From Podarcis cretensis (Eukaryota), in the NCBI GenBank assembly GCA_951804945.1, contig OX638149.1, positions 95,294,001-95,358,000 on the forward strand: 64,000 nt of DNA, given 5' to 3'. Positions 1-64,000 of the stretch are shown here, one piece after another; positions within the stretch are counted from its first letter, which is position 1; each line of letters begins with the position of its first letter. The position numbers and the translations under genes were made by a program. The notes beneath the pieces are model-generated. The model saw only the letters and a list, made by a program, of their open reading frames with translations. It searched no databases and was not told the origin of the DNA.

Positions 1-2959
1 AGTGGAATGTATTTTGCCACTTGTGCTTCTGATGACATTAGTCTTCCCCTCACTGCCTAAAGCAATATTATGAACAGAATATTAGGGAAATGAAAAGTGT
101 ATTAAAATGGTTGTATTGTGATAGGGCTAGATTTCTAGAGTAGACGGTTTGGAAGCTTTGTTGTCTATAATGTATATTTTAGATTGCAGTCACGTTGTTT
201 CTGAGCACACAAGCTTATCTAGACTTATATTTGTTTACCAGAACTGGCAAACCAAATGTATCATTAAAGTCACTTGACTTTAATCGGTAGTAAGTTATCC
301 CTGGAGAAGCACCACTGGCAATTCATCAGGCTCTTTATTTCCTCTGTAAATTCTGTAATAAAACAGGAAAGACTATTTTAAGAAACAGAATTGGTACCAT
401 TCTATTTTAAACTTAGAGTTTATTTAGAGAGAGACAGAAGGTGTCCTTTTATTTTCTGAAGAAGGAAGGGATAAAAAATTATCCACAGCTTAACTAGAAT
501 TCAGGTACCATCTAAGCCATGATGAGGTTTCATTTGATAATTTCATAATGTATTTTAGCAATAGTCTTTAAATGACAAAGACTACAGCAGAAAGGAAACA
601 ACTGGTTTTATCCTGCCCAAAGGGCATCTCATGTCTTTCTTAAGTATAACTGTGAGCTGTCAACTGGATAAAAGTCATTTGCAATGTTAGCTTGTGGGCT
701 AGGAGCTTTATGCCTTTTGTATTTTAAAAAATATTTGCTAACAATGTGGCTAGGCAAAGCACAGTACCAATTAGACCTACCCACCCATCATCTGAATTTA
801 CCCAGGGCACATGCAGTAAGGGTAGGGAAAGAGGTGAGTGGGAATGGGTGAGTGACTGAGACAGAGAGAAGTCATGCTAGATGTTGGACAATACTTGTTG
901 TAGTTTAATTATGTAAATAAGCAGTTCTAACCAAAAGATTTCAGGTGGAACAGTGGAACATCAGGAAACCTATGGCCCTCTGGATGTTGCTGGACTATAA
1001 CTCCCATTTTCACTGGCCATGCTGGTTGAGACTAGAGGAAGCTGAAATCCAACAACATCTGGAAAGCCACAGGTTCCTTGCCCCTGACATAGTGTACAGT
1101 GTCCAGAAAATCCTGTTTGCACTTCATAGCTCAGAGCAAGCCCTGACAGCAAGAGCCAGGGTTTGTTTTTGTTTGTCTAAATTTGTATCTTTGCATATAA
1201 ATTAGCATATGCAATTTTTATGCAGTTTAATAATATGGGGCTGTAATCTACCAATGTACCTGGTAAAAAGTGCTATATATAGTGCATCAGAAAGTCCAGG
1301 CCTGATGGGCTACTTGGTTATTATTTGGGTCCTTAGTCAGTCACATTAATATCAAGAGTTAAAAGTCTAAAACTCTGTAATACTGATATTATTAATATGT
1401 GAGTGTCCACTTCTCTGTAGATTACAGTGGCAGCCACAAAGCTTAAGCTAGCAGTTACCATTTTCCATAAGAAGAAACGTATGTTCTTTTTGATATGGAA
1501 TGCAGGTGTACAAGATTCTCAAACTTCTGATCCAAACCTACATTGGTGCTCTAAAAAACTGGTGCTTGTAGAGTATTTAGATAGAAGTAGTGTGACACAG
1601 GCTCTCCCGGTCCTTTCATGGTTATATAGACAAGGGAGAGGAGAGTAACTTGTTGAAAATTTGCTCTTAATCATCCATTATTCTTTGCAGTATGTTTAAT
1701 GTTGTGTCAGACAATGCTGGATTTTTCAATCCTCATTTACAGTCAACCCGTATCCCAACACTGTAGTCATAATTACCCGAAATCCCACTCTTACCTCTTG
1801 ATACTTGTGTCATCACACAAGACTCAAAAATAACGCAGTGGTTTTCCCTGCCCTGAAGTACTACAGCAGCATGTCTGTTTCAAAATTAAAACAGCAGGTT
1901 TGGTTAGATTGCTCTTCCAGTAACTAGTTTATTTTCCAGAAAATGTGGATCTGAAGTTTAATATAGCATGAACCTGCCTGCTTTAGGGTTTGCTTCTTCC
2001 TCCATAATTTGAGGAATCAAGTGATCATTGGAATGTTTCCACAGGCCAAAAAAAATACATTTAGCTTTATTGAAAATGTTGCTTACCCTCAAAGAAACCA
2101 TTTTGCCTCTCCTTTATGTTCCCGCTGGTATTCATGGCACCTGTATACTTCCTCAAAAGCTGACAATTGTCCATTATGCCTCTCTTTTGCCTTAGCTGTG
2201 GAGAAACAAGGCTGGTGGGAAATTTGCATTTGGTTAGTTGAATAAATATTTTGCTAAGGCAGATATTTTATTGCAACTTTCCATTGGAAACCTCAGTATT
2301 TTCATCATCTTCTTTCAGTGGAACAGATGGCACGTTATTTGTCACAACCTGTTTTGCTCAGATGGAAGCAAGTCACAACTGATTTCAATACAGGCATGAG
2401 ACAGAACCATAAAGGACAGCTTTGTTCTATGATTATTGTTGGGATAGAAATGCCCTCTAGGTGGCTCAGAAGGACATCATGTTTTGTCAAAGAGCTGATA
2501 TAGCTCCTGAGAGATTCGGTTGTGGAGGGTTTGCAGAAAGGTGATGTGCTGTAAAGTCAAAAGAACACTCTAGCATTACCAGCTCTCTTCCCACTGTCAG
2601 AGCTTTAAAACCTATGAAAAGGCCAAATTCAAAATATTAAGCCATCCCCATCACATAATCTCCATGCTAACAAAACTTTCACCTGCTCACTTACGCCAAT
2701 GCTACTTCTGTTAAAGACATAGGAGCCCTACCAGGGTGGGTGGGTGTGCATTGTGTGTATTTCTAACGTACACTGAAGCAATGAGTTCCAGTTGTTGATA
2801 AGCAAATGTAAAGAATTTCACATTGTTTACAAACACAAATCAATAATTGTCTGTTGCAATAAGTGATGATTTAATCCTTCATTTTCTCATTCTATTGTGC
2901 TTTTGTGTTCCACCAATAAATCTCCAGCCTTCAAAACCACCAGAGAAAACTATTGTACA

Positions 2960-3058
2960 CATGGGTCATCTAGTCCAACCCTCTTCAATGCAGGAATCTT
3001 TTACTCATTGTGGGGCTTGAACCCATGACCCTGAGATTAAGAGTCTCATGCTCTACCA
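2960..3058 (-). mobile_element. tRNA(Lys)-derived SINE with CR1-like tail, degraded
   Basis: Reverse complement reads GGTAGAGCATGAGACTCTTAATCTCAGGGTCATGGGTTCAAGCCCCAC, then a CR1-like ...GGTTGGACTAGATGACCC; related to the copies at 8383 and 56629. Confidence 0.75.
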
Positions 3059-5681
3059 AGTACTTGCATGTGCTGGGGACAACCTACAGGACACTTAAGG
3101 AGTGGGTGCTAACTAGACAGCAACTGCTCTGTTTATGGGACGGAAACTATGCTTTGCTCCCCAACTTGGAGTCCATCCATCCTGAGCTTCATTGCACACA
3201 GTTAAATCCTAATGCTTCAACTGTTCCAGGTTCAGTTTTAAAGAACTATGTAGCTGCTCTCCAGTCAGCATCTATCAGGGTGTTCCCCTACCACTTTATT
3301 GTTCAAATTTATGTGTAAGCAGTGAAAAAAAACCCTATTTTTATTTTTACTATCAGCTTGGAAACGTCTCTATAAAATCCCAGATGCATCAGGCATGCAT
3401 GTTAAATGTTGTTGATTGGCGGGTTTCCATGTGCTGGGTACACTGGATAAGAAACATCGCCTCCCATCCCCTGTTCCTGGGATTTTAACAACAGACTGAG
3501 AGGCTCAATTAAGCAGGTGGAACTTCTCTCCTCACATTATTTCCATGGCAGTAAAAGCCTTCACCTGCCTAATTTCTCATTACTAGGCTGCTGTTAAAGG
3601 CACAAGAGCAGGGCCAGTCAAAGAAGCTGCCAGCCCTAATATAATACCACTATTTATTAAGAACATTCCAAAGGAATTTATAGTTCAGAAGCATCACACC
3701 ACACTAGACTAAGAAAAGCAAACAACTCTCTGTGGTATTCTTCAAATAGATAAAATAGCTACCTTGAAGAACAAACAAGGAAGGGAGTGGCAAGGAGTCA
3801 CAGTGAAGGCTGAGTTTCCCTGCTAAAACATCAAGCCTGACATTGCTTAAAGATGTCACTCGCACACCCTTTTGGACTCTGGTACTGTACACAAACCACT
3901 GCTGAAAGTATTGAGTCATGAACCTACTTATTAGTGCCACTGAAGTTGATTCATTATTCCTGAGAACTGAATTATGACATATAACATCCTCAGTAGCAAA
4001 CTATTGTTCTGAAATTGGAAGCAAGAACACTAGGGTTATATAAATACTGAAACACAACATCAGAAGCTTACTCAGACATGTGTAGCTCACTTCAGAATGG
4101 TTACATTACCTTTTTTATTATTGGCAGCCCTTCTGCATTGACAGGCAGAAATACAACAGGTGAAGTTTTCCTCAGCCTTGCATTTCATGCATGAACATTT
4201 TCACCTGCTGAATTTCTGGTTATTATGCAGCAAAAATTAGGCATGTTGCTTCTTTTTCCTGATTAAAATTCTTGTTTTAGCAGCTGCACCATGGCATATT
4301 GAAATTTAGCAGATGCAGTTTTCCCTGTTATAGTCTATCTGTGCTGGTGAGCTGTGTCAGTTGAATTACTTCCTATAAGGCAGCCACCTTATGTGACTGT
4401 AAATCAAATAAAAACCTATATTAGCTACACTTGCACACATTTGTTTTAAAATAAGCCTTCTGTTTTATCTCTTGCAACATTCCCAAGTGATGCATTCTAA
4501 ACTCAATGTTTATCTTAATATATATGCTATAAGCAGCCTTGGGGTAAAGTGGCTCCTGAAGGGAAGGACTGTGCTTTGGAGAAGAGTCAGCATGTGATTC
4601 ACAAACAGCTGATACAACCAGGGCTGCCAAATTTCTCAGTGACCCTGTCATTCTGCCCTTAAAATAAGCAGGAATGGGGAACCTGTGGTCCAATAGGTCT
4701 TGTTGATTACAATTCCCATCATACCAAATAACTGGCCATTTTGGCCGATGGGTATTGGAGTCCAACAGCGCCATAAACTGTAGGAAAGGGGAAACTTCGT
4801 TCACCACTGCATCTGAAAGCTGGGGGAAAGCTTAACCTGTTGGATATCTCCTTCTTTGCTAATTGTTGAACCAGTCCCAGTAACGGCCCCCGCCCTGAAG
4901 TTTGATTGGCTGCAGCTTCAAGCCCTAAAAAGTTTCATTTAAAAAAATAAAATGGCACACACACAGCCAGTTTCTGGCTAGTTAGCAACTCTGCAAAGGA
5001 GCCAGCTGAGAAAACAGGCAGCGCCAGAACCAAGAAGCTGCAAGTTGGTTACCCGCTGTTTCTCCGTCCACACCACCGACAAGCTGTAACCAGAATTCGC
5101 AATAACAGCTGATTGATCGACCGGGATCCCTCCAAAAATAAAAGAGCCGTCACTGAGAAGAAGCGGGCAGGAAACCTGTGGATTTTCCCCACCCGCTTTC
5201 GCGGGGAAAAAAAAAGATCTATCTTTAGAGAGCTAATTGCAGTATACCACAGATGTGATGGTCGCAGACATAGGGGTTTTTGTTATTTAAAGTTGGCGCA
5301 ATCGAAAGTAACATACTGCCTACTTCATCGTTTGCAACGTCTACCCCAAGGACAGGTTGTCATTTGTTTTCCGAGTAGACGGAAGAAGCCCTTGTGCAAT
5401 GTTTTGGCTACAGAGGAGAGCGTCGCGATTCGTAGTAGGTGCGTTTCTCGCTCCCTCCCTCCTCCGCTCTCGTCCGCGTTGCATAATCGTGTTCCGAGCC
5501 AGTCTTGCAGGCAAGAGTAGATAAGCACCAGCTGGGGGTTGGCCCTGCCCCTGTCTCCAGAGAGCTCCTCCCTCTGCTCTCCTCTTTTTCCGAAGGTAGT
5601 TTTCTTTCTTACTCTGCGGCGCGATCCTTTTGGTGTGAGTGTGCTGTGCTCAGCTGGTGGATTCCGCGGAGCCTGGTTGCC

Positions 5682-5705
5682 ATGAGTACCCCCCAGGCAG
5701 AATGA
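5682..5705 (+). other. Upstream ORF MSTPQAE* whose stop overlaps the main ATG (ATGA)
   Basis: gccATG at 5682; TGA at 5703-5705 overlaps ATG at 5702-5704. Confidence 0.6.
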
Positions 5706-5789
5706 AGGGTGGGAGGCACGCTTATACCAGCACGCCTTGCCTGGGCTGGTTCCTCGCCAAGTGTTGCTGCTGTTTCCCAACGTGCAGAG
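5702..5789 (+). CDS. KALRN: Alternative first coding exon (Duet-type): MKGGRHAYTSTPCLGWFLAKCCCCFPTCR
   Basis: ATG at 5702 with A at -3; 29 codons plus 1 nt, then donor AG|GTTGGT. Phase 1 joins the AT at 32006 to give Asp. Closely matches the recalled mammalian Duet N-terminus. Missing from the ORF track in this frame. Confidence 0.92.
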
Positions 5790-8382
5790 GTTGGTAGCCG
5801 GCTACTAAACTGGATGTGCTTCTCGTTTGAACATTGGAGCTCTGGGAGGAAGAGGGTAGGCTGTTCAAATCCAAAACTAAATGTTTGCTACTCCTAACTC
5901 TGGGGATATTAAACTTGAAATGAGTAACCCTGGCTTTGCTATATGGCTGGTGTTTGAAGGGTGCTCAAGAGTTTTCCCTAAGGGGGCTAGGAAGAAGCTG
6001 TACTGTATATAGAAACTGCCATAAAAATAGCATGTTGATGTGAAGTTTGTGCTTCTTAATCTGCACCCTTCCCAAGTGGTATATGTGTGTGGTTTCTAGT
6101 TGCTGCTGGCTTGTCACTCAACTCCATATCTCTGTTTGCACATATCCTCAGATGTCTTCTGCCAGGAGAGAGAGAGAGACTTCTTTCTAGGTTTCTGTCC
6201 AGCATATGCTGCTGGTTAAGGAAGTGCAAACAGAGACCACAACTTTAGGAGCTATAATTCTTGTCTACATGCCCATGCACTCTATATGTTCATTTGACCT
6301 TAGGGCTGTAGCCCTCTGTGCATTTGGTGCTGAGTAAACCCCATCCATTTCAGTGGAGTATGCTTCTGTGTAAAGATAGGATAGGCCCAGAAAGACTCTT
6401 TGATACTAATAAACTAACAAATGTAATGATTGAATGAACCAAGGCTGTATTTTAGAACCAACTCAGAGATAAAAAGTGTGTGTGCTGGAGAGTGGAGCAG
6501 AGTTCATAGTTTTTCTGCAGACAACTTTGTGACCTTGCTTTGCCAATAAGAGCAAACTGTTGCTGAAGGAGTTGTGAGAAAGAACTACAGTATTTCTGAA
6601 AGCATTTATTCCCCTCCCATTAGGGTTTTTTCTTTCTTTCCAGATTGCAGATTCAAAATACTTTGGTAAACGCTGTGTATAAATAAACGAAAATCCAAAC
6701 CTCTCTTTCTGCTGACTTTGGACAAAATATAATAGGGGTGGGGGTTCTTAATTTTCTCTCTGTGTTCCTGCAAAAGACAATAGTGACTTCAGTCTGCATT
6801 TAAAACAATTCATCAGAAGTGGGTGGGATGACAAGGTGTTAACTACATTATGTAGTTTGTATAATTCCTGACTTGGTTTTCTATAGCAAGAAGGTATATA
6901 ATCAATGGTCATAAGTGCTTGTTGTAAACAATGATAATTGGTATTTGTATTGTACTTAATAGGTTTGGCCTCTGTGAGAAAGGCCATTATTTTCTATTTT
7001 ACAGATGAACAAATGAGATTGAAAAGGAGAGTGCATTTGCTCAGTCCAGCAGAAAAGCTTTTTGGACAAAAAGCTTCTGTGCACAGATTGCTTTCTGGAT
7101 TCCAGGCAGGCAGGGGGAAAGGAGACAGTTTCTGGAACTGCCTGTGCAGTGTTCTTAGGGCTACACAACTCCTATCACCTATTGGGGGAAAACTCAGTTC
7201 TCACCTCTGCCTCTCAGCTGAAAAATGCTCTTTTGCCAATGTGTGTGCATGGTTTTCCATGTGTGAGGATCTCTTGGCGGTTGCAAGCAGGTCCATAACA
7301 ATGACCCTAAAATAAAGCCCATTTACCTATGCAAGATAAGGTGGATGTTTCACCTTGCCTGATGGTTATGGAAATCATTCTTGGGTTCCTTATCTCTCTC
7401 ATAGAATCCCATTGAGTTGGTTCTTCCCCAACATTGTTTTCTCTCATTATAGGACCACTTCCCTAGGAGGCCTTAGGCACTGTTGCTTAGCCTTATCCAC
7501 TGCCCATCAGCAATTTGAGCCTATAAAACTAGCCTGTTCTACAGAACTGTACAGACAATATATATTAATGCTTTGTTATTACTCACACTTGAGGAATTTT
7601 CTTCATGGGTCTCATGTATTTGCTAGGGAACTGCGTAGCCACAAATTTTATAACCATCCATGGGTGCTTTTTTCACCCAGCATATGCATGTAGTTTGAGA
7701 TACATTTAGAAAGGCAGAAATCTCCTTCAACAGACTTAATAAGCCATATGCAGTCTTTAATTTTCAAAGTCTGCTTCTCTTTATTTTTAAAGTACCTTAG
7801 ATATTTTATTTTCTCACATAAAAAGATTGAGAAGTTAAACTTCAAAAATATGTGCCAGTTGCTTTGGTTTCATCTAAGTGCTCATATAATTTCATGCCCC
7901 AGGAATAATTTTGCTTCCTCTAGCTGTGATTAAAAAGTGGTGACTTTCCAGAAACTGACTTCTGTTCTGTCAGAATCTGGCTTCTGTTCTGTGGTCATAC
8001 GGTTCTGCTATTTGCATTTCACCCCCAGTTGTAGCAGGCAGTAACCATTCTGTTGCATTCTTTACAAGAAATGCTAAGCAACAAGATATGCCCTCTTTTG
8101 CCACCATAGCAATGCAAATTCAAAATCCAGTGTAAACTTTCATTGTTACAACAGTTGTACAGCATTGTTTTATAAAGTGTAGGTGGTGGTTGTGGACATG
8201 CAAAAAGGCTCAGATGGACAGAGTTCAGCATGGTGTCTTAGTCGTTGCTTTGTGGGTTCCTTTCAAAGATCTCAGTGAGTGAAGTTTTTTATTGTGAGAA
8301 ATAAACTGGACCTTTTTGCATAGCTGCAGTTCAGTATAACAGTAGGGAAATCTCTAGTGTTCTTGCTACCTAATCAGGACAT

Positions 8383-8518
8383 TAGGTAGAGCATGAGACT
8401 GTTAATCTCGGTCGTGGGTTCAAGCCCCATGGGTCAAAGTTTTCTGCATTGCAGCGGGCTAGAATAGATGACCCTCATGGTTCCTTCCAACTCTACAATT
8501 ATATGATTTCGTGATTCT
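8383..8518 (+). mobile_element. tRNA(Lys)-derived SINE with CR1-like 3' tail
   Basis: tRNA-like head with B box (GGTTCAAGCCC), then TAGATGACCCT...CCTTCCAACTCTACAATT resembling the CR1 end at 25530-25590. Confidence 0.8.
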
Positions 8519-9096
8519 AGGTTCTGGTTGTAATATTCCTTTGGGAGTTGGAGAAACACTTGCTGTGCAGAATATAGGAGTTTAACAAAGAATATCTGGT
8601 GGTGTGGATGGCATAAATATGGGCTTTAAAAAATTCTCCACGTTCTGCTGCTCTTGTTCAGGAGGAGAAATGTCCCAAAGATAATGCCCCAATGTGGACC
8701 CTAGAAAGTCAGGTCTGTCTTCCTGACTTTAAATTAGTCCATAGAAATGTTGTTGAACTTCCATTGGTAATCCAAGGTCTGGGTCATACGGTTCTCTCAA
8801 GTATCAAGTTTGGATCTTTACATCCAGAGGACCCATTATAGGGACAGGCACATAATTTTATGACATAAGGTGACCTGAAAACAAATGACAGAGAACACTT
8901 TCCCTACTTTGGCTTGCTGCTGAACCTTTAAACCCAATAAATGTTACAATTATCACTTGCCTATGAAAGACAGCTCCCAGTTGTTGCTTTTTGGTTTAGT
9001 GATACTAGGTTGGTGCTCGCATTCTGGTTCCCGACCAGTAAGAAATGCACAATTTTTTCTCAGTAATGTGTGTGCACTTACACAAAGAGAGGCACA

Positions 9097-9423
9097 TATG
9101 CCCTATCTGCACTGTACATTTAAAGTAGTTTTATACCACTTTAAACAGTCATGGCTCTCCCCAAAGAATCCTGGGAAGTGTAGTTCGTTAAGGGTGCTGA
9201 GACTTGTTAGTGCAACCCATTTTCCCCTCACAGAGCTGTGATTCCCTGAGTTCCCTGGGAAGAGGGATTACTTGTTAAACTACTCGGGGAACTGTAGCAC
9301 TTTGAGGAGGATGGGGTCTCCTAAGAATTCTTAGCGTCCTTAACAAATTACACTTCTCAGAATTCTTTGGCGGAAGCCATGACTGTTTAAACTAAGCTTT
9401 AAATATAGTGCAGATGGGGCCAT
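9097..9423. mobile_element. Palindromic non-autonomous DNA transposon (MITE), degraded
   Basis: Imperfect long terminal inverted repeats (ATGCCCTATCTGCACT.../...AGTGCAGATGGGGCCAT) and internal symmetry. Confidence 0.65.
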
Positions 9424-9509
9424 AGACATTTCAAAGGTACTCTTTGGTGAACATGCAAATGGAGTTAAAGTCATAGGTGCTCCCGTGTGTCTATCTCTAA
9501 AGAATTGTA

Positions 9510-9939
9510 CAGTGGTGCCTCAGGTTACAAATACTTCGGGTTACAAACTCCACTGACCTGGAAGTAGTACCTTGGGTTCATCATCATCATCGACTTTTAT
9601 TGCGCTAGCCATTCAGAAAAATAACAAAAGGAAAAACAGCAATAACCATAAAAATCATCGGGCACCACACATACAATATAAACCATGGTCACAACTACTA
9701 ATATTGATTGTTGCATAAAATAGAATAGCAGAAGATTCTCTAGTAAAATGTGCCAAATTAAATATCCAAATAGTACCTCGGGTTGAGAACTTTGCCCCAG
9801 GCTGAGAATGGAAATTGCATGGCAGCGGCGCGATGGCAACGGGAGGCCCCATTAGCGAAAGCGCGCCTCAGGTTAAGAATAGTTTCAGGTTAAGAACTGA
9901 CCTCCAGAACGAGTTAAGTTTGTAACAGAGATACCACTG
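9510..9939. mobile_element. Tc1/mariner (pogo/Tigger-like) MITE, family A, interrupted by a retro-insertion
   Basis: TA-flanked CAGTGGT... TIRs; same body as the copies at 14602, 24641 and 63411. Confidence 0.88.
9579..9770 (-). mobile_element. 5'-truncated non-LTR retroelement 3' end nested in the MITE
   Basis: 14-bp TSD TAGTACCT(T/C)GGGTT at 9565-9578 and 9771-9784; minus strand ends AATAAAAGTC(GAT)n. Confidence 0.8.
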
Positions 9940-11186
9940 TATTTGAGACTTTTTAAAAGCCTGTGCAGTTTGCTTTCTGCATTACTCTCCCATGTCCTTG
10001 TACCTTGAAAATGTAAGTTGAGATAAGTAGAGCTAAGCTATGGCTTAAGTGTTTCCTGCTCTGTAGAAGGTCATTAGCAAGGAAAATCTAAATCGGACTA
10101 GAGAAAATGTGAAACCAAATTTTTCCAAGAGGGGAAACTTGGCTTTAGATTTCTGCTGAAGCTTGGGCTCATTGATACTTGACTTCCTACTTAGGCTACT
10201 AGTACCTTCCAAACCAAAAAAATGTGCCCACAAGATTCAGGCAAGGCTACTTGAATGTATGGGTTTCAAATATTAGAACAGGGCCTCACCAGAAATAGAA
10301 ATGTATTCAGTCTGGAATGACGTTTTGGTATGTACCTATTATGTGGAACACCATCTATTTTTGCTGGCCACACACAGATAAATTCTCTGAGATCATACTC
10401 TATCCCTCTACCTCTCAATTCATTTCAGAGTCAAGCAGAAGATACTTATGGTGCAACCTGTGATGGGATCTTCTGACATCCTTGTTTTTCTTTGTTTAAG
10501 CTGATATGTGGGGCTCTCAAATTGGCCAAAATAGCAATTTCTAAATTGCCTTCAGATGAAATGGTTGCTGACTCCACCATTGAGTCAGATAGAGAGAGAT
10601 TTTTCTTTTACAACATCAAAACCAGAAGTGTTGAGTATAAGTGAAAATTACAACAAAACTCTAGCTTACTTTTAATGTAAAGACAGCACTCCCCTTATGG
10701 ACGCATTGTATCATAAGGATATCTGGTTGTAGCTTTGAACTTCTGACTTTACATTTTATAGACCTAGGTATCTTCATGTGAAGGAGATAGGAGTGAGGAG
10801 GAATGGGGAGGGTAATGTCCCCGTCCCCCCCATAGCTAGTGCTTTCATGGTATCTGGAACGCAAACTGGTCATGTTTGTTTGTGTTTCCTATGTGGCAAC
10901 AAAGGGTGCAGGCCTGTGATTCTGAACCTGACTGTTTTCACCTTTTCTACATCAGGAGCAGCCTATGAGAAACTGGTAAAAACCTACCCTTAATTGCAAA
11001 TAACTATTTGTGGGTTACATGCATTGTTAGCCTTTGGAGTCTGTGAAATTAAAACAGTAAGAGAGGTGTTTTGTTTTGTTTTGTTTTTGTTTTTTTAGTA
11101 CCTATGTCCAACAGTGCTTAACCAAAGACTCTCATAGGAGGTTACAAAAAGAAAGACATTGAAAACATTCTTTTGAGCACTGGTTT

Positions 11187-11189
<3 letters not shown>

Positions 11190-11217
<28 letters not shown>
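11190..11217. repeat. (CA)n microsatellite
   Basis: Perfect dinucleotide run. Confidence 0.95.
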
Positions 11218-12624
11218 TGAAGAATAAAAAAGAAAGAAGGGAAAGAAGGGAAAGGGAAAGGAATAGATACATTCCATAATTCTATTCCTTCGACTTCCCA
11301 TCCATCTTCCCATTGTTCCCTAAGGCTTCCCATTCCTACTGCATATTCTATTTTTTCTAACTATTTAAACATTCAAATTCTTCTCATTGTGAACTTTTTA
11401 ACTGCTGAGCTTACTTTTTAGGTAGTCTACAAATCTTGTGGCTCAGGGGGAAGGCTAATTGTTATTGTTAGCTGATTGTTTTTGATAGTGGGTTAGTGTT
11501 GGTTGAATAGTTTTGGTGCTTTAAAAAACAATTTGTTGTAGTTTTATATTTTTATCCTTTTCCTGTAAGGCACTTTGAAACTCCATCATCACTGATATCT
11601 ACTTGTTGCAGGTTTACTTCTCTTCACAATGTCAGTGCCAAGGCAGCCATTCTTCACTGTAGCTCTCTGGGCAACCCACCTGTCTAAAGAAACCAATCAA
11701 CTGCTACCGTTTCTGTGTCTTCTCTTTAGTAGTTTTGCTGCCAAATTGGGCTCTGTATATCTTCTCCCTATCTGCTATCATTTAACTACCCTAACATGCA
11801 GTTCAACGCATAGATTATTTGTACCTCTAAAAAAACCTCCACTAGCAGGATCTTTTGATTGTCAGAAATATCCTGGTATAGTGGCACTGTTTTAAAATTT
11901 GATGCTTTTCCTTTAAGGCTGTGTGCTGACCTTTAAACATACAATGTTGTCTTGATAAGAAATGAGAGAGATAGACCTTGACTCTTGGGCCCACTGTATC
12001 TCTAAGAGTCGTTCTGCTTTTAGACTTGCTTTATAAAGCATGTATCTTTTTATTATTTTAATAAACCTTATAGATTATAATAATGCAACGGCTCTGAGGT
12101 ATTTTGAATAGATATTACTTCATATGTAAATGACTTCTATTGATTCCCAGACACACAAGCATTGTTCATCTTGTCATCACATTTTTTTCTCTGTGTGTTC
12201 TGCCCCCCCCAATTATACTAATTTGAATGTCTTTTTTAATCTTGCTATTGGGTATTAATACTTGAAACTTTTTTGTGTCAATAAAGCCTCTTCTAAGATA
12301 TCTAATTCTGAAGAAACTCAATGTTTTTATGCTGTTTTGTAAAACAGTGGTCACAAGAATGGAAGAACCAAAAAGAGAGAAATGTGGATAAATTATTATG
12401 GGGAAAATGGGGATAAGGAACTGGTGGCCAGAGTTCCTCTCTAGAAATCACATGCTATATAAAATAATTATCTGTTTGTTTCAGTGCATAAACAAGCCAT
12501 GGAGGAAAGAGCAGGTATTTATTGATGTCAGCAGATTCATGACCATAAATACCTGCTCTTTCCTCCAAGGCGTTCAAGGTGGTACATATCCTTCTATGTC
12601 ATTGTATTTTCATAGCAGTCCTGT

Positions 12625-13393
12625 TAGGACAGCTCTCCTTTTCCAGGGGGGCTGCGTTGCGGGAGGGGTTCCGGGACCCCCCAGTTACCAGGCAGTGGGT
12701 GAAGGGATGCTGCCCACATCAGTGGGACGCCCAGCCGCGTCACGCCCCCCCCAGCTGACCAATTGGGTTAGCTGGAGGCGTGGCCACCTGCCATTTAAAC
12801 AGCGGTGCGACTTCGGGGCAGCCTCCATTCATCTCCTTTCGTCGGATCTCCCAGCCCTCTTTCCTTGCATTGCATGACTATGGCTTGCTATGACTAATGT
12901 CGGTCGCCTGGTTGTCGGAGCCAGGTAGGAATTTTTCCACTTGGCAAATCGGCACCAGCCATTTAGTTTTCGCCTACCTAGTAGCAATCATCACAACTTT
13001 AAGGTTAGGCATTGGGTAAGCCTTGTCATGGGAGGGGCAGTTGTTGCCTCAGGCCTGCCCCTCCACGTTAAGGGTATCCCGTTAAAGGGATCCGGGGGTG
13101 TAGTTCCTGTCCGAAGCCTGGGTGTGGGCAAGGGCCATGCCAGGACCCCATCAGTGACCCTGGGAGTGCTCTTAATTGATGTATATCATAGGGCTCCCCC
13201 TATCAGTGGTTGACCTTTTTAGACTTCCTGCAGGAGTCAGGATATAGTCTTGCTTCACCCAATTGCCTAAGCCAAACCGCTCACATATGTAACCAATAAA
13301 GTTGTGGCCTTATTTATCCCATTAACCCAACATATGCATGTCTCTGTGTTTATTTCTGGGGGAACTGCGGGGCCCGGGGCCTCACCACGCAAA
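12625..13393. mobile_element. GC-rich LTR-like or DIRS/Ngaro-like terminal-repeat insertion splitting an older SINE (family unassigned)
   Basis: Sharp GC/CpG-rich block with AATAAAGTTGTGGCC near its 3' end; flanks resume a SINE-like sequence (...AGCAGTCCTGT / TAGGTTAGGCTGGGAGA...). Confidence 0.55.
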
Positions 13394-13704
13394 TAGGTTA
13401 GGCTGGGAGATGGTAACTGTCCTGCTGTCACTCAGTGAGATTTTAACCTCCCAGACCTAGTCTAATACTCTAATCTGGGGATGAGAAATCTGTGGCCCTC
13501 CAAATCTAGCCCCAGTCAGAATGGCCAGTGGTCAGGGATGATAGATCGTAGATAGCGATAGTAGACAAAGTTGTATTTTAGCCAGGTTTGAGCTGTAATC
13601 TTTACTAAATCACAATGGATTTGTAAGTTCATTAATAATAGCAAGTAATAAATACCAACTGGAAATACAATATTAGGCAAGCTAAATAAAACCACTCTTT
13701 AGGG

Positions 13705-13912
13705 CAGTGTTTTTCAAACTTAAATTAATTACATATTCCTTTTGAGCATTCATTTCTACTGGCATACCCTTTCCCAGGTGAAGTTAATTTGTGGATAGTC
13801 CTAATATTACTATTTTATTTATGATAAAGTAAAACAAAAAAATCTGCCATGTCCCATTGAAATATTTTCACATACCCCTGGAGGTATGCATACGATACAT
13901 TTGGAAACACTG
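13705..13912. mobile_element. hAT (Charlie-like) MITE, degraded
   Basis: TIRs CAGTGTTTTTCAAA / TTTGGAAACACTG. Confidence 0.65.
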
Positions 13913-14601
13913 CTCCATCAGAAAATTTTGCAATGCAAACTGAAAAAAATCCTAAACCTGGCAAGTCTAGATTCCCCTTCACCTTTCCCTGGCATTTTCC
14001 TTTGCTCTTCAGGCATGTTGGGAAATGCATGATTTGCACAGTAGCAATTGCACCCTTCCTAAAAACTCTGCTGAAGTGAATGAACAATTTACTTAAATCA
14101 ACTGATCATTTAAAGTGATCAGATACTTAATATTTGTCATCATAGTAATATAATTTCCAAGCTATAAATGTGGAAGCTGAGGTGGTAACATTTACTGGGT
14201 TGCCCAGTTCATGGCTAAGTTGAAAATTTGGACATAACATGCCAACTGGTTAAATGGCAATTGGTTCTTTATAATATTTTCCTTTAATGTTTAGGAAGGG
14301 TGTCCTGATGGATTTGTGCAGTTCATCAGTTTAAAGAGGGGCAGTGAACATGATTATTTGCAATGTGCTGCTCAGTGCAAAGTACAATACTGATAAGGTA
14401 CCACAGTGCTGTGTTATTTAAACAAGCTATGAAAGCTCAAAAAGTTTGAGTAGGAGAAAGTTCTGAGCTATGTTGGCGACCGAAGCCTGTGGGAAAGTGT
14501 GTGAAATGCATTAGCAGCTTAAGATACCTAAGCAATAGACTTTTAGTGGCCAGTACAAAGGGAAAGTGAATTTAGTTCAGGAAATCTAAGATTTGCATCT
14601 A

Positions 14602-14836
14602 CAGTGGTACCTCGGGTTACATACGCTTCAGGTTACATATGCTTCAGACTCCGCTAACCCAGAAATAGTACCTCGGGTTAAGAACTTTGCTTCAGGATGA
14701 GAACAGAAATCATGCAGCGGCGGCGCAGCGGCAGCAGGAGGCCCCATTAGCTAAAGTGGTGCTTCAGGTTAAGAACAGTTTCAGGTTAAGAACGGACCTC
14801 CGGAACGAATTAAATTCTTAACCCGAGGTACCACTG
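14602..14836. mobile_element. Tc1/mariner MITE family A, intact
   Basis: TA TSD; perfect TIR CAGTGGTACCTCGGGTTA / TAACCCGAGGTACCACTG. Confidence 0.93.
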
Positions 14837-15825
14837 TATCAGTAAATTGCAGAACCTTGCATAACGTGTTTGTCCCTAAACCACAAGGTCTGACACACGA
14901 GAGGAAAAACTTGAAGGGCATTGTATATAAGGAGAAACTTAGGGTTATAGGTAGGGTACAGAATTCCTCCAAACTCTGATGCTAAGGGCAGTCTATATTA
15001 TGCTGTTGAGCAGCTGTCACGTGTCATTGGGCAGCCATGAAATGAACCAAGCTAAATATTTCTTCAAGTCCCTAGATTTTTGTCCCACTTGCTTTTTTGA
15101 GGTATGGTTCTAAGGTGGTGAATGTGTCTAGGCAACACCACTGCAGATGGGGAAGCTTTTATGATTGAGTGCTCATCCCTTTAAAAAAAAAATCCTGTTC
15201 ATAAACAATAGACAAGGTGGGGAGAAATGTAGGCTAGAATGCTTTCCCTGAGATGCCAGTTTTCTATGCCAGTGGAAGAACACTGAAATCATGTGAGCCC
15301 CCACCTGTGCCCAGACACAGACCTATCATCTCAGTGAGAACTAGGCTTTAGCCTGTCCCGAATCACAGGTTTTCCAGATGGAATTGTGTGTGATGTCTTT
15401 AATCAGAAGAGGCATAATAACTACCCTCCAAGAGATCTGGGATCAACACACAGCCTTAACTCTAATAACATCTTAGTTTTGTCCTTCCTGGAAACTGTGC
15501 ATGCGGTTTTCTAATTGATGCCTAGGGCTTCCCACAGCTGCCCAAGGCGAAGGCATGCCACATAATCTGTGCACTGCTTAGCAGTGGAGCACTGCAGGTG
15601 ATTGTGGGAGAGGGGTGAGAGCAAATAATAAGCAATTCTAGCATAACCGTGCCAGGGTTGAAAGAACTGTAGTGATTCACTTACTGCAATAAATACACAA
15701 AATAACTTGTATAATTTGTTCTATTTCTGTAAATGCATCTCTTAAGCAACTGTTTCCATAGCAGCCCTGTAAAATGACCAAGATATGCCATTTAGAAACA
15801 ACCCCCCTCTCTGTGTGATTGATTA

Positions 15826-16390
15826 ATTAATTGGATTTATATCCCGTGCTTCCTCCTGAAGGAGCCCAGGGTAGCAAACTCATCAGTGATACGATACAGT
15901 TAAAAATAAAATAAACACATTTAAAAGCACGTAAAAACAATAAACTCGGTAAAACATCAAATTTAAAAGCAGATGTAACCAAATCACATGTCTGTATAGG
16001 TTGCTGAAACAGGCAGGAACAGCATAATAAAGGTGCCTGCCTGGTATCAATAGGCAGGGAGTTCCAGAGCATAGGAACTGCCACACCGAAGGAATGACTC
16101 CTCACAAATGCAGAACAAACATTGTGTGTGCAAGTTCCACAGACTGAAGTGATCAAGAAGGCACATGTGTTTTAAGTGATCCCTTAAGTCAGGCATCCCC
16201 AAACTCGGCCCTCCAGATATTTCAGGACTACAGCTTCCATCATCCCTGACCACTGGTCCTGTTAGCTAGGGATGATGGGAGTTGTAGTCCCAAAACATCT
16301 GGAGGGTCGAGTTTGGGGATGCCTGCCTTAAATAAACTGGTCCTAAGTCATTAAAGGTTTTATACACTAATGGTAACAGCATAAACTTTT
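15826..16390 (-). mobile_element. Old L2-like LINE 3' remnant, interrupted by a hAT MITE
   Basis: Minus strand encodes a degraded ...SFGVAVPMLWNSLP..., like the 'F.V.AP.LWNSLP' L2 C-terminal motif, followed by a 3' tail. Confidence 0.6.
16190..16325. mobile_element. 136-bp palindromic hAT MITE
   Basis: TIR CAGGCATCCCCAAACTCG; 8-bp TSD CCTTAAGT/CCTTAAAT. Confidence 0.9.
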
Positions 16391-19300
16391 GTGACTGAAT
16401 GCAACTTAGGTTACTGGCTAGCAGCCTACCTGTTCTTAAGTTTCAAAGGCCCACTTTTGAGAGGTGGGGGCTGCACACTGGCAGTTAGAACGAGGTTTGC
16501 CACTTGTTCCTTAAATTTGAATGAAAAGTTCCCTATTCTGAACATTATTTGTGTGATGCAAAAACCTAATATATAGGTTACAAGCACAATATATTCTAAT
16601 GAGGTGCTGTTAATAGTGTTCTCTCACACATAATACGTCGCTTTCTTGCTCACAACAGGCTTTATTTGGGACCTCTAGTTACAGCCATAGTTACGTCACA
16701 CACAAGAAGCTATTGTGACTGAAGGCTGTTGCTCAAGGGTTTCTGAGAACTGATCTGTCAAATACTGTACCAGAGAGTAGCAATGCTAGGAGTGCCAGAT
16801 GTGTGTGTCTGTGTGTTAAGGAAGTGGTCAAATACTGACAAGAAAATTAATATATTTCTGATTCAAATTCCTTCCTGCACTGGTATGATTTGCACCACAG
16901 TATTATCCTACAAGGAAATGTCAGGGAACTGAAGGCTTCACATTTTAGTTTTCCAGTTGAACCATAAAGCAGAGAATATAAATGTGTGTTCAAATGGCTC
17001 TTTAGAAATTCTGCATGGCAAGGGAAAGATGGTGGAGATTAAGATAGTGGAACAAGTTCCTCAGGTTTCCTTGTGCTTCCTGAATGATAGCTATGAGGAA
17101 GCAACTGGAATTACTCAGATGCGTGGTCTGGTGAAACCCTGTCTTACCAACCAATAGTAGGCATTGTGATGCTTTCATAGGGAGGAAACCACATGCTACA
17201 GGTAGTTCTGCAGTCCTTTGGGGGGGGTTCTTTTTGCAAAATGTAGTTCTTTCCTTTGTCAGGGGGGTGTAGTTACAGGATGTGTAGCACTAAGAATGGG
17301 TTGACATGGGAAATAATAGCATTAAAAGTCTTTAAAAGAGGCATACTTTTATGTCAGCTGTAGAGAACCTCCAGCCTTCTCTCTCCAGTCTGATAGGACT
17401 CTTCCCTAGACCACTGGCCTTGCTCCGTGCCCTCCTTAAGTGTTTTTCTCTGGCTGAACTGTGATAAATGTCTCTTGTTTGTCTGGATAGAAAAGGGTGG
17501 GTGTATATGTGGAAATCACTGTGTAGAATGATAGCGTTAAATATTGTCATGGTATTATTATGGAGTGGAGCCAAGACTCCATCCTTTAGCTTGTTCTTAT
17601 GGTCACTGTCATTTTCCTTGTGACGATTTGTTTTGCTGTGTTCATCAATAAATAGTCTCTTGTTCTGGGTCTGCAAAAGTGAATAACCCTGCCTTATATT
17701 AAGTAAGAACGTAGCACTCTTCTCTTTTTCCTACTGTACAACAGTAGGTGTCCTGCCCATTTTCCCTGACCCTGCCCAACATACATATGTGGCTCCTGTA
17801 GGGTTCCTTATGAGGGAATATGCCCCTCAGATTGAAAAAGCTTCCCCACACTTGCTTTATGGACTGTTTGCAGTAAGGCAAACTGAATAAATGTAGTTAA
17901 TGTTAAAGGTCATTGATGTTAAACCAGGTGTAGGCATCCTTTTTATTATTTTGAGTGTCCTTGACTTTGAAAAGTGGTGCAAAGAAGCATGTAAAAATAA
18001 GGAAGGAAAAGAAGTCTTGTAAAGAACCAAAGTTTCACAAATAACTCCCAGCTGAGAAAACAATGGGTTACCAAAAAAACAACACACGAGATCAAATGAG
18101 ATTCACCATTAGAAGTTTTGTTTATTTTATTTATAGAAGTATTGTTAAACTGCCAATTGATTCAGAAAATAATGTGGCAATTTACAATAAGTTTAACCTG
18201 TGCAGGGTTGTTTTTTCTTTTTAAACTTACCGTACCTTACCTTCTGAATCAAAGAGAGATTAACTGGGCCCCTTTCACACCCTGGTTACAAGAAGGGTGT
18301 GTTTGTATTTTCTGTCTTCCTCTTGGTGCCAGTATAAACCTCAAGTATGCATATTTAATTCACAAGCCAACAATTGCAAGCTGAATATTGGTGTAAGCTA
18401 TCCATTTTTTACTGTAGCAGTTTTTGTGCACTTTGTCAAACTTGTATGTTCTTTGGAATGAAACGTAAGGGTTAATACACAAATCTTCTTGCTTCAGTGC
18501 ACATAGAAGGTTATTTGCTAATTAAGTCTTGGCATCTGATGGACAAAAAGAAATTATTTAATTTGGGCGAGCCTATGAATAGATATTAAATATTACATAT
18601 AACAAGAAACTGAGGAAATTTCTTTAACTGGTTTCTTTAAGACAGTTGAATAATCACAGGTGGATGTTATACTCCATTTGGTGCAATAATATCATTGTAG
18701 AGTATCCTGAAGTTAAAAGTATCTCTTTGAGTTCTGCTACGTCTTCCTCAAACTAAAGACACCTACCACATGCAGACCCAGATGGCTTGAACAACAGCCT
18801 CTTTTCTCTCTCCCCTTTGTGTTTTTTTACCATATAGCCTGATGAAGAGTTCAGGGGAACTTGAAAAAGTGTGTGCGCACGTGACTTTGGGGTTGATTTG
18901 TTGGACTGCTTTTTAGAAGGCCCTGCGCACATGGATTTAGCACATCCACTGGCTCTGCCCCACGCCCTGTGAGTCTTCAGTAAGGAACTATGGCTGGGGG
19001 CAGCTGTAACTTCGGAACCCGAACATTATCACACCACTCTGCTTCCCGATTGGTCCAGAGAGAAAGTGCTACCAGCAGAGGGGGCTTCACTGATTAGAAG
19101 ACTGACTTTGTATTGTAATGGTATTTTTCAACACATAGCAGCTTTGGAGTCCAAGCTGCTGATTTGAAAATAATCTTAAGTGTACTTTCTAAATAAATAG
19201 GTTTGTATAGATTTAATTCATTGTACACAGAGTTTCGAAATAATTAAAAATCACCTTAATTATCTTTTTTGTTAAAATGATAGCATTTTAACCACTGTAC

Positions 19301-19413
19301 CAAATAACTGATTTTCTACTCTGATTTTAAAGGCAATAAATGTTAGAGGTACATGCAGAACTGACTTTATCCATAATGAATGTTCTCAGGAATCTAATCA
19401 GAGGAGGTTAGCA

Positions 19414-20319
19414 TAGGGTTACCAGATGTCCCCGTTTCCCAGGGACAGTCCCCGGACAAATTCCATCCCCAGAATGTCCCCGGATTTCATCTAATGTCCC
19501 CGGGAAACGCAGCAGCGGCAGTTTCAGCAGCCCGGAGCAGTTGCCTCTGGCTGGCTTCAGGAGCTGCTTGGAAGTCCCCATATGGTGGTGGTGCAGGGGC
19601 TCTAAGATGCAGCTTCCGGGCTGCCTCCACCTTCCCTGACCCCAGCAACTAAGCTGCGAAGGAAGGCTTCATGCTGCCTATCAGAGCAGCCTCCCAACTC
19701 CTACTTGCGTGCAAGCAGGAGGGGGCAGGGATCTCTCAGTTAGGCAACAGGAAGCCTCCCTTCCCAGCTGAGGAATCCCCACCCCCTCCTGCTTGCAGGC
19801 AAGTAGGAATGGGATTGGAGCTGCTCCTATGGGAAGGGAGGCGTCACACTGCTTAACTGAGAGATCCCTGCCCCCTCCTGCTTGCACACAAGTAGGAGTT
19901 GGGATCAGGGCTGCTCCATAGACCCATGCAAAACCTCCTTTCCCAATTGAGGGATCCCCACCCCCTCCTGCTTGCACGCAAGTAGGAATGGGATTGGGCT
20001 GCTCCGATGAGAAGGGAGGCATCGTGCTGCCCGAGCCTCGCCGCCGCCACTCTTGGCCTTCCTCTACCTTCCATGCCTGACCCACCACACACTGCTTCCT
20101 CACCACCACCACCGAAGAACCAACAACTCAGGGGCTGCCCAGGCTCATGGAGAAAGGAGATAGAAGCCTCGGAGGAAGGGGAAACATGGCGGTTGAGGTC
20201 AAGGCGGCGGCTGCCACTCTGCCACTGCCTTCGCTGCAGCATCAATGTCCCGGACATGAAGTATTTATTTATTTATTTATAGTATCCCCTGATTCATTGA
20301 AAAAAATCTGGTAACCTTA
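19414..20319. mobile_element. 906-bp non-autonomous hAT element (Blackjack-like termini) with internal repeats
   Basis: TIR TAGGGTTACCAGAT / ATCTGGTAACCTTA; perfect 8-bp TSD GGTTAGCA at 19406-19413 and 20320-20327; subterminal GTCCCC repeats. Confidence 0.9.
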
Positions 20320-23300
20320 GGTTAGCAGGCAAGCCATTCGGCATTTATTCATGTCTAACCAGGGGCACCATCGGGGGGGGGGGGGAGGCCACCCAAAAAT
20401 TTGGGGCAGGGGGCCGAGCCTGCCTCAAAATTTTCAAGGAGAGGGCTGAGCCCCCTCAGCATTCTTCAGTCACAGTGGGGCCCATTAGATCTTCCTGCAC
20501 CTGCAACAGGTCCTGGCGGACCCTCCCAAGGTCCTGGCAGGCCTTTTTGAGGCTGTGGCGGGCCATGGCGAGCCTCCCCATGGCTGCGGCTGGCCCCATT
20601 GGGCTTCCTCCTACCACATGACATCACATGTGTGTGCTGGGCCCCCTCCAAAGTTGGGTAGGACCCAGTGTGTGTGCATCTAACCATTTGTAAGAAAGGA
20701 GAGTTCTCTCTTGGTTTCTTCATGGAGCAGTAGGGCAATTTCTGGGGCAGTGCATATATGAACATAATATATGTGTGTGAATTGCTTACAAATAGCATCT
20801 CTATTAGTAGTCAATGTTAAATTATTTTATTTAGATTTAATTGGTTACCACTCTTTCTTCATTGTTTGAGAGGGTGATTATGTGGAGAATTGGCTCATCT
20901 TGCAATCTGAGAATTATATCTACCCGGTGGGAGGATCAAGTTTTAGCAAGACTGGTGACTGAATGCAATAGCTAGGTTCAGAAGGGCTTGTTTCAGTGCC
21001 ATGGAACTGTATTTGTCAGGGTGGTGGTCTATCAGTTGCCTACTACGTGATGTGATAGGTGATTTAATGAAACTTAATTTTGTGCGTGTGCTGTACAAAA
21101 TGCTTTCATGCTACCTGGAATAAAGCCACTGTTACTTTTTTCCTTGAAAGCCTCTTTTAGACATTTTTGAGCCCAGCTCACTTCTATGTGTTGCTATTAA
21201 ATATTGCATACTGTTTAGCCCATAACCCTGGGCCAAGTTATGTTATATTGGAGGAAGAAAAAAAGAGGCAGTTGTAAGTCCCATCAATAATATTGCCCAT
21301 CAATGGATGGATCAAAAGGTCAAATGACCATACTTTGTTTACTGGTAGATAATATCCAGTAAGAGGTGACTTGAATTGGGTCTGACTCTTTAACCCAGGC
21401 TTCTCAACCTCCAAAACTAGTTGAACTCTTAATTTCCATTAGCCCCTGCCAGTATGGACAACAGTCAGAAATGATGGAGCTAGGCGTCCTGTAACTGGAG
21501 GGGCAGGCACCAGGTTGAGGAAGACTCCTTTCAATCACCTGTGCAGGTATGCATAGAACTCATATTTAAGTGCTATCTTTTGTTGAGACTTTCTATAATC
21601 TTCTACAGCACTCATTTCATGTCATAGGCACTATACATAGAAATAGCAGACCTAATGCTGTCGGTGTTTCCTCATATGAAGGAAAACTGCTTGAACCATG
21701 TGACCAGACCCATTTTCGCATCCCTTGGAGAATATCTGGAAAATAGTCACCCTGGAAAACTGCATACAAAAGTTGCATTGTTGAGACTTCAGTGTAATAA
21801 TTTTATATATATATATAATCATACATCAGTTCCTTTCAGCAGACAGGTTGGTGCTTGCAGCACCTATTCTATTCTTTCTCTGCTTCTCCCCGCCCCAGCA
21901 CATGCTGAATCCCTGATGCAGACACATGAACCTGGTTGTTTTCACTTTCTCAAACTAAGCAGGCATTCTATAAATCTTGCTTTTTATATGAGAATGTATT
22001 GCTGTCCCTCATATTTTGTTCAGAATTATAAGAGTTTTCAATAAAATGTGTATCCAACTATAATTAAACTTTGTCTTCGATTTCTTTCAATCCTGTTGGA
22101 GTTGGAGAAAAATGTAGCAGTTTCAGTGGCTCAATTAGCATTGCCAGTTTTATTTCCTTCTGAAAATCCCTTGTTGATACAGCGATGTTTTATGCTGGGG
22201 GGGAGAGTATCATCCCCACCCATTTTCCGAATAATTCAGAGTAGCAGTTGTTGTAATGTAGCTATAATACACATGTTTTCCAAGCAGCTGTCAGCTCAAC
22301 ACAGGCTCCATTGTTTCACAGAGCGCATCAGAGAGCATCTTCATTTGCTGGCTCTCAAATTCAGCTGTGAAGGTCCTTTCCAGTTCATCTGTTAATGAAA
22401 CAAATTTCTTATTAGAACAGATTACATCATCCAAGGCCAGCACCATCCTATACAAAGTGAGTCAAAAAGTGGCTAAGCATTCTTCTAACAGAGCCCCCTC
22501 TGATCATACTGGTATGGTTAGTAAACTACTCACAAATTGTCAGTGGGAGAAATTAATAAGCAGAAAGTCCTGCAGTAGCATGTGTGTGGATGCTAAAGAA
22601 CAGTTCCATTTGTTAAGCTAGTGTGGCTATATAGCTACAGAGCTTTAAAAGGGAATTTTCCGTGTTCTAAAAAAAATCCCTGTTCTTAAAAAAAAATCAT
22701 TTCAGCAAAGTTCTAAAAACAATAACATTGTTTCAGCAAACTCTAAAAACAATAAAATCACCCTACTGGGCTTAATTGTGTGGTTGAAGGCTTCTGTCAG
22801 CCACTTTCAATGTAGTGGCAGGCACTATGTGGCAGGCTTTTAGATGCCTGCTGCATTGTTTTTTGTTATCTGAAATCATCCAGAGTTGACCCAGAAAGGG
22901 CAGGAACAAATTAATACTTTTAAATAGCTGACTGATCATGTTGACTTCAATACACCTTTGTCACACAACTTGGGGATGATAATTTATATTCAGAGGATGA
23001 AAGGAATAGAGAAGGTTGCTGTGAGTCATAATTTCAAGGAACTCGGCCAAATTCCTGGAACAGCCTCCCTTCTCTCAAGCTGCAAATCAAGTAGGCAGGA
23101 GCAGCTAGTTATACCTGTAGCTTCCCCAGTTCCCCAAATCCCATCCTTTCCTTGCAGAAGTGGAAAAGCTGTCTGGTTAATGGTCCATGACTTGTGTTCT
23201 TTCAAGAGGATTTCTGTAGGGATCAATGAAACGAGTTAATTTTCCTGCTTGGTTGGCTTGAACAACTACATGAAGCAGAAAAGACTCTATAGACACCAGC

Positions 23301-23504
23301 TTGTTAAGAACAGAAGTCAACAGAGTTCACGAAGAAAATTGTTTTCATACTCGTATGCTATGAAATAATTGCCTGCCACCTGATTGTTTGCTATGCCTTC
23401 CACCTGTAATTATGTTGGTTGGCTCACAGTCTTGCTAGCTGTCAGTTGTGACCATTTGCAAATGATTAACCATGCTGCTGTTCCTGAAAGTTTCTCTATG
23501 TAGA

Positions 23505-23672
23505 ATACCTGGGTTCAAATCTCCACTCAGTCATGGAAAGTGTCTGAGTGACCTTGGGCAAGCCAAACTTTCTCAGCCTAAGCTACCAGAGAGCTTTTGT
23601 TGTGAGGGCTAAAAAAATGTAAACTGTCTTGATCTCCCTGAAGTAAGAATGGGATAAAATGTAATAAATAAA
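23505..23672 (+). mobile_element. Degraded tRNA-derived SINE (MIR/Squam-like)
   Basis: B box GGGTTCAAATC, core GTGACCTTGGGCAAG, A-rich tail. Confidence 0.6.
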
Positions 23673-24187
23673 CTAAAATAAATTAGCTAGCATCTGCTGG
23701 GCATGAGAAATAGTTTATTTTTGTTGGTTTGTTTTTAAAAGGCCAAACTGATCCAATTCTATGAAATTCAAAACCACATGTTCTCCCTGGCCACCTTTAC
23801 TCAGCATATGAGGAGCTGCTGGTGCTGGCCTACGTCTAACCAAAAAGCAATGGCAAGAGGCGAGAGAGGTGGTTTTACATGACTCAGTGTTCAGTCAGGA
23901 AACATGTCAGAATGATCAGTGACTTCATGCAGAAAGCATGGATAGGCTCTTCTAAGGGTGGATTCCTCTCTTACACTTACACCCTAAAAGTAAACTAATG
24001 GGGTTTTAAGACTGATGTGCTCCTCCCAGTTTAATTCAGGGGTAGATCAGTGTGCCTCTGCTGTCAGAAGTTTGGGGAAAGCTTTCTAAATAGACATTTC
24101 CAATTTTTGAAGAGAGCAATCTTAAAAGGCTATCCAGTTCCTACTGGTTTTGTGTCCTGGCAAACTACTACTTTTTTTGGTTAAAAA

Positions 24188-24542
24188 TAAAGGTACCCCT
24201 GACCATTAGGTCCAGTCACGAACGACTCTGGGGTTGCGCACTCATCTCGCTATACTGGCTGAGGGAGCTGGCGTTTGTCCACAGACATCTTCCAGGTCAT
24301 GTGGCCAGCATGACTAAGCCGTTTCTGGTGAACCAGAGCAGTGCATGGAAGCACTGTTTACCCTCCTGCCGGAGCAGTACCTATTTATCTACTTGCACTT
24401 GACGTGCTTTTGAACTGCTAGGTGGGCAGGAGCTGGGACCGAACAATGGGTGATCAGCCCGTCGCGGGGATTCAAACTGCCAACCTTCTGATCAGCAAGC
24501 CCTAGGCTCTGTAGTTTAGACCACAGTGCCACCCACGTCCCT
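24188..24542 (-). mobile_element. Sauria SINE (lacertid type)
   Basis: Colinear with the copies at 30088 and 35760; flanked by a near-duplicate TACTTTTTT(T)GGT. Confidence 0.92.
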
Positions 24543-24640
24543 TACTTTTTTGGTAGCAGTAATCTATTTGTTTGGTAGTGGTAACTTCCTTAAATTCACA
24601 CAGCTCAGATTTTACCATGGAAGCGCAAGTAAATTTTATA

Positions 24641-24866
24641 CAGGGGTACCTCGGGTTAAGTACTTAATTCGTTCCGGAGGTCCGTTCTTAACCTGAAACT
24701 GTTCTTAACCTGAAACACCACTTTAGCTAATGGGGCCTCCCGCTGCTGCCGCGCCGCTGGAGCACAATTTCTGTTCTCATCCTGAAGCAAAGTTCTTAAC
24801 CCGAGGTAATATTTCTGGGTTAGCGGAGTCTGTAACCTGAAGTGTATGTAACCTGAGGCACCACTG
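24641..24866. mobile_element. Tc1/mariner MITE family A (opposite orientation)
   Basis: TA-flanked TIRs; body is the reverse complement of the 14602 copy. Confidence 0.92.
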
Positions 24867-24898
24867 TACTGTGTAGATTCTAGTGTTGATTTCATGAA

Positions 24899-25590
24899 GA
24901 CCCAGGTAACTACTGACCAGTCAGTTTGATGTCGATACCAGGAAAGGTCCTAGAACAGATAATTAAGCACTTGGTCTGTGAGCACTTAGAAAAGGATGCT
25001 GTGATTACTAAGACCAACCCAGCACTGGTTTCCCAAAAACAAGTCCTGCCAGACAAATCTAATTTATTGTTTGATAGAGTTGCAAGCTTGGTGGATCAGG
25101 ATAATGCTGTGGGCTGAACACAGTAACTGAAATGTGTGCAGAGGAGGGTGATCAAGAGTCTGGAAACCAGCCTTATGAGGAACAGCTGAGGAGCTGGGCA
25201 TGTTTAGCCTGGAAAAGAGGTGACCGAGAGAAGATATGATAACCATCTTCAAATATCTAAAGGGCTGTCACATGGAAGATGGAGCAAGCTTGTTTTCTTC
25301 TGCTCTGGAGGCTTGGACCAGTGGCTTCAAGTTAAAAAAAAAAAAAAAAAAGAGGCTTGGACCAGTGGCTTTAAGTTAAAAAAAAAAGGGAGATTCTGAC
25401 TAAACATCAGGAAGAACTTTCTGACGTAAGAGCTGTTCAACAATGAAATGGTCTTTTTCAGAAGGTGGTGGACTCTTCTTCCTTGGAGGTTTTTTAAACA
25501 GAGGTTGGATGGATGTTTTAGCTGAGATTCCTGCATTGCAGGGAGTTGACCTAGATGACCCTTGGGGTCCCTTCCAACTCTACGATTCTA
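24899..25590 (+). mobile_element. CR1 LINE remnant: RT N-terminal fragment joined to the 3' end
   Basis: Degraded 'PVSLMSIPGKVLEQIIK' RT segment, then an 'ELGMFSLEKR' C-terminal segment and the CR1 terminus GGTCCCTTCCAACTCTACGATTCTA. Confidence 0.88.
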
Positions 25591-25886
25591 AGTTTCACTG
25601 CATCCTTGTTATTCTTTTTACCTATAGGGAGTCATTCATTAAATACATTGCAGTCCAGAGTAAGGTCATGTGTAAAATTTTAGGGTGCCTATTTTTTCTT
25701 GCAGCATATCAGAACACTAAAGAAGCATTGTTTGATAAATACTTGAGTATAAAATTTAACTAGGAGCACATCCTTGTAATTTCCAAAATTGCTCTTCACT
25801 TCTGTAAGAAAACTAAGGTGGTGCAAGACTTGGAGTATGCAGGAGGATCCTATTATTGGTTATGTAATAAACTGCTCTCATGACTC

Positions 25887-26976
25887 TTCAACAACTTTAT
25901 TATTGCATTAGCCATGTGGCCATAGCATAATATACATAGAAATAACAGCATAAAATAGGGCGGGAGGTAAAGGTAGATATCGTCCAAGGCGAATACGAGG
26001 ATAACAAAAGTGACAGGGGATTTAAAACATCGAGTGACAGAGAATGCAAAAACAGGTTCGATTGTGCGGCATATCGACTACGGCTGTGGTGTTAAAGAAG
26101 AAGTTGGTGCCACTTTCCTCTTCATCACACTAAGCAGGAAGTTAGCTGTCATCTCGGTAATCCAACAGTCTGAATCCTGCAGAAGAAGGGACACTATCCA
26201 GGGCTGGATTGGGAGATGAAACTTGTTCACGAGAGGAATTAGAAACCGAGATCTTTCATCTGTCCAGTTGGTACAGAAGAGCATTACATGTTCCATATTC
26301 TCCAGAGCCGTGTCGTTGCAGGTGCATGTTCTATTTGCGATGGGAGCTCTGGAATAGCGACCCGACAAAACTGCTGTAGGGAAACAGTTGAGACGGGCAC
26401 AGGTGAAGGCCCTTCGCCTAGCCTCCGAAGGAATTGTAAAGCAGTATGGAGGGATCCCTTCAGGGGGTGGAATAGCTAGGGCTAAGCCTGAACACGGCCC
26501 TCTTGCATGGGAAGCTGTGTTAGAGAAATCAAGTTGCTGTAACTTCTTTTTGATTGAAGGTAGGGCCACCGGGCTAATACACTCTAAGTTAAAAACAGTT
26601 TTGCGGGTCAGATTGAGAAGAGAGCAGAATTTGAGGACAAGGGAGTAACGTTGCCATTTGCGATGCAGAGATCGTTTTCAATGGTCAATTGGGCCATCAG
26701 CCTCCCCGACGCATTTGTTATGGGATCAAGAGAGCTTCTGTTTCCCCAGGGGGGCTGCAGGGGATTATCCAGGAGTGCTGCGGGAGATAATATAGCATCG
26801 TCATTGGGACCTATTCTTGCGTTAAAGTCGCCTAAGAGGATTTGAGGAAGTCCTGGGTTAGTTGTTTGAAGATCATGAAGCCAAGACGAAAGTTCAGACC
26901 ACCTTTCATTACGGTCGGAATCATTAGTTGCTGGGGGCAGATATACTGTAGTTATCAACCATGGGCTTTTGGTCTT
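25887..26976 (-). mobile_element. Non-LTR retrotransposon copy (possibly RTE-X-like): APE endonuclease fragment plus C-terminal CCHC knuckle, RT absent
   Basis: APE motifs VYLPP and LLGDFNARIG at 26608-26985; GRY...RTCTC...E..EH....C at 26078-26569; AATAAA tail; perfect 14-bp TSD TGCTCTCATGACTC at 25873-25886 and 26977-26990. Confidence 0.9.
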
Positions 26977-27190
26977 TGCTCTCATGACTCATTGGTGTAA
27001 GTCAGTATGACCCAGTACCATTTTTAATACCTAGTAGCTCAATGGTTTCTATACACATCTTTCCTAGCATACTACTCAGGACTCTTCATTTGAAGATGCC
27101 AGGGCCTCATATAGGTAGCATATGTTACACTACAGACCTGAGGTCTCTTTCCTTACCAGTCCATAGAACAGGTTCAGTTTCTGATATATA

Positions 27191-27448
27191 CCGTATTTTT
27201 TGCTCTATAAGACTCACTTTTCCCCTCCTAAAAAGTAAGGGGAAATGTGTGTGCTTCTTATGGAGCGAATGCAGGCTGCGCAGCTATCCCAGAAGCCAGA
27301 ACAGCAAGAGGGATTGCTGCTTTCACTGCGCAGAGATCCCTCTTGCTGTTCTGGCTTCTGAGATTCAGAATTTTTTTTTTCTTGTTTTCCGCCTCCAAAA
27401 ACTAGGTGCGTCTTGTGGTCTGGTGTGTCTTATAGAGCGAAAAATACG
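27191..27448. mobile_element. Tc1/mariner (Tc2-like) MITE
   Basis: TA-flanked TIR CCGTATTTTTTGCTCTATAAGAC / GTCTTATAGAGCGAAAAATACG; internal 25-bp perfect inverted repeat CAGAAGCCAGAACAGCAAGAGGGAT. Confidence 0.88.
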
Positions 27449-28850
27449 TATGTTTTTGCAGCTAAAAATATGTTTGCCAGCAGAAATTGGTTCAATGAAA
27501 GATAATTGCTTTTGCCTTTCTTGGGTGCTTAAACCTTAGATCTGGGATTTTGGTGGGATAGGCAAGCTATTTTTTTTAAGGAGTTCTCCTGATAAGGCAT
27601 TGATTGTTTGAATTGGCAGAATTCCATTTTTCAATCAGAGTAAATAATAGTTATATGACGGTACTATAAGTTGATTAGTTCATGTTGCTCCAAGCTTTCT
27701 TACTTAAATAAGAGACGTCTCTAAAATGCATGATCAATGAAACCACTGTAAGATGAGCAGAATGAGTTTCAGTGAAGGTTTGCTAGGTGTGGTTTTTTTT
27801 TTTTTTTAAATCATGTTAATCTCATAATCACAATTTCTCTAATGGGCTGGGAAGGCAAATTCTTGCACACTAACGTTTTGATAGTAAAATTTCTTCCTGG
27901 CCTAGACAGCCTGGATGAAATAAACAAAACATTAGAATTAAAACAAGCTTTCTGTTCCTTTCTGGATCTAAGTAATAACAGGTTTGCAAACTGTCACTTT
28001 GTATTTAGTCTGTTTCTGTTTGAGGTGTGTTTATGGTCCATTTTGGAGGTTTGAAGTTTCTTGCTCATCCTTGAAGCAGGCAGACAGGTTGTGACTTAAA
28101 CTTGTGAGTGGCATCAAGGTAAAAATGTTGATGGCTTCTCTGTCTTTCTTTCTTACTCGGAGTAAGGTATGTAGTCCTAAAATAATTATGCACAAAAATC
28201 CACACCTTTTGATGAAGCCTTTAAATCAATTGGGTCTGCAGCTAAGAACCAGTTTCCATGACATTTACAAGAACAAGTAACCGTAGGTAAATATCACCTT
28301 GTGGCATTACACTGTTGTCAGTCAGTCAAAAAGGGCTGCTGTAGAGCTGTGGCTTTAGAAAGCAGAGCCATCCTGAAATACAGGACATGTGAGGTTTTTC
28401 CTTGTGATCTAGTGGTATATACACTTTATGAAATAGGTTCTGTGGAGTTGTGGTGTCACAGCTTAATGAAGTACCTGGAATTATCTTCAGCCCTAACTTT
28501 GAAAGTATTTTTTGACAAAGCCCCAGTTTTCAAAAGGGAACTTATCTCAGCCTACAGTTTATCTGTTGGAGATAGCATTCTTTGATTGATGCTTTTGGTT
28601 TGAGGTTATAAAATTTTATGTAAGTGGCGGAAGTTACTTGCCTAGCTGAATTTTATGTTTTAGATTATTGTCTTCTACTGTTGAACTGACTAAAGTCATA
28701 TTATTGCCTTAAATATTGATCTGTTAATACTCCCCCCACTTGATCTGTTAATACTCACCCAAACAGTCTGCTCTTGACATAATAATCTTTCATCCCTTAA
28801 AAATTCAGCCCCCACCCTGTCTTTCCCTTCTTTCTTACTTCTTTCTCATC

Positions 28851-29002
28851 CTTTGCTTCAGGATGAGAACAGAAATCCTACGACGGTGGCACAGCGGCAG
28901 TGGGAGGCCCCATTAGCTAAAGTGGTGCTTCAGGTTAAGAACAGTTTCAGGTTAAGAATGGACCTCCAGAACGAATTAAGTTCTTAACCAGAGGTACCAC
29001 TG
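28851..29002. mobile_element. Tc1/mariner MITE family A, one-ended fragment
   Basis: Matches the 3' two-thirds of the 14602 copy; ends GGTACCACTG-TA. Confidence 0.88.
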
Positions 29003-30087
29003 TACATAGGTATATATGTATTTTGTTTTTCTAGCTTGATCAAAATTATTTATTATTTCGTAACAGGTAGATAGTTAAGAGCTTAGGTGGCTTCAGCGGC
29101 GGGCACCTGGCACCCCCCAGAATTTGACGCCCAGGTGCCTTGCACCCCCAGGCAAAGATGGCCCTGGTTGCATAGGTTGGTAGAAGATGGTTGAAAAGTG
29201 GATGCTTTGACTTGCAGTAGCGGTTCCACTAAGGCAGGGGTGTCCAAACTTTTTTCAAAGAGGGCTAGATTTGATGAAGTGGACATGCATAAGGGTTGAA
29301 CCATTTTGCCTGACCTTTTTTAAGGATTGGTCCACTCAAAGTTGTTGAACTTGAAACTGTAGTCACATACTTTTTGGTGATATTTTCACTGCTAATAACT
29401 TAACCTACCAAATTAGCAAAGGATCTACCAGTATATATGAACACATCAGAAGCCTTAAAATTACCATATCTTTATATATATCTAGTCTTGGATCAAGTGC
29501 ACTCAGTGTGCAGTATTCTAAGTTCTGTATACTCTCATGTGCGTCAAGAACTGTCCCAATGACTGTTGTGATTCTAAGGAAACTCTCCTCACAGCATTTG
29601 GGATTTGTCTGACCATTTAAAAAGTGAATGAGAAAGTTTATGCGTATGGAAGTTCTTTGTGAATCAATAGCAGTGGGATGGCTCTGTCCACATGGAGTTG
29701 CTGCTACATGAGTTACCCACTCTGATCTAAGGCATGCCCTTTCTTTTAATCATATTTACTTTACTTTCAGGCCTTGATACTTTTGTCTTCAAAAACAGCA
29801 GGTCCATGAATTTCAATTCTTTAAGCAGGCCTAAACATGGAAGGAGACTTCTTACATATAACCTACCCACGAACCATAATTAGGGTTCAGCTAATCACGT
29901 TGTGTTATGGGTAAACTGTTACAAAGACAAGAGAAAGGTTAGCTATTACAGTGCTGCTTTTCTTTCCACTTGGGTTGCTAGACTACAGCTCCTATCAGTC
30001 CCAGCCAGCACAGCCAGTGGTCAGGGATACTGGTAGTAGTAGTCCAGCATCCCATCTGAAGTGCACCATTTTGGCTGTCCCTCATTG

Positions 30088-30445
30088 TAAAGGTAAAGGT
30101 AAAGGGACCCCTGACCATTAGGTCCAGTCGCGGATGACTCTGGGGTTGCGGCACTCATCTTGCTTTGCTGGCCGAGGGAGCTGGTGTACAGCTTCCGGGT
30201 CATGTGGCCAGCATGACTAAGCCGCTTCTGGCAAACCAGAGCAGCACACGGAAATGCTGTTTACCTTCCCACCGGAGCAGTACCTATTTATCTACTTGCA
30301 CTTTGACATGCTTTCGAACTGCTAGGTTGGCAGGAGCTGGGACCGAGCAACGGGAGCTCACCCCATCGTGGGGATTTGAACTGCCGACCTTCTGATCGGC
30401 AAGCCCTAGGCTCTGTGGTTTACTCACAGCGCCACCCGCGCCCCT
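30088..30445 (-). mobile_element. Sauria SINE, full length
   Basis: (ACCTTT)n tail on the minus strand, tRNA-like head; imperfect TSD TG(T/C)CCCTCAT. Confidence 0.93.
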
Positions 30446-32005
30446 TTGCCCCTCATAATAGGTTGTTCCAGTTCTCCAAAATACTTCACAATGCTTTAAT
30501 TGCATAACCCTCTCAATCCCAAAGGTTCCATGTGGGACAGAATCGTGTGTGTGTGTGTGTGTGCGTGTAATATACATTGCTATTAAAACCCTAACCAGTT
30601 TTTATATTTCTCAAATATTTGGTTTAAAAAAACCACATTGATGGCTACTACTGAACATGGAAACATATTCAAAATACACTTGGCATATTTTGAGTCCTTT
30701 CGTAAATGCAGGGTTGATTTTTTGGAATAATTGCTCGACTACGTAGAAGCTTCATAAACTGGTACCTTTGCAAAGAAACTTACTTGTTTAAACTTAGGAG
30801 AGGGGTGTGCTTGATGACTTTATTGCCCATCAATTAATGCACAGTTGGAATGTTGGATCAAACATATACATGCTGTGGACCTTTTAGCATGTCATTTGGA
30901 GTTTTGTGCAGAAATAATACGGTGTGGCAAGTAAAATGTTCTTCCAGTTAGCAATGCTTGTTCACTCAACACAGGGCTCCAGTCCTGATGCAACAAAGCT
31001 TCATTGTACAGAGATGTCAATATGGCACCTTCCCAGGCATTCAAGCCCCCACATATATGTTGGTATTTTTATAAACTAATTCAGCAACTCCTAATGTAAT
31101 TGGCTGATCCAAGTGCCAGGACAGAGGACAGTTGGGTCTGTTCCAAAGTACAACACTAGTTTACTGGGGGAGGTATTGCTGAAACTTGGGGTACCAAATG
31201 TTATTAACTCTGTAGTGAGCACACACCAAGTATAAAGCACTTCAGCAAAATTAGAATGGTTGGTAGTGGAATAAGACAAGCTTGTATCCTGCATATATCT
31301 TCAGAATGTTAGATCAACCAGTCTGACCTTGGAATCTGCTGACAAACAGCATTCTGATAATAGTTTGCGTTATTCACCCGCCTCCAAATCATATGGCTTC
31401 TGTGAATGGAAAATGTCCAAAGCCTATCGTACATAAGATAGCAGAGTGGAATCATTTTCAGTGGTTGCTTATCTCTTGTCAGTTTAATGCTACTTAATAT
31501 GAATTCATTGGCTGGAAATATCAGTAGCAGTGAAAAGCCAATGCCAGCTGTTTTTACAGATAGGCAACTTTGAAGTGTTAAGTTGACTTAGCCCCACCCC
31601 CCTAACTTGGCCAGAAAAAGCAAACTTCCCTTGGCAAATGTATGGACAGACATCCAACTGACCATAATGGACAGAAGTAACAGTACTGAGGATTTGTGAA
31701 GTCCTTTGTATGGAGAAGAGATTCCTTATATTCATACCTGACAAACAGACCAGCCAATAAAATAGATTTAGAGTGTTCCATAAGTACAGATCAGGAAGGG
31801 ATGGTGGACACCTGTGGAAAGGGGAATGAGTACATTTAGTGTCCACTTAGTTTAGACTTAACTGTGTGTTCTCTTCTAATTTTAAACATAGCACTCTCCT
31901 TCTGATTTAATATTTATATCAACAAAATTAGCTTCCATTTCCAGAAAGAACTGTCTAACATAATACCCTGTCTTGCTTAGCATTTTTATTATTTTGTTCT
32001 GGCAG

Positions 32006-32289
32006 ATTCCTATTCAGCATCCTCTAATGAAAATGGAGGGAAATCTGAATCGGTGGCCAATTTGCAGCCTCATTCATCCATCAATTCCATCCAGAGCTCC
32101 CCTGGTCCAAAGCGCTCTACCAACACACTGAAGAAATGGCTAACCAGTCCAGTACGCCGATTGAATAGTGGAAAGGCAGACAGTAACATCAAAAAGCAGA
32201 AGAAAGTGCGCGAAGGAAGGAAAAGCTTTGACCTGGGATCCCCCAAGCCTGGAGACGAGACCACACCTCAGGGAGACAGTGCAGATGAG
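32006..32289 (+). CDS. KALRN: KALRN exon, linker after SH3-1 (DSYSASSNENGGKSESVANLQ...QGDSADE)
   Basis: ttctggcag| acceptor, GAG|gtatgg donor; phase 1 to 0; contains KKWLTSPVRRL. Confidence 0.97.
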
Positions 32290-32896
32290 GTATGGACATA
32301 GTTTGATACCTTTTTTTTTAAGAATGCTGACTTGAGCATAAAGCATCCTTTTGTTTGATTCTTCACTTTGTTTTGGAATAAGTTTTGAAATAACTGTAGA
32401 AAAGCATCCATCCTTGTATCAAAACTGGGAAAGCCCTATGTCCTCAGTATAAAGAGGATTCTTGTATCACCCCATCCAGACTAGTTACTCCCTAGGCCTC
32501 AGCCTTTATGTTTGTTGGCTCCTTACTTCCAAAGCTTGGGCTTGCCTACTGTCCACCATCTTTGCTGTGTGATGTAAAATAACACCATAGATCATGAAGG
32601 GAACCAGAGCTCTTGCATTTTTATTTTCCATCACATTTTTCCTGGTCGTTTTGTATAGATTTGTTATCTTCCTTTTGCAGCTGCAGATATGGATGCATTT
32701 ATGGGTATTTTATGACTGCTTTAATAGCTGCTCAAAGCATTTTAAATTATTCTATTGGAGCTGCATTTAAGGTGTTGCTCTGCCAATAGTGAGAGTGATG
32801 CAGGAATGCTATAAATCAAGAAATAGAACTAGGTTGCTGGAAGGAGCTAGTGTGCTCATTCAAATATATGCCCAGGAATGTAGCAGGCTCAAAAAA

Positions 32897-32928
32897 GGAG
32901 GAGGAGGAAGAGGAGGAGGAGGAGGAGG
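32897..32928. repeat. (GAG)n microsatellite
   Basis: Near-perfect trinucleotide run. Confidence 0.9.
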
Positions 32929-33358
32929 TTTTTTTCATGCCTGACAGCCGGATCCAGTTCAGTGAGGAACTTGAGAACTGGTTAGCAGAACATTTGCTAT
33001 TTTAAGCAGCATGGTGGTCTTTCCTGAGCAAATTTGAAGTCCTGATGCTGCAGTGAATTACTTATTGTAGATCCACTTGCCCCTTTAAAGGAAATAATGT
33101 TTTATGTAGATGTTAATATGTGGGTTAGAGAATTGCATGGGACTCCCTTATGTGGGGAATTCCCTTTCTACCTCACTAGGCATCAGAGGGGACAGGCTAG
33201 ATAAATATTCTTTTTATATCTGTCACAACAACCCATTCCTCTGTCTGAAATGGATTTGTTCTGATTATGGAGTTCCAACACTATAAACGTATTATGGGAG
33301 GGACTCTTTCATTCTATCCAACTTTGCCTGTTCATAATGAAATTTCCCTTGCTTTCAG

Positions 33359-33463
33359 AAGAGCAAGAAAGGTTGGGGCGAAGATGAGCCAGATGAAGAA
33401 TCTCATACACCACTCCCTCCTCCTATGAAGATTTTTGATAATGATCCCACACAAGATGACATG
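33359..33463 (+). CDS. KALRN: KALRN exon (KSKKGWGEDEPDEESHTPLPPPMKIFDNDPTQDDM)
   Basis: tttcag| acceptor (CAGAAG tandem acceptor), ATG|gtagga donor; 105 nt. Confidence 0.96.
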
Positions 33464-34479
33464 GTAGGACCCGGGTCTTTTTTTCATTTTTTCCCTCAGA
33501 ATAACTTTGTGTTCTTTTGTGGTGTTGTTGTTTTTTTTTAAAAAAAAAAAAAAAACCTCCTGGAATCCAAGGAACCAGGCATGGTGTTTCAGTAGGGTAC
33601 TATATATTGAAATTTGTTATTTTACACCCTCACTTTGTATCCGGAAGGAATGGCACTGAGCAATCTGTTTTCAAGGCCATTGTTGCAACGCTCAAGGATA
33701 TTTTCCCTTTCCTTTCCCTCCTGTCATCATCAGAATATTTGTGACTTAGTCTGCTTACCTTTGTAGCTTGATTTTTTAATGTATTTTGCATTTCATGCCT
33801 TTTCTGTAGAGCAGTTGTTACGTTCAGAAGAAAGCTTTCTATGTGAACTTGCCTGCTGAGGAATTTCTGGACCTTGTGGGTGCTTCTGGGGTGTATTAGA
33901 ATACGAGTGTTTGGTTCAGATGGGGCCCCTTCCACCTCTACAATTCTATGATTCTATTATCTGTTTCGCCTCACCATTTCTTTACATGAACTGAGAGTTA
34001 GTGCTAAAACGTAACCAATACTTGCCCTGCAATACGCTGCTGCAAGGAAAGATTTGTCAGTGGGTGGGCAAACTTTCTTTCAGGGAAGCCTGCCTACTGT
34101 TACCGGTATTCTGACTGAGAAGTTCTTGATAAACTTCCAAGGAACTTTTGGGTTTCCCAGAATACTTCTTAAAACCACTGTGGTACAGCAACAGCCATAC
34201 ATGTAGTATTCTAGCATGATGCTGGTGTTGTCTCCACCTGTGTTGCAGAGAAATTGGGCAAGAAAAGGTGATTGCGGCAATAACTTCTAATGGCGCGGTG
34301 TGTGGTGCACGTTGTGCCCAAGGTTTGAAAAACTTCATCATGGGACTGGATATATGAGTCATAATGTTGCCAGCAGGGGCCTCTGAAGTAGATATGCAGT
34401 AGTAGACTGAGTGTTCTACAGTCAATATCGTTTCAGTATGATGCAAACAGCAGATTCTCTCTTAAAGTTCACCCAATAT

Positions 34480-35200
34480 ATATATAGTTCAGGTCACCCT
34501 ATCTCAAAAAAATACTGTAGGGCTGGAAAGATGCAGGAAGGGGGAACCAAAATGATCAGGGATGCAGCTGGAAGAGGGGCGATAAAATCTGGGGTTTTAA
34601 AGTATAGAAAAAATCAATGAAGCGAGCACAGGATGACATCTTATACTTGGTGTAGCAAACATGGATGCAGAGTATCTTTCTATTAGTACTAGAACCCTTG
34701 GTTATCCAATGGAACTGATTAACAAGAGATCTGACGCAAACAAAATAGTACCCATAAAGACATAATATAATTAGTTTATGAAATTCAGTGTCATGGTGTG
34801 ACAAAAGACACTGGCTTAGATAGCTTTAAAGGGGGATACATATGAATTCATACTCATGGGGCCATATTCAGCTGAATTGTTGTACTAGCACAACAATTCC
34901 TGCCAGTGCTAAGGGACTTACGGTATGTCCTAGAACAGTGTGCAAGGGGAGGGAAAGGGATATTTTTGTTAGGCAAGCAGGAGTACTTGTGCTGATGGAG
35001 TGATCTCCTTAGCACTATGTGGAATGCAACATGGGGAATAAGTCTTATCAAGGATGACTATTCATGATGTCCATATGCAGCCTTCAGTTGCAGAGGCAGT
35101 ATGTCACTGAGTACCAGCTGCTTATGGTGTTGCCAAAGGCCTACTGGGAAAAGCAGGATACTTAAATAGAACTTTGATCTGATCCAGCAGGGCTCTTAAG
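34480..35200 (+). mobile_element. Old CR1 LINE 3' remnant
   Basis: Degraded CR1 ORF2 C-terminal DNA (...CTGGAAAGATGCAGGAAGGGGGAACCAAAATGATCAGG...) and a tail ending CTGATCCAGCAGGGCTC. Confidence 0.6.
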
Positions 35201-35353
35201 TGCATATACCCATGTGAATGAATGCTTGTAGTGATAAAGTACAGGTGGACCTCCACTTGCTAAGCCATGTACCTGAGCAACTTCCATTGTGATCTGGGAG
35301 GTTATTAAGAACAACAGTGTAATCTCTCACAAGAGCAAGATGCGCTTGTTGAC

Positions 35354-35600
35354 GTGACTTGTGATGGTTCATTGAAATCATTTTTCAAAGAATGTAGGCT
35401 GGGCCAATTCTGGATGAAAGTTTTTGCTGATTATAAGAAGTTTGGTGAAAAAGCTTTGAAATATCTAGTTCCCTTCTGTTCCACTTATCTTTGCAGATAC
35501 ATGCATAGAAATTGGCTTGATATTGAATCAGATTTGAGAATGAAAGTAGGAAATATTGAACCAGATGTGGAAGGGATTGTTTGGGATAAAAAGATGCCCA
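35354..35600 (+). pseudogene. hAT (Charlie/Buster-type) transposase C-terminal dimerisation-domain fossil
   Basis: FW...ALKYLVPFCSTYLC...RNWLDIESDLRMKVGNIEPD resembles the hATC motif; a hAT-like right end (TTGGGAACCACCG) lies near 36382-36394. Confidence 0.8.
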
Positions 35601-35759
35601 TCACATTTAGGTTTAGTGTGTATTTAACATCTTGTTGGGAGCCACACAGCGTGGCTGGGGTAACCAGCCAGATGGGTGGCATATAAAATGTAGGCATATA
35701 AATTAGGTTTAGTAGCTGCTAGACATGTCATAATTTGTTCACTTGTACTATACTTTAAT

Positions 35760-36143
35760 AAGGGACGCGGGTGGCACTGTGGGTTAAACCACAGAGCCTA
35801 GGATTTGCCAATCAGTAGGTCGGCGGTTCAAATCCCTGCAACGGGGTGAGCACCCATTCCTTGATCCCTGCTCCTGCCAACCTAGCAGTTCGAAAGCACG
35901 TCAAAGTGCAAGTAGATAAATAGGGAAGGTAAACGGCGGGAAGGTAAACGGCGGGAAGGTAAACGGCGGGAAGGTAAACGGCGTTTCCGTGCGCTGCTCT
36001 GGTTCGCCAGAAGCGGCTTAGTCATGCTGGCCACATGACCCGGAAGCTGTACGCCAGCTCCCTCGGCCAATAAAGTGAGATGAGTGCGCAACCCCAGAGT
36101 CGGCCACGACTGGACCTAATGGTCAGGGGTCCCTTTACCTTTA
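35760..36143 (+). mobile_element. Sauria SINE with an internal 4x15-bp tandem array
   Basis: GGGACGCGGGTGGC head, CCCTTTACCTTTA tail; GGGAAGGTAAACGGC x4 at 35923-35982. Confidence 0.93.
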
Positions 36144-39100
36144 GCTTACTATAATAAAATAAAAATTGTCTCCCCCACCAAAAACTAAATCTTTGCCATT
36201 TCAGCGTGGTAAAAACTGTTTTTAGTATACCTAAAATCCATTGCTTACTAGGGGCTACCCCACATTTTCTTCAAAAAAATTGCTTTGCCAAAGTAACTAC
36301 CATAAAGTTATCAAAATTTTCAAAAGTAGGGGGTCTGTGGCTTGGCTTTTGAAAAATAGGGGGTCCTCAGTAATTAGTTAATTGGGAACCACCGCCATAG
36401 ACTGTTGCTCTATGGAGAGAGGGCTTGCGGATCATTGGGAGTCCTTCATTTCCCATCAGTGTAGTCAAGCTGTTTTTAATTGTGGCTAGGTGTGATGACC
36501 CTAAAAGAGGCATGGACAGGCCTTGTGCTTTAAATGTTATTTCATACTTGATAGTGTGACCTTGTAGTTGTGCGAGCATTCTGCAGTCCCTGCATTACCT
36601 TGATTCGTTCATTGGAACACAGAGTGCTCAGTTTTCTGGATGTACTAGAGTGATAAAAAGTGCCTTGCTATAGATTACCGTATATTTGCAGCTTGCTGAA
36701 GAGTGGTGTAGTAACTGGCATGTTGGTTTGGAGTCAAACTACTCATAATGTGAGTGGTTTCCCAAGGTTTTCCCCTCCCACCAAAGCAGCTGCAATAAAC
36801 TTTTATCTGGCTTAATAGGGGGAGGGGGACTATGAGAAGTTGAAAGGGGAAATGCTTATCTGTTTTCCTGAAGGCCATTTTAAAAAAAATAGATCTCTCC
36901 TCCTCACCCCACAAAAAAAAAATGTTTTGCCTTGTAGGGGGAAATGTATGCATGCCTGTCTTTTCTTCCTTAAAGCAAATAGCAACTGGGTGAGGTAATT
37001 TTGATGAGACAAATGCCCCACAGGGAAGATGATAAGTGCCCCCCCCCCCGACATGAACCACAGCTATTCTGGTTGTAAACAAAACTACTTTGGCCATATT
37101 GAGACTCCAAGCATCACATGAAGTTTAACCCTAAGCATTGAGGCTGAAATCCACATGGGTTGGAGGGAACCCTTAAACTGTAGTCTAGTCACTTTGTCAT
37201 ATAACTTTTGAAGAAAGCAGTCTTGAGTATCTTCCATAATCAGAAGATAGAAAAGTGAATGATGTGGTTACACTTCTCTTGAAGGGAAATACAGTAAAAT
37301 GGTATACACGAGGAGGATTAAATCTCCAGAGTGAAGAAGAGCCTTTTACTGTGTTTCCTCCCTTAAATACATTTCCAGTAACCTGTATTATTAATTTCTT
37401 TTTAAGGCTTTTCCTAAGCTGAGATATCAGGCAGTGATATGGATTTTCTGAAATATATTGAGTTGGAAAATTTTCCGAAAATGTTTAGATCACTCTGGAA
37501 AATGATCTCATTTAGCAAGTTATTTTGCTTGTATTTGGGAAACAAAGCTTAAAACTTTTGAAACTGCCAGACTTATCTAGTATTACAACTGGTATCCATT
37601 CATTGCTAATGAGTTTAAGAAATGGAAATGTTTATGTGGAAGAACAGAGCACTGGAACATTTTTCCACCTCACGTCACTCAGATTGGTCGCCATAAGGTA
37701 ACTCCTCTGTGCTGTATTTTGAAGTAACCTTTACGGTTATTTGGAAGTCTGTTCTCACCGACTTTAATTTGAGTTGCTGATTGGCTCTAAGTGAATGATA
37801 AGGTATCAGAGGAGAATGACAAGATGTCTACTGTAGGTATTCTTAGGGATAAAGCGACTAGAGTGATACATCACTCAGCAGCAGTTCCTAAGGAGCCTTC
37901 AGCTGTCAGTTCTGGCTGACTTTCAGACAATAGTCTGCTTTATTGAGATAGCTACCTGCCTGATATTTACTGTCACTTCTCCGAGTTCAATTTAGCAACA
38001 CTTACTAATTTCACTGGATTTCTCTTGGTGCTTGATTGCCTTTATTCTTCTCCCCTCTGCTACACCTGTGAAGTTGATTAAACTTTGTTAATCCTAGTAG
38101 TTTGCTTTTAAAGCTCCATCTGCCCTTATAGAATTCAGGTGGCAAATATGCAAGTTGTATGCAATCTCCAGACTATGCATATTTCTGTAGTTTTTCCACA
38201 TAGTCAAAACTGGACAGTACCAGGGCCTAGAGTAGTCGAGGTCAAAGGAATCCATGGCAATGCCACATTGGGTCCAGAATTCTTTTGATTGGTGCCCAGT
38301 ACTCTAGGATTGGGCATATTAACGATATCTGCCTCCTCATTTAGCTATAGTACAGTTGGCGAACTTCAATGGCTTTGAAGGAAAAGGAATGGCCTGGGCA
38401 TTTGCATCCACCACATGCGAACAACTTCTGTCTTCACCCAAGGTCCAGTTCTGCTGAAGAACTGGCAGGATGAGTCTTTTCTGTCGGCCTCATTCCTCAC
38501 ATCATAAACGAAATGACACGGGGAGGTGTTCTTGGGTGTTCTTCTTGCTTCAGAGTATTATGCACCTTGCTTTAAAAACAACAGCCTGCCACCACCCAAA
38601 ATCTAGTCTTCAGGATAGGTGGGAAAGATTGCAAACCTAGTAAGAATGTATTTTAAAGCTGTTTTAAGATTTGGAGGATCTCTCTGTACTGCTTCAGATA
38701 TTTCTCTTTTCCTGTCTTGGAAAGGAATAGGAGAGAGAGAGAGAGAGAGAGGACCTCCAATGGCCTTCTAAGTGTGGCACACATAGCTTACAGTCTAAGT
38801 TTGGGGAGGAAATGCATATGTTTTCTCTACACATACTTACATTTGACAGTTTTGGTATTGTAAAGAAGGGTACCACTGATACTTTGATCTATCTTTGCCA
38901 CTCAAGTTTTTAAAGTTGACAGCAAGGAGAAATAACAGTCCAAAGTGTTTTCCATTTTTGAATCTTTGGCAATAAATTGTACACCAAGTAGAATTTCATA
39001 ATAACATGAAGTTATTGCAAAACATTACAATGAAGTGCTGAGCTTGTCAAATCCCTAGTCTGATCCAGCCTGCCGTTGTATTGTACTCTATAGGAGTGAG

Positions 39101-39537
39101 CTTAGCAAGAGAAAGGGATGGATTCTGCATTCCCTGGGGGAAAGGGTTGCTCCCTTCACCCACCGCTGCTTGTTCCTGAAGTAGCACAAAAATCTTGGGA
39201 GATTTCACAATATAGAAACAGGAGCCAAACTGCTCTTTTAATTATTCTTTGGCTCTTCTTTGTGACTAAGTGGTGGTCTTTAGAAGAACCCCTTCAGACA
39301 TACATTTTACCCATAATCCCAGAGCAGGTTATGTGCTTTGCCAGTCTGTTGCTGAGTGCTGCTGCCTTTTGTATGTCATGACCTCCCCTCAACCCTTCAT
39401 GCTCCTGTCATGTCCCTCCCCCCTCCCCCCGCTGCTTGTGCCCCATTGTGTGACCTCAAACTGCTAGCCTTTTGGCTTTCCTAGTTCCTTCTCATTCCTG
39501 CTAACCTGCTGTTCCTTTGCAAACTGGTGTCTTGCAG

Positions 39538-39633
39538 TCCTCCTCTTTGCTAGCTGCTCGACAGAGCATCTCCGATGTCCCAACTGCAGCGGATCTTGTC
39601 AGTGCAATAGAAAAACTGGTCAAAAGCAAGCTG
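39538..39633 (+). CDS. KALRN: KALRN exon (SSSLLAARQSISDVPTAADLVSAIEKLVKSKL), probable cassette
   Basis: cttgcag| acceptor, CTG|gtaagt donor; 96 nt, phase 0-0. Confidence 0.95.
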
Positions 39634-41600
39634 GTAAGTGTGAAGACCTAGGATCCCATGAAGAGAAACGTCCTAGTTGAGCAACACCGTAATTCAGCTG
39701 CTGGTCATATTGCTGACTATCCTCACCACTGAGTAGCTAATTGCAGTTCCATGCTGGTTCTATCGTCAACTAGTTGCTAGAGTTAAAGTGCAGTAAAACC
39801 ATTTTTATTTTTTATTTTTTGCAAATGACTTGATTCGTTGACATATTCCTGATAACATCAGCGGGCTATAGTATAGTCCCTAACATCTGTTACTTACCTG
39901 GTAAATTTCTAGGGGTGTGATTGCAGAACAAGTATTTTTCCTTTTAAAATGTTTTATTTCTTTTACAATATTCAGTCAAGTGCTATGCTGTGTCGAATCT
40001 GTCATTTTTGTGCTTGTTTTTTAAAAAACACTAGGCATATTAGAAGGTTGTTGTTTCATGTATCCCCTCCCCCCCCCCCAAAAAAAATGAGCCACTTTTG
40101 GAAAACTTGGTTCAAGGGCTGTTCAGTATATGGTTCATGAAGCAATATTTTCAATTTAATGTCCCACCTTAGTTGTAGACACTCCAGGTGGTTTACAGTA
40201 ATGAATACAGTAACAAATAATCCTAGGCAGCTTAATTCAGTTGGGCAAACTAAAGCTGCTATCTTATCTACCTTTGCTTGGGAGCATGTGCTGTACAACT
40301 CAGTGGGACATGTCAAAGGAACATGCATAAAATTGAGTTGTATTACTTAAATAAAGAAACAACTTCTTGGGTCAGACTTGCTTGTTGCATTATTACATCA
40401 CCTTTATCATAGCTAAGCTCCATTTTCATTTTCAGATGGAGGTTGATGTTTCTTTTTAAAATCTATCTATACTAGTAAGGTCAGCCATCTCTTAGTCCTG
40501 GATACAACTTGACTAGCTTACCATGGTTTAATTGGCTTGAGAACAGCACTTATGCCTTTGTGAACTCTTCTTCCTCTCTCCTTACCACCTACCCTTCCAT
40601 TGGTGATTTCAATGCTGATATTCTGACTTGGTAAATCACAGAATTCCATGACAGCTGATCTAGAAAACCAGTTTAAGCACTGCTTACTAGTAAGAATCTA
40701 ATATAGGAAATGGAAAGCTCATTTTGCAAATAGTTACATAAATTGCCATTCAGGCAATACACTTTGTACTTTTTTAGAATCCAAGATGCTGCGCTTCTGT
40801 GTCTTGAAATAAAAAAAATAAGAATTCAATCTCAGATGGGATAATGGTATTTCTGTTAAATGAAACAAGTTTTGTCTTGAGTGTTTTGTATACAGGAATA
40901 AATTAAATATTTAAATGGCTCATTTTAGCCAGCTTCTTCTAGTGTGATGTTAGGTATTACAAATCAGCAGCCCTCTTCCACTGTTGGTATCCCTCAGTTT
41001 CTTCCCTTCCTATTTTCCCCATTAAAACAAAAGGGAGAGATTTGGTTTTCTGCGCAAATGTGGAATAAGAACAAAATAGTTGCATGACCCCACAATCACC
41101 TATTTGCATCTGAGGGGAATCTACCTTTTACTGCGAATTAGGTATCATTTGGTTTGGGTCTAACCAAATCCATGATACCTGACTAGCCTAAAAGTGTGCC
41201 ACAGAGCAGATCTGCAGATGGGATGTACAAAACACTTAGGGGAAAAGTGGGGACCAGCTTCAGGAAGCACCCAGCACAGATATACTGTAACCTTTTAACA
41301 TTTATCCTATTCAGGAGGTCTTCAGAATATTTAGGAAAACTTTGGAATGAATGAGATGTTCTTAGCTTGTAAACTGCTGTACTGAATCAAGCCAGTTCTA
41401 TTCTTCTGTCTTCCCCCAATCAGCCTAAACAAATTAAATGTCACCGTGGGGTACATTTTAAGAAAAGTTAAGGGTCCCGTCCCCCCGCTTACTAATTATT
41501 GCAAATACAGATTCCCTGAGGAAGTAGCTATAGAAATAGCTATATAGTCAATCTGTTAAGATTTTCTGTTGAATCCTTTGGCTTTTTTCTTATTTTTAAG

Positions 41601-41734
41601 ACATTAGAAGGAGGCTCCTACCGGGGAAGCTTAAAGGATTCCACTGGATGCTTGAACGAAAATGTGACACCTTCAACTCCTCCTTCAAGAAACCTTGAAG
41701 AAGAACAAAAAGCCAAAGCTATGAGAGGCAGGAT
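41601..41734 (+). CDS. KALRN: KALRN exon (TLEGGSYRGSLKD...EEEQKAKAMRGRM)
   Basis: ttttaag| acceptor, AT|gtaagt donor; phase 0 to 2. Confidence 0.96.
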
Positions 41735-42326
41735 GTAAGTAAACTTTGGTTATTTTTTTTCAAGTCAGTATTTAAAATTTGTGTTTTTAATGCAGAAGAA
41801 TGCCCCTTATACATGACCTCAGAACCGGTGGATAAAGCCTATAGTGGTGAAGCTCTGGGCATTAGCCAGTAGGCTCCTTCAACAACTGACTTTGCTCTGA
41901 TTCAGAAGAAGTTATGCTGAAACCACAGAACCAATTAAAGCTCTCCCAGGAACAGTTTTATAAACCATGGTGATGGCATTCTTAAAACTAATTCCTCTGT
42001 TCTTAATATGTTATAGAGGTAATTCGCAGCTTGCGCTTGTAAACTTACATGATTGCAGTTTTGTGAAATTGAGGGGGGAATAAATAAATGGAGAGGGTAG
42101 GAAATCCACCATTCCCCGCTCCCCGTTTATTTAGTCCCCCATCCGCCACTGCCACCACCACACACAACTGCACTTGCAGGCTTGCCAAGCTTTGGGAAGA
42201 AGGCTCAAGGGTTCTGGCAGTGTCCTAGAGCCCTGGTGTGACCTTCCTAGAACCCAGCAAGCAGCCCTCCACTTTGAAGAGGCTCCTGGCTTTATGCATT
42301 TTGCGTTCACACTTGAACCTCTAGAA

Positions 42327-42462
42327 CAGGCTTCCTCAAACTCTGCCCTCCGGATGTTTTTGGCCTACAACTCTCATGATCCCTAGCTAGCAGGACCAGT
42401 GGTCAGGGATGATGGGAACTGTAGTCTCAAAACACCTGGAGGGCCGAGTTTGAGGAAGCCTG
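42327..42462. mobile_element. 136-bp palindromic hAT MITE
   Basis: TIR CAGGCTTCCTCAAACTC; perfect 8-bp TSD CTCTAGAA. Confidence 0.92.
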
Positions 42463-42830
42463 CTCTAGAACCAAGCCCTCTTGTAAGATGCAAGTTAACT
42501 GTATATGTCTTCACCCACTATTTCCAATAGAGCAACCAGTGACATTAAAGTATGTAATGAGAGTTGAAAGAAGTTGGTTGCTTTGGTGGCTTTGAATCCT
42601 CTTGTACCACCATATAATTTTATTTTTTTTACAGTGCATGCCTTTGGTGTGGGAATTGCCTGTTTATAATCAACCTGAGCTGCCCTGATATTGCCCGACT
42701 CAGATGAGAGTCTACTTAGTGAAAAGTCTACTACTACTACTTAGTCTACTAGTGAAAATAGTTGCTGACCATGTATACGTGACGTATATTTAACCTGGCT
42801 GCTACAATATGCTCCTCTTTTGAATTTTAG

Positions 42831-42897
42831 GTTTGTTTTAAATGAACTTGTACAGACAGAGAAGGACTATGTCAAAGACTTAGGAATTGTGGTGGAG
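42831..42897 (+). CDS. KALRN: KALRN exon, start of DH2 (FVLNELVQTEKDYVKDLGIVVE)
   Basis: ttttag| acceptor, GAG|gtgagt donor; DH conserved region 1 motif. Confidence 0.97.
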
Positions 42898-43189
42898 GTG
42901 AGTAAAATAATCTATATTGGGTATATATTCTTACTGTGGCTTCTCAAATTGAGTAATATTCTAACACTATAATTTTCATGAACCAAAACCAGATAATTTT
43001 ATCTGTCATCTGAGGGCACAGAAGAAATGTTTTAATGCTGTCTTTTTGCACTTCTTTCAGGTTTAATTGCTCCCTTCCATGGATATAGAATAAGTCTCAT
43101 TTGAATATGATGTGTATCTCAAAAATATAACAAAAATCTGGAATTTGAAATTTGCTTTTTTAAATTTATTTTTTATAATTTCCTTAAAG

Positions 43190-43293
43190 GGATTCATGAA
43201 AAGGATAGAAGAAAAAGGTGTTCCTGAAGACATGAAAGGGAAAGACAAGATAGTGTTCGGTAACATTCACCAGATCTATGACTGGCACAAAGA
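43190..43293 (+). CDS. KALRN: KALRN exon, DH2 ([34 protein letters not shown])
   Basis: ttaaag| acceptor, GA|gtaagt donor; phase 0 to 2. Confidence 0.97.
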
Positions 43294-44227
43294 GTAAGTC
43301 TGCAGTCAGCTTTTAACTGACTATTGCTAAAATGCATAGACTTCTTATATACATAGACATTTTACTTGGCCTGAACTACTATACTACATCCCCTCACCCT
43401 CTGGGAGAAGTTCATTGTGAGTTAATGTTCTATAGCTAGTAGCAGCAATCAGCATTTCATTCAGTGCCACAAGGTATGTGATTCTGAGCATTTGTTATAC
43501 CCCAAGAGGTCTCTTGCAAGCTTCAAGCAAAAACTCTAGCGTCTAGTGCCATAGATGTTAGTTGACTGAATATTATGACTTACAGGACACAGCACTGTTC
43601 TGGCCTCTTACTCTAGTATTGCCTCTTTTACTCAGTAATTGCTGAAATTATTTTTCTATGCCTCCCATTATTTGTTAGTTGCACCCATGATGAGGCTCTG
43701 TAAAATCCTTCATTTAAAATCAAATGAACATATGTTATTGGAGAATCTCAGGGTTGCAAATTGGTTGCAAAGATGAACTTTCGATGTATTATATGTGCAG
43801 AAAGGAAATAGTTAAAAAATGCAGGTGGTGGCAGGGATAAATTCCATGGAACAGAGATGTCTGATAATTGACTCCTGTTTTCACAACCTTTTCCTAAGAA
43901 TTATGGTCAATTATCCCTATTTCTTTGCAACAGGAAGACTGGACTGGGGCTATCTTCATTAACAGATGAACAGCAAGGTTCTCAGTATTCGGAGGAGGAT
44001 ATTGCATGCCAACGGATGGGCTTTTTATATTTACTAGTTCCTCATTTGCAATTAAATTCTCTTAACCATTAGCAGGATGATGCAGGCTAAGCTATTCAGA
44101 AGTAACCGATCTTATATGAGGGTAGTTTTATCTGTGATGCAAGACAAAATCAGATAAAACTATATAGTATGGTAGTGAAAAGTACTGAGAGAGACTTTGT
44201 GAATAGCTGTGTATTTTTTTATTGCAG

Positions 44228-44297
44228 TTTCTTTCTCGCTGAACTGGAAAAGTGCCTTCAAGAGCATGACCGTTTAGCACAGCTCTTCATCAAACAT
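44228..44297 (+). CDS. KALRN: KALRN exon, DH2 (FFLAELEKCLQEHDRLAQLFIKH)
   Basis: attgcag| acceptor, CAT|gtgagt donor; phase 2 to 0. Confidence 0.97.
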
Positions 44298-45497
44298 GTG
44301 AGTTACATGCTAGTCCTTTTAAAAAACGGAAAGAGCTCCTAAATATGTCCCTGTTGTACTGATTGGATATTTTAATTACACACACACACCCCCCAAATGA
44401 GGATAGGAATAATACCTGGATTTCCCTCAAGCCATAAAATGGGATGTTTGAGTGGAGTATTTATTTTACTTTTCCAGAATGAAAGTTATTTTCCTTCAAT
44501 ATCCACAAAATTGTCTTAACTAAAGCCATAATTGTAATAATATTGTGTTTTACTTAATTGCTTCTGTTAAAACTTGGCTGGAAATGTACCCACCACCCCA
44601 AATGCTGCTTCAAATACTGTTTAGCTGCTTACTTCCTGGCTACAACCTTTGTATATTTGTACAGGATGTGTGTCTTCAATAACAGAGCTAAACTAACACA
44701 GATGTATACCTCAGCAATTTCTAATAATACATTGCTTATTCAACAGTCTACTTTTTTTACACTTCAACTAGGATTATAGAACAAGTGCCTCCTTAGTAAT
44801 AGTTTGATGAGTTTGGACCTGGATTAATATCCTATATCAATCACATACTTGCTGGCTGGCTTTGAGCATGTCCTCATCTTTTGGCTTGAGGAAGTAATAA
44901 TAGTGTAAGGCCATTTGACGCAGGAGCCCATGAACTATCTCTTTGTATATTGAAGATTCTAGTTGACTGTACCACCTATTTGCTTTTGTACAGCCAATGA
45001 GCCAAGGAGCTCTGTTCCTGTCCTCTCAGCAGCAGCACTATGGCAGTGCCTAGCTGCTTCAGAAAGCTAACCGGAGAGATATGGAAGTTGCAGCAAAATG
45101 AAAGCAGCAGTGGCATGTGTGGCATGTTTCCTGACAAGCAATCATGCAGTCTTACCCTTCTTGAACAATTGCCTGAATCTGATGTCCACATGGGGCGACC
45201 CACTCACACATTATCTTTGGGAGGAACCAGGGTGCTTGTGCTTCGGGTTTAGGAACTGGACTTTAGTTTTATCTTGCTTTCCTCATTCTTTTTCCAAAAG
45301 TTGGTGTCTGTACACAGTCCTTTGATCAGGTGATAGTAGACAGTAAAATTAAAACAAGGAAAATAAATACTCCCTAAGACCGTCTGTGCTGTGGCTGACA
45401 AGAATAATTAAATTTGCTTTCTGTCACTGTCCATGCAGTGGTAAAAGCTTTAGTCTGGGCTTAGACTAAGAAAACTATGCAAATTTTGCTTTTACAG

Positions 45498-45584
45498 GAG
45501 AGGCGATTACACATGTATGTGGTGTACTGTCAAAACAAACCAAAATCTGAATATATAGTAGCGGAATGTGGTGCATATTTTGAG
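45498..45584 (+). CDS. KALRN: KALRN exon, DH2 ([29 protein letters not shown])
   Basis: tttacag| acceptor, GAG|gtaagg donor; YCQNKP motif. Confidence 0.97.
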
Positions 45585-46830
45585 GTAAGGTTTGGCCTTC
45601 ATTCCTTATTCATGTTGCAGCTTAAAATACACCTGACAGGATCTCTTCTCCCCTCTCATATTTGCACACACATTCCTACAGCTGTGTCAGCAAGCTTATC
45701 CCATTTGGATTAGTGGCTTTCCCCCTTTCTGTCTTTGCTTTCCAAGTAAATTCTGTCTTAGATTTAGCAGTGTGTTCTTTCTCGTGTGCCCCACCTGATT
45801 CCCTGTACATTTGTTGCTGGTAGGACCAGGCAGTTTGTGGGGGGCTGTCTTACTTACCTGTGGTATCAATTTTTTTGTTTGGTAAAGCATATTTATGCAA
45901 ATAGTAAGGGGTACGGCAAGCTCTTCACCTGCCACTTAGAGTCAAAGTTAGCTCTGAAAGAAAACAGGTGGAATAGATACAGATGAAAAGTTACGCCATA
46001 ATTAAATTAGTTCATTCTTAAAGTGCAAAAATACTCTTTATTAGAAAGTTTTGTCATTTACCTCATTGTTTTAACAGTTGCATGGATGATTGGCACATAT
46101 TGTAGCAGGTGTGAGGAACTGAGGGTGGGTGGGTGTGCTTGCACACACACATACAAATATGGAGAATGATACCAGAAGTTAAAGGAAGAGAGCAACCCCT
46201 CCATATTTTATGGTTCCTAAACCGTTTTATGAAAGGATTCCATTTATGTCTGTCTCAAGGTCTAGAAACTGCCTCAAATATTAAATTTAAAAATTCTAAC
46301 ATTTCTGCTTAAAATCCTTTTTTTTTTTAAAGCAACATTTCTGCCATGTAAGCTGTTAACAACTATTCGAGTTTCATTCCCTTTGGTTTGGGGGTTGTTT
46401 CATTCCATTTAATTGACAGATAGTGCCAGTATTCTTTCCAGAAAATTTTTGTACCCGTTTCTGAAGATGTTTCATGCTTGATACATTCACTTTAACCTCC
46501 TTTTCTGCCCACCCACCCACTCAACAAGAAGAGTAAAGGAAAATTATATTAATCTGTACAATACTAATCTTAATTGTTACGGGCCTATTGTAGTAACATT
46601 TGGACTAGTCTAACTGTTCGGTTTGGAAAGATGGGCTAGTCAACATGTCATAGATGACTATAATCTCAGGGAATTGACAGAAGGCATATGTTACAAAATT
46701 TTGCTAAAACTAAGTAACGCATAGTCTGGTCAGTGCTTGGATGGGGACCCCTTGAGTTTCCTTGGAAGAAAGACAAGATATAAATAAGGTTTTTTTTGTT
46801 TGTTGATATTGCCTACTTTTTGTTTTCTAG

Positions 46831-46923
46831 GAGGTGCAACAAGAAATAAACCAACGGCTAACTCTCAGTGACTTCTTAATAAAGCCCATTCAAAGAATAA
46901 CCAAGTACCAGCTGCTACTCAAG
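46831..46923 (+). CDS. KALRN: KALRN exon, DH2 conserved region 3 (EVQQEINQRLTLSDFLIKPIQRITKYQLLLK)
   Basis: ttctag| acceptor, AAG|gtgaaa donor; 93 nt. Confidence 0.97.
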
Positions 46924-47545
46924 GTGAAATATACCAGTGAATTGTTGTGTCTAGGAAAAAGGTTATCCAAATACCTGTATACTGATAATGGCAAAAAAAA
47001 AAACCAACCCAGTTGCTGTAGCAGGCTAAACCACAATGCTCCCTGGAGCATTGTATGTATACTGGAGCTTTACTTGTTTGTTTCCCCCCATACTGCATCA
47101 AAGCTATTGCAGTACAGGGAGCATGCACTGTGAAGGGTTGAGTGGATGGGGTGTTTTCCAGGTGCCCTATAGAGACCATTTAAATTTGAAATGTACGGTT
47201 TACATGTTCAGCATTCAAAAAGCCTTCAGATTCAATCATGCATAACAAAATTACTGTAGATCACAATAAAATTTGTAAATGCACACATTTTGTTTCAGTC
47301 TTGTGTTCTATTTGCTCATCAGTTAGGACCTTTATGTCTATAAATGGGTGGCACTTTTAAACCGCAGCATAGACTCACCTAAAGTTAGTGGTCTCATGTG
47401 TCTTTATTCCTTAACATCTCGGGAGGGTTTGGAACCTTGCCACGCAAAATCATTTCCACAAGTAAGCAAGTATGCTTTCAAAGGGGAAAATATCAATATG
47501 TATTCTTGTTAATTATTTTTAAGAGGATGTTTTTCATTCCTGTAG

Positions 47546-47596
47546 GATTTTCTAAAATACAGTGAAAAAGCTGGGCTGGAATGTTCAGAGACAGAG
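47546..47596 (+). CDS. KALRN: KALRN exon, DH2 (DFLKYSEKAGLECSETE)
   Basis: ctgtag| acceptor, GAG|gtatgg donor; 51 nt. Confidence 0.95.
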
Positions 47597-48952
47597 GTAT
47601 GGACTTTTATCTACTGTCTTTTCTCTTTTGTATTGTTTTTACTGAATGATTATAATGTGTTCATGTTGCAAGCTGGCTTGGGTGTTTGTATATTAACAGA
47701 AAGTCAAGATACCAAAAAAGTATATGAGTGATTTTCATATGGTGAAACCAGTAAGAAGAAGAAAAATGATTTTTTTATTGTTTACTCCCCTCCCCACCCC
47801 ACCTCCACTGCCTTTAAATACTTGCTTTTATGCTGTATTCATTTTCAATAATGTTTAATGTAAAATGTCAACTCGGGCTAAAATTAGTGAATGAAAATCT
47901 AGCCTTATGAGCAGCAAATTGAATATCCTTACTTTAGACTTTCCTTGCCCTCTTCCTTTGATCATCAAGGATAGTTGCAATTGACACAAGGTAACATTTG
48001 ATATGATGCATTAATTAAAAACACAGTTACAAATTTGGAAGACACAAGTTCGGATACCAGCCTAGAACTTGCAAAGGGTCTTTCAGTAGACCAAGATGTT
48101 GCTTGATGTCACTTCCATCGGTCCCAGGCAGCATCGCCCCCTCCAGGAGTTGTGATCCAACAGCTGGAGGGGACCGTGTTGGCTACCAAACAGTATTTGT
48201 TCAGATAATTTTATTGAAGTCCCTTTCAAGCATTCTCCACATGCTCACCTTTGTGTTGAATGGAGCTTTACTGCCCCTTCCTGCCATCAGTTCATGGGGG
48301 GGGGGCGGAGTCTGAAGTGGGGAGCTTTCTCTTTATGCATAGGTTCACTCTGTCCCATACTGCAGTAGTTGCCGATAATTAGATCAGTGGACACATTTTG
48401 AATTCTGAGAGAGTGCACCATGGGAGCATGGCATAACACAAAATTAGACAATACAATCAGATGGAGCTTTTCCCTCATCCACAGGTCTTGAACAGGAGTT
48501 CAAAATCCTTTTCCTATGTCCAAAACCAACCCTTCTGTAGCCCCACTTAAAGGCAGGCTGTGGAGCTATGGCTTCATCAGTGCTTGCATTTGGTAAAGTT
48601 AATGGGGCTTGCTGAGAGTTAATGGTCTCTAGATGGTTTGAGGCAAAGGCAGCTTCATATGACTGGCTTGCAAGGTAGTAATGGATTCAATTCCTGCCCC
48701 ACCTGTGGTTGGCTTCACTGAACCACTTTCACCCCACAGCCAAAACAAGGAAGGCTCTTCTTGCTCTGGTCACTTTGGGCATTTCCTGTGTACAGCAGGC
48801 ATCTACATGGGTGGGGATTGTGGTCAGTCCTTGGTGGCAATAATTGTGCCTGCTAGAATTATTTTGTAGGTGGATTTTTGGGTCACACTGTAGGTGTGAT
48901 GGGAAGCCATATTTGAAGTTCCACTGTCTAGCTGCTTTAGTAATTTGTTATT

Positions 48953-49024
48953 TTGTTGTTAAGTCTTTTAGTCATTTAGTCATGTCCGACTCTTCATGAC
49001 CCCATGGACCAGAGCACACCAGGC
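48953..49024 (-). mobile_element. Short RTE/Bov-B-like LINE 3' terminus
   Basis: GTCATGTCCGACTCTTCATGACCCCATGGAC with a (CAA)n-type tail on the minus strand. Confidence 0.65.
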
Positions 49025-49231
49025 AAAATAAGCATTGACCCTCTTGCTTGAGCGGTCTTGAGCTATTTGCTCCTCTGACATCTTTCTACAAGATGCCCAC
49101 TTTCAGACTCTGGCCTCTGTACCATGGATGGAAGGGTCAATACGTGGTTTGCCCTACCTTGAGTAGAGTAGCACACTAGATGCCCTTTCATTTCCTTCCA
49201 GTTCTGATTATGTATTGCCTCTCTCCAATAG

Positions 49232-49309
49232 AAAGCTGTGGAGCTGATGTGCCTTGTTCCTAAACGCTGCAATGACATGATGAACCTGGGTCGTCTTCAG
49301 GGCTTTGAG
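49232..49309 (+). CDS. KALRN: KALRN exon, end of DH2 (KAVELMCLVPKRCNDMMNLGRLQGFE)
   Basis: ccaatag| acceptor, GAG|gtagaa donor; 78 nt. Confidence 0.96.
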
Positions 49310-49732
49310 GTAGAAGTCAATATTTTTAAATGTGGATGTAATAGTACAATTGTTGACACTAATAGCTGTGTCTCATTGGAATAGCCCAACTGCATTTTAG
49401 AAAGGGGGGGGGAGTTGTGTGAACTTTCTTCCATAAAATGGTGGGTATGATATGCTTAAACTTTCTGCTTTGAGTCTTACCCAGGAAGGAAGTTTCGTTT
49501 GTACACTTGTGGGCATGAGTGTGCTCTTACACATGTGCATACACACACACAGCTGAACAGAGACTGTTTAATCATTTCCTTTGGCACCTGTAATCACATA
49601 GCAAGCAGTTTCTTATGCCTGGTGCCTTTTACCTTTGCTGTTGTTGTTGAAGGCATCACTGTGACTCTCAGTCCAGTGAAACCTTGAAGCTTCTATGTAG
49701 TATTGTGTTGAAGTTGTTGTAGCTTATGGATA

Positions 49733-50237
49733 CAGTGGTGCCTCGCAAGACGAACGCCTCGCAAAACGAAAAACTCGCAAGACGAAAGAGTTTTCCATTT
49801 TTGAGTCGTTCCGCAAGACGAATTTCCCTATCGGCTTGCTTCGCAAGAAGAAAGCCCATAGGGAAATCTCCGGGGACCTCTTTTAAATGCTGGCGGTGGG
49901 GAGCAAAGCCTTTCGCCCCCCCCTCCGGCCTTCAGAAGAGGTCCAGGAAGGCTGGTGGGGGCCGAAAGGCTTTGCTCTCCACCGCCAGCATTTTAAAAGC
50001 CGTCCGGGATAGCAGGAAAGCACGGTGGAAAGAAAAGCCCTTGTCCCTCCCCCCCCAGCCTTCAGAAGAGGTCGGGGGACAGACTGTCCCCGGACCTGGT
50101 CTGAAGGCGGTTTCCATAGGAACGCATTGATTGATTTTCAATGCATTCCTATGGGAAACCGTGCTTCGCAAGACGAAAAACTCGCAAGAAGAAAAAACTT
50201 GCGGAACGAATTAATTTCGTCTTGCGAGGCACCACTG
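49733..50237. mobile_element. 505-bp Tc1/mariner (pogo/Tigger-like) MITE, family B, young
   Basis: TA TSD; perfect 22-bp TIR CAGTGGTGCCTCGCAAGACGAA; repeated CGCAAGACGAA subterminal motifs; CpGs retained. Confidence 0.93.
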
Positions 50238-50739
50238 TAATTTCCCTGTTACTCCTGATTCTCCACTGTGGGATTGCTTAATTTATAAGTCATTTTGAGT
50301 AAAACTTCAGGCATCTGCTTCAGAGTCACCAATGTGGAAATCTTACATATGGCAGGGCATTGGACTGAATCCCTTATCACACATACAATATAGTATGGTG
50401 TGGGAGATATGCACATACACCTGTATGTGTGTGTGTGCATGCCAAATTCCTTTGTTCCTTCAGGGTTTTTTTGATGCAGGAGGTTTGCAAGGGTCAGATA
50501 TATGGGTGGGCATGCATATATTGTACATAATTCCATATTCATGTTAGGGTATTGGGTACATGAACTTGGTAGCGAGTTTTGAGCATAGATGGCTAAACAT
50601 CATGTGATAATGAATCATTTCACACACGTGAGCAAATCCTAAGGTCTACCCCAGACCATGTGATAACATGATGGCCATGAATGAGTGCCTTTCATCTTTC
50701 TATGCCATCTGTGTTTAACTTAACAATTATTTAACTTAG

Positions 50740-50925
50740 GGCAAGCTGGCAGCCCAAGGGAAGTTGCTACAGCAGGATACGTTCTATGTAACGGAGCAGG
50801 ATTCTGGAGGTCTCTCTCGGCCAAAAGAACGCAGAGTTTTCCTCTTTGAGCAAATTGTCATCTTTAGTGAACTTCTGAGGAAAGGCTCTCTAACACCTGG
50901 GTACCTTTTTAAGCGAAGCATAAAG
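50740..50925 (+). CDS. KALRN: KALRN exon, PH2 (GKLAAQGKLLQQDTF...ERRVFLFEQIVIFSE...KRSIK)
   Basis: acttag| acceptor, AAG|gtaagt donor; 186 nt. Confidence 0.97.
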
Positions 50926-51295
50926 GTAAGTTGTGGTTGTGCTTCCTTGAGTCATTTGGAAACTTCACTGCAGTGCATTTTTCCTTTTCTTGGTTTGCTG
51001 CACACTAGATAAGCAAAGTTGGTGGTGTGAAAAGGTCCTTCTGCTTCAGTGCAGGAGGTTTAAAGAAGATGGTCATTAGGCCCTTTTCCAGTCCTACAGT
51101 TCATGTCATTCTCTGACTTGCAGCCATGTACAATAGATATATAATCTATTTTAATATTCTATTCTATTATTCTGTGACGTGTGTCTGTGTGTGCAGACTG
51201 AGTGAGTGATTAAATAAAACTGCTAGAATAGCATAGGGTTAGGATAATGAGCGTCAAAATAACATCACATCTAATTAGAGCTGAACTATCTAAAC

Positions 51296-51649
51296 CAGAA
51301 TTGGAGAACCTTAGGCCTAGGGGCCAAATGCCCCTTGGCCCCTCAGTACTCTCACTTGGCCATACCCCATCCCTGAGCTACACCCTCTCACAGACAGCCT
51401 CAGCAGTCTCCTTCACTGCTTTTGCCTGGATGAAATGTGTTGTTGACCTACAAAAACACCTCTTGCTTGCCTTGATGGATGGGTGTGTGTTGTGTGTGTG
51501 TGTGCTTCTGAATTCTACAGGGCTCATATATAGCCTACTGTACAAAGGTAGAAGTTGCATCCATTGCCCCACCCACTGGCATCCGACCCATAGAAGGTTG
51601 CCCATGAAGGAAAGTGACTTTCAGGACTGAAAAAGATTCCCAACCCCTG
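51296..51649. mobile_element. Degraded hAT non-autonomous element
   Basis: CAG...CTG termini with an imperfect TIR and imperfect 8-bp TSD ATCTAAAC/CTCTAAAT. Confidence 0.55.
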
Positions 51650-52138
51650 CTCTAAATGTTCAGCAAAAAACTTCAGTCAGCAAATGATAAACCTTCGTGC
51701 ACTTGAATTATATACCTGGGCAAACAGCATTATATTTTTCCTCTTAGAGGCTGTTCTGTTGATGCTTGTGTTTATTTGGCAATATGACAGAAAGCATTTT
51801 CTGTTTTGGAGGGCGTCTAATTTAGAGCAATTTTCTTCCTCCCACCCATAATTATTAGCATTGCTAACCATTGAAGAAAGCCAGTAACTCAGAGATAATT
51901 GAACTGTTCTTGAAGATGCTTACCACAGAAGTTGAAGAACAAAGCTGAAAGCCAAGTATTCTCTATGGGACGTTACTTCCAGAGAGTTCCTCCTCTGGGG
52001 AAGTGAACCTTCTGTGGTTGCTGCTCTTCATTTGGACAGTGGTGGCAGGGCCATCTTTCAGTTTAGCTGCTATATAGTTTACCTGAATTTGCTTGCTCCC
52101 CCTTGAATGAGCATTGAGCTTTCTCTGGTTGCTTGCAG

Positions 52139-52310
52139 ATGACATACCTAATCCTTGAGGATAATGTGGACAATGATCCCTGCAAATTCGCACTCATGAG
52201 TCGGGAAACGTCAGAAAGGCTCATTTTGCAGGCAGCCAATCCTGAAATCCAGCAAGCTTGGGTGGAGGATATCAATCAAGTGCTGGACACACAGAGGGAC
52301 TTCTTAAATG
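52139..52310 (+). CDS. KALRN: KALRN exon, PH2 (MTYLILEDNVDNDPCKFAL...QRDFLN)
   Basis: ttgcag| acceptor, G|gtaagc donor; phase 0 to 1. Confidence 0.97.
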
Positions 52311-52559
52311 GTAAGCATTTTTATCTCTGTCCTTGATTATAGAAAACCCAAGTGCTTTCTGACTGTTCTGGGCAGAACCTTATTCCTACCTAGATTGCTG
52401 TTGCAGGCCACCTCCATAACTGTCATGCACGCTGACCTTCCTTTTAAATGGAGCATGACTGGAGGCAGATAAATTTTGTGCTAAGGATTAAAATCTAGGG
52501 TGAAAATCTTTTTCTTTTAGGAAGTCTAGCAGTGGATTTCAGGATGTGGTGTGTTGGAT

Positions 52560-52830
52560 TGTACCATTGTCCCCCAGATCACCCCATCCAGATACTTACT
52601 GCCACTCTCGAAGAACTCCATAAATGGTTAGCAAGACAAGTCCTACTTTCTCAGAAGCCATGTTAATTCTTCTTCAGCGGCACTGCTTTTTGTATACGCT
52701 ATCATCTTTCACAACGGTGTCCACCAATTTACCTGGAACAGATGTTATGCTAATTGGCTTGTCATTTCCTGTATCCCTCTTTAAAAATTGGCCACTTCAC
52801 AGTCCTTAGGTATGCAAGCCAGTCTTGGGT
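52560..52830 (-). mobile_element. Old CR1 RT fragment
   Basis: Minus strand gives a degraded 'GN..PISITSVPGKLV' CR1-like RT segment. Confidence 0.55.
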
Positions 52831-53512
52831 ACAAGCTACATTTTTCCTCCAATGAAGCTAAATCATGTGAGATTCAGGACATATTAGAGGAAGTCCTACT
52901 CCAAACAGTATGTAGTTTCAGCTATGGACTCCTCTTCTACTTAGAGAGGATATAGCAGCCCACAAGTTCCCCATCCATGTTATATTTGCATATAGTAAGG
53001 GATGGGCATGCAGAGCTTCTGACTTTGAAACTAGGTTTGTTCTGTTTTCTTCTTGCTCTTAAGCCAGAATTTTGCAGAAGCTGCCTTTGCCTCTCTTCTC
53101 TACCAATTTCATCTTAAATAAAATAAAGATAAGTAATCTTTTAGGTCTAGCTGCTATTTAGTATCAACCACCAGAGCAACAAATTATGGAAGCAGGAGGG
53201 ACATCACTGAGCAGACACTGCTCACTGTTGCTGTTATCAAGAGGCTAGAAGTAGGGAGTATTACTATGAGCTCCAAGCGGGCCTGATCTGCACCGTTGGG
53301 TTTTTACAGTCTTGTTAAGTCAGCACTTGTGAAAGTGCTTCCTTCACTCTTCCTGAAGACAAACTTTCAGTGCTTCCAAGCTATGTAGGTGAATGGTTTG
53401 TATTTTCCCAGGCTACTTGTTTGAAACAAGCTAAACATGGCATCCCTTGCATTAGGCAAACATGGTGTCACAAATGGGCAGGTCTGTACTAACTCCTAGT
53501 GTTCTACTCCAG

Positions 53513-53754
53513 CACTACAGTCTCCTATAGAGTACCAGCGCAAAGAAAACAGCAGTTCTGCTGTAATGAGACCCCAGACCAGCAGGGTACCTCAGCCCAT
53601 CACCAGACCCTATTCCTCAGGTCCAGTAGGGTCGGATAAACCTTTGAAGGCTACAATGCGTAACCCATCTCTTCCACCTCTGAAAATATCTACCTCCAAT
53701 GGCAGCACAGGGCATGAGCAGCACCAGCCTGGGGACAAATATGAACTAATCAAG
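53513..53754 (+). CDS. KALRN: KALRN exon, PH extension (ALQSPIEYQRKE) and Pro/Ser-rich linker
   Basis: Perfect TACTAAC branch point at 53487-53493, ctccag| acceptor, AAG|gtatgt donor; phase 1 to 0. Confidence 0.96.
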
Positions 53755-54727
53755 GTATGTATGTATTTTCACTTTGTGTTGTTGTTGTTTTTACTGCAAT
53801 TGCCATCATTTCAAATTTGGCCTGTTACTGATCCTGGTTAGTGGATGTGAGTACTTGAACCAGTGAGTCAATAACTGCTGATCCAAGAAGGAAATGAGCT
53901 TCAGCTTTCAGACAGCAAAATCCAGTCTTAAGTCTGTTCTGGGTGTTAGGAAAGGGCTCAAGAATCTGCATGGTGCAATTTTTTTTAAAAAGCTGAAAGC
54001 AAATTCGACAGAGGGAGACACAAGTGCATCTCTAGCCTTGAAATCACTGCCACATGTGCTGGTGGCTATTAGTTGTAATTGCTTTAAAGAACAACAATCT
54101 TAAGACAAATTCATGGGGAGTGGTCCCCCCTGATGGCTGAATGGGAAGTCCATGTTCAGAGGGAGTAGATAACAGCAAGGAAGTGCAATTGCCTTCATTC
54201 CTTCTTGCAGACTTCTCAGCAACAACTGGCGTAAGTGAAACATAGGAATCTGTGGTATACCAAGTCAGACTGTTAGTCTGCCTAGCTCAGTATTGTCTAC
54301 ACTGACTAGCAGGGTTTCAGTCCTAACTCTCTCCCAGCCCTACCTGGAGATGAGTAGAACCAGGGAGCTTTTGCACACAAAGTTCTTCTTGCTTCTTATT
54401 TTTCTTTACCTTAATTATATCAGCTGCAGTACTTCCATTATGTGACCAGAGTTTCACTTTGCCTTCCAAAACCGATGTAACTTGATGCATTTATTTAACT
54501 GATCTTCTCCCATCTCCCAAATTAGGAAAATAATCGATTTTCAAAAATGTCCTATGAAATTAGTTGACAACTGTTGTTTCCCAAGCTTATGCGTAGGTTT
54601 TTTCCACAAGCAGGCTATTAAAAAGAGCTACTGCTTATAGTGACAATGAGTATGCATTTGTGAATTTACGCCAACTGATCTGTAGTCCATCAATCGCACA
54701 GCATCACATGGAAGGAAACACAGTGCA

Positions 54728-54741
54728 GTTGCCTAGGCAAC
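54728..54741. promoter_or_regulatory. Palindromic RFX X-box
   Basis: GTTGCCTAGGCAAC is a perfect 14-bp palindrome matching the RFX dimer consensus. Confidence 0.55.
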
Positions 54742-54876
54742 ATTCTGCTGTGCACACTGAGATGTCTTGTAAACTCTTAGTACACTTAAATGTGTTGCCC
54801 AGGAGATGCTGATAAAAAAACTTAGCATTGCAGCCGAGCTATCTTGTCACTGTTGCTTTCTGTGTCTCTTCTTCAG

Positions 54877-55124
54877 AATGACTTGGGTGGGTGCAATGGG
54901 ACCTCTTCTATGGTGGTCATCAAAGATTACTATGCACTGAAGGAGAATGAAATCTGTGTCAACCAGGGTGAGGTGGTCCAAGTACTTGCCATTAACCAGC
55001 AGAACATGTTCCTTGTGTACCAGCCTGCCAATGACCATTCACCAGCAGCAGAAGGATGGATCCCAGGGAATATATTGGCTCCCCTCACTAAATCAACTAC
55101 AGATAATAGCGATGGAGGCATAAA
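54877..55124 (+). CDS. KALRN: KALRN exon, SH3-2 (NDLGGCNG...DYYALKENEI...AEGWIPG...DGGIK)
   Basis: cttcag| acceptor; donor AA|gtaagt. Without splicing the frame ends AAG TAA at 55128. Confidence 0.97.
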
Positions 55125-55128
55125 GTAA

Positions 55129-55850
55129 GTGCTGTGTTGGATTCCCTGGGAGCAGTATGTGGATTTTTGAGGAAAAATAAAACCCAAATCTTAGGATTTT
55201 CCTGCCTTTTTTAAAATCTACAGTGCCATTGGAACAAACTTTGCTTGGTAACACAACATGGGGTATCCATGTTGGCATAGTTGGGCTTTTGTTGGAATTT
55301 TGTTCTCTCCCCGCTCTGCCCCCATAGTTTGTAAAGAATTGAAATCCATAGACAGTTTAAAGGGCATAGTTTCCCCCCATCCTTTCCTAAATATGGACCT
55401 GATTTGACTGGACTTGTATTTATCTTGTGTTTTAAATTGCTTATAATATATATAAATATAAATATATATATATAGGTTATAATGATATAGAGCAAAGAAA
55501 AACACCACCCACATACATCAGGCCTTGTATTGGATTGAGACCCACTTCTCAAGGACTAGAGATTCGATGTTGTCAATGGCAATTTCTTGTACAGATTGTA
55601 ACTTTTTTATTTTGAAAGTTTCTTTTTTCTGTTCACATAATATTTTGTAATAATAATTTGGTTTGAGAAATCCCCTTTGGAGTACATTCCTGTAAAAAGT
55701 ATTTTGCACTATTTAAAGAAACCCATATTTGAAGTCAGGTTGTGCAATATTATGGATAGTCGCAATGTTCATCATTGTACCTGTAATGTAACTAATAATT
55801 TTAAATGTACTATTTTAAATATGTAAAATAAATTTTCACCATGAGCATGT
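55129..55850 (+). terminator. KALRN: Intronic alternative 3'UTR and polyadenylation site (Kalirin-9-type end)
   Basis: In-frame TAA within the donor; AU-rich segment with TGTA motifs and miRNA seed matches; AATAAA at 55827-55832 followed by U/GU-rich sequence. Confidence 0.7.
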
Positions 55851-56628
55851 TTTGATGAGGTTAAAAAGGACCAGTTTTTGACCCTCTTTAAGTTCTTATT
55901 TTTCTTACAATGTTTTGTTGCTTATTTAACAAATGTGTGAATACTATTTCACCTTTTTTTGAAATTTGTCAGTTTGAAATGATTAAATAATGCAAGAAAA
56001 TGTTTTTGATATTAAATACTGAAGGTACAATCCTTTTTGTAAAACCAGTTGATTTTTATTTTTATTTTTATCTTCAGTTGTCAAAAATTGATTCAGCATT
56101 GGTTATCTTGCACAGATTCCTTGGAGTACAGTTGTTGAAGGGAGCTCTTCAATGGACTTTTAAGTACTGAAGATTAGGTGTGTTGACTCATTAGATTTAA
56201 CGTATGCTGCAGCAAATGAATAAGGCTCAGTGCAGGCACAATGCTGCCAGTCTTTATATCTTAAGAGAGAGGGAATAGCCTACATGAAGATTTCCACACA
56301 AATATTTTTTTCTTATTAGCCTTAGCCATGATTTATTGTTGCATCTGCATAGATGCTAACCATGTTTAGCTATGAGTCTGATTCCTAACCAGGATTTGAA
56401 GCAAGACTGCAAATATTTGCTAAGCTGCTTCACATTAACCATGGTTAGCATTGGTGCGTCCTGGGTGTAGTGCTCAACTATGGCAAAAATCAACAAGAGA
56501 AGAGGTGAATTTGCACCAAAGAGGGGGGGAAAGAATGTGAGCTCACAGCATACCTCCTGCTTTCTTGTCAGTGCTTAATATGGTTAGGTCTGCACTGGGC
56601 CTAATAATTTATAGTCTTTACAAAGTTA

Positions 56629-56752
56629 TCATAGAATTGTAGAGCTGGAAGGGACTAGGAGGGTCATCTAGTCCAATCCCCCTTTTGCCCAATGTGGGGA
56701 TTGAACCCACAACCCTGAGATTAAGGGTGTCGTGCTCTATCCACTCAGCTAT
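56629..56752 (-). mobile_element. tRNA(Lys)-derived SINE with CR1-like tail
   Basis: Reverse complement of the 8383 family, with tRNA-like head (TAGCTGAGTGGATAGAGC...GGTTCAATCCCCAC). Confidence 0.8.
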
Positions 56753-58283
56753 GTCCTGACCATCATTCATCCAGTGAAGATCTCAAGGTGATGTCAAGGC
56801 CTGAGGAAATGGGGAGTAACAGAAGTTTCTTAATGGAACTCACATGCTGGTTTTGCCAGGCATTTGTGTGATTGGCCTTGCTCAGGGTACCTCCCATATT
56901 AGGAACAGCCCAGGGGGCATATTCACAAAATTCAGTGAGATGTGGGAGCAGTTATTTTCATGGCAAGGGGAATTGTCATGTGGATTGGGACTTAGGTTTT
57001 TGACCATAACTTTTCATGCACAAAACTGCTATGCTACAGGAAGACCAATGATGAAGCAAACACTGCACCAATGGAAATAAAGCACAATGACTTGCTGGGT
57101 GGGAAAAACATGAACAATATATGCATAAATACATAACAGTACAGAGAGAGAAGGCCTATGTATCTCTCTCATGGGTTTCACGCTACTATAGAATATCCCT
57201 GCAAATGCTGAGAATTCTGTACACTTTGTTTCAAAGCCTTTTATGTTCTCAAAATTACTTCAAGCTAACTTGAATATGTAGGGGGAAATGGGAATTTTTC
57301 TTCCCCCTCCTCTCCAAAATTAAAAGTTTGGCCTTTTATTCAGAAAAAAAGCAAATCTATATCAATCTTACTTCACTAGTTTTATGTTCCTTAATAATGT
57401 TCCCATTCTTTCCCATTTACTTCTCATGCTTCTATGGATATTATGCTCAAGTATTATCTTAGAGAAATCTGCCCCCTGAGCTCTGCAAACCAAAGCCCTG
57501 TTCATGCCTGCAGTACACACATTCACTGAATGTTTGGGTGAAGGAGTGAAACCACAGGTCATTAGGAGCCCCTTTCACACCTTCTTCTAAATATACTTGA
57601 ATATGAAGCTATATTTCCCTCACTTGTTCAGTGAGCATGCATGTGGAGGTTGTGAACAGGACTGGTACAGCGCAATATCACATGGTTTGATGATATTGAT
57701 ATCCATTGCATGCTCCCAAACAATGTTGCCTATCAGACTTCTCTTGTAACACTAGCATATACACAGTTCATAAACTACGGTTGACCACAATTTGATATAA
57801 ATCAGTTTAGTCTTGTGATGGTGTGGCTTATTTGCTCTAAGCCTTGGGGTTTTTTTGCTTTTTAATATTACACTGCAACCAAATAATCTGGTGAACAATA
57901 CTATATAAGCACAAAGCATTTCAGTATTGGAACAAAGTGTTGTTTTGTGAGATAATTCATAAAATGTTCAATGATCTCCCAGTTTGCATGCAACTTTTTG
58001 AGTAGCTCTACACACCATTTTTCACCACAGTAAAAAAAAAAGTGAATGTCATACGTGTGTACACACATCCAGAAGCTCTTGCTCAATTGGGAATCCCAGA
58101 TATATGTACATGAATGTTTAAAATATGTATGTGTGAATGCCCACCCTTCACATATTTTCTGCAGGAAACACTGGTGTTACAGCAGTGTTTTCCTGTGGCA
58201 GTTATGAAGTGCAGACCTGCCCTTTCTTGTAAGGTATGTTGTTATGTCTTCATAGCTGGGATCAGAGTCTAGACTTGCAGCAT

Positions 58284-58321
58284 ACAAACAAACAAACAAA
58301 CAAACAAACAAACAAACAAAC
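58284..58321. repeat. (AAAC)n microsatellite
   Basis: Perfect tetranucleotide run. Confidence 0.95.
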
Positions 58322-59183
58322 CCAAGACAAATACAGCAGACAACTGAGCCATGGTTCTAGCTGTTTTGCTTCTGTTTTAGAAAAGTGAGTTCTCACTCAG
58401 CTGTATACATGAAAATGTATTACAAATCCACAGAGGGGGGATTCTCTGTTATAAAGTGACATGCAATGGCGATCCAGTTAATGACTAAATAGTTGTCAGT
58501 ATTCTTATTTGCTTTGATACATACACTTTCCTATTTCTGCTTCCCCATCCTAAAGAAAACATTTTGTGGCAAAGGTAGGATGTGTATTGGGACACAAAAT
58601 GGGAATATAGAAACTTCATTTTCTGTTCCTTAGAGCAGAAAGACAAGCATTGCTAATGCTTAAGCAAAGAAGTTCTTGTTCTTTCAACATGCCTATGTTT
58701 TATCAACTCAGCTGTACTATGATGTTTATCTCCTCTATCTAATAAAGTGGTTATCATCTAACTTCTGATGTTTGGGAGCTGGCACCGAACTATGGAATAC
58801 ACAAATGCTTTGTGTTGCTCTGTAAGATATGCACAAAGACTTAATTTCTCTCTAATTTTGCAATATTTTCACTTTAACTGGAAGAATTTACTTTGCCAAC
58901 CCTTGCAGGTTATGAATAAGAAGTATGCTGTTATCTGCGGACCTGCAGCCAACTTACAGAAAATATCTTCTTTCAATTAGCAAGAATAAACAAAACATTT
59001 GTTCTAGACTAGTTTGAAATCCTGACTTGAATGTTTGCACCCAACTAGGCATATTGCAAGTGGCTTCTCCCTTCTTAAGGGGGGCTGCAGGTATCGAGAA
59101 CATGTGTGCTGATTGCTTTTCCACATCCCTTCCTCTTCCTACTAAGATATGCCATTTGATTGGTGCATTTTTTGGTACAACAG

Positions 59184-59307
59184 GAAGTCATGTTCATGGC
59201 ATACCCTGCGCATGAGAAAGCGGGCAGAAAAGGAAAGCAGTGGCAAAACTGAAGCCAATGGCCTACGTAAACCCAAGGATATTCTGGGCAACAAAGTCTC
59301 TGTTAAA
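59184..59307 (+). CDS. KALRN: KALRN exon of the long isoforms (KSCSWHTLRMRKRAE...ILGNKVSVK)
   Basis: caacag| acceptor, AAA|gtgagt donor; phase 2 to 0, completing the AA|G Lys codon. Confidence 0.96.
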
Positions 59308-59559
59308 GTGAGTAAGGCCATCAGAAGCTGTGCGCTGCCTCCTGCTTCTCATCCTCACTCCCCCTGCAACATCCTCTATATGGACAGGGGGTGACATCTG
59401 GCTTTTTACTTTGTTTTGTTTTTCCCTTTTTGCTTTTTATTTTTAATTTGTTTTACTTTTTGGTAGTAGTAGACATTTTGGCCGGATTTTGCATGCAAGA
59501 TACAACACAGCTTTTTTCCCTCCTCACCACTGGCATCCAAAATGTAAGTAAATAGTTTC

Positions 59560-59592
59560 TGTGTGTGTGTGTGTGTGTGTGTGTTTGTGTGT
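59560..59592. repeat. (TG)n microsatellite
   Basis: Dinucleotide run with one interruption. Confidence 0.9.
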
Positions 59593-62500
59593 AGTATTTA
59601 ACTTCAGAAGTTTAATGCAACCATCAAAAGTGTACGTGCAGTTAAAGATGTCCAGTTAAAAAGACCAAGCAGAGGCGAGCAAAATTTTCCCTTGGAGGGA
59701 CCAAAAATCATGCCAGCCCAAATAAGGCAAGACTTGGCTATTAATAGATGAGGAACAATCTGCAACAAATGATCCATGAGCAGCAAAATGCCTTCAGGGG
59801 TTGGTAAGCAATGACAGTGCAGAACAGGCAACCTCTGTCAAAATGACCTGCTAGAAGTTTTGGTGGGGCTGTTTCATCCTTCTAGGGCTGCTTAAACACT
59901 GCCTAACACTGCTGTTTTTAAACTAGTTTAGCTGTTGCGGCATTTCCAATCCTACAGAGATTGATTTGTATGTTATAGATGTATTATGACTAAGACTGTT
60001 CATATTGAAGACTTCCATGATGTTTTCAATAAATTCCTAGAAATTAAATTCCTAGAAATTAGGGATGAGGAAGAAAAACTTCACCTTTCCCCCCAACCCA
60101 GTTATGTAAGGGCAATGTTTACTTACTGCTCTGGTTCTTTCATGTAGCTTCTGACATCTTCTCCTGGAATTGTGCCTGCTATATAGGAACAACCCAAATA
60201 AATTCCAGCTCTTCTGGCTAATCATTAACCCTTCCCCCCCCAAAAAAAGGAATTAGGAAAATCCAGTTGTAATAATGAGTCATTTAGTTGGGAACTGTGA
60301 TGCCTAGGGGGGTGGGGGACACACCACTCTGAGTATTGTCTCTTTTTATTTGTTTTATTTAACAATATTTCTAAACTCCTTAAGCAAAAAAAGAAAAGTT
60401 CTAAGAAGTTTACATAACAGTCATAAATCCCACTTATGCCCGCTAGTCCTCAAAGTCATCGTGAGAATCACATCACTGGTTGTCATTTTCTAGCTGAAAA
60501 AGAGACAGACTGATTTGGCAAGGAATTTTTTGTCCACCATGGGATTGAATTCCACTCCCTGAAACCCAGTTTCAATGCTTTTCCTCTTAATAGGCATGAC
60601 TTACTGGAGACAGTGGAAGACACGCAAGTCATGCAGTTGGCACAAAATTCCTGCCCTCCATAAACATGATCTGAAGAAATCTCAGTGCAATTTTTTAGTA
60701 TGAAAGTGCCATGAATGTTTGTGGAAGTGAAGCAGGAGTTTTGTAAGTGGCCCAACAGAGATGTATGTACATCTTGCTTGCAGTGACACATTTTTTTGAA
60801 CATTTCCATGAAGAAGTGGGGCATGGAATTAATTGTGAAATGCCAGCTTTACCTTCTCGCCCACCACTACACCATTGTTTCCTGGGGTTGACATAACAGC
60901 TTTATGCCAAGCAACCTTCTCATGGACAAAGGCTACAAAATGTTTGTGTAGCAAATTCATTGTGAGATCTGCAATGTAGGTTCATGAAACTCTTGGGGAT
61001 GAAATGCTCAAGGCAACTATGATAAGCTTGCAAGCCTTAACGAACATAACAGCATGTGACAAAAAGCCCACCCCAAACCACCTTGATCTGTGATAAGGCA
61101 GTCTGATCTGCAACTTCCAGCAGAATTACAAACAGGGTATAACTACTCACACTGCTAGCCTTAGTGATGGCATGAGTTGTTGCACAATGAGCATTGTCAA
61201 TTCACCCTATGCAGATCCCTAGACCAGTGTCTCCCAACCTTTTTCCAACAATGGCCCCCTAGGCACTAGCTACGGTGTGATCAGTTGTTGTGGATCACCC
61301 TCCTAATATTGTGGGTGTCTACTGGGCTCTTCTATCACTAACTTCCAACAACTATTTTGATCAGGCTCTTAAGCCTCAGTCCATCAAAGCACTTGGTCTC
61401 TAATGAACTACTGAAGTCAGTGGGGCTTAGGCAATCAGAAAGTTGTTTGTGGGTTTTTTCCAAATATGGTGAGGAGTCAGCCACTTTTTTCATGTTCTTA
61501 TGCCGTTCCAGATCCCTGCTGATGCCATTCAGCCAGCATTTGTTGGGGCTACTAATACACTGACATTTTTATTTGTAAGGTTTTTCTTAGTTTTCATTCT
61601 GGTTGTGTGATTTGTCACATACAGTGTTTGGATAATATGGAAGAGTGCCTAATCCACCCCAGGTCCTTCTTGCTCCCTTTAGAACTTTATCAAATGGACC
61701 AAGTATACATTCTGTGACTCAGGCCATAGAAAATCTTCAGGCAAATAATTTGGTTTCCATTCAAATTAATACTGTTTTTGGAATACCAATGACCGTACAG
61801 AAGTGTTTTTGTTGAAATGGGGTTTAAATTGAATTAACTGTGGTGGTGGCAATGTAAAATCTGCATGCATTCTAACAACGTTTGCATTTTTGTGTTAATA
61901 TGCTTGTGTTTGTCTGTGTCTATTCAGCAGTGCTAACTTCAGTGAGCCTGCTTGATGCTTTCATCTGCTTACCCTAGTTTAAAGTAAAGGAAGATAGGGC
62001 TCATATAACTTTAGCAGATGCGTAGGAGCTGCAGTTCTAGCAGGTGCAGCTTTTCCCCACTTCTGCCATGACCAGCTGCACCTGCTAAAATTCTTCTGTA
62101 TAGCTGCTATATTTATTTAAAACTTTTCATACCATTCTTCACTCATAAAAATTTCAGGGCATTGCACCATCAAGATAGACATAAAATGCAACAATAAAAC
62201 CAGAGCAGAGAGAGGCTACATTCTTAAAACATGCACAAGATTAAATGCCAGGCTGAACAATAATATTTCAACCTGGTGCCATCAATGTAGGCACCACACT
62301 AAGTCTCTATAACAAGAGTACTCCATAGAGGGCATGCCAATACCAAAAAAGGTCCTTAATCACACACAGGTTGCAGTGAGAATTGGTCTCCTTCAGGTTT
62401 GGGGATCTTAAGCTGTGTAGGGCTTTAAAAGTAAATACCAGCATATTTAATATGGTGAATAGATTGCCACACACAAATATAGACATCTGGCCATACTACC

Positions 62501-63410
62501 CAGAACTCTGGCAGCTATATTCTGCATCTATACCAATTGAAGCTTCCAAGTTGTCTTCAAGGGCACATGTAATGCAAGTCAGATGTTTCCAAAGCAGGAA
62601 TCATCTTGACCAGACTGTTTAAGGTATATGAGCCTGGTTCTCCTTTGCAATCTGAGCAGCATAACAGGAAAAAGAGTGTTGAGCCATATATTGCAATTTA
62701 AAATTCCTTGAATAGTTTCTACTTGCAGTCCGGCATGTTTCAATCACATATTGGTCTTTACCAGGAAACTACATTTCTAAAAATATTCCACAGGGGTGCA
62801 GGTGTGGAGAAACCCTTATTAATTGGAAACGAATGCATTCTTAAAATTCTTCACTGATATTCTGTATTACATATAATTTGTAATATTGGGTCACATTTCT
62901 AATATAATATCTAGAACAATATTTTAGAAACTCAAAGAGAATTTAATATTTCAAAATACATCTTTGCAAGTGACATAAACAATTGAAAGTTGCATAAGCA
63001 GTTATCCCTATGGCCCACCATTCCCAATCTGCTCAGGAGGCTTGAAACTCCCAGAACAGCCAGATGGAACAATAATTTAGCATTCTACTGACTTCCACCC
63101 TATGTGTTTAGTAGTAGATCTATTTCTTTAAAATTCTAACTTTAAAATGTTACTTCTCAAAATATATATTATGCAGAACACTTTTTTTCTTTGCATTCTC
63201 TTGTGTCTGTCTTAAAAACATACTAACATCAAAACACTGTAGTATAAAGAGAGCTCTAGCTACAAGCTCTTGTGGTAGCACATTTCTCAAACCTGTCTGG
63301 ACAGTTAATAGTTCTATAGGTGCACACTATCTGTTGTGCAGATTGAAGCCAACACAGAGATTCAAGTTTTCATTTAGTATTTCCTTTGTTTAGTCTTTTT
63401 TTGACACATA

Positions 63411-63626
63411 CAGTGGTACCTCAGGTTACATACGCTTCAGGTTACAGACTCTGCTAACCCAGAAATAGTGCTTCAGGTTAAGAACTTTGCTTCAGGATGA
63501 GAACAGAAATCGTGCTCCAGCAGTGCGGTGGCAGCATTAGCTAAAGTGGTGCTTCAGGTTCGGAACAGTTTCAGGTTAAGAACGGACCTCCGGAACGAAT
63601 TAAGTACTTAACCTGAGGTACCACTG
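63411..63626. mobile_element. Tc1/mariner MITE family A
   Basis: TA TSD; TIR CAGTGGTACCTCAGGTTA / TAACCTGAGGTACCACTG. Confidence 0.93.
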
Positions 63627-64000
63627 TATAACATATGATTTTGAGCTGTGTTATAAATAATATTTGTGATTAAACAGCAATATATGGCTTTTTAACATCT
63701 CAGATTACTTGTAATACTTTTGAGTAAAGAAATATTATAATGACAAATATTAATATTTAGCTTTAGCAGTTTGTGGGATTTTCATGGAATTTGTCTAAAT
63801 CGTGGCAAAACTGGTTTGTGGATCTCAACCCAAAACTCTTTGGGCAGGAAGGAGAAAGATCCATCAAAACTGCTTTGCAATTAAAAAAAAAAACTGCTTT
63901 GCAATTTAAATGACAATGGAGAGAAGTCTGGTTTAAGTGCAGCACTTATTTTTGTGTGAATGCAGGACAATAATAGTCACAATAATTATGTACAACTAAA

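Follow-up and report, generated by a model that had tools for sequence, protein, structure and literature searches.

A 16-exon unit in the 3′ half of lizard KALRN corresponds to the kinase-less isoform Duet9, a likely Galpha-q-to-RhoA effector with a predicted N-terminal membrane anchor

The 3′ half of the lizard's KALRN gene lies in the window, by which we mean the whole 64-kb stretch of DNA analysed here. With good though not complete confidence, we assign the 702-aa reading frame assembled from 16 of its exons to a known KALRN isoform, Duet9, of which it would be the lizard orthologue: a RhoGEF lacking the kinase domain, which likely couples Galpha-q to RhoA and which palmitoylated N-terminal cysteines are predicted to hold at the membrane.

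Results

A sequence-only reading of the window had joined a first coding segment (5702-5789) to 15 further exons, giving 2109 nt and 702 aa with a single terminal stop. All coordinates of this model hold (Table 1), and all internal exon ends are AG/GT. The domain content claimed in the same reading was recovered as well: a Pfam scan of the 702-aa protein placed the DH domain at residues 238-407, the PH domain at 422-529 and SH3_KALRN at 621-689, that is, GEF2 DH-PH plus the second SH3, without GEF1, spectrin or kinase domains. The SH3 region matches PDB 1wfw, “Kalirin-9a” (residues 624-690), and PDB 8c7d (Kalirin) was also matched. The proposed likeness to p63RhoGEF was borne out by the best PDB match, 2rgn_B (E 1.5e-143), and from a separate comparison of first exons it appears to reach exon 1 as well. 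Solved structures of homologous complexes are available. At the sequence level, the protein has the RhoA-type DH-PH and the Galpha-q-binding extension of p63RhoGEF, and this extension, DFLNALQSPIEYQR, is unchanged in all 48 Duet9-type proteins compared. The cassette exon 4 is present in 22 of these 48 and skipped in P0350. In a DH-PH tree of 23 rows, the 702-aa protein falls inside the KALRN clade with support of 100/100.

Table 1. Features of the Duet9 unit and its surroundings in the window.
Feature	Position	Strand	Basis or remark
CpG-rich region, putative internal promoter and 5′ UTR	5000..5700	+	GC 0.52, CpG o/e 0.78 vs 0.23 in the window
7-codon upstream ORF, stop overlapping main ATG	5682..5705	+	sequence
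Duet first exon, coding part only, 29 aa	5702..5789	+	residues 22-25 form a Cys cluster; donor in phase 1
Exon 2, SH3-RhoGEF linker (PF16609)	32006..32289	+	Pfam
Exon 3, linker	33359..33463	+	model P0001 begins this exon one residue shorter
Exon 4, cassette, 96 nt / 32 aa	39538..39633	+	skippable in frame; size equals human exon 37 (PMC11630257)
Exon 5	41601..41734	+	sequence
Exon 6, DH start	42831..42897	+	sequence, domain scan
Exon 7, DH	43190..43293	+	sequence
Exon 8, DH	44228..44297	+	sequence
Exon 9, DH	45498..45584	+	sequence
Exon 10, DH	46831..46923	+	sequence
Exon 11, DH	47546..47596	+	sequence
Exon 12, DH end	49232..49309	+	sequence
Exon 13, PH	50740..50925	+	sequence, domain scan
Exon 14, PH and beginning of C-terminal extension	52139..52310	+	sequence
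Exon 15, ALQSPIEYQR extension and Ser/Pro-rich linker	53513..53754	+	sequence
Exon 16, coding part, second SH3 and Kalirin-9 stop	54877..55128	+	alternative donor after 55124
Putative Kalirin-9-type 3′ UTR	55129..55850	+	sequence
AATAAA, likely poly(A) signal	55827..55832	+	5 upstream TGTA elements
Next exon, longer Duet12/Kalirin-12 forms, outside Duet9	59184..59307	+	in-frame splice from 55124

Galpha-q binding to the PH extension likely frees the DH domain to act on RhoA. PH autoinhibition of Kalirin GEF2 is described in the literature, its activation by Galpha-q is cited in PMC11630257, and the purified GEF2 is a weak RhoA GEF. Residues 1-29 of p63RhoGEF are enough for membrane binding, for which Cys23/25/26 are needed (PMC3722567). 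By homology with these residues, Cys22-25 of Duet9 would be palmitoylated; we infer a “membrane-anchored” Duet9 that would be seated at the plasma membrane through this cluster, and its SH3 domain may add a scaffolding role.

Alternatively, Duet9 is made while its cysteines stay unpalmitoylated or serve another purpose such as metal binding; as with p63RhoGEF619 or Trio Duet, the protein would then be a cytosolic one that active Galpha-q recruits. We rate this as unlikely, since a run of at least three cysteines, adjoined by aromatic and basic residues, is kept in 47 of the 48 Duet9-type proteins and corresponds in position and exon to the palmitoylated segment of p63RhoGEF. On the other side, our literature search found no palmitoylation of Duet in print, and cytosolic p63RhoGEF619 relocates upon stimulation and activates RhoA equally to the anchored form (PMC5105084), so that anchoring may matter little. 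Trio Duet, for its part, is cytosolic in rat forebrain (PMC5132261). Lizard TRIO does resemble KALRN in having an internal first exon in the equivalent intron and in the same phase as Duet, as well as a GTAAGT read-through after the second SH3 (Trio 9S/9L and Trio Duet compared). Its internal first exon, however, lacks the Cys cluster (0 of 19 proteins), and none of 115 candidates in the TRIO intron is a Cys-type first exon; the location of Trio Duet therefore says nothing on Kalirin Duet.

The sequence-only reading had further regarded the Duet start and the Kalirin-9 end as known only separately, which is wrong. Their pairing was named “Kal Duet9” in mouse (PMC3541206), has been quantified indirectly in human and is annotated in human and lizard, so the claim of novelty fails. 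Both ends are found in human NP_001309923.1 (kalirin isoform 10, 709 aa), in which 583 of 702 residues are identical to the lizard frame and which differs by a 10-residue insertion near residue 386 that the lizard protein lacks. End to end, the frame is identical to the Podarcis model XP_053260279.1 at 701 and to Podarcis muralis isoform X15 (XP_028599476.1) at 700 of 702 positions. The N-terminus aligns with the human entry and with the lizard models, the Duet first exon being spliced to the linker exon that follows SH3-1. Among the 120 homologues listed, 64 have the Duet start; 48 of these (48/64, 48/120) combine it with the Kalirin-9 end, from amphibians to primates, and 10 (10/64, 10/120) with the kinase end.

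The lizard RefSeq entries are XP_ computational models, and such models can join ends without full-length support. It is conceivable on these grounds that, in the lizard, transcripts from the Duet promoter are distinct from those with the Kalirin-9 end and that annotation software combined them into the 702-aa model, yet this seems very improbable given that the human entry carrying both ends is an NP_ record. Moreover, mouse muscle and liver contain Kalirin9-end RNA without the upstream (KalSpec) signal (PMC3541206). For human, PMC11630257 gives DUET's share of signal from the terminal exon of KALRN-9, estimated by exon-coverage subtraction, as about 85% in muscle, 66% in frontal lobe and 25% in aorta. 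A small Duet contribution in neuroblastoma (PMC8017594) would fit separate molecules and indicates that Duet use is tissue-dependent. In liver, RNAs of 2.5 and 3.3 kb “could encode” Kal Duet9 and Delta-Kalirin9 (PMC3541206); for the lizard Duet9 mRNA we estimate 2.9-3.1 kb with starts assumed at 5400-5600.

Duet9 as a single molecule would be transcribed from the CpG-rich region upstream of the first exon, where bin 5001-5500 contains 31 CpG at an o/e of 1.0 (window 0.23) and ranks second among all 500-nt bins; a Duet promoter is known from the literature. A GC-rich patch at 19400-20700 was considered as a second promoter and rejected at a CpG o/e of 0.30. A further reading, in which the RNA is made but little protein results, ribosomes being diverted by the upstream ORF at 5682 with its start in GCC-ATG context and its stop overlapping the main ATG, is barely credible: the literature does state that how much DUET protein human brain contains is unknown, but conservation of the 29-aa N-terminus extends from amphibians to primates, which implies translation.

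At the 3′ end, the donor after 55124 (GTAAGT) joins 59184 in frame, and reading through it leads to a TAA at 55126-55128. We rejected this stop as evidence by itself, because any phase-2 GTAAGT donor yields TAA, as happens at 3 of the 16 donors (exons 5, 7 and 16). The sequence-only reading had credited the unit with its own CpG promoter and its own AATAAA. Both the CpG-rich stretch and the AATAAA at 55827 are present; as evidence, a bare AATAAA was discarded, the hexamer occurring at chance level (62 in 64 kb, about one per 1030 nt), with a further copy at 55176. The 80 nt upstream of the copy at 55827 contain 5 TGTA, more than those of any other of the 62 (runner-up 3); this feature was picked after the sequence had been read. 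Cleavage near 55845-55850 would follow whenever the 55124 donor stays unused. Duet/Duet12 (Kawai 1999, as given in PMC3541206 and PMC11630257) has the promoter and the first 16 exons in common with Duet9 and differs by the splice from 55124 to 59184 and by its Ig, FnIII and kinase domains.

Lizard ARHGEF25 is encoded at a separate locus (G000:C2:5.10-5.15 Mb), where Duet9 is not encoded. Like Duet9, ARHGEF25/p63RhoGEF580 has the DH-PH and the ALQSPIEYQR extension (2rgn_B) and a first exon of the Cys type, whose phase-1 donor leads into a homologous linker exon; for the 9 DH-PH exons compared by eye, the boundaries agree. It differs in its C-terminal tail and in lacking any SH3 match in 80 kb around the locus, whereas Duet9 has an SH3 after the PH extension; palmitoylation is shown for p63RhoGEF and predicted for Duet9. 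In the same 80 kb, no upstream GEF1 or spectrin exons were found beyond PH cross-matches.

Compared with the Duet first exon, that of lizard ARHGEF25 ranked first of 443 candidates, a result reached by 2 of 5000 shuffles. For the same pair, hhalign gave a local P of 4.9e-5 (probability 68%) and a global probability of 4.8%. An HMM built from 40 distinct peptides of the Duet first exon and run against 2759 ORFs of the ARHGEF25 region left the ARHGEF25 exon outside the top 6; neither in that region nor in TRIO did any match fall below E 0.03. When the 29-aa exon was searched against the whole genome, the only matches were itself and one at E 1.85, and the ARHGEF25 exon was missed. In the DH-PH tree (23 rows, distant outgroup), KALRN may group with ARHGEF25, with weak support (90/67, unstarred); TRIO is unresolved at 33/0. 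The tips of Duet and p63RhoGEF appear to be of common origin.

Discussion

We tentatively suggest, at somewhat less than even odds, that ARHGEF25 and KALRN are sister copies, of which the former retained nothing but the Duet unit, first exon included, and that the p63RhoGEF and Duet tips are one ancient module. Duet9 would then join p63RhoGEF as a second palmitoylated Gq-to-RhoA effector; it would dominate in muscle, be unaffected by existing Kalrn exon-13 knockouts and be the sole such effector in birds, in which ARHGEF25 is reported lost. In PMC5105084, ARHGEF25 is said to have split from “either Trio or Kalirin”, a question that a common first exon would decide for Kalirin. The point on the origin of exon 1 is modest, of specialist interest and easily testable. 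Further afield, the RhoGEF-2-only short isoforms of C. elegans UNC-73, e.g. UNC-73E, have been likened to Duet9 (PMC3541206), and UNC-73E rescues Trio RhoGEF mutants.

Duet9 is not new but has received little study. It escapes most Kalirin antibodies, and Duet-promoter transcripts persist in the exon-13 knockout (PMC3541206). Should the Duet9 tip carry palmitate as the p63RhoGEF tip does, Gq receptors in muscle and brain would have, in Duet9, a redundant path to RhoA that has been overlooked.

Reading frame and database counterparts

The window covers the 3′ half of KALRN from a lacertid lizard (G000:C1:95294001-95358000). The sequence-only reading had assembled from it a unit of 2109 nt and 702 aa, and locating its 16 exons one by one in the sequence and summing them confirmed the exon coordinates. 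This frame, Duet9, joins the Duet first exon to the Kalirin-9 end and is kinase-less; its single stop lies at 55126-55128, and splicing from the donor at 55124 to 59184 keeps the frame. Pfam domains of P0002, a near-identical database protein, are a linker (29-127), RhoGEF (238-407), PH (422-529) and SH3_KALRN (621-689).

The frame matches Podarcis muralis isoform X15 at 700/702 positions and P. raffonei X14 at 701/702, the lizard entries (XP_) being computational models. Human kalirin isoform 10 (NP_001309923.1, 709 aa; 583/702 identical) has both ends as in the window; the NP_ prefix marks a curated entry. Exon 2 as a query for longer proteins gave 249 matches, and our counts come from the 120 listed. 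A Duet-type Cys-rich N-terminus was present in 64 of these 120, from salamanders, frogs, squamates, turtles, crocodilians, birds and mammals. Among these 64 listed proteins, 52 end just past the second SH3 (48 have the exact Kalirin-9 terminus), ten run on to the kinase and two end otherwise. A 96-nt cassette exon (39538-39633), equal in size to the brain-enriched human exon 37, occurs in 22 of the 48 listed Duet9-type proteins.

The two ends had been taken as known only separately. The available part of PMC3541206, however, uses the name 'Kal Duet9' for a mammalian isoform driven by the Duet promoter, compares it to short UNC-73 isoforms and gives 2.5 and 3.3 kb liver RNAs as possible messages for Kal Duet9 and Delta-Kalirin9. 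The pairing is therefore already known, and the isoform is annotated in human and lizard entries.

Candidate promoter and transcript ends

The CpG region at 5001-5500, a candidate promoter of the Duet start, is real: it holds 31 CpG (observed/expected 1.0 vs 0.23 for the whole window), a count exceeded by only one 500-nt bin (near 49751). In neuroblastoma, H3K4me3 marks the Duet exon in all lines tested, yet Duet RNA is scant (PMC8017594, available part). The most CpG-dense bin (32 CpG), within 49700-50250 in intron 12, is probably a repeat. In the 26-kb first intron, 19400-20700 shows GC 0.57, CpG observed/expected 0.30 and short internal repeats. A 7-codon upstream ORF (5682-5705, GCC-ATG context), whose TGA stop shares bases with the main ATG at 5702, could thereby dampen Duet translation.

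GTAAGT at a phase-2 donor yields a read-through stop automatically, and such a stop is seen at 3/16 donors of the frame. AATAAA occurs 62 times in the 64-kb window; the copy at 55827 has five upstream TGTA vs 0-3 at the other 61, which is supportive but no clean test, since this feature was chosen after the sequence had been inspected. Another AATAAA (55176-55181), 52 nt past the donor and 48 nt past the stop, has no upstream TGTA and is a possible minor proximal poly(A) site.

Related exons in ARHGEF25 and TRIO

The PH exon has two further copies in the genome, in ARHGEF25 and TRIO.

Paralogous features on C2 and C7
Feature	Position	Locus	Remarks
ARHGEF25 first exon	G000:C2:5102251-5102341	L013	GC-rich region, 30 aa, Cys cluster
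TRIO internal first exon	G000:C7:15100217-15100319	L019	corresponding intron, phase 1, kept in amniote models
TRIO read-through stop after second SH3	G000:C7:15147110-15147640	L023	GTAAGT donor, AATAAA ~525 nt downstream

The TRIO internal first exon (33/34 identical to a Varanus model) lacks a Cys cluster, unlike the KALRN Duet exon; rat brain Trio Duet is cytosolic (PMC5132261, available part). Both genes share the read-through donor past SH3-2, the TRIO end being Trio-9-like.

The ARHGEF25 first exon resembles Duet exon 1 in length and, like it, has a phase-1 donor reading GAG|GT; the linker exon that follows is homologous to Duet exon 2. For scoring, 4/24 Cys-flagged N-termini without the KCxCC pattern were dropped and 14 distinct Duet peptides kept. 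Against these, the exon came top among the 443 candidates in 80 kb that run from an ATG to a phase-1 donor (the four best rows all start at its ATG); in reverse, Duet exon 1 ranked first of 162. The pair score was reached by 2/5000 shuffles, and hhalign gave a local P of 4.9e-5 (probability 68%; global 4.8%). Since HMM search and genome search with the Duet first exon both missed the ARHGEF25 exon, and Cys-rich peptides inflate similarity scores, a common origin is probable rather than proven.

A DH-PH tree grouped KALRN with ARHGEF25 (90/67, unstarred), and a split of ARHGEF25 from Trio or Kalirin is already suggested in PMC5105084 (available part). ARHGEF25 is reported to have been lost in birds (PMC5499878, available part); bird Duet9 models retain the Cys cluster. 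The available part of one paper on ARHGEF25-KALRN paralogy contained no discussion of the first exon. P0177 (turtle) and P0188 (gar), two long ARHGEF25 models, contain a sulfate-transporter domain (PF00916) that probably results from annotation fusion with a neighbouring gene.

Putative mechanism and membrane anchoring

The closest PDB matches are p63RhoGEF (chain 2rgn_B), TrioC and Kalirin GEF2, and the PH extension DFLNALQSPIEYQR is unchanged in all 48 listed Duet9-type proteins. Autoinhibition of p63RhoGEF is relieved when Galpha-q binds its PH extension (PMC3722567, available part), PH2 deletion raises RhoA activation by Kalirin, and Kalirin GEF2 is stated to be activated by Galpha-q (PMC3541206, available part). 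By analogy with p63RhoGEF relief and the PH2-deletion effect, Duet9 is likely a Gq-to-RhoA effector, as proposed from the sequence: active Galpha-q would bind the PH extension, release autoinhibition and so activate RhoA.

Residues 1-29 of p63RhoGEF suffice for membrane binding through Cys23/25/26 (PMC3722567, available part). The Duet first exon encodes 29 aa with Cys22-25, and a run of at least three N-terminal Cys occurs in 47 of the 48 listed Duet9-type proteins; we infer that Duet9 may be anchored through predicted palmitoylation of these residues. The literature available in part yielded nothing relevant on palmitoylation of Duet or Kalirin. Anchoring carries less weight because cytosolic p63RhoGEF619 activates RhoA to a similar degree (PMC5105084, available part). 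The remaining interest of Duet9 lies in the predicted palmitoylation of its N-terminus and the probable common origin of its first exon with that of ARHGEF25.
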